A stretch of 55,908 nt of DNA from IMG/VR virus record IMGVR_UViG_3300037424_001372, positions 268,837 to 324,744 of that record. One strand, 5' to 3'. A program made the position numbers and the translations under genes. Origin of the DNA: a virus (taxonomy: Duplodnaviria > Heunggongvirae > Uroviricota > Caudoviricetes). The notes below the pieces were generated by a model. The model saw only the letters and a list, made by a program, of their open reading frames with translations, made no database searches and was not told the origin of the DNA. This document shows positions 1-55,908 of the stretch, piece after piece (position 1 is the first letter of the stretch; each line of letters begins with the position of its first letter).

Positions 1-952
1 TCAAATCAAGCCATGCATATGGCTGATTAGTATTACCATTCAAATCATTGATAAATTCATATTTTTTGTTGGTTTTCCACAACCTAACAACTTCACTATG
101 ACCTGAACTGTGATTAATCGTTTGTTCATCAACAACTTTAGCATCCAAGAACTTCATAAGTTCTTCATTACCGAACCTTTCGGTAATCATTGTAACAATT
201 GATGCTTTAATATCTTCATCATCGATTTTATTGAAATCTTCAAATGACATTGTTTGATTTGCAACGGCATTGAAAATATCGGCAGGGATTTTACGACCAT
301 TAATGTGATAAATTTTATAATCTTCCCATTCGATTGAAGCACCATGAACGTTGTGGAAGCCAATCTCATTCCTACGAATATATTTAGGCATCCTCAAAAC
401 CAATACATATTGTTCAGTAAAAAAACACCTTGAAATGTTGTTAAATGCACGTTTATAAAACCAATCCAAGGTTTCTTTGTTAGCATGTTTAATATTAAAT
501 TCATCTTGAATGAATTTATACCAAGTCAAATAAACTCGATGATATGTCGAACACAAAAACAAATAATGTGACTTAATTTCAAGAGGTTGACCAGTATAGG
601 GTTGATTAAGTTGTTCGTTCAAAGCATTAAACATGTTGGCATTCATTTTAGTTTTGCAATCGTTTTTAACATTAAACAAATCTTCAACCAACTTCATCGA
701 ATCCTTTTGTTGAAGGTTCGAATAAATTTTCTTGTAATCGGTAGGGTCTTGTGCAATAATAATAACAGGTTTTTTGAAATCACAAAGACTATATATTTTT
801 TCGATATATTCAATGATTTCATCCAAATTAAAATTGGCGAACTCAACGCCCGAATACAAATCCTTACGACATTTCTCCCGATATTCTGGAATCTTTGCCA
901 TAATTTCGGGAGTCAAATCATCCATTGTCAGTTTTTTAATTTCTTCTGCCAT
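1..952 (-). CDS. DUF6745-like phage protein (partial, runs off window start)
   Basis: Translated by hand: ATG at 950-952 (MAEEIKKLT...), open to the window edge; contains FHNVHGASIEWEDYKIYHINGRKIP, resembling the LH..GPAI.W.DG..Y..G motif. Confidence 0.65.
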   Translation of the reverse strand, partial: MAEEIKKLTMDDLTPEIMAKIPEYREKCRKDLYSGVEFANFNLDEIIEYIEKIYSLCDFKKPVIIIAQDPTDYKKIYSNLQQKDSMKLVEDLFNVKNDCKTKMNANMFNALNEQLNQPYTGQPLEIKSHYLFLCSTYHRVYLTWYKFIQDEFNIKHANKETLDWFYKRAFNNISRCFFTEQYVLVLRMPKYIRRNEIGFHNVHGASIEWEDYKIYHINGRKIPADIFNAVANQTMSFEDFNKIDDEDIKASIVTMITERFGNEELMKFLDAKVVDEQTINHSSGHSEVVRLWKTNKKYEFINDLNGNTNQPYAWLDL

Positions 953-993
953 ACTTTTTTCTTTTTTATGTTTACAATGTTAGTTACGATATT

Positions 994-1197
994 TTATAAA
1001 ACCAAATCATCTAATTCCATTATAATTACTCTTCCTAAATCAAATCTACTAAGTTCAGTGGTAATTTGTTGCATAAGTTCTTTTCTTAAGTCAATTGCAA
1101 TTGTTAAATTTTTCATTAACAATAATTCATCATGCTTAATAATTTTATTTTGCAAAATAATAGAAATATGATTCTTGCTGTAAATGAACCAATTCAT
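994..1197 (-). CDS. hypothetical protein
   Basis: Co-directional ORF overlapping the upstream gene by 4 nt. Confidence 0.6.
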   Translation of the reverse strand: MNWFIYSKNHISIILQNKIIKHDELLLMKNLTIAIDLRKELMQQITTELSRFDLGRVIIMELDDLVL

Positions 1198-1415
1198 AAG
1201 TTAAATATTTTAACAACAAATATTGCTATAACTGTTAACCAAGATAATAATGAAATAAAAATTGCCACTAACCAAGCAGTAATTAATTCTAATCTATTTG
1301 ATTTAATTTCCACGTCATTAACATCCATTGGTGATGTACAATATTTCGATAGTTCATTAAAAGCAATTATAACGCCAATGATATAAATGATTAGAACAAT
1401 ATACTTGGTTTCCAT
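1194..1415 (-). CDS. small membrane protein (2 TM)
   Basis: Two hydrophobic stretches; directly downstream of the promoter motif at 1437-1462. Confidence 0.7.
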   Translation of the reverse strand: METKYIVLIIYIIGVIIAFNELSKYCTSPMDVNDVEIKSNRLELITAWLVAIFISLLSWLTVIAIFVVKIFNL

Positions 1416-1436
1416 AGCTAATTAGTTTATTGATGT

Positions 1437-1462
1437 TACGAAAATAATAAACAAATGTTACA
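1437..1462 (-). promoter_or_regulatory. phage promoter motif TGTAAC-N14-TTCGTA
   Basis: TACGAA-N14-GTTACA on +, upstream of a gene. Confidence 0.8.
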
Positions 1463-1848
1463 GTTATTTAAATTTCATTATCAATTAATTCTTCTTGTAA
1501 TTCCATTAATTTAATTCAGATATTAATAACCAACTAAATTCTTGTAGTTCTGTTTTTAAATTTTCGTTAAAAATTTTATCATATAATTGCGAATATTCAT
1601 TAGCATGTTTAGTTATTATGTCGAAATTACCACCAATATCCTTTAATTTTTTACTATCTAAATAATTATTTTTCATGTTAATTACTTTTCGTAATAATAA
1701 TTCCTTGCATAATTAGCCATATTATTGCAACAAAAACTATCCCTAAAAAGAATAATCTTTCATCACTTTGGTTACTTAAAAACTCTAATATTGAACCCAT
1801 AATTTGATTTTTTTATGTTTTATAAAAATAATGTTTTTGTTTTTAAAT

Positions 1849-2220
1849 TTAATTCACAAATTCATTTAATTTATTGGTCAATGCAACGTTTTTTGAAATT
1901 AAATTATCACGCACTCTTCTTAATTCTCTCACCATTCTCAACAATTTCTCATTTTCTAGTTTAATTCCTTTAACTAATTCATCTTTCCTAAATCCAATTC
2001 TTGCTTCCTTATTAAGTTTTTTAATCTCTTGAGTATCTAATTGATATTTGCCTAACTCATACTTCAATTCATCGATTTCTGACTTTAATTGACCAATTAA
2101 AACATCTTTCTCACTAATTTGTTTGATTAATGATGCTACCAGCTCATCCATATTATATTCACGTTTTAGTTTAATTAAAACGTTATCAAAATAATCATGT
2201 TTATGTTTCATGTTATTCAT
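1849..2220 (-). CDS. coiled-coil hypothetical protein
   Basis: Heptad-rich K/E/L sequence. Confidence 0.7.
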   Translation of the reverse strand: MNNMKHKHDYFDNVLIKLKREYNMDELVASLIKQISEKDVLIGQLKSEIDELKYELGKYQLDTQEIKKLNKEARIGFRKDELVKGIKLENEKLLRMVRELRRVRDNLISKNVALTNKLNEFVN

Positions 2221-2425
2221 TTAATTCATCAATTAAAACATTGTTTATATTTGTAAATAATTCAATATTTAAATTATTACTATTCATCATAAATGCATAA
2301 CTCGAAAATTCGAATTTAATTGAATCAAGTTTAAATAAACTTTTATCAATAGTTTCTCGTAAAATATCTGTTAATTCTATAATGTTACTTGATAACTGCC
2401 ATTCGTCACGTAGTTTTTCTTCCAT
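2213..2425 (-). CDS. small acidic protein
   Basis: ORF coupled to the next gene; L/N/D/E-rich. Confidence 0.55.
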   Translation of the reverse strand: MEEKLRDEWQLSSNIIELTDILRETIDKSLFKLDSIKFEFSSYAFMMNSNNLNIELFTNINNVLIDELNE

Positions 2426-2672
2426 TTTTCTTGGCTATTTAATGTTGTTCGCATGTTGTTACAAATTAATTTCGTCAGCAATTAAACGATCTAATTCTAA
2501 ATTCATTTCTATCCGTAAATTAATTTCATTAATTGAACGTAAATAATAACTATCTAAATCATCTAACAACTGATTAAAAAAATATTCATCAAACTTATCT
2601 AAATTTTGTAAAATTTCTTCTTTAAAATATCTCATAAATTAGAATTCATTTAACTGTAACGATAAATATTCA

Positions 2673-2864
2673 TCAATTTATTTCATCAATTAGAGTATTG
2701 TTTAATTCTATATCTAATTCTGAATTTAATTCTGATGATAAATTAAATTCATTGATCGATCTTAAATAATAACAATCTAAATCATCTAACAACGGATAAA
2801 AAAAAGTTTCACCCAACTTATCATCAATGGTTATAAAATATGGTGGTTGATATTTAACGTCCAT
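2673..2864 (-). CDS. small acidic protein
   Basis: First ORF after the promoter motif at 2887-2913. Confidence 0.6.
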   Translation of the reverse strand: MDVKYQPPYFITIDDKLGETFFYPLLDDLDCYYLRSINEFNLSSELNSELDIELNNTLIDEIN

Positions 2865-2886
2865 ATATCATGATTGTTTTAATATA

Positions 2887-2913
2887 TACGAAAGTACGTT
2901 GTGTTTTGTTACA
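2887..2913 (-). promoter_or_regulatory. phage promoter motif (N15), adjacent to a terminator at ~2914-2950
   Basis: TACGAA-N15-GTTACA next to an AAAATCCTAG/CTAGGATTTT hairpin. Confidence 0.8.
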
Positions 2914-2978
2914 AAAAATCCTAGCTAATAAATTGACTAGGATTTTTTTTGATAAGTAAACATTAAAAATATTCTAAT

Positions 2979-4184
2979 TTATTTAATATCTATAATCCTA
3001 TTTTCAATAATTTTTAACAATTCTGACATTGAACGTTCTTCATCATTTTCAGCATTTTGTGCTTTTTGAATGGGTTTTTCATTTTGTTTAATTGATTCAA
3101 CTAATTTTTCAAGTTCCTCAATTTCATATTCATGATAATCACATTCGAAATATTTTTGTTCAATAACATTAATTTTACCATTTTCATAAGTTGAAATTGC
3201 AAATGGAAAATATTCACATACTCTCATTTTGCTATGGTCATAGTCAGGAACTGCAACAACATTCATTGGATTAACTAAACATGTTAAAATAACAGAATCT
3301 TTATTTGCAAAATTCTCCACATATTTAGTGCTTCCACAATGCAAACCATTTGAACAATCTTTCCTAAAATCGGCATCACATTCTTTTCTGGCTTGTTTAA
3401 CCGGTTTACCAAGTTCAATTGTCATTTTGCGTGTGTGCATATCTGTATAAACAGGTGCTTTTGGTTGTTCTTCTTTGTCCTTAACAGCACCTGAATTGTA
3501 TATAGCATTGAAAAGTTCTGCAAGATTACCAATAATTTCAATATTTTTTTTACTTTCATTCCAACCTTCAATAGTTTTAACTTTGGTAAGGGAAAATTCG
3601 TTATTTTCATTCTTATAAACAACATATTTTTTAGGACTTTCCTTCCAATTTTTCTTTACATGATGATAACGATTATTTATGAATTCTGGGAAAGTGGTAT
3701 CTACCTTTTCTTCTTTAGCTTCATTTTTATAAACTGCTTTATAAACAATCATATAACCTTTATCTGTTAATACAAAGTCATGTACTTTAATGAAATCGAA
3801 CAGAACTGCACGAATACGTTTGTCAGGATTCAACATTAAAAGTTTCCAAAAATTCATGATTGGATGCAATGGATATTCATTTTCATGATATTCCTTAATA
3901 ATTTCAACGAGTGGGGTTGGAATTGGGGTGTTAAAACCTGCCAAAAACACATCACCTGTTTCGGGGTCATGTTCAAGGCCCGCAAGTATTGCAACACGAG
4001 TTTTTTCATTCAAACATGAACGAACTTTTTTAATATTTTCATCGGTAGGATTTTCTTTGGCCTTTAAAGTCAATCTAAATAGTCCATTGGCTTCGATAAC
4101 ACTTGAACAATTTTTTTGTAATAGTTTTCCGTTTAATGAAATCTTTACACAATTACCGATTTTTATTACATTAATACTTTTCAT
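2979..4184 (-). CDS. rIIB: rIIB-like protein
   Basis: NFWKLLMLNPD, LTDKGYMIVYKAV, CSNGLHCGS, VNPMNVVAVPDY..KMRVCEY motifs; near rIIA. Confidence 0.85.
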   Translation of the reverse strand: MKSINVIKIGNCVKISLNGKLLQKNCSSVIEANGLFRLTLKAKENPTDENIKKVRSCLNEKTRVAILAGLEHDPETGDVFLAGFNTPIPTPLVEIIKEYHENEYPLHPIMNFWKLLMLNPDKRIRAVLFDFIKVHDFVLTDKGYMIVYKAVYKNEAKEEKVDTTFPEFINNRYHHVKKNWKESPKKYVVYKNENNEFSLTKVKTIEGWNESKKNIEIIGNLAELFNAIYNSGAVKDKEEQPKAPVYTDMHTRKMTIELGKPVKQARKECDADFRKDCSNGLHCGSTKYVENFANKDSVILTCLVNPMNVVAVPDYDHSKMRVCEYFPFAISTYENGKINVIEQKYFECDYHEYEIEELEKLVESIKQNEKPIQKAQNAENDEERSMSELLKIIENRIIDIK

Positions 4185-4208
4185 TTTATTTGTTTTAATT
4201 AAGTTTTC

Positions 4209-4290
4209 TACTAATTTTCATGAGCAAACTACAGTTAGTTGCAATTTTTCTTACAGTATCTAAAAACACGGAAAAACCATGAAATTAGTT
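4209..4290 (-). mobile_element. putative IS200/IS605 right end / omegaRNA remnant
   Basis: Inverted repeat ACTAATTT(T)CATG...CATGAAATTAGT overlapping and following the tnpB stop. Confidence 0.4.
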
Positions 4291-4644
4291 CACGATTTTA
4301 ATAATCGATGGGATCACTGATAATCCCTCTATCCCATCAGCAAAAACATTTGGGATTGCTTTTCTTAATATATTATAACTTCCGTTCACATCGGCATTAA
4401 TTACCTTATCTTCTCCCTTAATCTTATATAATCCCCTACATTTACGGTAGCCAGAGAACGAAGGTTCTTCGTTTATCTTTCCGTAAATAGGGATGTTATC
4501 CATATTAAGAAATGATGCTTTAGAGGTATAACTTTCTTCCTGAAGCATAATATTTATTCCAGCTTTTTCGCATTTATAAACAAGCATGTTTATAAATCTA
4601 CTATGTGGAATGTTAACGAAGTTCTGATTTGAGCGAATTACCAT
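4285..4644 (-). pseudogene. tnpB: TnpB C-terminal fragment (IS200/IS605 family)
   Basis: QNFVNIPH, QEESYTSKASFL and INADVNGSYNILRK (RuvC-II and RuvC-III); N-terminal part including RuvC-I is absent. Confidence 0.85.
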
Positions 4645-4709
4645 TTAATAAGTGTTGAATAGTTCGGGAGGTTTTCGCTTTCTATCCTGTACCAATCTTA
4701 TGCAAACCG

Positions 4710-4976
4710 TTATAAAACATTTAAAAGTTCCTTCGTTCTTGGAAGCCAATTGAAATCATCATCACTCACAGTATATTTTGCAAGTGCATCAATTAGTTCT
4801 ACTTTTAATTCATCTTGATTTGGTGCTATGTTCCTATTATCGTCTTTAGGGTAATTGCAAAATATACTACCTTTAGTCTTTGAAAATAGCCTATCGTCAA
4901 TACAATAACTACCTTTGTTTGTGGTGATTTCAATTGTGCCACCATCTAAATAACTGTCAATTTTTATAATTTTCAT
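4710..4976 (-). CDS. hypothetical protein (cassette gene)
   Basis: Stop codon lies in the GTTA core; unit bounded by GTTATAAAAC(4709) / GTTTTATAAC(4993). Confidence 0.75.
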   Translation of the reverse strand: MKIIKIDSYLDGGTIEITTNKGSYCIDDRLFSKTKGSIFCNYPKDDNRNIAPNQDELKVELIDALAKYTVSDDDFNWLPRTKELLNVL

Positions 4977-4986
4977 AATAAACGTT

Positions 4987-5105
4987 TTATAACAACAAAT
5001 ATATGCAATTATTTCATTACTTACAAATAAATGTTGTTAGTTAATATTAAGGTTGTTCTTAATATAAAGTTCTGTTATAACTGCTTATATTTGCAAACGT
5101 TAGGC
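4987..5105 (+). repeat. attC-like recombination site
   Basis: TATAAC-aa-CAAATATATGCAATTAT ... ATAACTGCTTATATTTG-caaac-GTTAGGC imperfect hairpin. Confidence 0.8.
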
Positions 5106-5287
5106 AACATTTAAGCCACTCACACAGCATCTTCAGGCACATGTTTTTGCGTAATTGTAGGGCAGTAGCCCGCATTTAGTTTCGTGTAATTAGACAGGGT
5201 TGTTTTCCGCAACCCTTACTGAATGATACGCTCAACGTTATTTTCAAGCGTAGGACTGCTCCATTGAAACGTCCTACGCTTTGATAA

Positions 5288-5518
5288 TTATTCCGCTGCT
5301 TCGAAGTCGAGGTAATATTCTTTTCCCACTTCGAAAAAATTAGCTGCTTCAGTTTCATAGCTAATCCACATATCGAGATTTGCGCTCGGAGTGTATTTGG
5401 CAAATGATTTGTTTTCATCGCTGTCAGAAATGACTGCACAAAAAGAAACCTGTTTTTGTTCGTATGCTGGCTGATCTTCAACCTTATTGCATACAAGTTT
5501 TGCGCGTACTTTTGACAT
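5288..5518 (-). CDS. conserved-looking phage hypothetical protein
   Basis: Likely start MSKVRAKLVC; ENKSFAKYTPS...YYLDF. Confidence 0.75.
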   Translation of the reverse strand: MSKVRAKLVCNKVEDQPAYEQKQVSFCAVISDSDENKSFAKYTPSANLDMWISYETEAANFFEVGKEYYLDFEAAE

Positions 5519-5550
5519 ATAAAATAGGGTTTTACAAAGCCCGCCCAAGG

Positions 5551-5778
5551 CTATATTTTTGGTATTTTAATTTCGGGATGTTCTTTTATGTACAGTTTTG
5601 CACCTTGCTTTAAGATTAAATGTAAATCATTTTCCTCTTTAAATTTTCTCCTCCATTTCTCAACTATATTTAAATAAACGATGTCATGAAATGGAGAAAC
5701 TAAAGTGTGTATGTCTTCTTTCAATCGTTTGTTTTCTTCGCAAACCTTTTGATAGACACTCCTACTTACATTGCTCAT
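5551..5778 (-). CDS. hypothetical protein
   Basis: Likely start MSNVSRS; the upstream extension reads through an attC arm. Confidence 0.65.
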   Translation of the reverse strand: MSNVSRSVYQKVCEENKRLKEDIHTLVSPFHDIVYLNIVEKWRRKFKEENDLHLILKQGAKLYIKEHPEIKIPKI

Positions 5779-6309
5779 ATATTTGATTTTAAATTGCCTT
5801 TTTAAAAACCGCCCAGTTGCTAACAAAGTATATAGCAAATTGGGGGTGTCGTTCCAATTTGAATACTTGTTTTTTCTTTTTTGAGTTTTTCATAACACTT
5901 TTCACATAGTATTTTTATAGGAGTATCCCAACTTCCTTGGTTGTTGGTACTTGCGCCACATTCATCACATCGTAAGTAAGCCATGATTTAATTTATTTAT
6001 AATTACAAATATCTACCGTAGTGCTTTTCTATCGCCTCAATAACGTCATCTAACCAAACAGCACCTTCAGCACCATTCGGTAAATATAGTTGTTCAATTT
6101 GTTTTAGTTTTTCGATTAATTCATCCATAATTTTTACATTGTTATAACAACAAATATAAAACATCTTATTTGTTTTTGGTACTCTTTTAAAGGTTTTCCC
6201 AACTCCCTTTTTATTTTGACTAAGAAAATGTGGCTCAGTATATAGTAAACATGTTCAAAATTTATGGTTGAGCTACTTATCACATATTCAACTAACCATA
6301 CCACCATCG

Positions 6310-6621
6310 TTATTGGGTATTTAAAAAGACTGCCATTCGTTTCGCAAAATCAATTGTAAAGTCATCTATTTTTGCATCCGAATAATCTTCAAAATCTTCA
6401 ACTGCTTTTTGTAAAAGTTTAGCATAGCATTCTGGACTACAAGCCATATAATGTATGTAGCTTTCACAACTATCATTTCCCCAAGAATTGTGGTGCCCGC
6501 TAAACTCATGCCAATCATCAGGCCGTTCATCTGAGTTATGTAATTTACCACAATTGTCGCACTTATAAGCAACCACAACTTTTTCTCTTTTTGTTACTTC
6601 TTTATATTCAATTATTTTCAT
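6310..6621 (-). CDS. CxxC-containing hypothetical protein
   Basis: CDNC and CSPEC motifs; stop codon in a GTTA core. Confidence 0.7.
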   Translation of the reverse strand: MKIIEYKEVTKREKVVVAYKCDNCGKLHNSDERPDDWHEFSGHHNSWGNDSCESYIHYMACSPECYAKLLQKAVEDFEDYSDAKIDDFTIDFAKRMAVFLNTQ

Positions 6622-6659
6622 AAGTTAAATAAATTAAAGTATTACAATCTTCATTTGTT

Positions 6660-6974
6660 TCATATTTTTATATTATTTAGATAATCATATTTTTCACCAG
6701 TATCACCATTTTCAATAATATAATCATCATGTGCGATTAAAGTATCAAAATTAGGTATATTTGAATTTAGTACTTCATTATTCTCACCAATCCAATCAAA
6801 TTCAAATATTGAACAGATTTCACCATCTTCAATATTATCTTTAATACCATTAAATAATGCAGATGTATATTTCATATCAAATACATCATCATCAATTGTT
6901 GCAATAGTTCCCTCATCATACCAAGTATTTGGTCTTGCAACAAATTTAATTTTTTTAAAATCTATTTTATTCAT
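6660..6974 (-). CDS. hypothetical protein
   Basis: Intact co-directional ORF. Confidence 0.7.
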   Translation of the reverse strand: MNKIDFKKIKFVARPNTWYDEGTIATIDDDVFDMKYTSALFNGIKDNIEDGEICSIFEFDWIGENNEVLNSNIPNFDTLIAHDDYIIENGDTGEKYDYLNNIKI

Positions 6975-7000
6975 AATTATATTAAATTTGTGTTTTCATG

Positions 7001-9301
7001 TTACAATTTCATTGTTGCTTGTAGAATTGTTATTAGTTCATTCTCCATTTCATTAACATTCCGAGGAACAATAAAATGTTTAAGTATTTTATTGTTGTTA
7101 TTTTGAAGAATTAAAATCTCATTAACAATATCTAACATTAATCTTTCTTCTTTTGTTGGAGTTAAATTGAGTTTAAAATACTTTTCAAGTAAATATTTAT
7201 TACTGATTAATATATCATTTTTCTTATTTGTTTTTAGAAAATCTTTCACAGCATCAACTTTACTTCCCCATTTTTTAGAAATTTGATTGATAAGTCCATT
7301 ACAATAAAAATGATTAAGTTGATTGTAAATTTTGAAAATTTCTAAATATTGTATGTTATTATTAACATAATCATTTTTTCTTTGCAACATAGTTACAAAA
7401 AAATCATTAATATGCCTAGCTTTCTTACAATATTTCATGTACTTAATGTTGGCAGTAGAAAGTTGAATGAACATAATACTGTTTTTTGCATTTGAAGGCG
7501 TTTTCAAAACTCCATTATAATTACAATTATTAACAATAGGGTTTTTATTAAACAAAATTTCATACAATTTAACTGCATCAATCAATTTATAATTATCTTC
7601 AGTAGTACCATAAAAAATTGGCATATTATAATCAAACAATGTTTTTAACTTAACTCTGTCTCTTGACATATCTGACATAAACTTAACAGGAATTGTCGAT
7701 TTCATTAATTCATGAGTAATTTCACTACCACGTTTACGTTGAGCAAGAAACCATTCAGGAACAACAAAGTCGTCATAATTCATACAGTTATTACGAACAA
7801 TTTCAAAATATTCGTCCTGTAAATCATGCAAAGATTGAATAAAAGGATTTTTATTTCCATGTTCATCCACAAAATAATCAACATGAACATTGAACATATC
7901 GCAAATATTATTCAACATTAAGCTACTAATTAAATTTTTACTTATAATATAATAAGTAGTGTGTTGTTCTTTTAAATAGCTGTTTTTAAGAATATTACGT
8001 TGAAAATCAATTTCAACGTAATATAAATTTTTATTTGTTTTAAGCGTTTTATAACCTCCATTAAATTTATAACGTTCCCTTCTTGAAGTAACTGGTTTCA
8101 TTCCCATTGTCTGTGCATTAAACAACAGTTTAAATAATTGTTTGTCATCTGGCATCTTCATGAAATTGTATTTGAATTTAGCGAAGTCAACATTTTTTAG
8201 TTTAAATACATTTTCAACGTTCATTGATGCACCATTCGGAAAATAAAGTTTACCAAAACCAGTCGTTGCTTGAAAATATTGTTCCAATGTAACAATATCA
8301 CAATATTGTTTGTTAATTAAGTCAATTATTTCGGCTTTAACAACTTCTAATTTATTTTTCAACATTTTAATTGTTGATTCGCTATAGTCAATACTTTCCC
8401 TCGACACTGTGACATCCACATCACCTATTTCAAGTTTAATTGCAATTGGCAAATGATAATCACTAGAATTTAAACCCAATGTTCTATAATCAATCGGGTA
8501 TGCCACTCGGCCAAGACAGACATGAATATAATCATTACAATCATTACCTCTGAAAAGGAATGACTTTCCCCTAATAATTTGATAATCATTTGGCAATGGA
8601 TTAACAATTTCTTCCGAATAACGTTTTTTATATTCAAATCCATCAAAAATAATATTTTCAAAGTAATATAGTTGTCGTATCATTTCTTTTTGAAATGAAT
8701 CCAAATCTTTTTCAAGAACGGGAATACGAACTTCCGTACCATTTTTATCAGTAGTTGGTTCTTGATGCATTAAATTAATGCAAGGACATTTTTTACTTTC
8801 ATGAACCAAATAAACATATTTTATTCCATTAGATTTGGTAATTATTTCATAAGAATTATCATATTCACCTTCACCAAATCCTGTGGAACGTTTGTAAGCT
8901 AAAGGGACCTTACTTCCCAATCCAAATCCACCAATCTGCTCATTATCAACACGTTTGGTCGATGCAAAATACACTGAAAAAATTGTATCAATTCTTTCAG
9001 GTGACATACCTACACCAAAGTCAATAAATGAAATATAATGAACATTGGTTGCTTCGTCTTTATGTTTGCGAATTACAACAGGAGCATTTTCCCAATTAGG
9101 TATATTCTTTTTAGCTTCAACATGACTATCAAAACAATTTGATGTTATTTCACGAACGACACTACCAATTGGATTACTATAAATGTTTTTAGAAAACATT
9201 TGGAATATTATTACAGTAGAATCTTTAGATAAAGTCAATTCTTTTTGAGTAGTTGTTGAAATTACCTCTTGTTCAGAATATTGACCTAAATCGATTTTCA
9301 T
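7001..9301 (-). CDS. rIIA: rIIA-like protein (GHKL/Hsp90-like ATPase N-terminus)
   Basis: YSNPIGSVVREITSNCFDSH, DFGVGMS, STKR..NEQIGGFGLGSK GHKL motifs; 766 aa. Confidence 0.9.
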   Translation of the reverse strand: MKIDLGQYSEQEVISTTTQKELTLSKDSTVIIFQMFSKNIYSNPIGSVVREITSNCFDSHVEAKKNIPNWENAPVVIRKHKDEATNVHYISFIDFGVGMSPERIDTIFSVYFASTKRVDNEQIGGFGLGSKVPLAYKRSTGFGEGEYDNSYEIITKSNGIKYVYLVHESKKCPCINLMHQEPTTDKNGTEVRIPVLEKDLDSFQKEMIRQLYYFENIIFDGFEYKKRYSEEIVNPLPNDYQIIRGKSFLFRGNDCNDYIHVCLGRVAYPIDYRTLGLNSSDYHLPIAIKLEIGDVDVTVSRESIDYSESTIKMLKNKLEVVKAEIIDLINKQYCDIVTLEQYFQATTGFGKLYFPNGASMNVENVFKLKNVDFAKFKYNFMKMPDDKQLFKLLFNAQTMGMKPVTSRRERYKFNGGYKTLKTNKNLYYVEIDFQRNILKNSYLKEQHTTYYIISKNLISSLMLNNICDMFNVHVDYFVDEHGNKNPFIQSLHDLQDEYFEIVRNNCMNYDDFVVPEWFLAQRKRGSEITHELMKSTIPVKFMSDMSRDRVKLKTLFDYNMPIFYGTTEDNYKLIDAVKLYEILFNKNPIVNNCNYNGVLKTPSNAKNSIMFIQLSTANIKYMKYCKKARHINDFFVTMLQRKNDYVNNNIQYLEIFKIYNQLNHFYCNGLINQISKKWGSKVDAVKDFLKTNKKNDILISNKYLLEKYFKLNLTPTKEERLMLDIVNEILILQNNNNKILKHFIVPRNVNEMENELITILQATMKL

Positions 9302-9670
9302 ATTAGTGTATTTAAATTGCGATTAATGATTCCTTAGAATATAAATCTTTTCATTTTTTAGTTAACGTAATACATTCAAAATCACATCTAATTCAGATTG
9401 AATTTCCACAAAATTATTATCATATAAATTATCGTATAGATATAGTTGCAAATCATCATTAAAAATATTATTCATATCCTGTCGAATATATTGTCTAATA
9501 TTATCAACTAATTTTGTTTGTAATGAAGTTTGTAATTCCATGATTTAGTTAATGTATGTTTAATGATTCTTGGGCTAATCCGTTACTCCACATAAAAATC
9601 TTTTTCATAATATTTTCTATTGTGAATTTATATTTACAAAAAAACGAAAACTAATCAATATTGTTACAAA

Positions 9671-10840
9671 TTAATCCATGTAATCAAAACTAAAATATTT
9701 TTCATTTAAACTTTCGGGGCATTTCTTTGCCAACATGGCAAACATTACGGCTGTCATTGGTTTACGTTTCCAACCAATTGTTAATATACCATTATGACAA
9801 TCAATACCATAATTCATAATTTCATCAATTTGTTTAATCGTCATATCAACATTTGGTTTATTAGATTTATGATTTAAACAACCACCAAATTGAATATTCT
9901 TACCATGAATTCTAATCCAACCATTTTGTTCCAACCAACTATCTTGATGAACATCATTACCATCTTCATCAGTTTTGGGAATTATGTTCGATTCTTGTAA
10001 CGCATCACTAATTTGAAGATGCAACATATTGGCGATTTCACCATTTAGACCATAAAAATCGCCATTTGGAGCTAACCATCCTGCCGAATAATTATCTAAG
10101 ATATTAACTGGTTTAAATCCCGTTTCTTTTGCCCCTTCAATGATTTCATTAATTGCCATAGCACTTTCAATATACCTAAAAACATCTTCCTCTTCTGTTT
10201 GAAAATATTCAAATTCTTTCCTCATGAGTTTTTGAAGTTTTATGGTTAACTCAAAAACACACTCCGTATCGAATTGAATATTAAGTCCATAATAGTTATT
10301 AACTTCTTTTGAAAGCTCACGTAATTGTGTTGATTTAACAATAAAATCCTTGATAATTTTAATAGTTAAACTCATTTGACCAAGTTCAGTACTACTTTCA
10401 ATTTCATATAACATATCATCACAATTGTTGTGATAAATATATCTTAAAACCGAATCAATTGAAAATTTGAAACGATAAGTTTTACTACTCAATAAATTTA
10501 TAATTTCATCCAAACCTTTTGAAAGTAATTTACCATTGTCATATAATTGGTTTTGTCTGTCATTGAAAAACTCAACGAAATCAATTACTTTGGGGTATAA
10601 CTTATCATGATGTGGTTCACGTTCACCAACCATAAACATTTGGTTTTCAACATCAACCTCAATAACATATTGACCAGTTAATAATTTTAATTGAAGTTCT
10701 TTAGGACATTCTTCTCCGAAGCTACTTGTGAATACACCCAATGCCTTATCAATGTTAGCATCATATAAGAAGTGTTCTTGTGCAATATTAGCCAATAAGA
10801 TTCCTGTATCTTCACCAACAGTAAAGTGTAGCGTTTCCAT
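9671..10840 (-). CDS. hypothetical protein
   Basis: 389-aa intact ORF; GWLAPNGDFY motif. Confidence 0.8.
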   Translation of the reverse strand: METLHFTVGEDTGILLANIAQEHFLYDANIDKALGVFTSSFGEECPKELQLKLLTGQYVIEVDVENQMFMVGEREPHHDKLYPKVIDFVEFFNDRQNQLYDNGKLLSKGLDEIINLLSSKTYRFKFSIDSVLRYIYHNNCDDMLYEIESSTELGQMSLTIKIIKDFIVKSTQLRELSKEVNNYYGLNIQFDTECVFELTIKLQKLMRKEFEYFQTEEEDVFRYIESAMAINEIIEGAKETGFKPVNILDNYSAGWLAPNGDFYGLNGEIANMLHLQISDALQESNIIPKTDEDGNDVHQDSWLEQNGWIRIHGKNIQFGGCLNHKSNKPNVDMTIKQIDEIMNYGIDCHNGILTIGWKRKPMTAVMFAMLAKKCPESLNEKYFSFDYMD

Positions 10841-11012
10841 TGTGTGTGTTTAATAGAATTTAAATAATTACAATTCAAACATAATTTCATCCATTTCATC
10901 ATTAAGTTCTATCCATACTAAATTAATTAATGAATCAAATAAATCATTATTAAGTTTAAGTTTCTCATCACCTGATATAAAATATAGGTAATTTAATTTT
11001 TTCTCCAAAAAA

Positions 11013-11702
11013 TCACATGCCATGTACATCTTTAACTTCAATCAATTCACCAATCGAAATTTTATTCTCGGTTTCATTCATTTGTTCATTAAAATTTTCT
11101 CTCATATTATATGCTTGATGTTCTGTTTTGGCAATAAATGATTTTGTTGTTGTAATCAAATCCATTGAATCAATACCTTTTTTCTTACGTTTGGGATATT
11201 TAGCCCAATCGTAGGCTTTAAAAATATATTCTTTGTTTGGAACATTTTCCATTGAACAATATTTTAACAATTGATGGTGAATATCACCATTTTCACACCA
11301 CTCACCCTCAAGTTCAATTGCTTCATTATGCTTAATTTTTTCACCACCAAATGATGTTGAATCATATGGTTTTATATAATCAAGTAAACCTACATTAATG
11401 TAACCACAGCCCCAATCATTATTATAATGACACTTAGTAATACTAACATATTGTTTATATGTAACACCTAAATCAGATACTCTATAAATGATTAAATATT
11501 TACTCTTCAACCATTTATTAATGGTTCGATGAACAAATACTTCTCTAGTACATGGAGTGTGATTTGATTCTTTGGTGTAGATTGTTTGATAATCTTTCCA
11601 AGGATAATTTGAATTATCAATTGGAATTGAACCACTTAATTTTTCAAGAATATTGAAGAATTTCTTAACTTGCTTAACGGGGAATAATTTAGTAGTCGTC
11701 AT
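11013..11702 (-). CDS. hypothetical protein
   Basis: 229-aa ORF behind the promoter motif at 11724-11749. Confidence 0.8.
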   Translation of the reverse strand: MTTTKLFPVKQVKKFFNILEKLSGSIPIDNSNYPWKDYQTIYTKESNHTPCTREVFVHRTINKWLKSKYLIIYRVSDLGVTYKQYVSITKCHYNNDWGCGYINVGLLDYIKPYDSTSFGGEKIKHNEAIELEGEWCENGDIHHQLLKYCSMENVPNKEYIFKAYDWAKYPKRKKKGIDSMDLITTTKSFIAKTEHQAYNMRENFNEQMNETENKISIGELIEVKDVHGM

Positions 11703-11723
11703 GATATTATAGTTTTAATATTA

Positions 11724-11749
11724 TACGAAGTTAATTAAAAAAAGTTACA
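11724..11749 (-). promoter_or_regulatory. phage promoter motif
   Basis: TACGAA-N14-GTTACA. Confidence 0.8.
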
Positions 11750-11943
11750 ACATTAATCCTAGTTCAACATTTAATTCACTAAAAACAATATCATGTATTT
11801 CTCTATGACAAAAGGCATAATTAGGTTCTAACTCCCAATAATCTAATTCACCTAAAAACATTTTAAATAAATCATCATCAAAAATATTAAGATTATCATA
11901 AATATTATTCGACATTGTTTTTAATTTAAGATTGATTAAAAAA

Positions 11944-12297
11944 TCACTTTAAGAACGATTCTTCTAAATCATACTTCTTAATTAATTCCCTTAAGTTATC
12001 AAGACCGACAAAAATATATAGAAAATAATCAGGACTTTTTAGTGTTGAATAACCAATCTCACCATATTTTTCATTTTCATATTGAATGCTTCTGTCAATA
12101 CAAACATTATGATTGCGAATTGAAACGCCATTCAACATATCTTGAATGGTTTTAGTGACACAACGTTCTCTACTAATACTTTTGTTAATATCTAAAATAT
12201 CGATATGAGTATTGTATGATAAGAAAATCGCATCCTTAAAAAATGACCTTAATTGTGTTTCATCAAGTTTTGATAATTTATAAAATCCTGTTCCCAT
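11944..12297 (-). CDS. hypothetical protein
   Basis: ORF behind the promoter motif at 12320-12345. Confidence 0.75.
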   Translation of the reverse strand: MGTGFYKLSKLDETQLRSFFKDAIFLSYNTHIDILDINKSISRERCVTKTIQDMLNGVSIRNHNVCIDRSIQYENEKYGEIGYSTLKSPDYFLYIFVGLDNLRELIKKYDLEESFLK

Positions 12298-12360
12298 AAC
12301 ATTTGGTTTTTATTTTACATACGAAAATACTTTGAAAGTGTTACATATTATCTCTAAAAT

Positions 12361-12573
12361 TTAATTAAAAATTGATTCATTAATTACCATATCTAATTCA
12401 CCAATTATTTCATTCGATAATTCTTCATATAAATCTAACCTAATTTCATATTGTAATTCCACATCGAAATTTATATTAATCACACGATATAACAAATATG
12501 GGGTTAATAAATCGCTATTGAATTCAGCATGTAAGCTTGTTGCTAAATTATTTAAATTTCTTAAATTAAACAT
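12361..12573 (-). CDS. small acidic protein
   Basis: L/N/D/E-rich 70-aa ORF. Confidence 0.55.
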   Translation of the reverse strand: MFNLRNLNNLATSLHAEFNSDLLTPYLLYRVININFDVELQYEIRLDLYEELSNEIIGELDMVINESIFN

Positions 12574-12744
12574 GAATTTAATTTTAATTAAAACCCAATC
12601 ATTTCACTAACCTCACCAATCACCATATATTGTAAAAGTTATATTCCCCACTGGGTTGCCACAGTCTTTGCAAACGTTACACACATACAATCACAAATGA
12701 TATTAATAATGTTACAACCTATGACATTTACGATATTATGGACG

Positions 12745-13044
12745 TTAATTAATTAATTTTAAAAACTCTTCGACTGATAATTCTGATTGAAATTCTTTGG
12801 GAAGTAATGAATTAGTTTCTGTCCCAAGAAATTCATTGTTATCAGACCAATTGACTTTAAGTTCTTCAACATACTGACCATTATCGTTCTGATTGACTAA
12901 TGTTTTGATTTGATAACCATTTGAGTATTTAAGACAAAGATTTTTCTCATCAAAATTGAAGAATAGATAATTAACATCACCATAATTTTCGACACGGTGA
13001 TTTTTAAATGTAGTTTTTAGATTTTCAATTAATTGTTTTGACAT
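12745..13044 (-). CDS. hypothetical protein
   Basis: Intact ORF; stop codon in a GTTA core. Confidence 0.7.
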   Translation of the reverse strand: MSKQLIENLKTTFKNHRVENYGDVNYLFFNFDEKNLCLKYSNGYQIKTLVNQNDNGQYVEELKVNWSDNNEFLGTETNSLLPKEFQSELSVEEFLKLIN

Positions 13045-13095
13045 AATTTTATAGTTTATTTGTTATTAATCCCTTAATGGTCTTATACTCGACCG

Positions 13096-13392
13096 TTATG
13101 CCTCATTCAAAGGCAACCAAATATCGTCATCTACATAGCATTTAGCCCAACCAGCAAGTTCATTGTATTTTTTAACATATTGCTCTGCGGTTGCCCTATT
13201 TACACAAACAACATCATCGTGTTCATTATCGCGCCATCTAACGATCCCATAAGAACGAGTCATATTAAATAAATCCAATAGCTGGTCTTGTGCTTCACTT
13301 ACAGCTATTCGTCCTCTATTAAGGTTCATTAGTATTTCATGCATTTGTTCTTCCATATCGCCACTGTGTTTATTATTTACGTTAGCAAACAT
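13096..13392 (-). CDS. hypothetical protein (cassette-like gene)
   Basis: Stop codon in CCGTTATGCC; true start may be downstream (MEEQMHE). Confidence 0.65.
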   Translation of the reverse strand: MFANVNNKHSGDMEEQMHEILMNLNRGRIAVSEAQDQLLDLFNMTRSYGIVRWRDNEHDDVVCVNRATAEQYVKKYNELAGWAKCYVDDDIWLPLNEA

Positions 13393-13625
13393 TAAGAAAA
13401 CGGGTCACCAATAACCGACTTTCTAATTCTAATCTTCCTTAATGCATCATGTATATCCATTTCAATCAAACCGAATGATTTTTCTCCTAATAAGATTGAT
13501 GATTCCAATGTATCTGGAACTAATGCCATTGGTTTGTAAATAACTTGTACACCCATTTCTTGAAGTTCTTTAATAACTTCTTCATTTGATTTTAAATCTT
13601 CGTTGTTTAAATTGTGTAGTATCAT
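13392..13625 (-). CDS. hypothetical protein (cassette gene)
   Basis: Inside unit GTTAGCAAAC(13381)...GTTTGCTAAC(13645). Confidence 0.7.
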   Translation of the reverse strand: MILHNLNNEDLKSNEEVIKELQEMGVQVIYKPMALVPDTLESSILLGEKSFGLIEMDIHDALRKIRIRKSVIGDPFS

Positions 13626-13638
13626 AATAATTAACGTT

Positions 13639-13729
13639 TGCTAACTGGGTATATAAGCTATACCCTGTTAAGATTCATACTAATTTGATAATTCAGTGCT
13701 AGGTACGGCTCATATACCCACCGTTATAC
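13639..13729 (+). repeat. attC-like recombination site
   Basis: GCTAAC-t-GGGTATATAAGCTATACCCT ... AGGTACGGCTCATATACCC-acc-GTTATAC. Confidence 0.8.
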
Positions 13730-13736
13730 ACAATGT

Positions 13737-13943
13737 TTATTCTTCCTTTGGCTCATAAACCACTTCAAAATATTTTAAAAACCACTCTTCGTCATTATTA
13801 AATGTGTACCATTTACCATCGCCAAAGAAAATAGCAAATGTTTTCATTTCTGGTAAATACGCAGTTATAATTCCACCATCACCCTTTTTAACTATATCAC
13901 CAATATTTTCTTTGGCTATTGCTGTACCATGATATATTTCCAT
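13737..13943 (-). CDS. hypothetical protein (cassette gene)
   Basis: Inside unit GTTATACACA(13723)...TGTGTATAAC(13990). Confidence 0.7.
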   Translation of the reverse strand: MEIYHGTAIAKENIGDIVKKGDGGIITAYLPEMKTFAIFFGDGKWYTFNNDEEWFLKYFEVVYEPKEE

Positions 13944-13983
13944 ACTTTTAATGTTTTTAAAAAATTTTTACACAAAACACTGT

Positions 13984-14102
13984 GTATAACAACAAATATA
14001 AAACATTTTATTCGTTTTTCAAAATAAAGTTTATACTAATTGTTAAATTATTTTTTTATTTAAGTTTCGTGTAAAAACGTTTCATATTTGCAACCGTTAT
14101 AT
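13984..14102 (+). repeat. attC-like recombination site
   Basis: GTATAAC-aa-CAAATATAAAAC ... GTTTCATATTTG-caacc-GTTATAT. Confidence 0.8.
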
Positions 14103-14108
14103 GCAACC

Positions 14109-14570
14109 TTAAAGAACATCCTGCAAGTATTGTCCAGAATCTAAAACAATATGCTTGCAATATTTTTGTTCTTTAAGTTCATTAATCCATATATGCCAAT
14201 GCTTCATAAATGTACCTATAATGTCATAATGACTATCTCGCTCAATATATCTATCCAAATACTCATTTCTACATTCGTTTTTGGGATAAACAAGAGTTAT
14301 TTCAAATCCTTCATCATGTAACAATTTCATACCATCTGGTTCGGTTGCAATAAAAATATAATCTACTTTACCGAATTGCGTTTTCACATCTTCAATATAT
14401 TCTTTGAACAAACCCTTTTCTTTATACTTCCAATATTCTACTTCAACAGCTTTAATGTCAGTGTTGTTGCAAATATATGTCTTACCAGCACCACAAAAGG
14501 CAGCACATAACAACGTGTTATACGTTATAGCCGTTTCAGTGGTAATTTGTAAGTTCGGTTCTTCGTTCAT
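14109..14570 (-). CDS. P-loop NTPase/kinase-like protein (cassette gene)
   Basis: Walker A-like AFCGAGKT; N-terminus encoded within the attC. Confidence 0.65.
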   Translation of the reverse strand: MNEEPNLQITTETAITYNTLLCAAFCGAGKTYICNNTDIKAVEVEYWKYKEKGLFKEYIEDVKTQFGKVDYIFIATEPDGMKLLHDEGFEITLVYPKNECRNEYLDRYIERDSHYDIIGTFMKHWHIWINELKEQKYCKHIVLDSGQYLQDVL

Positions 14571-14636
14571 ATTTTTGTATTTAATGATAAATTTGTTCTC
14601 GTAATCGGCTATAACGCATACACGCAGCCGTTATCG
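14505..14636 (+). repeat. attC-like recombination site
   Basis: ACATAAC-aa-CGTGTTATACGTTATAGCCG ... CGGCTATAACGCATACACG-cagcc-GTTATCG; one extra unpaired T in the left arm. Confidence 0.85.
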
Positions 14637-14642
14637 TCAACC

Positions 14643-14972
14643 TTAACCGACACTATCCAAATCCTTTCCTTTGACCGCTTTATAAATTTCAATAATATCT
14701 TTTTGCTCTTTTATCCAGCGAAAGGCAACTGCGTAATACTTTCCATAACTCATTTCACCACAACCAACAAGGAAATCATTTTCGTTCCATTCAGTTACTG
14801 GAGTGTTGAAAAACAGTATTACTCCCTCCTTTACAAAGTAATTCATTTTAAAATTTTCAAACGGACTTTGACTTTCCTCTACCAATTTGAAGCCCTTACT
14901 AAGAAGAAATGCTGCCGATAACACGCCATATACTCCATTGGCGGGTTCGTGGGTATCCTTAGTTTCTGTCAT
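14643..14972 (-). CDS. hypothetical protein (cassette gene)
   Basis: Unit GTTATCGTCA(14630)...TGCCGATAAC(14922). Confidence 0.7.
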   Translation of the reverse strand: MTETKDTHEPANGVYGVLSAAFLLSKGFKLVEESQSPFENFKMNYFVKEGVILFFNTPVTEWNENDFLVGCGEMSYGKYYAVAFRWIKEQKDIIEIYKAVKGKDLDSVG

Positions 14973-15025
14973 TTTATTAAGTGTTTATTTGTTAGTGTTC
15001 CAAAACCACCACCTATTTTTTATAA

Positions 15026-15472
15026 TCAAAGAGATTTACGCATCCAAATAGCATTTGGTTCAGTTTTATGTTTGACCCAATCTTGATAACCACGTCTCTT
15101 ATACCATTCGTGCATCCAAGTACCGTTTTCAACCCACAAACATGATTTTGTAAACTTCATTTGGCGGCCAATTTCTTCTCTCAGTTCTTGCAATAAAGTT
15201 CCTAATCCGTTATTTCGCGCAGATTCTTTCACACTTAGCCAATCTAAGTAAATAGTTTCCGAATCATCTTTGTAGTAATAAACGCGACCAAATGCCAGCC
15301 CCGTTTCTTCCATTATCAAAAATGAATCTTGATTTGACTCTTTTTTAATATGAGTAATAAAACGGTGGTTAACACTATGTAGCCCCAATTTGGTGACAGT
15401 GATCGTTCCTTGGTTCGTAATTTCTTGTTTCATTTTCGCATAATGTATAAAATATAGGCGTAGCTTTTGCAA
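15026..15472 (-). CDS. GNAT-family N-acetyltransferase
   Basis: YLDWLSVKESARNNGLGTLL (motif A) and WYKRRGY; true start may be MKQEIT. Confidence 0.85.
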   Translation of the reverse strand: MQKLRLYFIHYAKMKQEITNQGTITVTKLGLHSVNHRFITHIKKESNQDSFLIMEETGLAFGRVYYYKDDSETIYLDWLSVKESARNNGLGTLLQELREEIGRQMKFTKSCLWVENGTWMHEWYKRRGYQDWVKHKTEPNAIWMRKSL

Positions 15473-15545
15473 GCACAGTTTTCACATTACCAACGTTATG
15501 GGTAAGCATATCGACACTCGACACGCCTACCCATTTGACAAAATT

Positions 15546-15788
15546 TTATAACTTTGAAAATAATTCGTTTTGTAATTCCTCTTTTGTTGCAAAAACTTTA
15601 TCTTCATCAATTGCTGAATAGCTTCCAGTCGAATAAACAACAGCTACGTTATTTTCTAACCCAGTACGTTTAAAAGATGAGTCCGAGAATTCGCCAATTA
15701 CAAAAGCAATTCCTTTAATTATGCCTTTTGTTGGCTCACTGTAATTCATGTAAAAAATTTCGTCCCCGATTTTAAATTTCGATTTCAT
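15546..15788 (-). CDS. hypothetical protein
   Basis: MKSKFKIGDEIF...VFATKEEL, SH3-like small phage protein pattern. Confidence 0.7.
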   Translation of the reverse strand: MKSKFKIGDEIFYMNYSEPTKGIIKGIAFVIGEFSDSSFKRTGLENNVAVVYSTGSYSAIDEDKVFATKEELQNELFSKL

Positions 15789-15830
15789 AATTTTGATTTT
15801 AAATTGTTAATATATTAGTAAATGTTATAA

Positions 15831-16055
15831 CTATATAATGCACTCATCGAGAGTAATTTCAAAAAGAACCATTGCATACTCCTTGTTTTTAAATGCAGAA
15901 CTAAAGCATCCTACATGGAATCTTATATCTAAGTCCGGGGAGTATAAAATGCAATGAATTGGAGGCAAGCTGCATGACTGACCTCTTGTTTTACAATTCA
16001 CAGGCTCCCAAATTATATTTTTGCGAATAATATTTTTCGTAGCATCTAACTCCAT
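15831..16055 (-). CDS. hypothetical protein
   Basis: Co-directional ORF. Confidence 0.55.
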   Translation of the reverse strand: MELDATKNIIRKNIIWEPVNCKTRGQSCSLPPIHCILYSPDLDIRFHVGCFSSAFKNKEYAMVLFEITLDECII

Positions 16056-16273
16056 TTTGTAAATATTGGTTTATTCAACACATCCAATTGGTCGACTGTA
16101 ACATATCCACCACATTTATTACATATTATGCTTAAATCTTCTGGTGGTATTTTATTTGTGTCGGTTGACCATTTGTTTCCACAAGAGCAATAACTACGCC
16201 TAACAAGAGCAAGCATATTCAATTGCGATTTCGTTTCAGTGGTGTCAATGTTGTTTGTTATATCTATTTTCAT
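16046..16273 (-). CDS. Zn-ribbon hypothetical protein
   Basis: CSCG...CNKCGG; N-terminus overlaps an attC arm (GCCTAAC at 16198). Confidence 0.6.
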   Translation of the reverse strand: MKIDITNNIDTTETKSQLNMLALVRRSYCSCGNKWSTDTNKIPPEDLSIICNKCGGYVTVDQLDVLNKPIFTKWS

Positions 16274-16331
16274 TCATGTAAATTAATGAGTTTGTAATTT
16301 CTATTCCGATAATGGCTTATACACAACCTCG

Positions 16332-16580
16332 TTAATTACATGGCTCGGCTAACCAACCTTTTGAAGCCGACCAAACGACCCAACTACCATAAGCCACGTG
16401 CATACCGCCAAAACATTTAGCAACCTGAACCGACCACGTGAAATTTTCACCAGTCAATATAGTTCCTGTTCCAAAATGCCTAAATCTATTACCTAAATGT
16501 TTTTTTGCTCGTTCAAGAACAAAAGCCTTGCAACCAACACGTGTTATAGTTAATTGTGGTAGCATCTTTAATTTGTTCAT
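16332..16580 (-). CDS. hypothetical protein
   Basis: Likely start MNKLKM; stop codon in a GTTA core. Confidence 0.6.
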   Translation of the reverse strand: MNKLKMLPQLTITRVGCKAFVLERAKKHLGNRFRHFGTGTILTGENFTWSVQVAKCFGGMHVAYGSWVVWSASKGWLAEPCN

Positions 16581-16593
16581 TTTTAGCGGTAAT

Positions 16594-16956
16594 TTAAAAA
16601 AACAACCTCGAAAGGTAACCATCGATCAATTCTTCACCAACGACACTAACCATATTCTCCGATTTTAATTTTAAAACTAAGTTTTTGAGTTCTTGGTGTT
16701 CTTCTTCAAATTGACATTTCATAAATTCAGCATTATCACAACGATGTGACCACAAATCAGGCATTAAATTGAGAAGGTCACAAAACTTCTGACAATCATC
16801 TTCATCTACTTCATCACCACATGTTTGAAGTATATCATTATTGCTAATAAACTGAACATTTGAATCATAATCACCAGTATCTGCAAGGGCATGCGTTTCC
16901 ACCTTAAAAGACCATTTATTTATTGACATATTGTTGAAAATTAGTTTGTTAAACAA
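16594..16956 (-). CDS. hypothetical protein
   Basis: Intact ORF; likely start MSINKW. Confidence 0.65.
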   Translation of the reverse strand: MFNKLIFNNMSINKWSFKVETHALADTGDYDSNVQFISNNDILQTCGDEVDEDDCQKFCDLLNLMPDLWSHRCDNAEFMKCQFEEEHQELKNLVLKLKSENMVSVVGEELIDGYLSRLFF

Positions 16957-16971
16957 ATAAAATACCTACAG

Positions 16972-17190
16972 CTAACATTTGTAGATAGGTTCGATTTCTC
17001 TACTAGTTAATGACATCCAATGATTATGTCCAAGTTTCCATTTTAATAATATTTTAAATTTAACACTCAATAAATAACTTGTGATGACAAAGTGTGGCAC
17101 CCAATAAGGGTTTCGTTTTTTAGCCAATAAACATGTTGAATTTACCTTTATATTCATCCAATCTGTTCTCTTATTACGGAAGTTTTCCAA
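16972..17190 (-). CDS. hypothetical protein
   Basis: Co-directional ORF. Confidence 0.5.
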   Translation of the reverse strand: MENFRNKRTDWMNIKVNSTCLLAKKRNPYWVPHFVITSYLLSVKFKILLKWKLGHNHWMSLTSREIEPIYKC

Positions 17191-17587
17191 TCACAGTTAT
17201 TTGATTAGGATAAAACGCAACAACATTTTCATCCAATATCACACCATCATATCCTTCTTCAATTAATCGATTTTTTAATTTTAAATCAATATAATTATAT
17301 GAATAATCATATCCATTATCATCTTTAATTGTGTCACCATCAGTGTTTCTAAATTTACCATCATCAGTATCTGATAAATCATATGGGTTTTTTAATTTAA
17401 AATTAATTTTAAATACATTCACTCCATATGTGTTTGCAAAACCATAATCCTTTGTACCATAAAAAACAGTATCTTCGTCAAATAGAATTTCATCATTATT
17501 TGTGCCGTGTAAATAAAAATCGTTTACCACTCTATTTTCATTAAGATATTCTCTTATGGTTGTCGCAATAATTTTTCTTAATTCCAT
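17174..17587 (-). CDS. ADP-ribosyltransferase-like (ART-PolyVal-like) protein
   Basis: YLHGT, FYGT...FANTYG, LKNPYDL and EGYDGVI...VVAFYPNQI motifs. Confidence 0.6.
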   Translation of the reverse strand: MELRKIIATTIREYLNENRVVNDFYLHGTNNDEILFDEDTVFYGTKDYGFANTYGVNVFKINFKLKNPYDLSDTDDGKFRNTDGDTIKDDNGYDYSYNYIDLKLKNRLIEEGYDGVILDENVVAFYPNQITVIGKLP

Positions 17588-17654
17588 TTGCGTTATATTT
17601 ATATATAAATATTCATAAATTAAAATTTATATCAATTATAGGTATCAACATCAC

Positions 17655-17909
17655 TCATAATACTCCCCATGATGCACCACAAGGAGTTGTACCATAACCA
17701 CATTCTCTTAATTGTGTTGCTATCCATTCAGCAAGTTCATCATTACTCATTTTTTGTAACATATCGTTTGATTTAATAATCAAACCAATCTCAAACATAA
17801 TATCGATTAATTTCTGTTCAGATTGTTTTTTAGACAGAATTAAACTATCAACTTTTTTCTCAATTGATTGTGATAATTCTAATATTTTTTCTACTTCTAA
17901 TGGACTCAT
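17655..17909 (-). CDS. hypothetical protein
   Basis: Intact ORF ending GYGTTPCGASWGVL. Confidence 0.75.
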   Translation of the reverse strand: MSPLEVEKILELSQSIEKKVDSLILSKKQSEQKLIDIMFEIGLIIKSNDMLQKMSNDELAEWIATQLRECGYGTTPCGASWGVL

Positions 17910-18257
17910 AATATTAAATTTTAATTAAATAATTCACTGTTAATTGATAATCTTAAATCATATTCTAATTCTTTCATTAGTTCAAATTGTAATAAGGAAA
18001 TTGAATAGAATAATGTTTTTTCCAATTTTTCATATAAAACATCGTCATAATTATTCAATACTTTAAATGGTAATATATCACCACTATCAGGTAAAAGCAT
18101 AAATTTAATTTTAATTAAAACCTAATCATTCCACTTGCTAAATATGTTGTGATTTTCTTTTGTTTTTATTTGTTCACAAATAATATTAATTTTCATTAAA
18201 TAATTCATCTTCTGGCAACAGTTTTATATTGCAGTTCGTTATGCTACTTTGCAACAA

Positions 18258-18446
18258 TTAGCACCAATATTGCACAATTATGTAATGTTGTGGTTCTCGG
18301 TACGTTTCTTTAACACGATATGCCGAATCAGGTGTTTCATAATCCTTGTCAACTATTTGGTAGCATGGCTCTGTTATCATCGAATTATTATCTTTCATTT
18401 CAGCAAGAATATTTACTATTCTTACAATCATATATCTTTCTTTCAT
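18258..18446 (-). CDS. hypothetical protein
   Basis: Co-directional ORF. Confidence 0.6.
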   Translation of the reverse strand: MKERYMIVRIVNILAEMKDNNSMITEPCYQIVDKDYETPDSAYRVKETYREPQHYIIVQYWC

Positions 18447-18573
18447 TTTGTAATTTATTAATGATAAAAAATACGAGTGTTAACAAACACAATCACATAA
18501 ATTGCTCAAATATTCATCAACTATTTTTACTGCATATTCGTACTTATGTTTTTCAGATAGAAATTTATGTTTG

Positions 18574-18858
18574 CTAATAACTGGCATAAATAACGCATGA
18601 ATTATCAGTTTTCGGAGCAATTCGAATTGATTTATCGTTACTCATATGCTGAATCTTCAAACTATCTTTATCAGAACGAATCATAAATCCACTCATTTTG
18701 ATAGTTGAGAAGTTATTATCATTATCTTCAGTCCAAAGAAGTTCACCATTTTCAGAATCAATGAGTTCGTAATGACTGAACTCTCCATTGTCCGTAAACT
18801 TTTCAATTATTAAAGGTTTCATATATTTATCGATTTTATTAATGTTAATTACATTCAC
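18574..18858 (-). CDS. hypothetical protein
   Basis: Co-directional ORF. Confidence 0.6.
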   Translation of the reverse strand: MNVININKIDKYMKPLIIEKFTDNGEFSHYELIDSENGELLWTEDNDNNFSTIKMSGFMIRSDKDSLKIQHMSNDKSIRIAPKTDNSCVIYASY

Positions 18859-18864
18859 AACAGT

Positions 18865-19548
18865 TTATGCACCATAAAAAGATGGCACATAACCACCTTG
18901 ATAGCATCCGACAATCGGGACCATATTATCTCCTTTAATATCAACTCCATCAATAGATGAAATCGATTTATACCAAGTTTTTTCAAATTGTTTGTCGATT
19001 TTTGACAATTCAACCAATAAATGAAATCCTCCGCGGGTTTGTAAAAAATGTAAACAATCCTCATTAATATGTTCAATTGCTTTATTTCTTACAACTTCCA
19101 ACTCCACACCATCAAAATCAATATCAAAAAACACTTTTCTACTGCAAGCCTTTTGTATTTCTGATAACATTTCTTGGTGTGGGTTATAACCACCATAAGG
19201 TTTCGTAATTAACTCAGCAAGTTTAATTAAGCCATTCTTTGCAGCTTTTTCATAACTTCTTGGGTTTGGGTTAATATAAATTGCAAGTGCTTCTTGTGGT
19301 ATTGGGTTATGTTTTTGATGATAATTCCCAACTTCGCACTCTAATTGTTGTATTTTTTCAAACAAAAACTCTTTAGTTGATGTGAATCGTTTTAATTGTT
19401 GTTTATCTGAACTAATATGAACAATATCTTTACAATATTTTGACCGTGCAAAGAGACAACAATAATATGCCTCGCCATTTTGCAATTCAGGGAGCCAATC
19501 AATAAATTTCAGCAACTTTTCTTTATCTTTTATAATTTGATAATTCAT
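18865..19548 (-). CDS. AEP/primase-polymerase-like protein
   Basis: FDIDFD (motif I) and [10 protein letters not shown] (motif II). Confidence 0.55.
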
Positions 19549-19733
19549 TATATTGTTTTTAAAATATTTTCATACTCATTAAACCTATGTTCTCTAATTG
19601 GTCTTGTTTTAGGTTCGGTTTCAAAATACAATAACAAACATGGTGAAATGTTTTTATATTTCTCCACATATTCAAAACGAATTAATTCACGATTCTTAAT
19701 ACGTTCTTTGATTTTATTGTGATATGGATACAT
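19548..19733 (-). CDS. hypothetical protein
   Basis: Coupled ORF (1-nt overlap). Confidence 0.7.
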
Positions 19734-19743
19734 TGATTTTTAA

Positions 19744-20166
19744 TTATAATCTAGTCTCTAAAAGTTTTTTGGTTGACTCAAATAAATCAACCATTTTCAA
19801 ATATTGCTCTTTGGTGATTTTATTCGTTTTGGTGTGAGAATCGATGGTAAACCACAAATCATTTAACTTACGATTTTTATCAATTGTAATCATGATTTTA
19901 TCATCATTACCAATATAAGTATTAATACTAAGACCTATAATTGAATTAAGATAAATTGAAGTAATTTCAACATAAGAAATTGATGTGTCATTGAAATTGA
20001 TTTTATAATACTTGTGGTCAAGAATTTCTTTAAGAAGTTTCTGATGACTATCTTCTTTTAATTTATCATTAGCCAATTTCTTAGCATGTAAATCAGATTC
20101 AATAGCAATGACATCATCAATGGATTTACCACGATATTTTTCTAAATATTTATGAATTTCGTTCAT
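19744..20166 (-). CDS. hypothetical protein
   Basis: Intact ORF downstream of the promoter motif at 20299-20324. Confidence 0.7.
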   Translation of the reverse strand: MNEIHKYLEKYRGKSIDDVIAIESDLHAKKLANDKLKEDSHQKLLKEILDHKYYKINFNDTSISYVEITSIYLNSIIGLSINTYIGNDDKIMITIDKNRKLNDLWFTIDSHTKTNKITKEQYLKMVDLFESTKKLLETRL

Positions 20167-20298
20167 AATTGTGAATTTAATTATAATTAATAATAAAATT
20201 GTAGCTGGTGTTCTTCTTTATCAATAATATGACTTCTCAATTTTTAGTGAGTAATTTACAACATTAACTACCAATCTTTTCATTGGTTTTTATTTTTA

Positions 20299-20324
20299 TA
20301 CGAAAATAAATTTAAATTGTTACA
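20299..20324 (-). promoter_or_regulatory. phage promoter motif
   Basis: TACGAA-N14-GTTACA; the only copy I found between 12.35 and 28.1 kb. Confidence 0.8.
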
Positions 20325-20473
20325 AAACAACATTATCAATAAACATATGACCAACTAGAATTTATAATTATTCAATTTTTCAAATTTCCCTAAACTAAAT
20401 TCGTCATTATTTTTCACAATCAATTAGTTAATTGACATTGTTGATATATAATAGATAGTTAGCAAACATAAAA

Positions 20474-20650
20474 TTATTCACGCTTACCTCGTATTTCAAT
20501 ATCCGCACCAATTAACTGTTCAGGGCATTCCGTATGGTAGCCTTGTAATCTTGCCCAAAAATCTCGTTTAATCATATTAAGTTCTTCATCAGTTAATTGA
20601 TGCTTTACTTTCACACTAATTTCGTATTTGTATTCAAAAATTTCATCCAT
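20474..20650 (-). CDS. hypothetical protein (cassette gene)
   Basis: Unit GTTAGCAAA(20458)...TTTGCTAAC(20669); likely start MDEIFEY. Confidence 0.65.
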   Translation of the reverse strand: MDEIFEYKYEISVKVKHQLTDEELNMIKRDFWARLQGYHTECPEQLIGADIEIRGKRE

Positions 20651-20662
20651 AATTTTACGATT

Positions 20663-20755
20663 TGCTAACAAGCAATATATGTTATTGCCTATTAAGGTTT
20701 ATACTAATTTTTAAGTTTCGTGCTTGGCAACTACATATATTGCCATCCGTTATGT
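20663..20755 (+). repeat. attC-like recombination site
   Basis: TGCTAAC-aa-GCAATATATGTTATTGCC ... GGCAACTACATATATTGC-catcc-GTTATGT; close paralogue of 48114-48206. Confidence 0.85.
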
Positions 20756-20767
20756 GTAAGGCTAAAA

Positions 20768-21109
20768 TTACAACTCTGAAACATAATCTTTCCACTCATC
20801 TTCAGTTCTACCTGTACCATATTTCAAAATCATATCTCTCTGTGTTTTTTCATCCAAACACGATTGATTTACTAAAATTGTATAATAATTCAATTTAGCT
20901 TTTTGTATTTGCCCAGAAATTGATTTTCGGTAATTTTCATTTCTTTCACATTGCCACAAATCTTTGTTCTACATATACCATTTTTCAATACCCATTAACA
21001 CTTCTTGTCTAAGACTTTCTGTGTTCATTTTATATTGGTATTTTGAATTTAGATGATCATCTAAACCATCCACCTTAACTGTCAATTCTTTTGGTTTTTC
21101 TATCCCCAT
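20768..21109 (-). pseudogene. cassette gene interrupted by an in-frame TAG
   Basis: MGIEKPKE...EKWYM*NKDLWQCER, TAG at 20969-20971; unit GTTATGTGT(20749)...ACACATAAC(21150). Confidence 0.6.
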
Positions 21110-21275
21110 AATTTTTAATATTAATGATCAAATAAATAACCACACATAACATGCAATGTATTATTTGTACTAATTTTGAAGCGTTCTGCCTCGCATTAAC
21201 GTTAGTGCGACTCGATAGGCTTGTATCTCGTAATCAGCCACAGCCATATTGCCAACCATTATAAGTAATAAAAAA

Positions 21276-21587
21276 TTAATCAGATATTTTAGTTTCAATA
21301 AATTCTATCTCAATAAGTTTAGAACATGAAGATTTATGAATTGACATATCATCATGAATCATAACAAATCCAGAATTATCAAAACCTAAACATTCGCCAA
21401 ACATATTGGGATAATCTTTATGTTTTCCGATCTTATATAATATTTTATCACCTTTTATTATTTCATTTTCATCAGTAATGTAGAATTTATTATTTTGTTT
21501 AATTAATTTTTTACTACTGATAACATCAAATATATTCAAGTTTTCTTGTGCTTCGTTGAAACTTTTTATGCGTTTTAAATCTTTCAT
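21276..21587 (-). CDS. hypothetical protein
   Basis: MKDLKRIKSFNE N-terminus; LNIFDVISS segment is an attC arm read antisense. Confidence 0.65.
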   Translation of the reverse strand: MKDLKRIKSFNEAQENLNIFDVISSKKLIKQNNKFYITDENEIIKGDKILYKIGKHKDYPNMFGECLGFDNSGFVMIHDDMSIHKSSCSKLIEIEFIETKISD

Positions 21588-21731
21588 CTTTTTATATTAT
21601 TTTTTGAATCTGGAATAGTAACATCATTACCATCACCAATTTTTTCAACATTAATTTTCATAATTTTAATTTTTTTTTATGTAATTATTTTTATCTGTTT
21701 AAACAAGTGTTTTCGTAATTTACGGTACTGG

Positions 21732-21824
21732 TTATAACAACGTGTATAAAACATAACCAATTAAGGTATGTGGTTTATATCAAGCGTTGTGTATAGCTAC
21801 GTTTCATACACACAACCGTTATCG
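21732..21824 (+). repeat. attC-like recombination site
   Basis: TTATAAC-aa-CGTGTATAAAAC ... GTTTCATACACA-caacc-GTTATCG. Confidence 0.8.
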
Positions 21825-21830
21825 GCAACC

Positions 21831-22193
21831 TTAAAACAGCTCCGATATATCATTAAACTGTGATTTATGAATTTCACATTCTTTTGGCATTGGAATATTT
21901 TCATCATCACCTAAATCAAAATGATTTCCTTTAATTTGATTTTTAGGTGTATATAAAAAACATTTCTTTTCTGTGCAGTAAAGTAAATCAACTTTGCGTT
22001 CCCATTCACTACCGTTGTAATAATTACCATATATTTCGGTTTCTTTTTTATCCAAATTTTTACAATGGAAGCACGGTCTATCATTCAATGGATTTTTACT
22101 ACATGCTTTTTCATGGTATTCCATTTTAGACTTGCTTAGTCCGTGTTTTTTACAATGCTCGCAATAAAATACTTCTTTAGTTTTTGATTTCAT
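21831..22193 (-). CDS. Cys-rich Zn-binding hypothetical protein (cassette gene)
   Basis: YCEHCKK...HEKAC...CFHC; unit GTTATCGGC(21818)...GCCGATAAC(22224). Confidence 0.75.
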   Translation of the reverse strand: MKSKTKEVFYCEHCKKHGLSKSKMEYHEKACSKNPLNDRPCFHCKNLDKKETEIYGNYYNGSEWERKVDLLYCTEKKCFLYTPKNQIKGNHFDLGDDENIPMPKECEIHKSQFNDISELF

Positions 22194-22217
22194 GTCTTAA
22201 TAATTAAAAAAGGCAGC

Positions 22218-22310
22218 CGATAACACGTAATATAAAAAATTGGTTATCAAACCGCTGTGGTAAATTTAAAGTGTCTGCAAAGCCAACTTTTTATATTACC
22301 ACCATTATGT
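22218..22310 (+). repeat. attC-like site with mutated core (ATT instead of GTT)
   Basis: CGATAAC-ac-GTAATATAAAAAATTGG ... CCAACTTTTTATATTAC-cacc-ATTATGT. Confidence 0.75.
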
Positions 22311-22545
22311 TCAATAAAATAAAAATTATTCTTTGCGAACAAATTTGTTTAATTCATTTTGTATCCTTGTTAAATCTTCACCAGATATTTCTCCAACACC
22401 ATCATCATCTCTGTTTGTGGTCAACAAATTTGTTATTAAGTGTTGTGCAAATTTTAACATATCAGTATATGTAAACATTTTTTCTTCTTTTGAGTCCATA
22501 ATTTTTTACAATTTTATAACAACAAATAAATGTAATAAAATATCA

Positions 22546-22842
22546 CTATTGAGCATTTGGTGTTCCAAATATAGTTTTAAAATCATTCTTACATCTATTA
22601 ACGTCATCAGTATATCTTTGTTTGCCTTCATATCTCCAAAACTCATACCATTTAATTGGTTTAACTCTTGGTGTTAAAATAATTGGTTCATTTATTGGAC
22701 CCTTATCGCTTTTTCCAACAATTAAATTTATATTAAATATTATTGGAACTTTTATCGTAGAAATATCGGTTTCGGTGACATATATTTTACTTTTAATCTT
22801 TTTTGTTTTGGTAAAGTTAAACCAATTAAAAAACTTTTTCAT
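22546..22842 (-). CDS. hypothetical protein
   Basis: Co-directional ORF. Confidence 0.55.
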   Translation of the reverse strand: MKKFFNWFNFTKTKKIKSKIYVTETDISTIKVPIIFNINLIVGKSDKGPINEPIILTPRVKPIKWYEFWRYEGKQRYTDDVNRCKNDFKTIFGTPNAQ

Positions 22843-22876
22843 ATTAAATTTTCGTTAAGTGTTATTTAATATACAT

Positions 22877-23113
22877 TTAGCGGTAATTCTTTTCAAACTC
22901 CGCTATACTTAGTTCTTTCTTTTTGATATTTATCCACATCTGTAATACTTCTTCAAATTCTTCTAATGTTATATTGGTAGTAGCCATCATTTCAGCCTTC
23001 AACCATTCATAAACATCTAATTTGGAACTACCGCTAACAACAGATAAACTCAATTGCTTTCTGTATTGGTCAACGATAGTTAGTGCTTCTTTATACTGTT
23101 CATCTGTTATCAT
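22877..23113 (-). CDS. hypothetical protein (cassette gene)
   Basis: Start codon in the attC loop; QLSLSVVSGS is encoded by the attC left arm. Confidence 0.7.
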   Translation of the reverse strand: MITDEQYKEALTIVDQYRKQLSLSVVSGSSKLDVYEWLKAEMMATTNITLEEFEEVLQMWINIKKKELSIAEFEKNYR

Positions 23114-23161
23114 AATTTTGTTATTTTAATTCGCGATTGCGTTTATCTGCAAACGTTATCG
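23032..23161 (+). repeat. attC-like recombination site
   Basis: CGCTAAC-aa-CAGATAAACTCAATTGC ... GCGATTGCGTTTATCTG-caaac-GTTATCG. Confidence 0.85.
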
Positions 23162-23167
23162 CTCAGT

Positions 23168-23371
23168 TTAAGAATCACTCTTAAACAATGGATTTCTTAA
23201 ATTTATTTTGAACTCTAATTCACAATCATAATCAGTTGATTTTTTTATCATGCAAGCACAATAAAACATTATTGAATTTGCTACACTAATCATATCAGAT
23301 TGTTCTATTTTATAATATACAGTAAAAGGTAGTGCATTTCTACAAATATCGTCTGCTTGTTCTAGTGTCAT
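23168..23371 (-). CDS. hypothetical protein (cassette gene)
   Basis: Between GTTATCG(23155) and CGCTAAC(23401). Confidence 0.65.
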   Translation of the reverse strand: MTLEQADDICRNALPFTVYYKIEQSDMISVANSIMFYCACMIKKSTDYDCELEFKINLRNPLFKSDS

Positions 23372-23497
23372 ATATTTAATTAATAAAAACGAAACGCTAA
23401 CAAATGGTATAAAAAATTGCGGGTGTATAGCAGTCCGTAGGTTTGTAATTCTAATTAATATTTGTGTTCTATATTAAATGTTATGTGTTAATTGTAG

Positions 23498-23614
23498 TCA
23501 GAGTGGGAGGAATCGAACCTCCGTTTAGCTCGTTAGCAAAGGTTTGCTTTCACATCTACCTTTTCTGCCGAAGTTATTTAGGCATCCCACTTATCCAATT
23601 TGCGGTACACTCTG
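23498..23614 (-). ncRNA. tRNA-like RNA with abnormal anticodon arm and ~40-nt variable insert
   Basis: Acceptor CAGAGTG/CACTCTG, D-arm, T-arm GGAGG-TTCGATT-CCTCC; no 7-nt anticodon loop. Confidence 0.7.
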
Positions 23615-23632
23615 TTTTATAAAAACAACTAC

Positions 23633-23686
23633 TTATAACAACAAATATATTGTATTGAAACGACAATATGTTTACAGTCGTTACAT
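23633..23686 (+). repeat. short attC-like site
   Basis: TTATAAC-aa-CAAATATATTGT...ACAATATGTTTA-cagtc-GTTACAT; related degenerate copy at about 23914-23966. Confidence 0.55.
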
Positions 23687-23690
23687 ATAA

Positions 23691-23888
23691 TTATTTTAAA
23701 TTTTTGAGTTGTTCATATAAACCTTGTCCAACTATCATAAAGTTGCCTTTTGGTTCGTTTTTTTTACATTCTAAGTCAATCAACTCTTGTGGTATTTCAT
23801 CATCGTCATTGTATATTTCAAACAAGGGAAGGTATGGTACATAGCCCATTTGTTTCACAATAAACTTCATCGCTTCTTTCTTTTTCAT
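23691..23888 (-). CDS. hypothetical protein
   Basis: Likely start MKKKEA. Confidence 0.6.
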   Translation of the reverse strand: MKKKEAMKFIVKQMGYVPYLPLFEIYNDDDEIPQELIDLECKKNEPKGNFMIVGQGLYEQLKNLK

Positions 23889-24007
23889 ATAGTAAAAATT
23901 TAAAATAACATGTTTATAATAACAAATAAAACACATTAAAACGATGTTTGATTAAAACCGTTAAGTGTTATTTAAAATACATTTTTTTGTAAACGTTAGC
24001 GGTAAGT

Positions 24008-24271
24008 TTAAAAAACACCGTCTGCCAGTATTTCATCAATAAATTTAGATGACATTTCGTCTTGTTCTTTCGATGCCCTGTGTTCAATTTTAAAGGATAC
24101 TACTTTGTCAGATTTTTTAGTGTTAATAAAATCTTCTAATTTTTGATAACTATCAGAGTTTGAATAAAGAGTAATTGTTCTATCGTTTCTCCAATCATTA
24201 TCAACTTTGAAATTTATAATAAATCTGTGAGTAAATCCTTCAAACTGTTCTTTTGAATACTTAATTTCCAT
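24008..24271 (-). CDS. hypothetical protein
   Basis: Follows the GTTAGCG core at 23995. Confidence 0.7.
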   Translation of the reverse strand: MEIKYSKEQFEGFTHRFIINFKVDNDWRNDRTITLYSNSDSYQKLEDFINTKKSDKVVSFKIEHRASKEQDEMSSKFIDEILADGVF

Positions 24272-24415
24272 TTTTGAATATGTTTTAAAATTTTAATAAT
24301 TAAATAAAAACGGCATGTAACATATAGTATGTCGCATATGGGTTTTATTTGTTATTAGCGTTGCCGTAGGGTGACTGTGCGTACCTTCTAATACCACACG
24401 AAGCCAACGTTATAC

Positions 24416-24646
24416 TCAGTTAAAGCCTTCGAGTAGAACTTCTAACCAAATTTTAGCTTCCCTTACATTACCAATAATATACATTTCTTGAGCATCGCTC
24501 AATTCGTTGAGTAATTTTTGTTTTTTGTCATTTTCAATTTCTAATGTTCCTGCCGTTTTGGAAACATGTGAATAAACTTTATATTGCTCAACATCATTTA
24601 GTTTGGCAAGTACATGTTCTATTGCTTTCTTTTGTAATTTCATCAT
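24416..24646 (-). CDS. hypothetical protein (cassette gene)
   Basis: Unit GTTATACTC(24409)...GGGTATAAC(24672). Confidence 0.7.
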   Translation of the reverse strand: MMKLQKKAIEHVLAKLNDVEQYKVYSHVSKTAGTLEIENDKKQKLLNELSDAQEMYIIGNVREAKIWLEVLLEGFN

Positions 24647-24675
24647 TTTTTAAATTTAAAAATGGGTATAACACA

Positions 24676-25080
24676 CTAAAAAGGGAGTAAATCGTTATCA
24701 ATTTCTTTAATTTTTTTCATATTTATGGAGTTTTGATAAGAGGTTTCGTAATTATAACGAGCAACAACATTTTCGGTTATTTCAATAGCTTTTTTACAAA
24801 CAATAATATCGTCATTATTTAAATCCATTGTATCACGAAAGCTTAACTCATCTAATAATTTAGTTAATGCAACTGCATATAGTTCAACATCATCCTCAAT
24901 GTGATTTGATGCAACTTCGCTTCTTGAAAGTCCTTTAAAATTTTCAACATTCATCCTCAAATAATCGTGATGATATGTATATGGGACACGACATTCCGAA
25001 TGAGATAATTTTTTGATAACAGAATTAAAATATTCTTGGTTAACATGGTTTGTTTTGTTTACACTGATTTCAAAACTCAT
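24676..25080 (-). CDS. hypothetical protein
   Basis: Intact ORF; YTYHHDYLR motif. Confidence 0.7.
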   Translation of the reverse strand: MSFEISVNKTNHVNQEYFNSVIKKLSHSECRVPYTYHHDYLRMNVENFKGLSRSEVASNHIEDDVELYAVALTKLLDELSFRDTMDLNNDDIIVCKKAIEITENVVARYNYETSYQNSINMKKIKEIDNDLLPF

Positions 25081-25417
25081 GTGGTTAATTTTTAAATTTT
25101 GTTTTGTTTTAAGTTATTTGTTTGAAATTCAATAAAAAACTGGCACTAACATACTGCAATGGTAATTTTGTTAGTAACACTAAAAAGACAGCAAATCGTT
25201 GTCAATTTCTTCACTGTTTAATATTTTTATATCTCGTAAATGAAACCAAATTATGTATTGTTCGGCAAGTAAAAATTGATATACAGTTTTATCAATTTCA
25301 CATATAATACCTTCTGTTCCATTATACAATTTAACTTTGTCACCAATTTTTACAATCATTTTTTCATCTTATTTTAAGAATATCCACGTCTCCATTATAT
25401 TAATTAGTTTAATTTTG

Positions 25418-25488
25418 TTGACCTACAAGGATTTGAACCTCGACTAACAGAACCAAAATCTGCTGTGCTACCATTACACAATAGGTCA
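25418..25488 (-). tRNA. trnQ: tRNA-Gln (UUG)
   Basis: TGACCTA/TAGGTCA acceptor, GCAGA-TT-TTG-GT-TCTGT anticodon arm, TTCAAAT T-loop. Confidence 0.92.
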
Positions 25489-25524
25489 ATTTAAGACCGT
25501 AATTTTACGGTCTTAAACATTTAA

Positions 25525-25896
25525 TTATTTACGAAGTTTCTCCAAATCTTCGATTAACATTTCCCTTAATTTACCCTCTTGTTTTTCGGCAATAAGAGAA
25601 TCAATTTTCTGATTATGCGCCTTAATGTCGGCAGCATTTCTAAGTTCGTCAGCTTCTTTTTTCTTTGACAAATATACATCTTTCAGAATGTCAAACCTAA
25701 GTTGATTTTCAATATCAACCACTTTCGTATCTTCCAAAAAAGATAACTCGTCATCATCATTCTTTTTTAACACTTTTTTTACTGCTTTAATAGCATTTGA
25801 CAACTGTGTTTGAGATAAATCCCAAAGTTGTTCTGCCGATAATTGACCCACATTAGTCAAAAATCTTAATTTTAATTGTGATGCCTGTTTGTACAT
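25525..25896 (-). CDS. conserved phage coiled-coil protein
   Basis: ASQLKLRF...GQLSAEQLWDL...LRFDILKDV pattern; adjacent to the ~700-aa gene. Confidence 0.8.
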   Translation of the reverse strand: MYKQASQLKLRFLTNVGQLSAEQLWDLSQTQLSNAIKAVKKVLKKNDDDELSFLEDTKVVDIENQLRFDILKDVYLSKKKEADELRNAADIKAHNQKIDSLIAEKQEGKLREMLIEDLEKLRK

Positions 25897-25915
25897 AATT
25901 TTTAAATTTAAGTTA

Positions 25916-28012
25916 TTAAAATTTTATTTTGATTGTTCTTTTAAAGCTCCCTTGCAATTTTACAATAAGCTCGTCTTTTACTGTTGCATTAAATCCAAGT
26001 CCAGATAATTGTTTTTCGACAGGTTCGATCATCGTGGTATTACCAAGCACCTCTAAAACCTTTCGGTGTTGAGCTAACTCAGGAATAAGATTTTCAGCAT
26101 GAAAAGACCTTATTGAAACAGGACATTTGCAATTATCAAGCATAAATAAATAATGCTTATTCCCCGAATTGCTACCCGTCCAATGATTAGGAGACAAACA
26201 AACCAAGTTTACTTTATGAAATTGTTCAGTTTGTAATCCGTATAATTCTTTTGATGAATATGATTCCTTTTGATGATGTTCTATTGAAAATATTCCGTTT
26301 TTCAATGTTACTGTAGCAATAGCTGTATCATTTTTTATATTGCCCAAACATTCATAAGAATAAATTTCTCCTTCAATTTCAATCTCAGCTTTAAATCCTG
26401 AGTTATTATTCCCATCGAAATTCCTATTGAAAAAATAATATCTACCATCCATCATTTGGGCTTTATTTTGCCATGTAATATTTTCAACCCCTAATTTAGA
26501 TGGTCAAATCATATCCACATCAAGCCACCCCTTTGTATATTTATCCTGTTTGTTTGAAAAATAAATTTCAGTTACAGGAGTTTTACAATGAGCATCAAAA
26601 TCAACAATACTTCTGCCATCTTCGTTCCAAATAATGGAAAACCTCAATATCCCATCAACTCTACCACCAGCAGTTTTTACTGCTTCTTTAATCTGAGATT
26701 TTCCAGCTAAATTACCATTAAAAGTCCATGAATAATTATTTGGCCATTTAAAAATAGGTTTACTTTCTTTAATGTTTGCTGTGGTTAAGGATACTAAATT
26801 GCCTTCGTGTTTATTTGACAAATAAACCTCAACAGAAGTGCATTCAGGTAAAATATCCTGCATGAATTTTTCAATCGAAACTTCGTCAATACCATCAAAC
26901 TCGCTTTTTTTATGCCTCGTTGAAGTCGATTTTAAACCATCAAAAATCGATACAGGCTTAATCTCCCCCTTACCAACATTTACATGAAGAATTTCTGAAG
27001 CTTTGATATCATCAATGGTCGCAAATCTTCTGTTAAAAGATTCTTCATATCCATTTTCTTCGACAAACTTTTTAGCCTCTTCAATTTGCCTTTTAGTTAT
27101 TGGAGCAACTGCTTTCATGTAATTAGCTGGATCAACCCTCTTGTTCCATGCTTGACAAGCATCATTTAACTCCTTTCCCTCCGCAAGTTCAGTACACAAA
27201 ACACCGATTAACTCATTTTTGAATTTGGCGAATTGAAGTTTATAGGAATTTACCCAACACCAATTGTCTTTTTTATCAACAGAAAGCAAATCGTACTGAT
27301 TTTTCATCGGTATCACCTGTTCAATTTTATATAGATGGGTTTGACCATCCAATAAGCTGCCTTGATTAATAAGGTCTTTTACTAAATTCAAAGTATCTAA
27401 AGGTATCTCTGCCATAGCCCTTTGAAATACGTTTTTCGCATCCCGATAATCAGCCATTATTGATTCAATTGACTTACTACCCATGTCAACAAATTGTTTT
27501 GAAACAAATAAATGTAAATGGTTGAAAGTCTTAATTTCTTCAGGCTTAACTACACCATATTTTTCAGCTTCTTCTTTAGTGTATCGTTTTACATTCTTAT
27601 CAACACCCAATTTAAATAAAGTATTGTTTTTATTGCAACTTTCGTAAGGTAATGAGTTTAATTCATTGAAAGTTTCAAAAAACACCTCTGAAATTTTAGC
27701 TGCTTTTAAGGCAACTGAAATTGATTTTACAACCGAAATAAATTCATCAGAAGCATCAATATCAAACATTGTGATTATATTGTAGGCTTCATCAACGGCA
27801 ACAATATTCCCATACCTACGAATGAAGTTTTTACACAAATTACAATTATGAGTAGAGCTTTCAGGGTCTCTAAAAATAGGATCGTATTTTTTTTCGAACC
27901 CATTAATGTATAAATCCCAAACTTGCTGTCCAGTTAAAGAACTCCTGAACAATTTTCCTGTAGCACACATTTTATCAAATTGTGCTTGAATCATTTTTGT
28001 TAATTCAATCAT
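25916..28012 (-). pseudogene. ~698-aa phage protein split by one in-frame TGA
   Basis: ORFs 26504-28012 and 25916-26455 are in frame: WLDVDMI*PSKLGVENITW, TGA at 26504-26506. Confidence 0.75.
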
Positions 28013-28133
28013 TATTATCGTTTTAAATTATTACTGTTCACAAATATTATATTTCATATAATAATTAGTTTAACCGAATCGGTTAAACATTATTTCAATT
28101 TAGTGGATATGTGATTAAACACACTTCTTGCAA

Positions 28134-28159
28134 TACGAAAGTAATTTGAAATTGTTACA
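28134..28159 (-). promoter_or_regulatory. phage promoter motif
   Basis: TACGAA-N14-GTTACA. Confidence 0.8.
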
Positions 28160-28161
28160 AT

Positions 28162-29265
28162 TTAAAATTCATCTAATTTTTTCAAATAATTTTCTAATGT
28201 TGCATCATATGCCAATCGCCAATAACTTTTATCAGGATTCATAATGTTATTAGTAAAACCAATTTCAAAAAATCTGTTAAGAAAATTCATCAAACCAATA
28301 CTTTTAATTTTAATATTAATCACATGTTTTGAATAATAATTCCTATGAAATTTACCAAATAATTTTTCGATTTCATCATTATAAACTGGCTCAATATATT
28401 TTAAACCAAATATTTGATAAATTTTTTCACAAATCTTTTTTCGATACTCTTCAGATATTTTAATTTTTACAAATTCATTATCCTTAATAATGCACCCATC
28501 TGGAATATTGATAAATTCTGTAAGTTCATCCACATCATAACTATATGAATCATGAAAACTCATCGATATGGTAAAATTACCACCACAATCATTAAATTCA
28601 AGCCAAGGATGGAAAACAACTTCATTATAATCAATAACTTTGGGTATTGACATAGATTCAATTACTTCATTTTCTTTTACTTCATCGGTTAAAAGTTCAA
28701 ATCCTTCAATAATAATGTCTTCTTTACATTTCTCGGGATACAAATAAGCACGTTCTTTCATCAACTCGACCAAATTATCAGGAATGTTATCTGTAACATA
28801 AATGCAAACAGAATTATATGCAGGATATGTTGAAATTTCCATTGGTGGAATTGTTAAATAATTAGCAATTTCTTTTTCAACAGAAATAATTTCTTCTTCA
28901 ATACTACTTACATTATATTTAGTTCCTTCATAAAATGCTAGTGTATTATATAATCTTTTTAACCTATCGTTTTTTATATAATCAACATATTTTTGTTGTA
29001 CAATTTTACACTCTTCAATATTAGTTTTATCGAAGATATGTCCCAAACCATTATTAGAATATTTGGGATTTGGATAAATTGTTACAGGTCTTTTACAACC
29101 ATCATCATCAACTTGACAAATATATTGATGAAATTTATCACTAATTTCATTATCAACTAATTTGTGTCCGACACTACATTCACCAATTTGTCCGGTTATA
29201 AAAGCACACATTTCACGTTCAAAGTTTCCTGCATAACTATTGGTGTGTATGATAAATTTTTTCAT
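28162..29265 (-). CDS. hypothetical protein
   Basis: 367-aa ORF behind the promoter motif at 29293-29318. Confidence 0.75.
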   Translation of the reverse strand: MKKFIIHTNSYAGNFEREMCAFITGQIGECSVGHKLVDNEISDKFHQYICQVDDDGCKRPVTIYPNPKYSNNGLGHIFDKTNIEECKIVQQKYVDYIKNDRLKRLYNTLAFYEGTKYNVSSIEEEIISVEKEIANYLTIPPMEISTYPAYNSVCIYVTDNIPDNLVELMKERAYLYPEKCKEDIIIEGFELLTDEVKENEVIESMSIPKVIDYNEVVFHPWLEFNDCGGNFTISMSFHDSYSYDVDELTEFINIPDGCIIKDNEFVKIKISEEYRKKICEKIYQIFGLKYIEPVYNDEIEKLFGKFHRNYYSKHVINIKIKSIGLMNFLNRFFEIGFTNNIMNPDKSYWRLAYDATLENYLKKLDEF

Positions 29266-29323
29266 TATGTTTTTTATTGGTTATAATTATGATACGAATG
29301 CTAATCTGAATTGTTATAATAGA

Positions 29324-29662
29324 TTAACGACAGTCATTAACCATATCAACCATGTTATCATAACACTCTTCAAACGAATAATCATCAAATTTCCATAAAT
29401 AATTATATGAATTACCGCCACAATCATAATCAATATCCAATCCAATGGAGTTTTCAAAGATATAACAATTAATAGTCCAATTACTATTCGGAATGTTCTT
29501 CACAAAAGCCTTATCGCACCATTTATCAAAATTACCTTCACCATAGCAATAACTATCATTGGTTCCGAATTTAAAACCTTCATTTTTAATGTGTTCTAAT
29601 ACTTCAACAGTGAATATATTAGGAAAATCATTTTTGTATGGATTGTCATTTAAACTTTTCAT
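29324..29662 (-). CDS. hypothetical protein
   Basis: Intact ORF. Confidence 0.7.
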   Translation of the reverse strand: MKSLNDNPYKNDFPNIFTVEVLEHIKNEGFKFGTNDSYCYGEGNFDKWCDKAFVKNIPNSNWTINCYIFENSIGLDIDYDCGGNSYNYLWKFDDYSFEECYDNMVDMVNDCR

Positions 29663-29681
29663 TATAATTATTATTTAATTG

Positions 29682-29963
29682 TTAATAGAAATCATTATAC
29701 TCTACATATGTTTTACCATATGTTCTTTCATAATCATTAATATATTTTCTTCTAATATCAACCATATTATCGACAAGACTACCACAAATACCATTAGCAC
29801 GTCTCAATAAATAAATTGATACCTCACAAGTTAATATGTGTTGAATAGCTTCCGCTTCTTCGAATGGAACTAAACCATCTTCATTAGTTTTTTCAAAATC
29901 AATTTCACGACCATCTTGGTCATAATAATCAATGTTTGTCGTTACTGGTAATGTTACTCGCAT
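29682..29963 (-). CDS. hypothetical protein
   Basis: Intact ORF. Confidence 0.7.
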   Translation of the reverse strand: MRVTLPVTTNIDYYDQDGREIDFEKTNEDGLVPFEEAEAIQHILTCEVSIYLLRRANGICGSLVDNMVDIRRKYINDYERTYGKTYVEYNDFY

Positions 29964-30317
29964 GTCAAATTTATTTGTTATGTTTGCTTTAAAAATAATA
30001 CCAATATTTTAAAAATGTTACAGTAGTTCTGGCAAAACTCCATCCATCACCATCACCATATCGTTGATTGCCAAATATACCATTTTCAAAATAATCAATA
30101 AAATATAAAAATGGTGCGTATAAACACAACATTAAACGCCATAAATAACGAAATATTATCATAACCTGAATTTATTGGTTTTAATTATAATACGAATACA
30201 AAAGAGAATTGTTACAAATTAACTTAAAACACAAATAACACTTTTTTCATATCAAAATAGGAAATTCAAAAATCTTTCATTACCTTTACCAAATAAATTT
30301 TAATAAAAATTCACAAT

Positions 30318-30644
30318 ATGAGATTTGTTGACGAATTATGTGTTAAATTATCTAATTTAAATCCAAAACCAAACGTTAATAACAATGATTTAGATTTGAA
30401 AATTAAACGAGAATTGACTGGCACCAGAGGTTCAGTTTTTAATTTAATTTCAACTGAAACAAATGAATTAATATTATTTAATAGTATTTTAGTTGCCGAA
30501 GGTATATTAGATGACATACCAATAAATTTAATATTAAATAATATTTTTGATAATAATAGTACTGGTATCTTATTAGATGACATACCATTAGATTTAATAT
30601 TAAATAATATTTTTGATAATAATTCTAGTATCTTAGATTTTTGA
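30318..30644 (+). CDS. hypothetical protein with internal ~22-aa duplication
   Basis: LDDIP(I/L)(N/D)LILNNIFDNNS occurs twice. Confidence 0.5.
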   Translation: MRFVDELCVKLSNLNPKPNVNNNDLDLKIKRELTGTRGSVFNLISTETNELILFNSILVAEGILDDIPINLILNNIFDNNSTGILLDDIPLDLILNNIFDNNSSILDF

Positions 30645-30672
30645 TTAAAAACGAATTCAAATTAACATTAAC

Positions 30673-30873
30673 ATGGAATCAATCAATTTACAATTTTACC
30701 AACAACTGAAAAATAAATTAAATGACTCTGGCATATATAAACCAAATTCGATTCAATTTATGAATATAGATGAGATGTCGATAATATTTAGGGCATTTTA
30801 CTATGATGAAAACTATAATTTAACAACCGAAATATTATTAGATCACTCGTTAGATGAAATTCTATATGAATAA
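30673..30873 (+). CDS. small hypothetical protein
   Basis: Member of the plus-strand mini-gene run. Confidence 0.5.
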   Translation: MESINLQFYQQLKNKLNDSGIYKPNSIQFMNIDEMSIIFRAFYYDENYNLTTEILLDHSLDEILYE

Positions 30874-30982
30874 CCTGATATTAAATATCTTAGATTTTTG
30901 ATTAAAAAGTATAAATAATGAATAGAGAAATAATGAATAGAGAAATATTGCAATTAGATAATTTAGTAAAAAATATACTCAA

Positions 30983-31171
30983 ATGAATGCAAATATATGT
31001 GAAGTTTTAAGGGAAAATCTAATAAAACAGTGTTCCACATATTCTACATTTACGGATCATTTCATGGATATGAATGTAAAACAATATTTTAGTTTTACAA
31101 TAACTGATATAAATGATGCATGGGATATGGAAGTATTATTAGCATCCCTATTAGAAAACACCCTTAAATAA
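30983..31171 (+). CDS. small hypothetical protein
   Basis: Member of the plus-strand mini-gene run. Confidence 0.5.
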   Translation: MNANICEVLRENLIKQCSTYSTFTDHFMDMNVKQYFSFTITDINDAWDMEVLLASLLENTLK

Positions 31172-31179
31172 AATTCAAT

Positions 31180-40430: not shown

Positions 40431-40516
40431 TACCGAGAATGGGAGTCGAACCCACACGGACATTACTGTCCACAAGATTTTAAGTCTTGCATGTCTACCA
40501 ATTTCATCATCTCGGC
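40431..40516 (-). tRNA. trnL: tRNA-Leu (UAA)
   Basis: GCCGAGA/TCTCGGT acceptor, CAAGA-CT-TAA-AA-TCTTG, long variable arm, GTGGG-TTCGACT-CCCAT. Confidence 0.95.
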
Positions 40517-40663
40517 ATGATATTATCATTCAAATCGACTAAGCCTAATTCGTAGCAACATGGAGTACGTGCCCTATAGAATTAATTATTCCATCAGTTT
40601 TTTTTTACTGAATATTTTCACCTGCATTTTAGTGGTTTGTCGATTTTTTTATCATATGTGTGA

Positions 40664-40689
40664 TACGAAGATAATAATAAAATGTTACA
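40664..40689 (-). promoter_or_regulatory. phage promoter motif upstream of tRNA-Leu
   Basis: TACGAA-N14-GTTACA. Confidence 0.8.
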
Positions 40690-40744
40690 AAAGCAATAAT
40701 AATAAAATTAAAGTGGGATATTCATAGTATTATTATTCTTTGGG

Positions 40745-41116
40745 TCACCTTATTCTCACAATAGTATCCCAATAATAATAGCTGTATTCATAATTAGCAC
40801 GATATACATCAATTAAAGAATCATAAAGATTAATGCTATCTATATCTATATTCAATATTTCATAATTGTTAGATTCATGTACTTTCCACAAAGGTAACCA
40901 AGTTGTTAATAATTCGGTATGTGTTATTATTGGAAAAGTACTATGGGAATATTGAGTTGCATAACCAGATTCTTGGAATTTACTAAAAGTAAATATTGTA
41001 TATAGTTTTTCATTAGAATCTATTTTACTTTTACGTTCAATAAATTCTTCATGTTGTTTAGCATCTTCTTTATTATCGAATTCTTTACCATCTTTGGTTC
41101 TAAATATATTTTCCAT
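40745..41116 (-). CDS. hypothetical protein
   Basis: Intact ORF. Confidence 0.7.
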   Translation of the reverse strand: MENIFRTKDGKEFDNKEDAKQHEEFIERKSKIDSNEKLYTIFTFSKFQESGYATQYSHSTFPIITHTELLTTWLPLWKVHESNNYEILNIDIDSINLYDSLIDVYRANYEYSYYYWDTIVRIR

Positions 41117-41126
41117 AATGATTTAA

Positions 41127-41495
41127 TTAAGAATGGTATTTGTGTGGGTATTGCCAACCTTTTGTTTTTGATTTTTTGATTGGTTTGAGTCTATATGAAT
41201 CATCAATCTTTTTAATTAAAAATGGTTTAACAACTGATTCTGTTTTTATTTTAGATAATTGCTCTTCTACATTCTCAAGGATTAATTGTTCGGGGTTATG
41301 ATGAACAATGAGAATATCATTTGAGCTATTTTCAATTTCCCTAATTAGTTCGGTTGTTTTACCAATACCAGCATGACAACCAACAATAATAATTTTTTTA
41401 TTATTAAAACCATTAGATTCTTTATCTAAAATTGAACCAATAACCTTATTAAGATTAGTTGGTTTTTGAATAGGATTATCCATATCTATCACCAA
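41127..41495 (-). CDS. hypothetical protein with isolated Walker A-like motif
   Basis: IIIVGCHAGIGKTT; too short for a full NTPase fold. Confidence 0.55.
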   Translation of the reverse strand: MVIDMDNPIQKPTNLNKVIGSILDKESNGFNNKKIIIVGCHAGIGKTTELIREIENSSNDILIVHHNPEQLILENVEEQLSKIKTESVVKPFLIKKIDDSYRLKPIKKSKTKGWQYPHKYHS

Positions 41496-41498
41496 TAT

Positions 41499-41732
41499 TT
41501 ACAGTTTATGTAATAATTCTTCAAATATTTCTTGAATTTCTTCACCTTGTTTTTTAATGTCGTTAGCAACCTCTTTACGAATCATAATACTTTTTAAAAA
41601 AGAAGTATAGAATCCATCAATGGTATTATATTCGGCCATAGGGTGCATACCATCGCCATAGTTATTAATTAAATGGCAAGCAAGTTCTTTTTCTTCATCA
41701 GTTAATTCAATATCTCTTAAAGCAATGCTCAT
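41499..41732 (-). CDS. hypothetical protein
   Basis: Intact ORF. Confidence 0.7.
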   Translation of the reverse strand: MSIALRDIELTDEEKELACHLINNYGDGMHPMAEYNTIDGFYTSFLKSIMIRKEVANDIKKQGEEIQEIFEELLHKL

Positions 41733-41744
41733 GGTGATTTAATT

Positions 41745-42029
41745 TCAAATTATATGTGCAGTTACGGCATCTAAGGTTAAATAACCTCTTTTAATATCTT
41801 TACACATATTAGCAAGACGTTGTTTCGAACCACATGGGTCGGCATCGTTATACATAACAGCACGAGTAGTTAGATACTCTTTAGCATCTTTAACAGAATC
41901 AAATATTTTAACACCAGTATAAGAACCATTATAAGAACCATTCAAGCCCTTAACATTTTCTAAATTAAATGCATTGAGACTATTTATTTGGTAATGAGTC
42001 GGGGCTGTTGCAGTAATTTGGCATTTCAT
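41745..42029 (-). CDS. hypothetical protein
   Basis: ORF behind the promoter motif at 42062-42087. Confidence 0.7.
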   Translation of the reverse strand: MKCQITATAPTHYQINSLNAFNLENVKGLNGSYNGSYTGVKIFDSVKDAKEYLTTRAVMYNDADPCGSKQRLANMCKDIKRGYLTLDAVTAHII

Positions 42030-42100
42030 AATAATATGATTTAATTACAATTTATAATTAATACGAAAATTTCGTACAATGGTTACAGTATTAAAATAAA

Positions 42101-42137
42101 AAACCCCATAATGTTTTTTTAGGACATTATGAGGTTT
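42101..42137 (-). terminator. intrinsic terminator
   Basis: AAACC(C/T)CATAATGT stem pair, with a T-run following on the minus strand. Confidence 0.65.
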
Positions 42138-42139
42138 AG

Positions 42140-42368
42140 TTTGTTTTTCGGTAATACGCAACTATCTGCAATATACTTAGCCACCAATTGTGTTAAGGGT
42201 CGTACATTCCAAAACTATGTTTTTAGTCAAGACTTAAATGGATTCGTCATTCAATGGTAGTATGTTATAAATGTTCCGGTTCCAAACCGAAACTCCGTAA
42301 TGAACTTCTAAGTCCTACCATATTGACACGTCTGTCAATAGCCACCAAAGAAGCGTTTCCCTCCGCAA
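42140..42368 (-). ncRNA. putative stand-alone structured ncRNA
   Basis: ORF-free interval between the promoter (42377-42402) and the terminator; several hairpins. Confidence 0.5.
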
Positions 42369-42376
42369 TTATATAA

Positions 42377-42402
42377 TACGAACATTGTTGTTTAATGTTA
42401 CA
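42377..42402 (-). promoter_or_regulatory. phage promoter motif (identical 26-mer at 44397-44422)
   Basis: TACGAACATTGTTGTTTAATGTTACA. Confidence 0.8.
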
Positions 42403-43531
42403 AATATTGTTGATATTCTGATTTATCCAATTCACGAACCACTTTTAATTTATTTGTTCTGACTTTTCCATCACATTCTTTGGGAACAACAATTGAATTA
42501 ATATCTACTTCTACTTCAATAATTGCCAAATCTTTCCAATTTAAACCAAATTTAACTGCGAAAAACAATTCTGACACATGTAATCCAATATCACATGAAT
42601 TATCTAAATTAGAGGAACATTCACCATCAATTATTTCACCAATATGATATTTAAAATCTTTTAGATAATCTGAAAAATATTGTTCATCGCATTCTTTATG
42701 AACTGCTTTATAAAACAATAAAATATTATCGTTTTTCTTGGTTATTTTATAATTTTTTAAATAAAAATCAATTGTTGGGTTAGTGTTAAATGTATCATAT
42801 CGAATAATTTGACTGGTGTCATTTAATATAACATTTGAAATATTTTCAATTTCATTCGAAATGAAAATATAATTATAACCAAAACAATTAATAATACCAT
42901 TTGAACGAAATTTATTTACTTGGGATGAACCCCCCATATAATTTACTTGGGATGAACCCCTCATTTCTTTTACTTGGGATGAACCCCCCATATAATTTAC
43001 TTGGGATGAACCCCCCATATAATTTACTTGGGATGAACCCCACATTTCTTTTACTTGGGATGAATCCCCCATATAATTTACTTGGGATGAACCCCTCATT
43101 TCTTTTACTTGGGATGAACCCCCCATATAATTTACTTGGGATGAACCCCCCATATAATTTACTTGGGATGAACCCCACATTTCTTTTACTTGGGATGAAC
43201 CCCCCATATAATTTACTTGGGATGAACCCCCAATATAATTTACTTGGGATGAACCCCCCATATAATTTACTTGGGATGAACCCCTCATTTCTTTTACTTG
43301 GGATGAATCCCTCATTTCTTTTACTTGGGATGAATCCCTCATTTCTTTTACTTGGGATGAATCCCTCATTATAATAACAGCATTATGAGATAATATTACA
43401 TCAGCATTTACATATAATTTATCTAATAAAATTGGTTCATTCATATCACCACCAATAATAAATATTTCACCAGAATAATCTAATGATATATTATTTAATT
43501 CTTCTTGGGTATTGACAATAATCTTATTCAT
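42398..43531 (-). CDS. 9-aa tandem-repeat (beta-solenoid-like) protein with DUF7666-like C-terminal domain
   Basis: 17 x (G/D)SSQV(KEM|NYM)x repeats; C-terminus FYKAV...YHIGE...C..GLHVS...DGKVRTNKLKVVRE. Confidence 0.75.
   Translation of the reverse strand: MNKIIVNTQEELNNISLDYSGEIFIIGGDMNEPILLDKLYVNADVILSHNAVIIMRDSSQVKEMRDSSQVKEMRDSSQVKEMRGSSQVNYMGGSSQVNYIGGSSQVNYMGGSSQVKEMWGSSQVNYMGGSSQVNYMGGSSQVKEMRGSSQVNYMGDSSQVKEMWGSSQVNYMGGSSQVNYMGGSSQVKEMRGSSQVNYMGGSSQVNKFRSNGIINCFGYNYIFISNEIENISNVILNDTSQIIRYDTFNTNPTIDFYLKNYKITKKNDNILLFYKAVHKECDEQYFSDYLKDFKYHIGEIIDGECSSNLDNSCDIGLHVSELFFAVKFGLNWKDLAIIEVEVDINSIVVPKECDGKVRTNKLKVVRELDKSEYQQYL
42911..43369 (-). repeat. 27-nt coding tandem repeat, 17 units
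   Basis: Invariant TTTACTTGGGATGAA core in every unit. Confidence 0.95.
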
Positions 43532-43621
43532 ATTTTTTTTTGTTTATATTATGATACGAACATTGCGGTTAAATGTTACAAAAAATCCCTTACATTGCTG
43601 TAAGGGGGATTTTAATTAATA

Positions 43622-44365
43622 TTATTCTTCTTCGGACTCGGACAATGCTTCGATGATTTCTTCTTCGGTTGCTTTCCAAAATTTTAAGAAAACCTCTGCA
43701 ATAGATTCTTGGGCAAGATAATCGTTTTCGGCTCTTTCATCCAAATAAATAACTTCTTTGGTTTGAATATTTACCTTGGCAATAGTACAACCTGCTTCAT
43801 CATCATCTTCTGTTGACCAAGCATCAATATGTATGAAACCATCAGCTTCAAAGTCATTACGAATTTCTGTCCAAGCACTTTGCAATAAATTTACTTCAAC
43901 ATCTTCATCTTCCGAATCGAATACAATATTCTCATCAATGCCCATTTCATCAACGGCAAAGTCTTGAATCACATCAAGTAGGTTTACAATACCTTCCAAA
44001 TCATTTGCAAGTAATTGGATGTGGGATTGAGAAAATTCAACAATTGCATTCAATGCTTGTTTTTGTTTTTTCAATTCAACCCAATCAATGTTTTTAATTA
44101 AAGACAATGCTTTGACTTGGACATCCTCCGAAAGAGGTTTAACTTGTTTGTTTGGCTTTTGGGAAAAGAGAACTTCATTGACTATTGAACCATCTTCTAA
44201 TCGAATGCCTTCAATAATATCAATGGACATTGGGTAAAGGTCTTTAAAATCACCATTGTCATCACAAGCATCAATGACAACCAAATCATTGTCATTCAAA
44301 TGAGCAATTAAATCTCTTACTTGTCCAAGGGTTTGAATTTCATCACCAAATTTTAATGCTTTCAT
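43622..44365 (-). CDS. acidic hypothetical protein
   Basis: 247-aa ORF between a promoter (44397-44422) and a terminator/promoter pair (43555-43612). Confidence 0.75.
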   Translation of the reverse strand: MKALKFGDEIQTLGQVRDLIAHLNDNDLVVIDACDDNGDFKDLYPMSIDIIEGIRLEDGSIVNEVLFSQKPNKQVKPLSEDVQVKALSLIKNIDWVELKKQKQALNAIVEFSQSHIQLLANDLEGIVNLLDVIQDFAVDEMGIDENIVFDSEDEDVEVNLLQSAWTEIRNDFEADGFIHIDAWSTEDDDEAGCTIAKVNIQTKEVIYLDERAENDYLAQESIAEVFLKFWKATEEEIIEALSESEEE

Positions 44366-44480
44366 GTTGAGTGTATTAATTATTGTATATGGGTTATACG
44401 AACATTGTTGTTTAATGTTACAAGTATTTGCAACAGTTATTTGGGTCGGTGGTTTATTATTGTATTTTTAGGTTGTGTCA

Positions 44481-44723
44481 TTACCATTCCACAGCAAACT
44501 TCCATCCGTTTAAGATAATGGTTTTTGCATCTATTTTTGGTTGTCTCATATTTGTGGGTATTGTGGCTTTTAATTCACCATCTTTATAAAATTCTGTTCT
44601 ATAACCAACAAAACCACCTTTATCAGATACTTTTACTTTTTTCGCTTTAAGAGTAATTAACTCACCAATCTTTGCTTTTGTCATAATAAAATTCATTAAA
44701 TTGTTTATTAACAACATAAACAT
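44481..44723 (-). CDS. hypothetical protein
   Basis: ORF; true start probably MTKAKIG. Confidence 0.6.
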   Translation of the reverse strand: MFMLLINNLMNFIMTKAKIGELITLKAKKVKVSDKGGFVGYRTEFYKDGELKATIPTNMRQPKIDAKTIILNGWKFAVEW

Positions 44724-44784
44724 ATAAAAAAATGGATGTAAATATTAATACGATTCCAAATTAAATTTGTTACATAGTTTTTAA

Positions 44785-45537
44785 TTAAAAATTCAATAAT
44801 TCCTTTATAATGCCATTCAACCATTGAACCTTGTCGTTATTTAATTTAGTATCATTGGTCATATATAATCGTTTATTAATTTCAATCATTATTGATTGTA
44901 CATTAACATCTTTTTGATAAAATTTGGTAGGTACCAATGAACCTGAATAGGGATTGTTAGTTTCAACAGTCAATCCATATTTTTTGAAGTGGTTAATCAA
45001 ATAAAATGTTAAAAAATTGGGGGTGTGAAAATTATCAATACCAATACAAATGTCGGGTCGATTTGAATCATTTTCATACCACAATCTATTATCATTGAAC
45101 GAATGACAATCAATGATAATTGCCTGACCATTTTTATTTAAGATTGATTGAACTACATCTGTTAGATTACTATGATAAGGAATGAAGTAATTTGTAAGCA
45201 CATCCCAATAATCTGAATAATCAAATTTTCTCAATTTTTTATTGTCAATAGTATGAGTATAGTATAAGCCACGGCCATAACTATCCATTGTTTCACCTAT
45301 GATAAAACGTTCAACATCACAAAACAACCTATTAAAATCACAAGTAAATTTTTTAATATTATCTACTTGAAAGATTTGATTGGTTGCGATATCTGTTGAA
45401 AGCAATAGTTCTTTATTCAATTGCACTTCATCTAACAAGAACGAATCTTTATTAGGTATATGCTTTGATGAGTGGGGTATGTGCAATAAAATACTATCTT
45501 TAATTGTATCACCGAATAAATTTAAATCATTTACCAT
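44785..45537 (-). CDS. N-formylglutamate amidohydrolase (FGase family)
   Basis: LHIPHSS, TDIAT, NRLFCDVERF, PYH, IDCHSF, RPDICIG, NNPYSG, SIMIEINKRLYM. Confidence 0.9.
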   Translation of the reverse strand: MVNDLNLFGDTIKDSILLHIPHSSKHIPNKDSFLLDEVQLNKELLLSTDIATNQIFQVDNIKKFTCDFNRLFCDVERFIIGETMDSYGRGLYYTHTIDNKKLRKFDYSDYWDVLTNYFIPYHSNLTDVVQSILNKNGQAIIIDCHSFNDNRLWYENDSNRPDICIGIDNFHTPNFLTFYLINHFKKYGLTVETNNPYSGSLVPTKFYQKDVNVQSIMIEINKRLYMTNDTKLNNDKVQWLNGIIKELLNF

Positions 45538-45628
45538 ATAAGTGAAATAAAAATTGGTTTGACTTGTACAATACTATACGAATCAAACCAATTAAAGTTA
45601 CAAATCAGATAATGGTTTTAGTTATAAT

Positions 45629-46213
45629 TTATCCATTGTATTTACGATAAATAACATCTTGTTTACCATATTTTTCTCTAAATTTACCATCTGGGTCATA
45701 TTCAGGGTTATAGCTATCTCTTTTATATTCTTCAAATCCAGCATTTTTATATAGTTGTGTTAAAAATCCATCGAAATGATCTAAATATTTACCACCGTTT
45801 TTAACAGCATTTTTAATTAAATCCTGACCAATGCCAGTTATATCAGGTTCATTATTATGTACAGCAACAATCTCAGAATATTGCCCATCATCAAATTTCT
45901 TTAAAGCATATCCAATGTTTAATTCAGGTACTTTAAACAATCTCATTTGACTTAAATCAGATACACTATAATGAGTTAACATGTCAGGATGTTTACTTTT
46001 CATTAATGAATCATAAAATTCTTGTGGGGTTGTGCTTAATTCATTTTTATTTAAAGCACTTAAAACAAACTGTTTTTTATTTTCATCACCCTCATTCAAA
46101 TTGGTTTTAAATAAAATAGTATTGTTGTAATGCTCAAACATTTTTAATTTAAAACGATGTACATCATTAGTTTTGGTTTTATTAACCTTATCGAACATTT
46201 CAAATAACTTCAT
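45629..46213 (-). CDS. GNAT-like domain protein
   Basis: IVAVHNNE..ITGIGQDLIKNAVKNGGKYLDHFDGFLTQLYKNAGF. Confidence 0.55.
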   Translation of the reverse strand: MKLFEMFDKVNKTKTNDVHRFKLKMFEHYNNTILFKTNLNEGDENKKQFVLSALNKNELSTTPQEFYDSLMKSKHPDMLTHYSVSDLSQMRLFKVPELNIGYALKKFDDGQYSEIVAVHNNEPDITGIGQDLIKNAVKNGGKYLDHFDGFLTQLYKNAGFEEYKRDSYNPEYDPDGKFREKYGKQDVIYRKYNG

Positions 46214-46364
46214 AATTATTAATATTTATAATAATAAATACAATAAAAAAACGTTAACTAATCAAAGTTAACGTTTTAAATTTTAAAATATTATGACACC
46301 TTTCCACCTAATTGAATATCAAAAGAGCCATTGTGAATGTTACAAGGGTTTTAACTAAAATTGA

Positions 46365-47414
46365 TTAGACAGTTTCCAATAAATATTCCAAAACCTTTGA
46401 ATCTTTTTCGCGCCTTACTTCTGGTGATGCAATGTTTCTGTTATCGTCAAAAATATAGGAGTTGATTCCATTATAAATCAGCCAATTATTTACTTTGCCA
46501 TTATAACCCAAAGTAGTGTGGTTTGCTTCATAATTGATCTTATCAAGAATACTGTTTACTTTTTCTTGATTGGTTTCGATCAATTTGTTGTACATTGCCT
46601 GTTCTTTTACAGACATTGTGGCAACATCCTTTTCTTTCTCTTTGTTAACAATGCCCATAACATTAAGGACCTCACGAACCCTATCTTCAACATTGGCAAC
46701 AAAGCTACCACCAAGTTTCTCATACCTTGATATAATGGTTTTATTAACATTTTCAAAATTGGCAACCAAGTCGATCAATATGTTTTGAAATTGTTCCAAA
46801 GAATGTAAAATTGAATTGGTGTGTTTACCCTCTAACGAAAGATTAAACCTTTTCATTTCTTTTATTGGTATTGTCAGGCCATTTGAGCAAATTAATCTGT
46901 GATAACCTGCAATACCTTTGTATTTGGTCAAACCGTTGTAAGAGTGTTGAAAGTTCCAAATGAATTTAATCTCATCATTTGTACCGTCCATTTTATATGA
47001 AAACCTTGGGTCTTCAATAACAAAATCACCATAAAAACGTGCATGGTTGGTGTGGCTGTAAGTTGCCTTATAAGCAATGCCAAGGGTTTTGAAAATTTCT
47101 TCAACCTTTGGAAAGATTTCAGAATTTGGAACAAGTTCATAAACATTCGAACAGTAGTTCAAATCAATTTCAGAATCAATCTTTTTTACCTTTGGGTTTT
47201 CATCCAACATTGTCTGAAATTCGGTTGGCGTTAAAGTCTCTTTCATTAAAATAAGTTCTTCATTCGAGAAATAAGGAACTTTTTGAGAAATAACCCCACG
47301 AACGATTTTGGTATATTCACTGTTAGTTCTACGTGGATTGTCAATCAATTCCACTGGAAAACAAAGTTCTTCAAGTGAACAAGTTGTTGTGCCCATTTTT
47401 AGTTTCTTAGCCAT
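46365..47414 (-). CDS. DUF932-like protein
   Basis: Y.LVPN..IF, QHSYNG, GYHRLICSNGL, ...WLIYNGIN pattern. Confidence 0.55.
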   Translation of the reverse strand: MAKKLKMGTTTCSLEELCFPVELIDNPRRTNSEYTKIVRGVISQKVPYFSNEELILMKETLTPTEFQTMLDENPKVKKIDSEIDLNYCSNVYELVPNSEIFPKVEEIFKTLGIAYKATYSHTNHARFYGDFVIEDPRFSYKMDGTNDEIKFIWNFQHSYNGLTKYKGIAGYHRLICSNGLTIPIKEMKRFNLSLEGKHTNSILHSLEQFQNILIDLVANFENVNKTIISRYEKLGGSFVANVEDRVREVLNVMGIVNKEKEKDVATMSVKEQAMYNKLIETNQEKVNSILDKINYEANHTTLGYNGKVNNWLIYNGINSYIFDDNRNIASPEVRREKDSKVLEYLLETV

Positions 47415-47593
47415 GATAGTGCTTTTAATTGGTTTCTGTGTATAATACGATTCTAATTAAAGTTTGTTACAGGTTTTATTTAAAATTATTTGCATTGGCG
47501 AGTGCTAAAATTGAAGTTTTTGTTTTCATAATAAATTTATTTAAAGTTGATAATTCTGTTCTTTGTAATCGGCAGTTTTCATATTGCCAACCG

Positions 47594-47761
47594 TTATAAC
47601 CGATAAAATTTTAACCACATGAAACAACCAAACGGTAGTGGTACTGTGGTCAATAAATGCCAGAATATAAATCCAAGCGCAAATAAAGCATCATCAGTTT
47701 CATGTGGTTTTACCATCATTTTAATAAATCCGTATATCGGTATAAAGTATGTCCATTTCAT
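47594..47761 (-). CDS. 55-aa membrane peptide (cassette gene, missing from ORF track)
   Basis: MKWTYFIPIYGFIKMM...LKFYRL*; unit GTTATAACC(47593)...GGTTATAAC(47786). Confidence 0.6.
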   Translation of the reverse strand: MKWTYFIPIYGFIKMMVKPHETDDALFALGFIFWHLLTTVPLPFGCFMWLKFYRL

Positions 47762-47779
47762 AATATAAAATTTTACAGG

Positions 47780-47874
47780 TTATAACAAGGCGTATAATAA
47801 AGTTTGCTATCAGCAGTTGTACATAATTTGAAAGTTTCTACAACCAAACCTTCTCATACACCCAACCGTTAGCA
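47780..47874 (+). repeat. attC-like recombination site
   Basis: TTATAAC-aa-GGCGTATAATAAAGTTTG ... CAAACCTTCTCATACACC-caacc-GTTAGCA. Confidence 0.8.
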
Positions 47875-47878
47875 AACA

Positions 47879-48100
47879 TTAAGAACCAACCTCTCTAACA
47901 TTTGATGGTGGTACTGTATAATATTTATTTTCTACTTCATCGTGTAAATATACCTTACCACCCTTTGTCCACTTAATTAAACGTAACTCAGTTTTACTAA
48001 ATATTATTTTACGCAATCCACCATCAAAAGCCAAATCTTTTTTATTAGTAACATATACCATTTTTCCTATTGCTTGGTCTATAAAATCCTTTGTTGTCAT
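47879..48100 (-). CDS. hypothetical protein (cassette gene)
   Basis: Unit GTTAGCAAAC(47868)...GTTTGCTAAC(48120). Confidence 0.75.
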   Translation of the reverse strand: MTTKDFIDQAIGKMVYVTNKKDLAFDGGLRKIIFSKTELRLIKWTKGGKVYLHDEVENKYYTVPPSNVREVGS

Positions 48101-48113
48101 AATAATTAACGTT

Positions 48114-48206
48114 TGCTAACAAGCAATATATGTAATTGCCTATTAAGGTCTATACTAAATTTCAACGTTCATGCAAGGCAACTACATATATTGCTGACCA
48201 TTAGGC
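48114..48206 (+). repeat. attC-like site with mutated core (ATTAGGC)
   Basis: TGCTAAC-aa-GCAATATATGTAATTGCC ... GGCAACTACATATATTGC-tgacc-ATTAGGC. Confidence 0.8.
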
Positions 48207-48215
48207 ACAATAAAA

Positions 48216-48356
48216 CTAATCCTCTTGCAACCTTTCAAGTTCATAATTAATAAGTGCCTTTTCATCGAGTTGATTTATCTTTCGTTCAATATCTTCTCTT
48301 TGTTTAAGTAGCTCGACTACTTCTTCATTTTCTGTCACTTTACTAAAATCTATCAT
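48216..48356 (-). CDS. 46-aa coiled-coil peptide (cassette gene, missing from ORF track)
   Basis: MIDFSKVTENEEVVELLKQRE...; unit TTAGGCACA(48201)...TGTGCCTAAC(48381). Confidence 0.6.
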   Translation of the reverse strand: MIDFSKVTENEEVVELLKQREDIERKINQLDEKALINYELERLQED

Positions 48357-48419
48357 AATTTTACAATTTACTGTGCCTAACAAACAATACGATAGGCTGT
48401 TACTAATTTTTGAAACGTC

Positions 48420-48719
48420 TTATAATGAAATCCCCAAGACATCCTCTTTCACATCGTTTTTGATGTACCATTTTTCAGATGTGATTATTCCTGCAATTCC
48501 TTTGCCTTTCAAATCTTCTGTTCTGTCAACAATAGTATCGCTATTAATTTTTATTTGGGGATAAGTTCCTGTGTAAATAGTTGAAGGCATTAAGAATGCT
48601 TGTCCTTCGCAAATCAATGGCAAATCTTTTCCCAACATATCATCGGGAATTACGGCAACAAGGATGGTTTTTCCTTCTGCTGTTTTTTGTGCAATAAATT
48701 TAAAATAAGTCGTTTTCAT
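48420..48719 (-). CDS. hypothetical protein
   Basis: Intact ORF. Confidence 0.7.
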   Translation of the reverse strand: MKTTYFKFIAQKTAEGKTILVAVIPDDMLGKDLPLICEGQAFLMPSTIYTGTYPQIKINSDTIVDRTEDLKGKGIAGIITSEKWYIKNDVKEDVLGISL

Positions 48720-48867
48720 AATCCATAAAGTTTATAGTCAAGTGAGAAGTCTGTGTATCTAATCGGCCACTTGCCATATTGCCGACTGCTATTTCATTTC
48801 TTATTGTACGATTTAAAACAAAAAAGGTTACATTTCTGCAACCTTTCTAAATAAAAATTGATTTAGA

Positions 48868-49104
48868 TTAAATGTTTTCCATGATAGAATGAACCCTTTC
48901 TAAAAACACTATTGCATCATAAAGTTCTTTAACTGATTTGGCTTTATAATGCTTTTTAAGTTCTTCAAGGTTATCACCTAATTTACTGGTGATTTCATTT
49001 AGGGGCAAGAGATTGATTTCATTTTGTTCAATAGTTTCCTCAACAAGTTTGAATTTCTTTTTACTTGCACCTTGATGGTTTTTTCCGAATGATACGTTTT
49101 GCAT
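48868..49104 (-). CDS. hypothetical protein
   Basis: Intact ORF. Confidence 0.65.
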   Translation of the reverse strand: MQNVSFGKNHQGASKKKFKLVEETIEQNEINLLPLNEITSKLGDNLEELKKHYKAKSVKELYDAIVFLERVHSIMENI

Positions 49105-49122
49105 TGTTTATTTATTTTAGTT

Positions 49123-49731
49123 TTATTGACATTTATTGCCTTGCAATAACCCTTGTAAGTATTTTATAGCTGATTGGATCGTATCAGGATCAATATCACC
49201 TAATTTAACCTGAATCATATCTCCAAACATTTTCGATTCTGAGTCAAGTATGTAATTATTGTCATATGGCACATATGAATATTGAATTGATTCTGCAATA
49301 TGAATCATTTTGATGGTTTCAGATAAATCCATTTGAGCTATTGTTATAGCTATTTGTTTTATCTTCTCGACTTGCGTAAGAGATAAATCAAGTCTCTGTG
49401 TCGCTATTTTTAATAATAACTCGGATGAATCGCCAAGCTTTAATTCTGGTTTTAAGAATTGTAACGATTTTTCAATCCTATTAGAAATGTTTTCCAATGT
49501 TTGTATTTGGCCTTTTCTTTCATAAGATTGTGGTTTAACCATTTCAATTTTCATATCTCCGTCAGAAACAAAATTGTCAAACCAACCTTTACAGAACAAT
49601 TTAATTGTCTTATAATCATCAAAACAATTTTTATATTCTTTGTCGAAATAAACCGAAATTGAATATCCACCAGTCTTAGCGATTTCAATGCCACGAAACA
49701 AACCGCTATACTGACCAACTAAATTTTCCAT
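49123..49731 (-). CDS. ComM/YifB (Mg-chelatase-related) C-terminal-like protein, ATPase motifs degenerate
   Basis: LLKIATQRLDLS...KIKQIAITIAQMD...HIAESIQY resembles the Mg_chelatase_C consensus. Confidence 0.55.
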   Translation of the reverse strand: MENLVGQYSGLFRGIEIAKTGGYSISVYFDKEYKNCFDDYKTIKLFCKGWFDNFVSDGDMKIEMVKPQSYERKGQIQTLENISNRIEKSLQFLKPELKLGDSSELLLKIATQRLDLSLTQVEKIKQIAITIAQMDLSETIKMIHIAESIQYSYVPYDNNYILDSESKMFGDMIQVKLGDIDPDTIQSAIKYLQGLLQGNKCQ

Positions 49732-50083
49732 AATTTTATTTTTTTAAATGAAACCTGCTTACAACAAGCGTATTGAAAAACACTTGAATTAATAAAGTCA
49801 ATATTATTGAAGCTTCGTGTTTACAACTCGTTTTTCATGTAAATATTAGTACGAATTTCAATTTAAAAGGTTACGAAATAAAACAAAAAAAGCCCTCACC
49901 GAACCACCAGTGAGGGCAAACCAATTAAAAGTACACATCAACGCTCGTCAACCAATTAACGAAAAATTTTATATTTACAATATTTTATTAATTTTGTATT
50001 CTTTATCATTGGAATTAATCACTTTCCAAATAGTCCAAATTTATATGTTCGTGTGATTATAATACGAACCTAAATAATTTTTG

Positions 50084-50293
50084 TTACACAATATCCCATA
50101 TTTCTGGCAATCCTTTTTGAAGTGACCAAAACTCTCCAGTGAAGTCGCCAACTAAATAACCATCTTCGGTTTGTAGTTGTTTCTTTTCTTTATTAAAGAT
50201 AACATACTCATCCTCGGTGTAATATATATGTCTCAGCTTCTCACCTCTTTTTAAGGCTTGTTCTGCTTCTATGTGTGAATTGATATTAGCCAT
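50084..50293 (-). CDS. hypothetical protein
   Basis: Intact ORF. Confidence 0.7.
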   Translation of the reverse strand: MANINSHIEAEQALKRGEKLRHIYYTEDEYVIFNKEKKQLQTEDGYLVGDFTGEFWSLQKGLPEIWDIV

Positions 50294-50297
50294 TGTG

Positions 50298-50585
50298 TTA
50301 AGATTCTAATTCAAAAATACATTCAGCAATTAATGCTAATTCTGATTTGGTATCAATCCAATTAGCCACAGTTGCCTCATCATAACCAAAAGTCGAACAT
50401 GCATCAAAAATTTCAAGAATTGAGTAATCACCCAAATCAATTTCGGATTCATATAATTCAGTTTCTTTAGTAACTGGGTGAATGATTCTATCTTCTTTAA
50501 AAATAAATTTAGTTTCTGAAATATCTTTACGGTATTGGTTACAACTTGGGTCAGTACATATCCAACCAACAATATTTTTTGTCAT
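50298..50585 (-). CDS. hypothetical protein
   Basis: ORF behind the promoter motif at 50617-50642. Confidence 0.75.
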   Translation of the reverse strand: MTKNIVGWICTDPSCNQYRKDISETKFIFKEDRIIHPVTKETELYESEIDLGDYSILEIFDACSTFGYDEATVANWIDTKSELALIAECIFELES

Positions 50586-50652
50586 TGTGATGTTTTTAAT
50601 TGGTTTCTAATATTTATACGATTTTAAATTAAAACTGTTACAATTAAAACGA

Positions 50653-50695
50653 AAAATCCCTCACCCCTCATATCTTAATAGGGGAGAGGGATTTT
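50653..50695 (-). terminator. intrinsic terminator
   Basis: AAAATCCCTC...GAGGGATTTT stem. Confidence 0.7.
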
Positions 50696-50700
50696 AAATT

Positions 50701-50873
50701 AAACCAGTTAGGTAGTATTGTTTCGGCACGGTCAGCCCAAAGGCCATATTTATGGACAACATGGGATATCGCAGAGTGGCGGTGGCTGCTCAATTGCAGC
50801 TCATAGTGCCGATAGCGTAAATTGGCCGAAACATTCATATTTAACCTTGCAAGGATTTTCACCTGACTGGTTT
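50701..50873 (-). ncRNA. putative structured ncRNA
   Basis: GC-rich; 12-bp terminal stem, inner TGTTTCGGC/GCCGAAACA stem, GGTGAAAATCC T-loop-like motif. Confidence 0.6.
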
Positions 50874-51142
50874 AACCTTTTAAACCGGGAATATATTTAT
50901 TAATTAGTTAGTTTTACCTCGTGGGAGAACTTTTATTAAGTGCCGTCATAGCGCAGTAGCGTTGGTTAATAATTGATATGATATTTTATATTAATTAAAA
51001 ATTATAATTAGTTTACCTCGTGGGAGAACCTTTGTTTTGCGCAGTCATAGCGAATTACTTTTGGTTAACACTCATTATATGCCAATTACTTCGGGTTACT
51101 TGGTGGGTTAACGATTTATTATCGTTCCCTTGTGTATTCTTT

Positions 51143-51168
51143 TACGAAATTGAGTTGGAATTGTTACA
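51143..51168 (-). promoter_or_regulatory. phage promoter motif upstream of a non-coding unit
   Basis: TACGAA-N14-GTTACA. Confidence 0.75.
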
Positions 51169-51246
51169 AGTTCTTTAAATTAAATACTAATTTTTATCTT
51201 CCCACAAACACACCAATAAAAATCGTAAATAATTGCGACACTATGT

Positions 51247-51513
51247 TTAATTTCTAATCAATTCTTTCAATGAATAGTCTGGATAACAAATATCATCCCA
51301 TACATCAAGAACAACCAAATTAAAATGTAATGCCCCTGACATAGCCAAATCCCAAATAGCTTTATTGGTACAATCACCATTAATTTTAACCCAACCACAA
51401 TGAGGATAATACGCTTCACGTATTTTAGTTGGATTGTTTTTATAATTCCCCCTTACTTTTTCAAATGATATTTGGGATTCATCAACAGACTGAGAAAACG
51501 TTCCTCGTTCCAT
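51247..51513 (-). CDS. hypothetical protein
   Basis: Intact ORF. Confidence 0.7.
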   Translation of the reverse strand: MERGTFSQSVDESQISFEKVRGNYKNNPTKIREAYYPHCGWVKINGDCTNKAIWDLAMSGALHFNLVVLDVWDDICYPDYSLKELIRN

Positions 51514-51743
51514 AACAATGTGTTTTTATTATTGGTCATACGTTTCATTCATAGTCAGCCAACTCTCTTATTCTCGTTAGATATTTTATTATCGAAGATT
51601 AATTGTTTAGTTATTTCGACTTTTATTTAAAGACTCTTAATCTTCTGACCGTGAATGAACGTTTGTATGTATGATACGAACTTTAATTTAAAATGTTACT
51701 GGTTTATTCTCAAACGATTTTGATAATCGGTGGCATTGAAAAT

Positions 51744-52178
51744 TTATGCTTTTGAATTGACAAACTTAAACATGTTTTGAATATAGTTTTCAGCTTCTTC
51801 GGCAGTACCAATTATTTCTTTTTTATATTCACGAGTTTTGTAATAAGTACAAGCCTTAATTAAAATCTCAATAGCTTCAATGAGAATTGATTTGGTGATT
51901 GTCTTATACTTTTTATTCACCCAAATGTGGTCAGCAATTTCTTTGGCAGTACAATCATATGGTAAATTGGTGTTCCAATCTGATTCAATTGCAAATCCAA
52001 TGCCCATAGTACAAAACTTTGGAAAAGCTATAACAGACTGGTCTTTGGTTAGTTTAACCCTAAACACCCAATAATCTTTGTTAATTGGTGAGGTTATTAA
52101 AACCTTAATATTACCTGCTTGGAATGATGAGGTTATTTCTTTGAACTCATTTCGATATTCAAGTTCTAATTTTTTCAT
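51744..52178 (-). CDS. hypothetical protein
   Basis: ORF behind the promoter motif at 52210-52235; FPKFCTMGIGFA...WNTNLPY. Confidence 0.8.
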   Translation of the reverse strand: MKKLELEYRNEFKEITSSFQAGNIKVLITSPINKDYWVFRVKLTKDQSVIAFPKFCTMGIGFAIESDWNTNLPYDCTAKEIADHIWVNKKYKTITKSILIEAIEILIKACTYYKTREYKKEIIGTAEEAENYIQNMFKFVNSKA

Positions 52179-52308
52179 TGTAGCATATTTAATTGGTTTC
52201 TGATATTAATACGAACTTTAATTTAAAAGGTTACAAGATAAAACAAAAAAATCCCTTGGACACCACTCCAAGGGATTAAACCAATTAAACAACAATAGAA
52301 ATATAAAA

Positions 52309-52668
52309 CTAAGCAAATACAATCTCATCAAATATAGCAAATTGAATCAAAACATCGGAAGTTTCAGAATCAGAACATTCCATCATATCTTCAATACTTT
52401 CAAACTCGCCCCACTCCATTGTTTTTTCAACACCCTTTAAAAACTTCTCTTGTGTTAACTCCCATTGATCTGAACTATCGGTATCATAGAGGGTTAAACT
52501 TCCGCCCAAACCAATAACATCACTGGCCAAAGTTTCGTTATCATATTTGTCAGGGTCATTTATTTCGGCTCTCCAACACCAGTAGTTTATTCCACCTTCA
52601 AGTGCTCCAACCATTAAGTCAGAAATTTCTTCTGAACTAATTTCGTATTTTTTATTCGGTGTTATCAT
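52309..52668 (-). CDS. hypothetical protein
   Basis: GALEGGINYW...DVLIQFAIFDEIVFA pattern. Confidence 0.8.
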   Translation of the reverse strand: MITPNKKYEISSEEISDLMVGALEGGINYWCWRAEINDPDKYDNETLASDVIGLGGSLTLYDTDSSDQWELTQEKFLKGVEKTMEWGEFESIEDMMECSDSETSDVLIQFAIFDEIVFA

Positions 52669-52868
52669 GTTAATGGGTTATTTTCAGGGGTTTCCAATTC
52701 TTTGATTCTGTTAAGTAATACTTCAAGTTGTTTTTTTGCATGGTTGCTTTCAAACTTGCCAACAGTATTACTAGCAATATTAATACAATCTTCAATATAG
52801 TTTGTTTCAATTTTCATAATGCGTAGTTTAATTAGTTCTGATATTAATACGAAATTAAATCAGAATTG

Positions 52869-53051
52869 TTACAAAGGTTTTAATACTTCAACCAAAAATG
52901 TTGGTGGATAATAATCCAATTTACCTTTGGTGAATGAATATAATGGTTCATCCAATTTAATTTCATATCGAAAACCATCAGGTAATTCACCTTTAACATC
53001 TACAATAGTAGCTTCCTTACCAGTTAAACCAGCAATGGACGAACTAAGCAC
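52869..53051 (-). CDS. hypothetical protein (start uncertain)
   Basis: ORF lying between two promoter motifs. Confidence 0.45.
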   Translation of the reverse strand: MLSSSIAGLTGKEATIVDVKGELPDGFRYEIKLDEPLYSFTKGKLDYYPPTFLVEVLKPL

Positions 53052-53209
53052 AATACAACGTTCTCCAAAAGTTTATCTTTCAATATTTTGGAATCTTTTG
53101 CACATAATTCGATTAGTTTTTGACTTGCCATGATAGTGTGTTTTAATTGGTTTCTAATTATAATACGAAAAAACACCTGCAATGTTACAAGGGTTTTAAT
53201 CATTTTTAT

Positions 53210-53572
53210 TTAAAAAGCATAGGTAGATAGCTTTTCAATTCGTTCATCAATCCAATCGGTAGTGTCATCAAAATACAATCCCTCTCCTTCTGTTTTGTGT
53301 ACAATTGTACCATCTTTTTTTGTCAAGTAAATGTCGTACAAGTCCGAACCATTAACGAACATATAAACAAAACCTTTGAGCTTCGCACCATTAACATGGA
53401 ATCTTAACATGCGGACATTGCGCAAATTGTCAACAGTAAATGAAGTAGTACCCCAACACATAAACTTATGAATGTTGTTCATTTTAAGTTGCATCAAAGT
53501 TTCATTTGCATTCATTTCCCTGCAATTCTTTGTGATTGCTTCAAAATTGATTAATTCGCCTATTGCATTCAT
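53210..53572 (-). CDS. hypothetical protein
   Basis: FHVNGAKLKGFVY...NGSDLYDI...GLYFDD. Confidence 0.8.
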   Translation of the reverse strand: MNAIGELINFEAITKNCREMNANETLMQLKMNNIHKFMCWGTTSFTVDNLRNVRMLRFHVNGAKLKGFVYMFVNGSDLYDIYLTKKDGTIVHKTEGEGLYFDDTTDWIDERIEKLSTYAF

Positions 53573-53870
53573 GGTAGTAAATTTAATTGGTTTGTGTATA
53601 TAGTACGAAAAAACCCCTGTAAAGGTTACAGAGGTTTTAATTAAAATTTAATAATTCGTATATGAATTGGGTTACCTATCGACATCTTACCTATTAATGT
53701 ATTGGAAATTGACATTCTTGATGGATATTTGAATGAATTTAAGTCAATACCTCAACCAGTCAATTTATCGGTTAAATCATTATCATCAAGAACAGGTTCA
53801 ATCCAATTATTTCTTAATTGTAACGATTCGTCAGGCAATATGTTAAATGAAGTACAAATTAATTGATATT

Positions 53871-54212
53871 TCATTTCTTTACAATTTTAAAATTACGACT
53901 ACCTTGTTGAATTTCAAGCCTCATTGCTTTCAATAAAGCAGTATCGAATGTATAAACATAACCAACCCAATGCGATTTATTAATGACTTGGCTTTTAGTG
54001 GTGTTAACACCTTCTTTGTTGATGAATTGTTTTTGTTTGGTTTTTCTCCTAACCTTGGTCAGATTAATTGCTTTAACATATTTTTCATCCCGACCGTAAT
54101 AATGAGAACCACAACCATCAAAACTCCAACCACTTAAATTAGCTCTGCTTAACACACTATATTTAGTGTTAGCAACAACTTTACTTGGTGTGACTTTAAA
54201 TTTTAATTCCAT
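53871..54212 (-). CDS. basic hypothetical protein
   Basis: Intact ORF. Confidence 0.7.
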   Translation of the reverse strand: MELKFKVTPSKVVANTKYSVLSRANLSGWSFDGCGSHYYGRDEKYVKAINLTKVRRKTKQKQFINKEGVNTTKSQVINKSHWVGYVYTFDTALLKAMRLEIQQGSRNFKIVKK

Positions 54213-54217
54213 TGTTC

Positions 54218-54481
54218 TTATTCTTTAATTAAAATATATGACATATAAGTATCATTCACATTAATACAATCATCCTCATCAGTCGTTGAATAGTTCCAAT
54301 ATTCCATAAAATCACTAATCTCCATAATGGACATTAGATTCATTAAATGTGGATATTCATAGTTAAAATATTCCAAAAACTTTGCTTTACTATCGAAAAT
54401 TTGATTTTCAATTAAGTTACATGCTTTGCGTTCATCGTAACTAATTTCACTAATTTTAATTAAAACTATATAAGTTTTCAT
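54218..54481 (-). CDS. hypothetical protein
   Basis: ORF behind the promoter at 54512-54538. Confidence 0.7.
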   Translation of the reverse strand: MKTYIVLIKISEISYDERKACNLIENQIFDSKAKFLEYFNYEYPHLMNLMSIMEISDFMEYWNYSTTDEDDCINVNDTYMSYILIKE

Positions 54482-54556
54482 TGTAGTTCTTTAAATTGGT
54501 TCTGATTATAATACGAAAAACCCCTTATAAATGTTACAAGGGGTTTTAATTTAGAT

Positions 54557-54763
54557 TCAATCAATTCCAATTAAAAGAACTAGTTCATTCTCGTTGAATG
54601 GGTCAGATAACATAACATCATCATTATAACACTGGTTAATGAATGATGAATCAATTGCGAACATTCCACCTGAATCATTATGTTTAAAAATAGATAATTC
54701 CACAGGTAAATTGGTATCAGGGTCGATTACTGTAATCTCCTGAACATACTTTGCTGTTGTCAT
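54557..54763 (-). CDS. hypothetical protein
   Basis: Coupled ORF. Confidence 0.7.
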   Translation of the reverse strand: MTTAKYVQEITVIDPDTNLPVELSIFKHNDSGGMFAIDSSFINQCYNDDVMLSDPFNENELVLLIGID

Positions 54764-54978
54764 AGTCGTATAAATTCAATTATCATTGGTTCACTTAAAT
54801 CACGCTTAAAATCTTTATTGATAGTAAATTCATGCAGTTTGATTTCAGGTTTAACCCCTTCTTTCAACATTGATATTTCAATCTCTCTTAATGCTTCAAC
54901 CACCTGAACTGGATTAAGATTATGCCTAACCTTTAGTACATTATCTTTCATGTCAGTTATTAGGATATTCTTATTCAT
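54760..54978 (-). CDS. hypothetical protein
   Basis: ORF behind the promoter at 55006-55031. Confidence 0.7.
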   Translation of the reverse strand: MNKNILITDMKDNVLKVRHNLNPVQVVEALREIEISMLKEGVKPEIKLHEFTINKDFKRDLSEPMIIEFIRL

Positions 54979-55005
54979 TGGACATTGGTTTAGTACATTA
55001 TATAG

Positions 55006-55040
55006 TACGAAAAACCCCTGTAAAGGTTACAGGGGTTTTA
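55006..55040 (-). promoter_or_regulatory. fused terminator-promoter module
   Basis: AAAACCCCTGTAA-agg-TTACAGGGGTTTT hairpin containing the GTTACA box and abutting TACGAA. Confidence 0.8.
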
Positions 55041-55050
55041 ATTAAAAAAG

Positions 55051-55269
55051 TTAGACGTAATGAATGTCTTTATTGATACCACTGAAAGGTTCGTTCACTT
55101 CAATGTATTCAACATAAGTATCAATAGAACTTTCGGGTGATATACCTTCTTCATCAACTTGTTTTACCAATCCCTGCAAAACGTTCTCAACGATTTCTTT
55201 AATATCATCATCGCTTGTGATTTTTTCATTAAAGCGAATGTTCAATTCTAATTTTAATACTTGGCTCAT
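55051..55269 (-). CDS. hypothetical protein
   Basis: ORF behind the promoter at 55302-55327. Confidence 0.7.
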   Translation of the reverse strand: MSQVLKLELNIRFNEKITSDDDIKEIVENVLQGLVKQVDEEGISPESSIDTYVEYIEVNEPFSGINKDIHYV

Positions 55270-55346
55270 GGTTATATGATTTAATTGGTTTCTAAATATA
55301 ATACGAAAAACACTTGTAAATGTTACGGGGTTTTAATTAAAATTGA

Positions 55347-55721
55347 TTAGGGCCAAAGTTTTGATTCAATAATATCAATGGTGATTGGTTTTTTCATTTC
55401 ATTTAACAACATGTCATTATAAAACTTTTTCAAAGATTCGATAGTTTCACCTCCTCTACCAATTAATATCCCGGGTCTGGTTAATGTAATAACCACAGTG
55501 ATTTTATCACCACAATCATAAGTCACAAAATCTGTGATACCAAACATATGTACATCAATATGCATGTGATACACAGGGTCAGATTCGTATGCGCCATCAA
55601 AAAATATTCTAAAATATGATTTGATTCTTTTTTGGGTTATTGGAGATAATTTTTTTCTTTTCAGCTTAATGATGAAATTGTTTAATCTCCTTCGCCATTT
55701 GGGTAATCGTTTCCTTTTCAT
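55347..55721 (-). CDS. type II KH-domain protein resembling the ribosomal protein S3 KH domain
   Basis: ITLTRPGILIGRGGETIESLK...ITIDIIE matches the S3 TARPGIVIGKKG motif. Confidence 0.75.
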   Translation of the reverse strand: MKRKRLPKWRRRLNNFIIKLKRKKLSPITQKRIKSYFRIFFDGAYESDPVYHMHIDVHMFGITDFVTYDCGDKITVVITLTRPGILIGRGGETIESLKKFYNDMLLNEMKKPITIDIIESKLWP

Positions 55722-55753
55722 TGGTACATTGTATTAATTGGTTATATTTATAA

Positions 55754-55788
55754 TACGAAAACCCCTTGCGATTGTTACAAGGGGTTTT
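55754..55788 (-). promoter_or_regulatory. fused terminator-promoter module
   Basis: AAAACCCCTTG...CAAGGGGTTTT hairpin overlapping both promoter boxes. Confidence 0.8.
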
Positions 55789-55908
55789 AATTTAAATCAT
55801 TACAATATATACTCATCAGCAAAAGAAAAATACTCATACTCAGGAGTGACTACAATTGAATCCAATAAAGTCAATTCAATTGCTTCACAAGCTACTTTTA
55901 ACTTCTTA

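Follow-up and report, generated by a model that had tools for sequence, protein, structure and literature searches.

Integrons carry gene cassettes in polar arrays that adjoin a conserved insertion site by a tyrosine recombinase gene. The recombination site is an imperfect hairpin between ..AAC and GTT.. boxes, conserved in structure and not in sequence; folding is better on one of the two strands, and recombination takes place within the AAC/GTT core. Each cassette begins with a stretch complementary to its own end, the sites are of homogeneous types, and the unrelated ORFs are mostly of unknown function. Enzyme-less orphan arrays exist as well, a cluster of attC sites without integrase being a CALIN. 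The phage arrays described below have all of these features in common with integrons and CALINs. In the integration of CTX phage, as Val and colleagues reportedly found in 2005, the substrate of XerCD is a hairpin folded from single-stranded DNA.

The pdif modules of Acinetobacter plasmids are Xer-dependent mobile modules (PMC7399989). As we propose for the phage arrays, gene modules between inverted sites are moved by a Xer-type tyrosine recombinase without the IntI insertion, but these systems borrow the host XerC/D and 28-bp dif-like sites, and they are not known to have arrays, an attI-like platform or gene-specific end complementarity. In T4-type phages, repeated promoter/stem-loop modules (PeSL) sit between small non-essential genes in the hyperplastic regions of large phages and are linked to gene shuffling, and PeSL mini-circles have been observed (Arbiol et al. 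2010, PMC2839356; Comeau et al. 2014, PMC4122927). The present arrays are similar in setting. However, PeSL recombine homologously between near-identical repeats, whereas the breakpoints reported here have only TAAC in common, and PeSL come without a recombinase gene, an insertion site or gene-specific complementary ends.

CALINs have already been reported in virulent phages, including Polaribacter phage P12002L (Qi et al. 2023, Front Microbiol; PMC9892861). The system is thus not wholly undescribed, although a previous reading of the sequence alone (the sequence-only reading) knew of no described system of this kind in lytic Bacteroidota phages. Those CALINs comprise two sites per phage, predicted by attC software, and no family, own-end frames, dedicated recombinase or attI-like site was reported. 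Integron-like gene swapping via a small Xer-like recombinase is hardly recognised among viruses.

Here we analyse a 55,908-nt stretch (the window) of a phage record of 324,744 bp (~325 kb) that is rated 100% complete. The window holds at least 14 framed units, grouped in four clusters, and further units lie at 223–245 kb. The pattern noticed by the sequence-only reading is real, and its interpretation of the arrays is partly supported. With a probability of roughly 80%, Bacteroidota phages carry an integron-like system of site-specific recombination, and the units are its gene cassettes.

Cassette frames and hairpin sites in the window

The genes of the window units are on the minus strand, as are all frames, hairpin sites (H), half sites and junction remnants given below. 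On the sense strand, a unit reads GTTA-N6-G..ORF..T-N6'-TAAC. In the 14 units, 9–10 nt are paired, perfectly or nearly; a G.T wobble occupies position 11 of the frame in 12 of them, and 4–12 pairs follow beyond it. All 13 word pairs picked out by the sequence-only reading, in which the second coordinate marks the end of the word, are found in place.

A small array ends at a half site (TAACGG and the left arm only; 4692..4712) after the cassette framed at 4709..4993 (R' GTTATAAAAC, 4984–4993; R'' GTTTTATAAC, 4709–4718, sense; ORF 4710–4976, 88 aa). The pairing of this frame runs from 10 perfect nt through a G.T to 4 more pairs. The H 5' of the cassette (4990..5102, 113 nt) carries in its right arm a Bacteroidota-type promoter motif (TTTG, 20 nt, TATATTTG), read directly from the sequence.

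The frame at 13381..13645 (GTTAGCAAAC/GTTTGCTAAC; ORF 13392–13625, 77 aa), the R'' of which reaches into the beginning of the following ORF (13096–13392), is joined by an 85-nt H (13642..13726) to the frame at 13723..13990 (GTTATACACA/TGTGTATAAC; ORF 13737–13943, 68 aa). A 113-nt H (13987..14099), also with a promoter motif in its right arm (TTTG, 19 nt, TATATTTG), leads to a frame with one wobble-compatible mismatch (14096..14511), which encloses most of ORF 14109–14570 (153 aa, P-loop-like, phrog_4182). The start codon of this ORF lies in the loop of an H of the 126-nt class (14508..14633), and the right arm and R' are therefore coding. The frame at 14630..14922 (GTTATCGGCA/TGACGATAAC, one mismatch) lies inside and around ORF 14643–14972.

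The frame at 20458..20669 (GTTAGCAAA/TTTGCTAAC; ORF 20474–20650, 58 aa) adjoins an attI-like junction remnant and is separated by an 87-nt H (20666..20752) from the frame at 20749..21150 (GTTATGTGT/ACACATAAC; small ORFs, 20969–21109 and others). A degenerate hairpin site with a TAAT core follows at 21147..21261; its arms pair only with an indel. The neighbouring unit, inside ORF 21276–21587, had been called degenerate; it is located correctly at 21258..21524, yet it has ~23 paired positions around an ATTA/TAAT core. Two further 87-nt H (21735..21821 and, with a TAAT core, 22221..22307) flank the frame at 21818..22224 (GTTATCGGC/GCCGATAAC; ORF 21831–22193, 120 aa). The frame (G)TTAGCGGTA/TACCGCTAA (22876..23038) is within ORF 22877–23113, which has its stop codon in R'' and its start codon in the loop of an H of the 124-nt class (23035..23158). 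The last frame of this region (24409..24672; GTTATACCCA/TGAGTATAAC, one mismatch; ORF 24416–24646, 76 aa) is followed by a hairpin-like stretch (24318–24412). The ends do not match in some cassettes, such as 24008–24271.

The array at 47.6–48.4 kb is terminated by a half site consisting of TAACGG and a short local hairpin (47565..47596). It comprises the frame at 47593..47786 (GTTATAACC/GGTTATAAC, ~20 paired positions; ORF 47594–47761, 55 aa), an 89-nt H (47783..47871) of the commonest, 84-nt-class type, common to many phages, the frame at 47868..48120 (GTTAGCAAAC/GTTTGCTAAC; ORF 47879–48100, 73 aa), an 87-nt H with a TAAT core (48117..48203), and the frame at 48200..48381 (GTTAGGCACA/TGTGCCTAAT; ORF 48216–48356, 46 aa).

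End complementarity and the hairpin family

The start of a unit had been said to pair with the unit's own end and not with the neighbouring hairpin, and two comparisons bear this out. In a gene-anchored test of 444 crude gene calls, we searched for GTTA plus at least 5 nt, at most 70 nt from the start codon, with the reverse complement at most 45 nt from the stop of the same gene. Ten genes of the whole genome have such words, upstream of the gene and after its stop, against 0.20 predicted from all cross-gene pairings. Among non-redundant cassettes of many phages, 63 of 113 have a run of at least 5 between their own ends (~2 expected from cross-pairing), compared with 3 of 167 across the same hairpin.

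Cruder counts would fit inverted repeats that arose by chance or from low complexity in an AT-rich genome. The plain genome-wide count of GTTA..TAAC is much weaker (32 pairs versus ~17 expected from other 4-mer cores, only about twofold), a relaxed frame search performs no better than its reversed-sequence control (83 versus 106), and a longest-common-substring test is dominated by AT-rich repeats. However, the complementarity signal stems from G/C-containing words flanking genes, the gene-anchored test gives the excess stated above, the same architecture is present in dozens of unrelated contigs, and the stems covary. An IS200/IS605- or REP/RAYT-type hairpin-dependent mobile element would be another source of such repeats, but no Y1/HUH transposase is present, and the three serine recombinases of this genome are absent from five other array-bearing phages. 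Together, these origins are extremely improbable, and chance as such is already refuted.

The sequence-only reading gave the hairpin form correctly as AAC-2 nt-arm...arm-5 nt-GTT (plus strand); the sense-strand form of H is TAAC-GGTTG-arm...arm-TT-GTTA. H is a single family with a 20-bp covarying stem. Its members are found in phages, namely Polaribacter phage P12002L and dozens of phage contigs of IMG/VR, and also in chromosomes of Bacteroidota. The window sequences align inside the family, and nine hairpins in the window are intact. Compensatory double changes, found in 18 of the 20 stem pairs, preserve the structure of the hairpins. The stem mismatches are strand-asymmetric (338 G.T/T.G versus 51 A.C/C.A, with H detection scoring Watson-Crick pairs only); wobbles are conserved at fixed stem positions, and folding of the sense strand is favoured.

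H is always 5' of the ORFs and in the same orientation, and belongs with its sense-downstream gene, the reverse of canonical cassettes. The arrays differ from integrons in other respects as well. The complementary ends are 10–24 nt long (7 nt in integrons), and their G.T at position 11 is conserved; in place of the extrahelical bases of integrons, the stems have wobbles that are conserved and an internal loop of 5 nt versus 2 nt; some loops hold promoters or the start of an ORF; and the carriers are phage genomes. The predicted site P12002L_attC1 is a short member of the H family (TAACGG..TCGTTTTAATG loop..GTTAGGC), and a methyltransferase gene of P12002L is framed by GTTAGGCAC/GTGCCTAAC. Of six phage sites, P12002L_attC1 is the sole one that IntI1 did not recombine (PMC9892861). 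As the only H family member tested, it counts against the integron-like reading.

Alternatively, the elements could work at the RNA level: H as a promoter/terminator or RNase processing hairpin, and the frame as a 5'/3' processing or stability stalk of each small mRNA, analogous to rRNA processing stalks and T7 RNase III sites. In that case, cassette-like shuffling would arise as a side effect when repeated regulatory modules recombine homologously, as T4-type PeSL do; for these, shuffling and mini-circles are documented (PMC2839356, PMC4122927). Gene-sense folding, the conserved G.U-type wobbles (at fixed positions in the stem and at position 11 of the frame), and the 5', co-oriented position of H fit an RNA role equally well. 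In addition, a module of H, R', and 5' UTR recurs before different genes and ends exactly at the ATG, and two window copies of H carry a perfect Bacteroidota promoter motif (TTTG/TAnnTTTG), so that H may also act in expression. In contrast, contigs encoding proteins up to 82–89% identical to those of a three-gene module of this phage have no such elements nearby, indicating that H is not a lineage-wide expression signal. We consider a purely RNA-level origin unlikely, also in view of the polarity and breakpoints described below; an RNA role could exist alongside recombination.

Recombinase, junction, and breakpoints in related phages

In four of the five other array-bearing phage records, one tyrosine recombinase gene lies beside the array. 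The encoded protein is a Xer/IntI-like tyrosine recombinase of ~267 aa. Unlike integron integrases, it is Xer/XerA-like, lacks the IntI-specific insertion, and scores 151–161 bits against the integron-integrase model, below the 265-bit cut-off. The units had been described as IntI-type cassettes; the integron-style behaviour holds, but the IntI-type enzyme does not.

In 60 related loci, fetched with the recombinase protein, the arrays are on one side of the gene: 228 H lie upstream of it and share its strand, as opposed to 6 downstream of it and a single H on the other strand. In nearly all of them, an attI-like junction, N6'-TAAC|TATnATATAT, is conserved 40–75 nt upstream of the recombinase start. 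The arrays end at this junction, and their ORFs, in a further difference from integrons, run in the direction of the insertion site and the recombinase gene. Such strict polarity to a recombinase gene and its conserved junction argues against regulatory modules.

Related phages had been suggested as a check for gain or loss of units at G|TT, and their otherwise identical platforms differ from one another in entire cassettes, the break falling at TAAC (G|TTA on the strand read there). Up to TAAC, L185 matches L197 at 99.9% identity; attI follows in L185, and 2,443 nt of extra cassettes in L197. Between L218 and L219, a cassette block is replaced between TAACG| and |TATAAC-attI. L041 and L117 have only H, ORF, and R'' in common, and TAACGG ends the common part on both sides. 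In platform pairs with 300 identical nt to the right of the junction, the left sides are unrelated (26–38% identity), and identity extends only 4–6 nt past the junction (for example, L214/L216, L232/L233, L191/L197, and L213/L214). The switch within 4–6 nt of TAAC therefore indicates site-specific recombination and not homologous exchange, for which a common stretch of this length is too short.

We propose that a cassette on the gene-sense strand corresponds to C-GG-(hairpin H)-GTTA-N6-..ORF..-N6'-TAA. Closing it to a circle, a form that presumably exists, would join N6'-TAAC, H, and GTTA-N6 into one long imperfect attC-like hairpin, with the folded DNA sense strand as the probable substrate. 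The Xer/XerA-like recombinase of the relatives, the candidate catalyst, would act on these H sites and exchange them with the attI-like TAAC|TATnATATAT at a point inside TAAC, that is, G|TT on the other strand. Since the attI-like site is upstream of the recombinase's own gene, new cassettes would pile up on one side.

Orphan arrays in this genome

As the sequence-only reading had noted, the window contains no integrase. Its suggestion that one is encoded elsewhere in the phage genome fails, as no tyrosine recombinase is found in the entire 324,744-bp record. Behind each of the three attI-like junctions of the genome there is only a short ORF (72, 63, and 20 aa). After the remnant in the window (20415..20461; TAAC, then TATCTATTATATATCAACA and ..AATTGATTGTG), a 20-codon ORF occupies the place of the relatives' recombinase gene. 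The arrays are therefore orphan and CALIN-like, as had been proposed, and any current mobility would need an enzyme of the host or of a co-infecting phage. From the sequence comparisons among other phages, the cassettes of this genome are inferred to be mobile; the arrays are either served in trans by such an enzyme or recent relics.

Were the arrays fossils, the recombinase gene would have been lost (leaving three truncated platforms), the sites would be dead, and the units would be ordinary accessory genes with leftover flanks. The lack of a tyrosine recombinase in a record rated 100% complete, the three junctions preceding only short ORFs, and several degenerate or half sites and unmatched cassette ends (such as 24008–24271) are in line with this state. 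Nevertheless, 12 of 14 frames keep their 10 matching nt, the wobble at position 11, and the pairs beyond it, and nine H are intact, where neutral decay is expected to have eroded them; moreover, the related recombinases in other phages and in Bacteroidota chromosomes could act in trans. Complete inactivity is thus quite improbable, and would be a variant of the cassette reading, with the same origin and a different present activity.

The units 47868..48120 and 13381–13645 have identical flanks and unrelated ORFs. Identical flanks around unrelated ORFs are left unexplained by the cassette model, as is cassette origin for integrons. The word of the frame 4709–4993 also frames a cassette and 'empty frames' in other phages.

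Cassette frames and hairpins in the phage genome

The record is 324,744 bp long, with 27.6% G+C and a CheckV completeness of 100%, and the window is its last 56 kb (268,837–324,744). Almost every gene in the window is on the minus strand; therefore, the elements are best read on that sense strand. There, each unit has the form GTTA-N6-G ... ORF ... T-N6'-TAAC, in which the complementary words at the start (R') and at the end (R'') make a frame around the ORF. The 13 word pairs reported in the sequence-only reading are all present where it placed them. All 14 window units have own-end complementarity, with 9–10 nt paired perfectly or nearly so; frame position 11 is a G·T wobble in 12 of them, and 4–12 more pairs follow. 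The unit at 21258–21524, earlier regarded as degenerate, proves to have ~23 paired positions.

Chance matching was estimated on 444 crude gene calls from the whole genome. A gene was counted when GTTA with 5 nt or more after it lay no further than 70 nt from the start codon, and the reverse complement of this word no further than 45 nt from the stop codon of the same gene. Ten genes match at their own ends, compared with 0.20 predicted by all cross-gene pairings. A plain count without gene anchoring is enriched only about twofold, indicating that the signal is specifically gene-flanking. Three more own-end cases are located outside the window at 226–239 kb, on the plus strand, as are the genes there. 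A looser frame search, in which TAAT and up to 2.6 kb were allowed, was dropped for counting, having given 83 matches versus 106 in the reversed-sequence control, and AT-rich repeats swamped the signal in a longest-common-substring test of gene flanks. Searches of ten cassette proteins against Pfam and PHROGs returned one family of uncharacterised function and nothing more.

The elements form a family. An exact-pattern scan of IMG/VR yields 117 loci, about 45 of which have true elements, often as arrays. These loci contribute 113 non-redundant cassettes, whose own ends match over exactly 6 nt past GTTA in 48 cases and over 5 nt in 15, whereas cross-pairing predicts 1.3 and 0.7, respectively; position 11 is G·T in 83. 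Comparing the word before TAAC with the word after GTTA across the intervening hairpin gives a run of at least 5 in 3 of 167 cases, which is the chance level. The earlier claim that a cassette start pairs with its own end, not with the adjacent site, is thus borne out in this genome as well as in the family (63 of 113 own-end). The same elements occur in the cultured, virulent Polaribacter phage P12002L, which has a flavobacterial host and in which a methyltransferase gene is framed by GTTAGGCAC/GTGCCTAAC. A longer pattern also matched Bacteroidota genome contigs, including the isolate genome of Flavobacterium cheonanense. Neither megablast with 8 kb of the window nor blastn with one hairpin gave a match among GenBank phages. 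We infer the host and lifestyle of the present phage; P12002L, the genome-contig matches, and the promoter motif described below suggest that its host belongs to the Bacteroidota.

The attC-like imperfect hairpin between cassettes (H) starts with TAAC and a spacer of 5 nt (mostly GGTTG), goes on with a ~20-bp stem closed by a loop, and finishes with TT and GTTA after the second stem arm. It comes in three length classes of about 44, 84–89, and 113–126 nt. When 40 copies from the 84-nt class are aligned, including 6 window copies, compensatory double changes occur in 18 of the 20 stem pairs, and G·U-type wobbles are conserved at three stem positions. The attC pattern of an imperfect hairpin bounded by ..AAC / GTT.., with structure kept over sequence, is in accordance with these data. 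When only Watson-Crick pairs are scored, the stem mismatches detected comprise 338 G·T/T·G versus 51 A·C/C·A, an excess that argues for the gene-sense strand as the strand selected to fold.

Three H of the ~125-nt class (14508–14633 and 23035–23158 in the window; also genome 243,124–243,249) contain an ORF start in the loop, with the right arm, GTTA, and R' being translated. A peptide encoded by the arm of this class, ..KKLHISDV.., is common to several phages. In other phages, two tRNA T-arm-like hairpins (GGTTCGAnTCC) are found in the loop of a 124-nt site (3822–3950 of contig locus L010 and, on the minus strand, about 5300–5425 of L099), indicating that the variable loop can carry foreign inserts.

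Four phages have in common the upstream H, R' with the 5' UTR up to the ATG, and a 24-nt R'', and differ in the ORF, the preceding cassette, and the following hairpin. In the window, units 13381, 20458, and 47868 have flanks in common and different ORFs. Between contig loci L041 and L117, the common part is exactly H, ORF, and R'' (83.5% identity), with TAACGG at both ends. Together, these patterns of sharing point to GG-H-GTTA-N6..ORF..N6'-TAAC as the unit, in which the hairpin goes with the gene downstream. "Empty frames" also occur, with R', an 11-nt loop, R'', and no ORF.

Recombinase, putative insertion site, and breakpoints in related phages

In four of the five other array-bearing records, one tyrosine recombinase gene is located beside the array. 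The four proteins have 266–270 residues and are 75–78% identical to the copy at contig locus L149, used as the reference. A search with these recombinases as query gives 60 full-length loci, at which 228 of 235 H are upstream of the recombinase gene and share its strand; 6 others are downstream and the remaining one is on the opposite strand, although the downstream sequence covered was slightly longer than the upstream. At nearly all 60 loci, 40–75 nt upstream of the recombinase start, an R'' of variable sequence closes with TAAC and is directly followed by TATnATATAT.., which is conserved. This arrangement corresponds to that of an attI site.

Pairs of contigs place breakpoints at this junction. 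In L214/L216, L232/L233, L213/L216, L191/L197, and L213/L214, the 300 nt to the right of the junction are 100% identical (99% in L209/L226, which behaves likewise), and the left sides are unrelated (26–38% identity). Identity past the junction runs just 4–6 nt, that is, through TAAC. Identity between L185 and L197 is 99.9% across a cassette as far as TAAC, after which L185 has attI and L197 has 2,443 nt of extra cassettes before attI. In L218/L219, the bounds of a replaced block are TAACG| and |TATAAC-attI. Because 4–6 common bases are too few for homologous exchange, the breakpoints bear the mark of a site-specific recombination event with a fixed position. The sequence-only reading had proposed to look for breakpoints at G|TT; they are found there (TAAC on the sense strand), the comparison covering relatives of the system, not those of this phage.

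The best NCBIfam model for the recombinase is XerA_Arch ("tyrosine recombinase/integron integrase"), with 171–195 bits versus a cut-off of 220. The integron-integrase model TIGR02249 matches in two pieces only, with 151–161 bits versus a cut-off of 265. The recombinase aligns full-length to Pyrococcus abyssi XerA (4a8e) and to VchIntIA (2a3v) only over residues 21–180. We take the alignment spans and the short length (~267 aa) to mean that the relatives' enzyme is not an IntI and that the IntI insertion is absent; scores below the cut-offs and a partial VchIntIA alignment run counter to the IntI-type integrase with an I2 helix insertion envisaged earlier.

Bacteroidota contigs encode a recombinase 41–44% identical to that of the phages, adjoining H. 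At L158 (Crocinitomicaceae MAG) and L159 (Flavobacterium cheonanense JCM 17069), the orientation is convergent and the geometry of the platform, the junction plus the recombinase gene, is unlike that in phages.

Orphan arrays in this genome

No tyrosine recombinase is found in the whole record with PF00589, the integron-integrase model, or the relatives' protein as query, which disposes of the suggestion that the integrase is encoded elsewhere in the phage genome. The genome has no Y1/HUH transposase either. Small serine recombinase (resolvase-domain) genes of about 204–218 aa are located outside the window, at genome 204,561–204,944 (+), 235,694–236,110 (−), and 250,306–250,689 (−). We rejected them as the missing enzyme, since none is beside an attI-like junction and none is present in the five other array-bearing phages.

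Three attI-like junctions occur, at genome 227,665 (+), genome 242,902 (−), and window 20,415–20,461 (−). Each has TATnATATATCAACA and ..AATTGATT-start in common with the junctions of the relatives, and is followed by a short ORF only (72, 63, or 20 aa), which over some 19 initial residues resembles the N-terminus of the recombinase too faintly for a call. Lacking a recombinase gene at their junctions, the arrays in this genome are orphan platforms. An array on one side of an attI-like site is seen in the relatives, by the junction and the upstream position of H; this genome has three junction remnants. From the sequence, the arrays may either still be mobile through an enzyme of the host or of a co-infecting phage, or be recent relics; the well-preserved frames and stems argue against long neutral decay.

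Nine intact H, as well as degenerate ones, are distributed over four clusters in the window, and neither the window nor the rest of the genome has an integrase. The arrays are thus CALIN-like, as had been proposed (at least two attC-type sites close together with no integrase nearby), provided that H counts as attC-type.

A 766-aa protein used as query retrieves no relatives. A 502-aa protein retrieves 27 loci with only three genes in common and essentially no hairpins. The three genes (123, 179, and 502 aa; window 25525–28012, minus strand) form a module common to 27 viral contigs, with up to 82–89% amino-acid identity; the 502-aa protein has no Pfam match, and the 30 kb around the module has nothing else in common with those contigs. 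Contigs of one DNA run, probably the source sample, contain just scattered fragments and joints that belong to other organisms, and speak neither for nor against excision.

In a different explanation, H and the frame may act in RNA processing or stability. Such a role would also suit sense-strand folding, the wobbles conserved in the stem, and the location of H on the 5' side of ORFs, as well as a perfect Bacteroidota promoter motif (TTTG, 19–20 nt, TATATTTG) in two window H. However, contigs with the conserved three-gene module carry no hairpins nearby, and an RNA role leaves the recombinase linkage and the TAAC breakpoints unexplained.

Relation to integrons and PeSL cassettes, and neighbouring signals

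These phages may harbour, with a probability of roughly 0.55, a separate virus-centred integron-like lineage. An insertion-less Xer/XerA-type recombinase would join the folded sense strand of H at TAA|C to the attI-like site. In its cassettes the site, sometimes with a promoter or first codons, would lie 5' of the ORF. The cassette pool would be common to many large Bacteroidota phages and host chromosomes, and orphan arrays would be served in trans at co-infection. The gene calls are crude, and the evidence for mobility is sequence comparison.

Integrons, the classic bacterial means of gene capture, are believed to need an IntI-specific domain for folded attC DNA. The H family has the features typical of integrons (cassettes whose own ends are complementary, a hairpin conserved in structure, polarity of the array, an enzyme-side insertion site, and nucleotide-precise cassette exchange), but is nonetheless found in large phages, where its partner is a short Xer-like recombinase gene. 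Should the enzyme be confirmed, the IntI insertion would be dispensable for integron-type chemistry, and many natural sites of several types would serve for testing the needs of a folded-DNA recombination site. Confirmation would also provide a concrete mechanism by which large phage genomes replace their small accessory genes (the ORFan pool) so quickly, and would join the gene pools of Bacteroidota phages and hosts by a common exchange system. For annotation, the family accounts for the inverted repeats bracketing dozens of small ORFs in the window.

When the antisense strand is equated with the attC "top" strand, the layout is integron-like: the recombinase gene points away from the array, G|TTA-N6 comes directly after attI, and N6'-TAAC with its hairpin closes each cassette. 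The better-folding strand of H then corresponds to the integron "bottom" strand, and the putative exchange at TAA|C matches AA|C in the R box of that strand. Unlike in integrons, the bottom strand carries the ORFs, which are read towards attI. Whereas an integron cassette is a promoterless ORF followed by attC and read away from attI/Pc, here H travels with the downstream ORF, the ORFs face the junction and the recombinase gene, and two window H contain the promoter motif.

Software for attC sites, applied to 10,705 phage genomes, identified 17 CALINs (Qi et al. 2023, PMC9892861). HattCI predicted P12002L_attC1 (PMC9892861), which is a short member of the H family. It is the sole site of six that IntI1 did not recombine (PMC9892861). 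The nearest regulatory analogues are the PeSL cassettes of T4-type phages (PMC2839356, PMC4122927). PeSL cassettes are exchanged by homologous recombination between near-identical promoter/terminator repeats. In contrast, breakpoints here share only TAAC, H copies vary in sequence with pairing kept, and relatives have a dedicated recombinase and junction; we therefore do not assign the arrays to the PeSL type. Full-text searches returned no account of the system of recombinase, junction, and array itself.

A second intergenic signal, distinct from the cassette hairpins, precedes many genes: TGTAAC, about 17 nt, and TTCGTAT. It is found on the minus strand at window 42,000–55,400 (e.g. 55267–55349, 54976–55053, 50583–50670, and 44721–44787), often after a G+C-rich hairpin with a T run, and resembles a promoter specific to the phage, combined with a terminator.

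ARAGORN calls tRNA-Gln(TTG) at 25417–25488, tRNA-Leu(TAA) at 40430–40516, and a 96-nt tRNA-Ile(AAT) at 36741–36836, the last unconfirmed by Rfam. At gathering score, Rfam, from which an attC model is absent, returns two tRNAs only. A tRNA-like piece at 23498–23613 (minus strand) separates the end of a cassette from the R'-like word GTTAGCGTTTCG. Its ends (AGAGTG../..CACTCT) are complementary, and it contains GGAGGTTCGATTCCTCC, which is T-arm-like. It receives no ARAGORN call, and an Rfam E-value search of 23380–23720 is empty.

Finally, a possible methyltransferase gene is located at window about 35,560–36,504 (minus strand). Past the stop of ORF 36001–36504, the translation of a 608-nt "intergenic" stretch continues to resemble the C-terminal region of an N6/N4 DNA methyltransferase (..HPTQKP.., ..GSGTT..), which suggests that the gene is interrupted by a stop or a frameshift.

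Follow-up and report, generated by a model that had tools for sequence, protein, structure and literature searches.

The window, a stretch of 55,908 nt from a 324.7-kb phage record, contains two loci 34 kb apart at which different genes are enclosed by the same ends. The 18-mer GTTAGCAAACATTAAGAA is present in exactly two exact copies, at 13381 and 47868, and the 23-mer CATAATAATTAACGTTTGCTAAC likewise, at 13623 and 48098, with no further copies at up to two mismatches for the 18-mer and up to four for the 23-mer. Between these ends lie, on the minus strand as all features of the window described below, the ORFs P0001 (13392-13625, 77 aa), with homologues of the same length that are 70-86% identical, and P0002 (47879-48100, 73 aa), for which a confident structure model was obtained (pLDDT 86); neither has an assigned function. 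As the initial annotation had stated, the identical left and right ends bracket unrelated proteins, BLASTP giving no alignment at E ≤ 100 and hhalign of the two families a probability of 0.3%. On the 3′ side the identity reaches 4-5 nt into both ORFs, which have the last codon TCT and one more T in common.

What this first reading had missed is that the two shared ends complement each other in inverted orientation over 15 nt, one of the pairs being G.T. The end at 13623-13645, composed of a U box (GTTAGCAAACGTTAA), a 5-nt leader and the ATG of P0001, is exactly duplicated at 48098-48120, the U box, leader and ATG of P0002. The opposite end at 13381-13398 (sense strand TTCTTAATGTTTGCTAAC), a D box plus 3 nt with the stop codon TAA inside, is exactly duplicated at 47868-47885 of the P0002 cassette, and its D box forms 15 nt of pairing with the U box at 13631-13645, the G.T being at position 11. 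An attC-like imperfect hairpin stands 5′ of each gene, for P0001 one of 85 nt (13642-13726) that reaches from the preceding cassette's TAAC to the U-box GTTA and for P0002 one of 87 nt (48117-48203), and an 89-nt hairpin of another family 3′ of P0002 (47783-47871) leads the next cassette (ORF 47594-47761).

Such a pair of end boxes is found in every cassette of the system. On the gene strand, the order is an imperfect hairpin of 85-128 nt, the U box (GTTA-N6-GT), a short leader, the ORF and the D box (AT-N6-TAAC), with U and D of the same cassette pairing over about 15 nt around a fixed G.T at position 11. The phage and its relatives (0.88 Mb; 879 kb) contain 55 U/D pairs compared with 0-2 in ten shuffles, and of about 69 pairs with 10 Watson-Crick positions that also pair at position 12, 57 have G.T at position 11. 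Pairing extends over a mean of 14.9 nt to the cassette's own far end, but over 5.0 nt across the same hairpin (n = 44). There are dozens of U/D alleles, which covary in N6 and at positions 13-15 (for example TTCC/GGAA, GCAGCA and TACAAC). The "identical scaffold" of P0001 and P0002 is a shared U/D allele, the commonest one (N6 = GCAAAC), together with the same leader variant; between other cassettes of the GCAAAC family the leader differs after nt 12. The hairpin family tracks the downstream U box, the same family being found upstream of 9 and downstream of none of the 10 GCAAAC cassettes, and homology between G000 and L052 as well as between G002 and G003 begins at the TAAC 5′ of the hairpin. 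In L052, the homologue of P0001 has kept hairpin, U box, ORF and D box in a different neighbourhood. The proposal that ORFs are swapped into, or built within, a reusable scaffold exactly from ATG to stop stands in part: reuse goes well beyond two loci, but the ATG lies +3 to >+25 from the boundary and the stop codon at several offsets from the D box, and what the two cassettes have in common at their ends is the pair of recombination-site boxes that belongs to the cassette itself.

Further cassettes in the window carry end pairs of their own. Adjoining P0001 is a cassette at 13723-13990 (ORF 13737-13943, 68 aa; GTTATACACAGTGTTT / AAACATTGTGTATAAC), next to a 113-nt hairpin of the long class (13987-14099) with TTTG-N19-TATATTTG just before the U box, a pattern that could be read as a promoter. 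Upstream of P0002, a 46-aa ORF (48216-48356) lies in a cassette with the ends TTAGGCACAGTAAA / TTTATTGTGCCTAA. An isolated cassette at 4709-4993 (ORF 4710-4976, 88 aa; GTTATAAAACGTTTA / TAAATGTTTTATAAC) is led by a 113-nt hairpin at 4990-5102. In the array at 20.4-24.7 kb, the hairpin search identified an 87-nt element at 21735-21821, and a hairpin of the same length (22221-22307) leads ORF 21831-22193 with the end pair GTTATCGGC / GCCGATAAC. The last member of this array, at 20458-20669 (ORF 20474-20650, 58 aa), is a third cassette of the P0001/P0002 end family with variant ends (U GTTAGCAAATCGTAAAATT, D AATTTTATGTTTGCTAAC), whose pairing includes a 1-nt bulge and a G.T; L041, L043 and L050 carry this U/D allele as well. 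Its 5′ hairpin (20666-20752, 87 nt) and that of P0002 bear out the earlier observation of near-identical attC sites next to different genes, as the segments 20661-20752 and 48112-48203 are 86% identical and the genes on both sides are unrelated. Equally present are three similar cassette ends noted at 14096, 14630 and 21818, which read TTAAGGTTG-NNN-ATAAC on the sense (minus) strand straight after the stop codon. Directly after the last D box follows an array-terminal motif (TTATATATCAACAATGTCA..., 20395-20457), of which the genome has three copies, each at an array end. In relatives, the recombinase gene follows this position; the motif may be attI-like.

The hairpins share the outer boxes of integron recombination sites. 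A classical attC site is an imperfect palindrome of 57-141 nt ending in R″ (RYYYAAC) and R′ (GTTRRRY); the elements here run from xxxTAAC to GTTAxxx over 85-128 nt with a stem of about 20 bp. As in integrons and CALINs, these palindromes separate head-to-tail single-gene cassettes filled by their ORF, each cassette begins with bases that complement its own far (R″) box rather than the adjacent one, the circular-permutation signature of integron cassettes, and one site family surrounds unrelated ORFs, as do the VCRs of Vibrio. In contrast to integron sites, the R stem measures at least 15 nt instead of 7. The folded bottom strand of a classical attC has extrahelical bases and an unpaired central spacer; no bulged bases were seen in the present sites, whose fixed G.T wobbles at R-stem position 11 and L-stem position 14 and small internal loop may take their place. 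The 55 unique hairpins fall into two length classes with a common internal loop of 4-5 nt by 1-2 nt, and 41 of them conserve the G.T at position 14.

The enzyme that could act on such sites is encoded by relatives. In five contigs (L060, L035, L045, L050 and L065), the gene of a tyrosine recombinase of 265-271 aa begins on the same strand, 41-56 nt beyond the last D box, and G006 retains a recombinase stump. The families that the recombinase matches best are NF040815 ("tyrosine recombinase/integron integrase") and TIGR02249, but it reaches the curated cut-off of neither integron-integrase model, and the TIGR02249 match falls into two stretches (147-151 bits, cut-off 265). The relatives' enzyme is a compact tyrosine recombinase of the Xer/IntI clade. 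Its adjacency to the array is a feature shared with integrons, while its small size and divergence from the IntI models, and its location downstream of the cassettes in the same direction, are not. In the 324.7-kb record, PF00589 has no match and tblastn with four of the relatives' recombinases finds nothing; tyrosine recombinases of any type are absent from the record and from G001-G005. Neither the recombinase nor the reverse transcriptase that the initial annotation had suggested searching for in the rest of the genome was found in the record, nor does it contain an IntI integrase with the IntI-specific additional domain next to an array, as a classical integron does. Having no recombinase, the record resembles a CALIN, an attC cluster without integrase. 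CALINs have also been reported in virulent phages with 2-4 sites each (Cury et al., 2016, PMC4889954; Qi et al., 2023, PMC9892861), compared with at least nine candidate hairpin sites in the window. By definition, a CALIN comprises two or more sites recognised by the attC model within a few kb, with no integrase nearby. An Rfam scan of the window, Rfam lacking the IntegronFinder/HattCI attC model, returned two tRNAs only. Neither excision circles nor presence-absence polymorphisms with exact borders were seen in the contigs of one sequencing run.

A homologous recombinase with an array showing the same own-end pairing is located on a Catalinimonas chromosome (L064; Bacteroidota). In this array, the non-Watson-Crick position 11 and the stabler fold are antisense to the genes in eight of eight elements, so that the asymmetry follows array polarity and not the mRNA. 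On the strength of this one bacterial array, folding as single-stranded DNA appears favoured over a role in mRNA. In the phage, the fold is stabler on the mRNA strand in 46 of 55 hairpins (119 G.T versus 15 A.C with symmetric scoring), and it is conceivable that the phage hairpins have an added role at the RNA level. Relative to the L064 asymmetry the phage ORFs are inverted and point towards the recombinase, unlike classical cassette ORFs, which follow the polarity of the sites and are expressed from Pc at attI. Owing to this inversion, site and leader lie 5′ of each phage ORF, and the identity of the P0001 and P0002 ends reaches the ATG because the site 5′ of the ORF supplies the leader and possibly the promoter. 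The Catalinimonas array is rAID-like in its layout. The rAID-1 elements of Bacteroidales are bacterial elements with a 5′ XerD-like recombinase, co-directional small genes, integron-like intergenic repeats and immunity-gene cargo (Ross et al., 2019, bioRxiv 10.1101/471110); the phage system differs from them in that its ORFs are inverted with respect to the sites and the recombinase, absent from the record, is found 3′ of the array in phage relatives.

The two loci are probably cassettes of a phage-borne, integron-like gene-cassette system, and identical ends would occur on two unrelated genes because both are cassettes of this gene-swapping system. The recombinase would cut at the TAAC/GTTA boxes once the site has folded as single-stranded DNA, and would excise and insert the cassettes as circles. 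In the circle, U, D and hairpin would join into one long stem composed of the R stem, the small internal loop, the L stem and a terminal loop, with the G.T/A.C asymmetry selecting the strand that folds. The 5′ site would provide the inserted ORF with its leader and possibly with its promoter.

The alternative with the most in its favour, which we nevertheless regard as unlikely, is a module of the promoter-early stem-loop (PeSL) type. Hairpin, U box and leader would then act as terminator, promoter and translation start, U and D would pair in the mRNA, either joining the two ends of the transcript or forming a processing stem of the RNase III type, and ordinary homologous recombination between the repeated modules would shuffle the ORFs without a site-specific recombinase. 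PeSL cassettes of T4-type phages carry a sigma-70 promoter and a terminator, recombine by homology and are shuffled between phages, with minicircles reported (Arbiol et al., 2010, PMC2839356; Comeau et al., 2014, PMC4122927). Like these, the present elements are repeated intergenic modules from stop to start codon, with G.T pairs in their stem-loops, and lie upstream of unrelated ORFs in the plastic small-ORFan regions of a large lytic phage. They are always co-oriented with the genes, the long-class hairpins extend over the start of the next ORF, its ATG and N-terminal codons included, and the stabler phage fold on the mRNA strand agrees with a function in RNA. Moreover, one element has the Bacteroidota-type promoter pattern TTTG-N19-TATATTTG just before its U box, most hairpin-bearing contigs show no recombinase, and homologous cassettes differ more in their hairpins than in their ORFs, a pattern that is also compatible with exchange through homologous recombination. 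On the other hand, the hairpin families have no promoter motif in common. PeSLs lack TAAC/GTTA boxes, own-end complementarity across the ORF and a linked recombinase. In the present system, the conserved boxes and the cassette-specific own-end complementarity are the signature of circularly permuted integron cassettes, and the recombinase gene begins 41-56 nt beyond the last D box in five independent contigs; nor does an mRNA function predict the antisense asymmetry of L064.

Considerably less probable are transposon-like units with terminal inverted repeats GTTA...TAAC that are moved by a transposase such as the IS607-like serine recombinase TnpA or by an HUH enzyme of the host that targets the hairpins. 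Inverted repeats of 15 nt indeed bracket each unit, G or GG follows TAAC at most junctions, and the genome encodes three IS607-like pairs of TnpA and TnpB. However, these copies have no flanking U/D boxes or hairpins, the Y1 HUH transposase (PF01797) was not found, neither a Y1 nor a serine transposase is associated with the element ends as in IS200/IS605 or IS607 elements, the units form head-to-tail arrays without target duplications, and the arrays of relatives are linked to the tyrosine recombinase and not to TnpA. That P0001 and P0002 are diverged duplicates of one ancestral cassette, with the ends kept and the ORF changed past recognition, is highly improbable in spite of the identical ends and similar ORF lengths, as profiles and structures give no sign of the homology that the initial annotation had named as the decisive counter-test, the orders of predicted secondary-structure elements differ (helix-strand-strand-strand-helix versus helix-strand-helix-helix-strand-strand-strand-strand), each family is by itself well conserved (70-94% identity), the P0002 family exists without the scaffold, and five more unrelated ORFs occupy it.

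These five, of 67-123 aa and mostly ending in TAATGTTTGCTAAC, represent unrelated ORF families preceded by the exact 23-nt U-leader-ATG in eight other contigs; in related phages, the paired end boxes and hairpin frame seven or more unrelated genes. How an ORF joins an attC site, the genesis of integron cassettes, is a long-standing open question. VCRs and other homogeneous attC families of sedentary chromosomal integrons are near-identical sites on unrelated ORFs, an observation that is the classical basis of this unsolved question. By analogy, the unrelated ORFs in one scaffold appear to be the phage counterpart of these VCR-like families, although here, owing to the inverted ORF, the shared part extends over the translation leader as far as the ATG, and the allele is spread over many phage genomes instead of one chromosome. 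For the integron-like system, an active building step could be envisaged in which a master site (hairpin, R″ box and leader) and a complementary far box are grafted onto arbitrary ORFs at their start and stop codons, the cassettes sharing exact ends of 23 nt and 14-18 nt around at least seven unrelated ORFs being recent products. We hold such a step to be doubtful. No building mechanism was found, and the record has no reverse transcriptase. Homologues of P0002 occur with the scaffold and, in ordinary operons of other phages, without any scaffold, which indicates an ordinary gene that was captured or exported and not made in place.

With respect to phage biology, large lytic phages of Bacteroidota-like hosts would share integron-like gene exchange with bacterial chromosomes, in an inverted orientation in which every cassette brings its own upstream site and leader and in which a G.T/A.C code may set the folding strand. 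As the end boxes covary, the sequence by itself suffices to recognise cassettes and to estimate their age roughly. One scaffold allele flanking unrelated ORFs poses the same question as the VCR-type attC families, and the base-for-base identity of one allele at seven or more unrelated ORFs from separate phage genomes, with at least one family also scaffold-free, makes this system an unusually clean natural series for cassette genesis. A cassette-building step, if true, would make the genesis of integron cassettes directly tractable.

The identical ends that the initial annotation had described at two loci 34 kb apart are confirmed, as the 18-mer at 13381 and 47868 (the 3' D box plus 3 nt) and the 23-mer at 13623 and 48098 (the 5' U box, a 5-nt leader and the ATG) each occur exactly twice in the window with no near copies; a variant of these ends is found on a third cassette at 20458-20669. 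The enclosed ORFs, of 77 aa (P0001, 13392-13625, minus strand) and 73 aa (P0002, 47879-48100, minus strand), are indeed unrelated, with no BLASTP similarity and a profile-profile probability of 0.3% for their families. Neither profile nor structure comparison points to diverged homologues, the orders of predicted secondary structure differing between the proteins, with the structure model of P0001 weak and of low confidence (pLDDT 62). With same-length homologues of 70-94% identity, each is a real conserved gene, while a Pfam and PHROGs search of ten cassette ORFs gave no usable match. Likewise, the near-identical sites reported next to different genes correspond to hairpins at 20666-20752 and 48117-48203, which are 86% identical and located between unrelated genes. 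Following the P0001 cassette, a 98-aa ORF (13096-13392, minus strand) starts with an ATG inside the D box (TAATG overlap), and its first 20 codons resemble the loop of the common hairpin family (..TGCATGAA..ACCTTAATAG..), so that this start may be a decayed site that is now coding.

The key to the shared ends is their mutual complementarity. On the gene strand, U of the two loci reads GTTAGCAAACGTTAA, followed by the 5-nt leader and ATG, and D reads TTAATGTTTGCTAAC; the two are inverted complements over 15 nt with one G.T. This complementarity is general beyond the two loci, as a search for GTTA-N6-GT (U) paired with AT-N6-TAAC (D), the N6 of one complementing that of the other, recovered 55 pairs in 879 kb of the genome and its relatives versus 0-2 in ten shuffles. 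N6 assumes dozens of values, with covariation between U and D that includes positions 13-15. At position 11, 57 of about 69 pairs that are otherwise perfect combine a G in U with a T in D. On average, U pairs over 14.9 nt with its own D box versus 5.0 nt with the D box across the same hairpin, and such a preference for the cassette's own end characterizes circularly permuted integron cassettes. Less specific searches are uninformative or weak: a loose genome-wide scan for GTTA...TAAC inverted repeats gave 153 matches versus 150-186 in shuffles, which is noise, and a scan upstream and downstream of genes for any inverted repeat, in which the boxed pairs were picked out by their motif, showed a weak overall enrichment (20 versus 9 expected at a length of at least 12 nt).

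How far the scaffold is reusable can be judged from its distribution. Seven further viral contigs also carry the exact 23-mer, as does one 5-kb MAG contig of phage-like appearance, the sole match in bacterial genomes. In these contigs it precedes five more ORFs of 67-123 aa, which are unrelated among themselves as well as to P0001 and P0002 and most of which end in TAATGTTTGCTAAC. The proposed scaffold is hence real and reused, but constitutes the cassette's own recombination-site pair. A search with the loop motif of the hairpin, independent of whatever sequence comes next, identified 21 contigs, two more matches being unrelated sequence; GTTAGCAAAC follows the hairpin in about 13 of the 21. 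Since the leaders diverge after nt 12 and D changes accordingly, the 23-nt identity represents one sub-allele of a common family. Exchange precisely from ATG to stop, as initially suggested, holds only approximately: the 3' identity extends 4-5 nt into both ORFs, and in other cassettes the position of the ATG varies between +3 (within U) and more than +25, that of the stop among several offsets from D. The idea that ORFs are built within the scaffold is not supported.

What moves together is indicated by homologous cassettes in different surroundings. The P0001 homologue on a related contig (L052) retains hairpin, U, ORF and D between two different neighbours, with homology from the TAAC 5' of the hairpin to just past D, and the left border is the same in a comparison of two further contigs (G002 and G003). 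Among cassettes with the commonest N6 allele, GCAAAC, the same hairpin family is found upstream in nine of ten and downstream in none of ten; the hairpin family thus goes with the downstream U box. The P0002 family occurs within the scaffold in the genome itself and, mutated, on L053, and with a decayed D box of another allele on L054; in other phages (L055, L056) the gene stands in ordinary operons with no scaffold at all. The scaffold is therefore younger or less widespread than the gene. The contigs of one DNA run, probably from the source sample, compared with the array, gave short-sided joints only, derived from repeats or other phages and with no bearing on excision.

The inter-cassette hairpins are imperfect and fall into two length classes of 85-90 and 113-128 nt, with a stem of about 20 bp showing compensatory changes between families and an internal loop of 4-5 by 1-2 nt adjoining TAAC/GTTA. 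In the long class (e.g. L034, L035, L036, L041, L043 and L045) the ATG lies in the loop, and the hairpin encodes a common N-terminal peptide, about 20 residues long (roughly ..NE.E.P....GAV), in frame through the U box, by which unrelated cassette proteins may share a leader peptide. A Bacteroidota-type pattern, TTTG-N19-TAnnTTTG, is present in one of the long elements.

The hairpins are strand-asymmetric: G.T at stem position 14 is conserved in 41 of 55, symmetric scoring gives 119 G.T versus 15 A.C on the gene strand, and for 46 of 55 the more stable fold is that of the gene strand. That the folds act in mRNA only is less likely, given the opposite asymmetry in a bacterial array. On a Catalinimonas chromosome, a homologous recombinase is followed by a co-directional array with own-end pairing like that of the phage cassettes, in which the gene strand has A.C at position 11 and the antisense strand folds better in all eight inter-cassette elements. 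As the fold asymmetry is here reversed relative to the genes, it tracks array polarity and not mRNA. On the basis of this one bacterial array, single-stranded DNA that folds as attC sites do in recombination is favoured over a role in RNA alone; on the phage, a further function in RNA or as a promoter is possible. By the same single comparison, the phage ORFs are inverted with respect to the bacterial layout, and a site 5' of the phage gene that provides its leader explains the identity up to the ATG. On its far side the bacterial array (JAQFIL010000001.1, 698391-719233) borders on a group II intron reverse transcriptase encoded on the opposite strand, a position reminiscent of the attC-targeting group II introns of integrons.

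Of the enzymes that the initial annotation had suggested looking for in the rest of the genome, the record encodes no reverse transcriptase and no tyrosine recombinase, and it likewise encodes no Y1 transposase. In relatives, a co-oriented gene for a tyrosine recombinase of 265-271 aa begins 41-56 nt past the final D box of the array (loci L060, L035, L045, L050 and L065), and one contig (G006) retains a recombinase stump behind a hairpin. The recombinase is best matched by NF040815 (XerA/integron integrase) and by TIGR02249, the latter in two separate stretches, with scores below both cut-offs; it has more than 1,100 homologues, including copies of about 40% identity in Bacteroidota chromosomes. 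An array-end motif of about 60 nt (TTATATATCAACAATGTCA..AACTAATTGATT..), common to three arrays of the genome (window 20395-20457, minus strand; genome 227669-227740, plus strand, and 242830-242898, minus strand), precedes a short Cys-rich ORF, or what remains of one, at the position occupied by the recombinase gene in relatives. Its resemblance to the recombinase-proximal spacers of relatives is weak, and it is at most a putative attI.

IS607 TnpA was rejected as the cassette recombinase, the IS607-like copies being without U/D boxes. These copies, unusual passengers in a lytic-looking jumbo phage, comprise three pairs outside the window (genome 204393-206213, plus strand; 234406-236110 and 249005-250842, minus strand) of a serine-recombinase TnpA of about 190-200 aa and a putative TnpB of about 400-424 aa, so called for its size, its pairing and the TnpB-like copy of the related contig G004, besides a solo TnpB-like gene (240128-241348, minus strand). 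In G004 (IMGVR_UViG_3300015607_005580, about 1304-2881, locus L007), a TnpB-only insertion sequence lies within a cassette between the ORF's ...TTCTTTAA and the remaining D box (TGTTTGCTAAC), i.e. 3' of TTTAA.

The window forms the final 56 kb of a 324.7-kb IMG/VR phage record, has a G+C content of about 28% and shows only weak DNA-level similarity, to Cellulophaga phages and a 462-kb uncultured phage. Its genes are mostly small and on the minus strand, which is why the elements are read on that strand. No syntenic relative was found with the neighbouring DUF932 gene as a probe, and LR756500 has genes of the 25.5-28 kb region in common but no cassette homologues. A second repeat family (D2-D10), TTGTAAC-N15-TCGTAT(A/T)A on the gene strand followed by AACCAATTAAA and ATG, precedes many window genes (among others at 9636, 11717, 12300, 20279, 28133, 29271, 30171, 32510, 33283, 43535, 44742, 47424, 49843, 50595, 52188, 52826, 53142, 53582, 54490, 54984, 55280 and 55732) and looks like a phage-specific promoter and leader. 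An Rfam scan of the window found two tRNAs and nothing else; a tRNA-like stretch at about 23500-23620 (minus strand), in which the T arm and the 3' half of the acceptor are clear (GGTTCGATTCCTCC...) and a TTTGCTAAC box lies within an oversized anticodon or variable region, received no Rfam call at gathering score. Further repeats comprise a 27-nt unit present sixteen times in tandem (9-residue repeats; 42833-43453) inside an ORF with a weak DUF7666 match (42398-43531), and plus-strand tandem units of about 200 nt, 79-85% identical, that encode a run of paralogous 60-70 aa ORFs (30983-31771).

The kinds of system closest to these cassettes are integrons and CALINs (attC clusters without integrase), the promoter-early stem-loop (PeSL) cassettes of T4-type phages, which are likewise stop-to-start modules around unrelated ORFans, and the rAID-1 clusters of Bacteroidales. 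VCR-type attC families offer a parallel for unrelated ORFs associated with one site family. Virulent phages have been reported to carry small CALINs (PMC9892861). In comparison to all three kinds (integrons and CALINs, PeSL cassettes and rAID-1 clusters), the phage system is distinguished by a compact recombinase, a long covarying R stem, fixed G.T pairs instead of extrahelical bases and inverted ORFs.

Follow-up and report, generated by a model that had tools for sequence, protein, structure and literature searches.

The window, a stretch of 55,908 nt, comes from an uncultured T4-like jumbo phage with a genome of 324,744 bp (325 kb; CheckV completeness 100%) that encodes the T4-like markers rIIA, rIIB, a Gp23 capsid protein (209 bits) and a gp21-like protease, together with three serine recombinases. 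All plausible genes of positions 14096-23161 are on the minus strand, and the hairpins that stand between the small genes are a genuine family. Our covariance model, R1, has 12 matches in the window, all on the minus strand, and in the rest of the genome 5 further matches at E < 0.01 and 7 at E < 1; by this model, hairpins are located only at about 224-245 kb of the genome and in the window. An Rfam search of the window, in a library without an attC family, returned two tRNAs only, and no Rfam family matched the hairpins. Classic-looking promoter-early stem-loops (PeSLs), with GGGG/CCCC stems overlapping a TTGTAAC...TCGTATWATAAT motif, are present at 50-56 kb of the window. The hairpins and associated features are as follows.

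4690-4716 and 13075-13102: half-sites akin to the one at 47568-47600
4984-5107, minus strand: hairpin outside 14096-23161, containing TATATTTG at about 4996-5003 (R1 37.5 bits)
13636-13731, minus strand: short-class non-coding hairpin (R1 61.8 bits)
13981-14104, minus strand: hairpin with an AT-rich long loop (R1 48.5 bits)
14109-14570, minus strand: P-loop NTPase-like gene (phrog_4182), its first ~20 codons within a hairpin
14502-14638, minus strand: long-class hairpin, 137 nt (R1 51.8 bits, E 6e-8)
14914-14936, minus strand: relic 3' arm and R' in ORF 14643-14972, encoding GVYGVLSA (from reading the sequence)
16201-16338, minus strand: degenerate hairpin round the start of ORF 16046-16273 (fold z -0.17)
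20660-20757, minus strand: short-class hairpin of repeat family D17 (R1 75.3 bits)
21513-21539, minus strand: relic 3' arm and R' in ORF 21276-21587, encoding LNIFDVISS, with the 5' arm lost (from local alignment)
21729-21826, minus strand: short-class hairpin (R1 77.3 bits)
22215-22312, minus strand: short-class hairpin, R'' variant TAAT (R1 63.2 bits)
22511-22611, minus strand: weak candidate element (R1 21.4 bits, E 0.012, filters off)
22877-23113, minus strand: 78-aa ORF starting in a hairpin loop, its stop at 22877 outside any GTTA
23029-23163, minus strand: long-class hairpin, 135 nt (R1 30.9 bits, E 0.003)
23630-23688, minus strand: minimal-class hairpin, 59 nt (R1 24.2 bits, E 0.003, filters off)
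47568-47600, minus strand: 5' half-element (R'', bulge and 5' arm only), the TAA of its TAAC being the stop of ORF 47594-47761
47777-47876, minus strand: short-class hairpin (R1 72 bits)
48111-48208, minus strand: short-class hairpin (R1 74.6 bits)

Read on the gene strand, an element consists of 5'-ATAACG, a 3-nt bulge, a stem of ~20 bp, a loop, the return stem and TGTTAT followed by about eight conserved bases; on the plus strand, the conserved ends read AAC...GTT, with AAC followed by a 2-nt spacer and GTT preceded by a 5-nt one. The TAAC and GTTA boxes are invariant or nearly so in alignments of 63 and of 114 elements, and a loop box, TAGTATAAAC, is also conserved among elements. Lengths range from 59 to 141 nt and fall into classes of ~59, 90, 98 and 135 nt. 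A pattern scan was bimodal, with at least 9 of 14 arm pairs formed in 67 of 122 matches, and RNAalifold predicted 25 pairs, with compensatory changes in 16. Among 114 model hits, 96.5% of alignment cells are paired, compared with 71% in shuffles, both sides have changed in 19 of the 25 pairs, and sliding the partners cuts pairing to 35-50%. R1 also has ~200 matches in uncultured phage contigs (IMG/VR loci), where arrays reach 14 elements per 6.3 kb with one element per gene. Cellular genomes lack the element, except for 10 short MAG contigs.

The earlier note had read the cassette genes as antisense to the polarity of integron attC sites. In attC, it is the R''-L'' arm, beside the 3' end of the cassette ORF, that carries the extra-helical bases (PMC2727003). 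The arm with extra bases in the phage hairpins likewise adjoins the stop of the upstream gene; genes and hairpins are therefore co-oriented. The note had also allowed that the genes would count as co-oriented should the plus strand be the recombinogenic bottom strand, and geometrically the plus strand is indeed the bottom-like one, so the proposed inverted architecture is not supported. Five further elements checked in this genome agree with the local coding strand. In other phages, the longer open frame is on the modelled sense strand in 101 of 113 inter-element spacers (median 371 nt, 91% open). Pairing is better on the sense strand (96.5% of cells) than on the antisense strand (83.6%), and G·U (G·T) cells number 388 versus 24 A·C cells, a count somewhat biased by the model having been built in the sense orientation.

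Stop codons had been said to coincide often with the GTTA core, which is true of five of the six places listed but not of 22877, where the sequence is ATTTA. All five are places without a significant model match, namely three 5' half-elements (4707, 13093 and 47591), the degenerate hairpin (16332) and a GTTA standing alone (6310). Of the 12 model-supported elements in the window, 10 have the upstream stop 10-21 nt before TAAC; for the short hairpin at 13636-13731 it is 13 nt before TAAC, and the downstream ATG is 20 nt past R'. In the arrays of other phages, the stop is the TAA of TAAC in 16 of 105 cases and is within 30 nt upstream in 57 of 105, and no stops were found inside the element.

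Downstream ORFs start inside the element in none of 55 cases in the ~98-nt class and in 16 of 36 in the class of at least 112 nt. These 16 have the ATG in the loop of a ~135-nt-class hairpin, with the 3' arm and R' in the reading frame, and R' is read in one main frame in 20 of 28 cases. Five window ORFs had been described as having their ATG in the hairpin loop or beyond the arm. Two of them, 14109-14570 and 22877-23113, do have their ATG in intact hairpins. The hairpin at 14502-14638 has a sense-strand fold of -32.2 kcal/mol (z -4.08, against an antisense z of -1.2), and the P-loop protein gene has its ATG (14570) in the loop, so that the 3' arm and R' (G at 14511) are predicted to be translated (AITYNTLLC). 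The phrog_4182 match of this protein begins at residue 14, leaderless homologs begin ~18 residues later, and the next in-frame ATG is 181 nt beyond R'. A relative, L003, carries the equivalent hairpin, and the arms covary. ORF 22877-23113 has its ATG (23113) in the loop of 23029-23163 and reads through the 3' arm and R' (G at 23038) as ...QLSLSVVSGS; this hairpin is 70% identical in nucleotides to element L040_6, which has a similar leader ahead of an unrelated protein body. For the other three ORFs the description holds less well. The hairpin of 16046-16273 is degenerate, R1 giving no match to 16201-16338 up to E 10, although its R''-like TAACG includes the stop of 16332-16622. ORFs 14643-14972 and 21276-21587 keep only a relic 3' arm and R'. 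The relic at 21513-21539 aligns locally to the 3' halves of the long-class elements L021_12, L100_0 and L040_6 and has neither a hairpin (fold z -0.1) nor an R1 match; the one at 14914-14936 has no partner arm, a fold z of +1.14 and no R1 match.

The idea that the hairpin body doubles as leader and start site, with its arm translated, was supported and extends beyond this window: judged from sequence, the body can act as a leader and, by prediction, as the start site. One leader, ...DNTDKKLHISD|V, stands ahead of 16 unrelated protein-body families in 21 contigs, with the frame open in 21 of 21 and R' read in the same frame, and database proteins match through the leader only. Recurring N-terminal peptides of the form (I/L)(S/G)(D/V/A)-V-(I/S/M)-x-(S/R) are explained by predicted translation of the hairpin arm, in line with the note's suggestion for VSGS/VISS-type N-termini. 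One body family is found in three settings: behind a long leader, behind a short non-coding element, where GTTATG at R' provides the ATG, and without any element. For loop-coded codons, pN/pS is 0.82 with the frame kept open; the long-class leader thus appears to be kept as an open frame with a barely constrained peptide, which suggests that translation through the arm matters and the peptide does not.

The arms had further been proposed to contain TATATTTG, the Bacteroidota -7 box, and possibly to be promoters. The box is present, for example on the gene strand at 4996-5003, but a full Bacteroidota-type promoter was matched in only 22 of 141 elements (12 antisense, 3 after shuffling), and a promoter role is thus plausible for a minority of elements only. 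One such match is in 13981-14104, which has TATATTTG in its 3' arm and TTTG 19 nt upstream. Sigma-70-like promoters are not enriched among the 141 elements (7 sense, 3 antisense, 5 after shuffling). A canonical intrinsic terminator was also rejected, since the U-tract is absent after the hairpin (16% T-rich).

Alternatively, the hairpin might be a signal at the RNA level only: it could be processed by an RNase III-type enzyme, bind an RNA-binding protein of the phage or present the start codon in a loop for translation, and mosaicism would then be a by-product of ordinary recombination. Such a signal would suit the sense-strand helix, whose G·U pairs are near-invariant and whose 3-nt bulge is conserved, and a leader frame held open at a pN/pS that points to translation of the arm, and not the peptide, as what matters. 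We nevertheless regard this explanation as quite unlikely: the hairpins match no Rfam family, and an RNA signal alone leaves unexplained both the sharpness of the junctions described below and the uniformity of the element between distant phages.

Homology between related loci breaks at both ends of the hairpin. In the trio L096, L102 and L057 the break is at R'', with the crossover within ATAACG(T/G)TTTGC and 100% identity downstream, whereas L027 and L085 part at R'. Between different phages, elements can be 81-96% identical while flanks and bodies are no more alike than background, and ORFs that are 87-100% identical have unrelated elements downstream. Within the window, 20660-20757 and 48111-48208 are 86% identical and have unrelated flanks. 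The note had assigned the hairpin body to the downstream gene; two clean cases do travel with that gene, but one stays with the upstream gene and many elements are shared between unrelated flanks. Since elements are common to loci in which both flanks are unrelated, the element behaves as a linker module of its own. Only ~5 breakpoint cases are clean and independent, and repeats can cause mis-joins in metagenome assemblies, although the junctions between leader and body are within read length.

Such copies between unrelated genes of different phages, the discrete length classes with their half-elements, and the occurrence of the same gene with and without an element could also be produced by a small non-autonomous, MITE-like mobile element that inserts at stop/start junctions while the genes stay in place. 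We consider this improbable. The 4-nt flanks included in the alignment show no target-site duplication, and the elements have no transposase associated with them. Their orientation strictly follows that of transcription, they number one per gene in the arrays, and random insertion would not readily produce the in-frame leader fusion kept in 21 of 21 copies.

It is more probable, in our moderately confident view, that the hairpins are constant, structured, PeSL-like intergenic linkers between which gene bodies are exchanged in the variable regions of this phage and its relatives, and that they are not attC sites. Each linker closely follows the stop of one small gene, shortly precedes or surrounds the start of the next, and is always co-oriented with the genes. 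Its helix seems built to fold on the sense strand, most likely in read-through RNA, where it might serve as an attenuator, a processing site or a 3'-end stabiliser. In the ~135-nt class, the loop contains an A-rich leader together with an ATG and 15-25 codons, from which translation would continue in frame through the 3' arm and R' into the following body. Because the conserved hairpin ends are the homology breakpoints, gene bodies would be swapped while the linkers stay constant, as has been suggested for PeSL cassettes in T4-type phages, presumably through homologous or hairpin-promoted recombination.

Counting against the linker reading, diverged phages show almost no variation in the AAC/GTT ends or in the asymmetric internal loop; such constancy would suit recognition by a specific protein, and the resemblance to attC exceeds what chance would suggest. 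The hairpins might then be true structure-specific recombination sites, integron-like in acting as folded ssDNA or a cruciform, at which an unrecognised phage or host enzyme swaps bodies precisely at the hairpin base, each body following a shared leader in a standard frame. Their AAC/GTT boxes, asymmetric unpaired spacer and variable loop of 57-140 nt fit the attC plan, the junctions fall within a few bases of R'' and R', R' is mostly read in a single frame (20/28), and integrase-less attC clusters (CALINs) are reported from virulent phages, some recombining with IntI1 (PMC9892861). We still judge this unlikely: a profile search of the complete 324,744-bp genome found neither a tyrosine recombinase (PF00589) nor a Y1 transposase (PF01797), although the three serine recombinases are present; junctions are at both ends rather than at R' alone; pairing is best on the sense strand, whereas attC folds from the bottom strand; and the cellular genomes are without the element save for the MAG contigs. 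A broader proposal, that T4-like jumbo phages possess an undescribed, integrase-less and structure-guided form of gene shuffling in which bodies are swapped in a standard frame behind element-encoded starts and leaders, is doubtful. If true, it would be an analogue, in prokaryotic viruses, of phase-compatible exon shuffling, and the arrays would be libraries of small proteins, many of them cysteine-rich, kept exchangeable between phages.

The phage hairpins resemble integron attC in being imperfect palindromes with a variable loop between AAC...GTT boxes, in carrying their extra bases on the arm beside the upstream ORF, in occurring once per small gene in a single orientation, in their lengths of 59-141 nt (57-142 nt in attC) and in a stop codon sometimes within the TAAC box. 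An unpaired central spacer is a less certain likeness: on the sense strand the spacer pairs via G·U. They differ in having no integrase and no attI, in forming the better hairpin on the sense strand rather than the bottom strand (by the pairing proxy only), and in breaking at R'' as well as R', the attC crossover being located at R' (PMC2727003), and they show no fixed link to the upstream ORF. In place of the single extra-helical bases of the attC L box they have one 3-nt bulge, no single extra-helical G/T being seen in the L box of the aligned phage elements, and their loop can be coding. Identity with integron attC was thus not supported, given the lack of a tyrosine recombinase, the sense-strand pairing and the breaks at both ends.

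The T4 internal-protein genes encode diverse proteins that have an N-terminal capsid-targeting sequence in common (PMC3012670). The phage arrays similarly encode diverse small proteins with only a short N-terminal leader in common, in a T4-like phage with a gp21-like prohead protease, but the leaders are unlike the T4 sequence and belong to several unrelated families, their pN/pS of ~0.8 argues against a constrained peptide, and their coding sequence doubles as a hairpin arm.

Mobile regulatory cassettes of a PeSL and an ORFan have been reported in T4-type phages (PMC2839356, PMC4122927). The hairpins described here differ from PeSLs in lacking a recognisable sigma-70-type promoter, a defining PeSL part, and in having a much longer stem (~26 bp), invariant AAC/GTT ends, a 3-nt bulge, a size of 59-140 nt, high uniformity of the element across distant phages and, in the long class, a start codon and translated leader within the hairpin. 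A dedicated recombinase is known for neither. Both belong to variable regions of T4-like phages rich in small ORFans, both place a conserved stem-loop between one stop and the next start, with G·T pairs in PeSL stems too, and in both, the breakpoints of the insertions, deletions and replacements that distinguish related phages fall within the motif.

Read on the plus strand, the hairpins have the form TATAAC-AA-arm...arm-CAACC-GTTAT: AAC is followed by a 2-nt spacer and GTT is preceded by one of 5 nt, in agreement with the short and longer spacers that the earlier note had described. We searched IMG/VR with the pattern TATAACAA-N60-90-CAACCGTTAT and obtained matches in more than 115 contigs. 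Arm pairing among the matches was bimodal, with 9-14 of 14 pairs formed in 67 of 122 and chance-like pairing in the remainder. Alignment of 63 elements gave a consensus of 25 pairs, 16 of which show compensatory changes. Two earlier hairpin detectors were discarded, one being over-strict and the other at noise level below 13 of 14 pairs (~22 shuffle matches), and a covariance model of the family, R1, was used instead. R1 finds 12 elements in the window, without exception on the minus strand, and 5 at E < 0.01 (7 at E < 1) elsewhere in the genome, at ~224-245 kb. About 200 further matches occur in the ~120 phage loci fetched from IMG/VR, as one-strand arrays of up to 14 elements per 6.3 kb. Over 114 R1 matches, 96.5% of cells pair, against 71% in shuffles and 35-50% with slid partners. 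Conserved sequence extends ~8 bases past GTTA. An additional, third outer helix was considered and rejected, as its instance-specific pairing equalled that of the re-paired control.

The gene-strand fold is a single long helix that contains near-invariant G·U pairs and is interrupted by one bulge of 3 nt. Sense strands pair better than antisense strands (96.5% vs. 83.6%). Over 2,820 cells G·T wobbles outnumber A·C mismatches by 388 to 24, a count that is somewhat biased because R1 was built in the sense orientation, although the two G·U columns that carry most weight were not set by the search pattern. Judged from sequence, these patterns point to an RNA, or sense-strand, structure, which would be the opposite of attC. 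A kink-turn or ribozyme reading was rejected, as tandem G·A pairs and a conserved core are both lacking from the sequences.

In attC sites the extra-helical bases lie on the R''-L'' arm, which adjoins the cassette ORF, and crossover occurs at R' (Bouvier et al., PMC2727003). Here the longer arm adjoins the stop codon of the upstream gene, so that by the classical attC criterion the plus strand is bottom-like and the minus-strand genes are co-oriented with the hairpins. The proposal that the genes run antisense to attC polarity had taken the asymmetry the wrong way round. Of 113 spacers that separate consecutive elements (median 371 nt, 91% open), 101 have the longer open frame on the modelled sense strand, and all five of the other elements checked in the genome follow the local coding strand.

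Upstream genes end close to the elements. In 10 of the window's 12 model-supported elements the upstream stop lies 10-21 nt before TAAC. In the arrays of other phages it never falls within the element, is the TAA of TAAC in 16/105 cases and lies no more than 30 nt before TAAC in 57/105, with a peak at -12. A recurrent TAAGGTTGCnnA directly 5' of TAACGGTTG (window 14104-14112, 14638-14646 and 21826-21834) resembles an incomplete copy of the R''-bulge block placed upstream of it; the TAA in this copy is the stop of the upstream gene, which explains the -12 peak. Five of the six coincidences of stop codons with GTTA listed in the earlier note were recovered and one was not; all five lie where R1 has no significant match, at 5' half-elements, a degenerate hairpin and an isolated GTTA. 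The half-elements (window 4690-4716, 13075-13102 and 47568-47600) retain R'', bulge and 5' arm but lack the 3' arm, and in each the upstream stop is the TAA of TAAC. They are probably footprints of breaks within elements.

Downstream starts depend on element length: none of 55 elements of ~98 nt contains one, whereas 16 of 36 elements of at least 112 nt do, with the ATG in the loop, 41-90 nt before R'. Of five window genes said to begin in hairpins, the starts of 14109-14570 and 22877-23113 are solid. The former has an intact hairpin and matches phrog_4182 from residue 14 onward; the relative, fetched locus L003, has the same arrangement, with arms that differ yet still pair, and leaderless homologs start ~18 residues later. 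The hairpin of 16046-16273 is degenerate, and 14643-14972 and 21276-21587 have no hairpin, retaining a relic of the 3' arm and R' as coding sequence.

Among ORFs that start inside an element, R' is read with G as first codon base in 20 of 28, giving N-terminal peptides of the form ...(I/L)(S/G)(D/V/A)-V-(I/S/M)-x-(S/R). Between R'' and R', pairs of elements of the long (~135-nt) class share 81-96% identity; their upstream flanks and ORF bodies are at background (58-66%), and identity ends at GTTAT/GTTAG. An exact 23-nt search with one leader returned 21 copies, a total that includes the copy in this genome and three contigs fetched before. All 21 have an in-frame ATG 19-40 codons upstream, and the 20 scorable bodies behind the leader fall into 16 unrelated families. 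Many of the small proteins that follow this leader are rich in cysteine and carry paired, zinc-ribbon-like CxxC motifs. Searching proteins with the copy from this genome (L142:5303-5608) gave two kinds of match, body homologs and leader-only sharers. The body homologs, of 72-74 aa, begin at M directly after R'; this body is found after a short, non-coding element that gives the start codon in its R', GTTATG (locus L175), with no element at all (L174), and behind different leaders. The loop-coded portion of the leader has a pN/pS of 0.82, indicating that the frame is kept open and the peptide barely selected. In L096 (element 3) and L102 (element 2), an ORF that begins in the hairpin loop has a lipoprotein-type signal peptide, MSNRKTNGFFAYVLLAVVLSSC, and the hydrophobic core of this peptide comes from the 3' arm and R'; an arm is thus able to encode a functional peptide segment.

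Homology between loci breaks at either end of the hairpin. In one clean trio, L102 tracks L057 to ATAACGTTTTGC, beyond which it matches L096 at 100% identity, and this places the crossover within the R''-bulge block. L027 and L085 share an identical upstream gene and 59-nt element and diverge immediately after GTTAT. ORFs that are 87-100% identical have upstream elements 72-96% identical and unrelated downstream elements. The breaks at R'' and at R' indicate that both hairpin ends are junctions and that the element is bound to neither neighbour, on the few clean flank-homology cases retained, with few independent breakpoints among them. Repeats may cause mis-joins in metagenome assemblies, although a read is long enough to span a leader-body junction. 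An excess suggesting that the element travels with the downstream gene, seen in a larger flank tally, came largely from a second conserved non-coding module. This module lies 5-150 nt downstream of hairpins in L055, L065, L092, L096, L021 and other loci and consists of ...GATACGAAGNAC..., a T-rich stretch, and AATATTTATATATAAA ~10-25 nt before the ATG. AATATTTATATATAAA resembles the T4 late-promoter-like TATAAATA, and the same box occurs within long-class element loops in those phages.

The suggestion that arms carry promoters holds for a minority only: 22 of the 141 elements match the Bacteroidota-type TTTG-N19-21-TAnnTTTG, and in 9 of these the -7 box lies within the 3' arm. Sigma-70-type promoters are not enriched in the elements. 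Canonical intrinsic terminators were also considered and rejected, since a T-rich tract is present in only 16% and the hairpin is not followed by a U-tract. On the gene strand, another family of intergenic motifs, TTGTAAC-N15-19-TCGTATWATAAT, lies ~20-30 nt before ATGs at window 50000-55908 and at scattered sites (e.g. 20279-20331, 29271-29326 and 53142-53197), and overlaps GGGG/CCCC stem-loops at 52-56 kb. Sites with stem-loops look like classic units of promoter plus stem-loop of the PeSL (promoter-early stem-loop) type.

The virus record (324,744 bp, 100% complete by CheckV, the window being its last 55.9 kb) is a T4-like phage, as identified by four genes:

Window 2979-4184: rIIB
Window 7001-9301: rIIA
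Gp23-family major capsid protein (209.6 bits), T4-like marker
gp21-type prohead protease, T4-like marker

Window GC is ~29%, and nearly all genes are on the minus strand. A plus-strand island at 30.3-34.2 kb contains tandem gene duplications of ~200 bp and a tandemly repeated 12-nt unit, AAACACTATTAA (31164-31578 and 31772-31842), and a 27-nt unit encoding a 9-residue repeat is present in at least 16 tandem copies at 42833-43453, inside a 377-aa ORF (42398-43531). Among tyrosine recombinases, Y1 transposases and serine recombinases, only the last, three in number, were found in the whole genome. An Rfam scan matched two tRNAs only. Contigs of one DNA sample, probably the source, gave only paralogous-element matches to the window, without usable population variants.

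No match was found in 50,697 deposited phage records by blastn of one element or megablast of the region. Only 10 element matches, each on a short MAG contig, came from 596 Gb of cellular genomes. Six of the ten contigs carry a Bacteroidota label, a weak hint of the host.

Most unknown genes of large phages sit in variable regions, and little is understood of how phages acquire and lose them and keep them expressible. The hairpin family is a well-defined, widespread sequence signature for gene exchange in such regions, in which a single hairpin that looks non-coding can serve as the stop context for one gene and supply both start codon and N-terminus to the next. Gene starts in such regions are easily miscalled, common N-terminal peptides are no proof of homology, and phage attC-like hairpins in integron surveys are not necessarily integron sites. 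The closest known kind is the PeSL plus ORFan cassette of T4-type phages, and phage CALINs (attC clusters lacking an integrase) and the T4 internal-protein leader are partial analogues.
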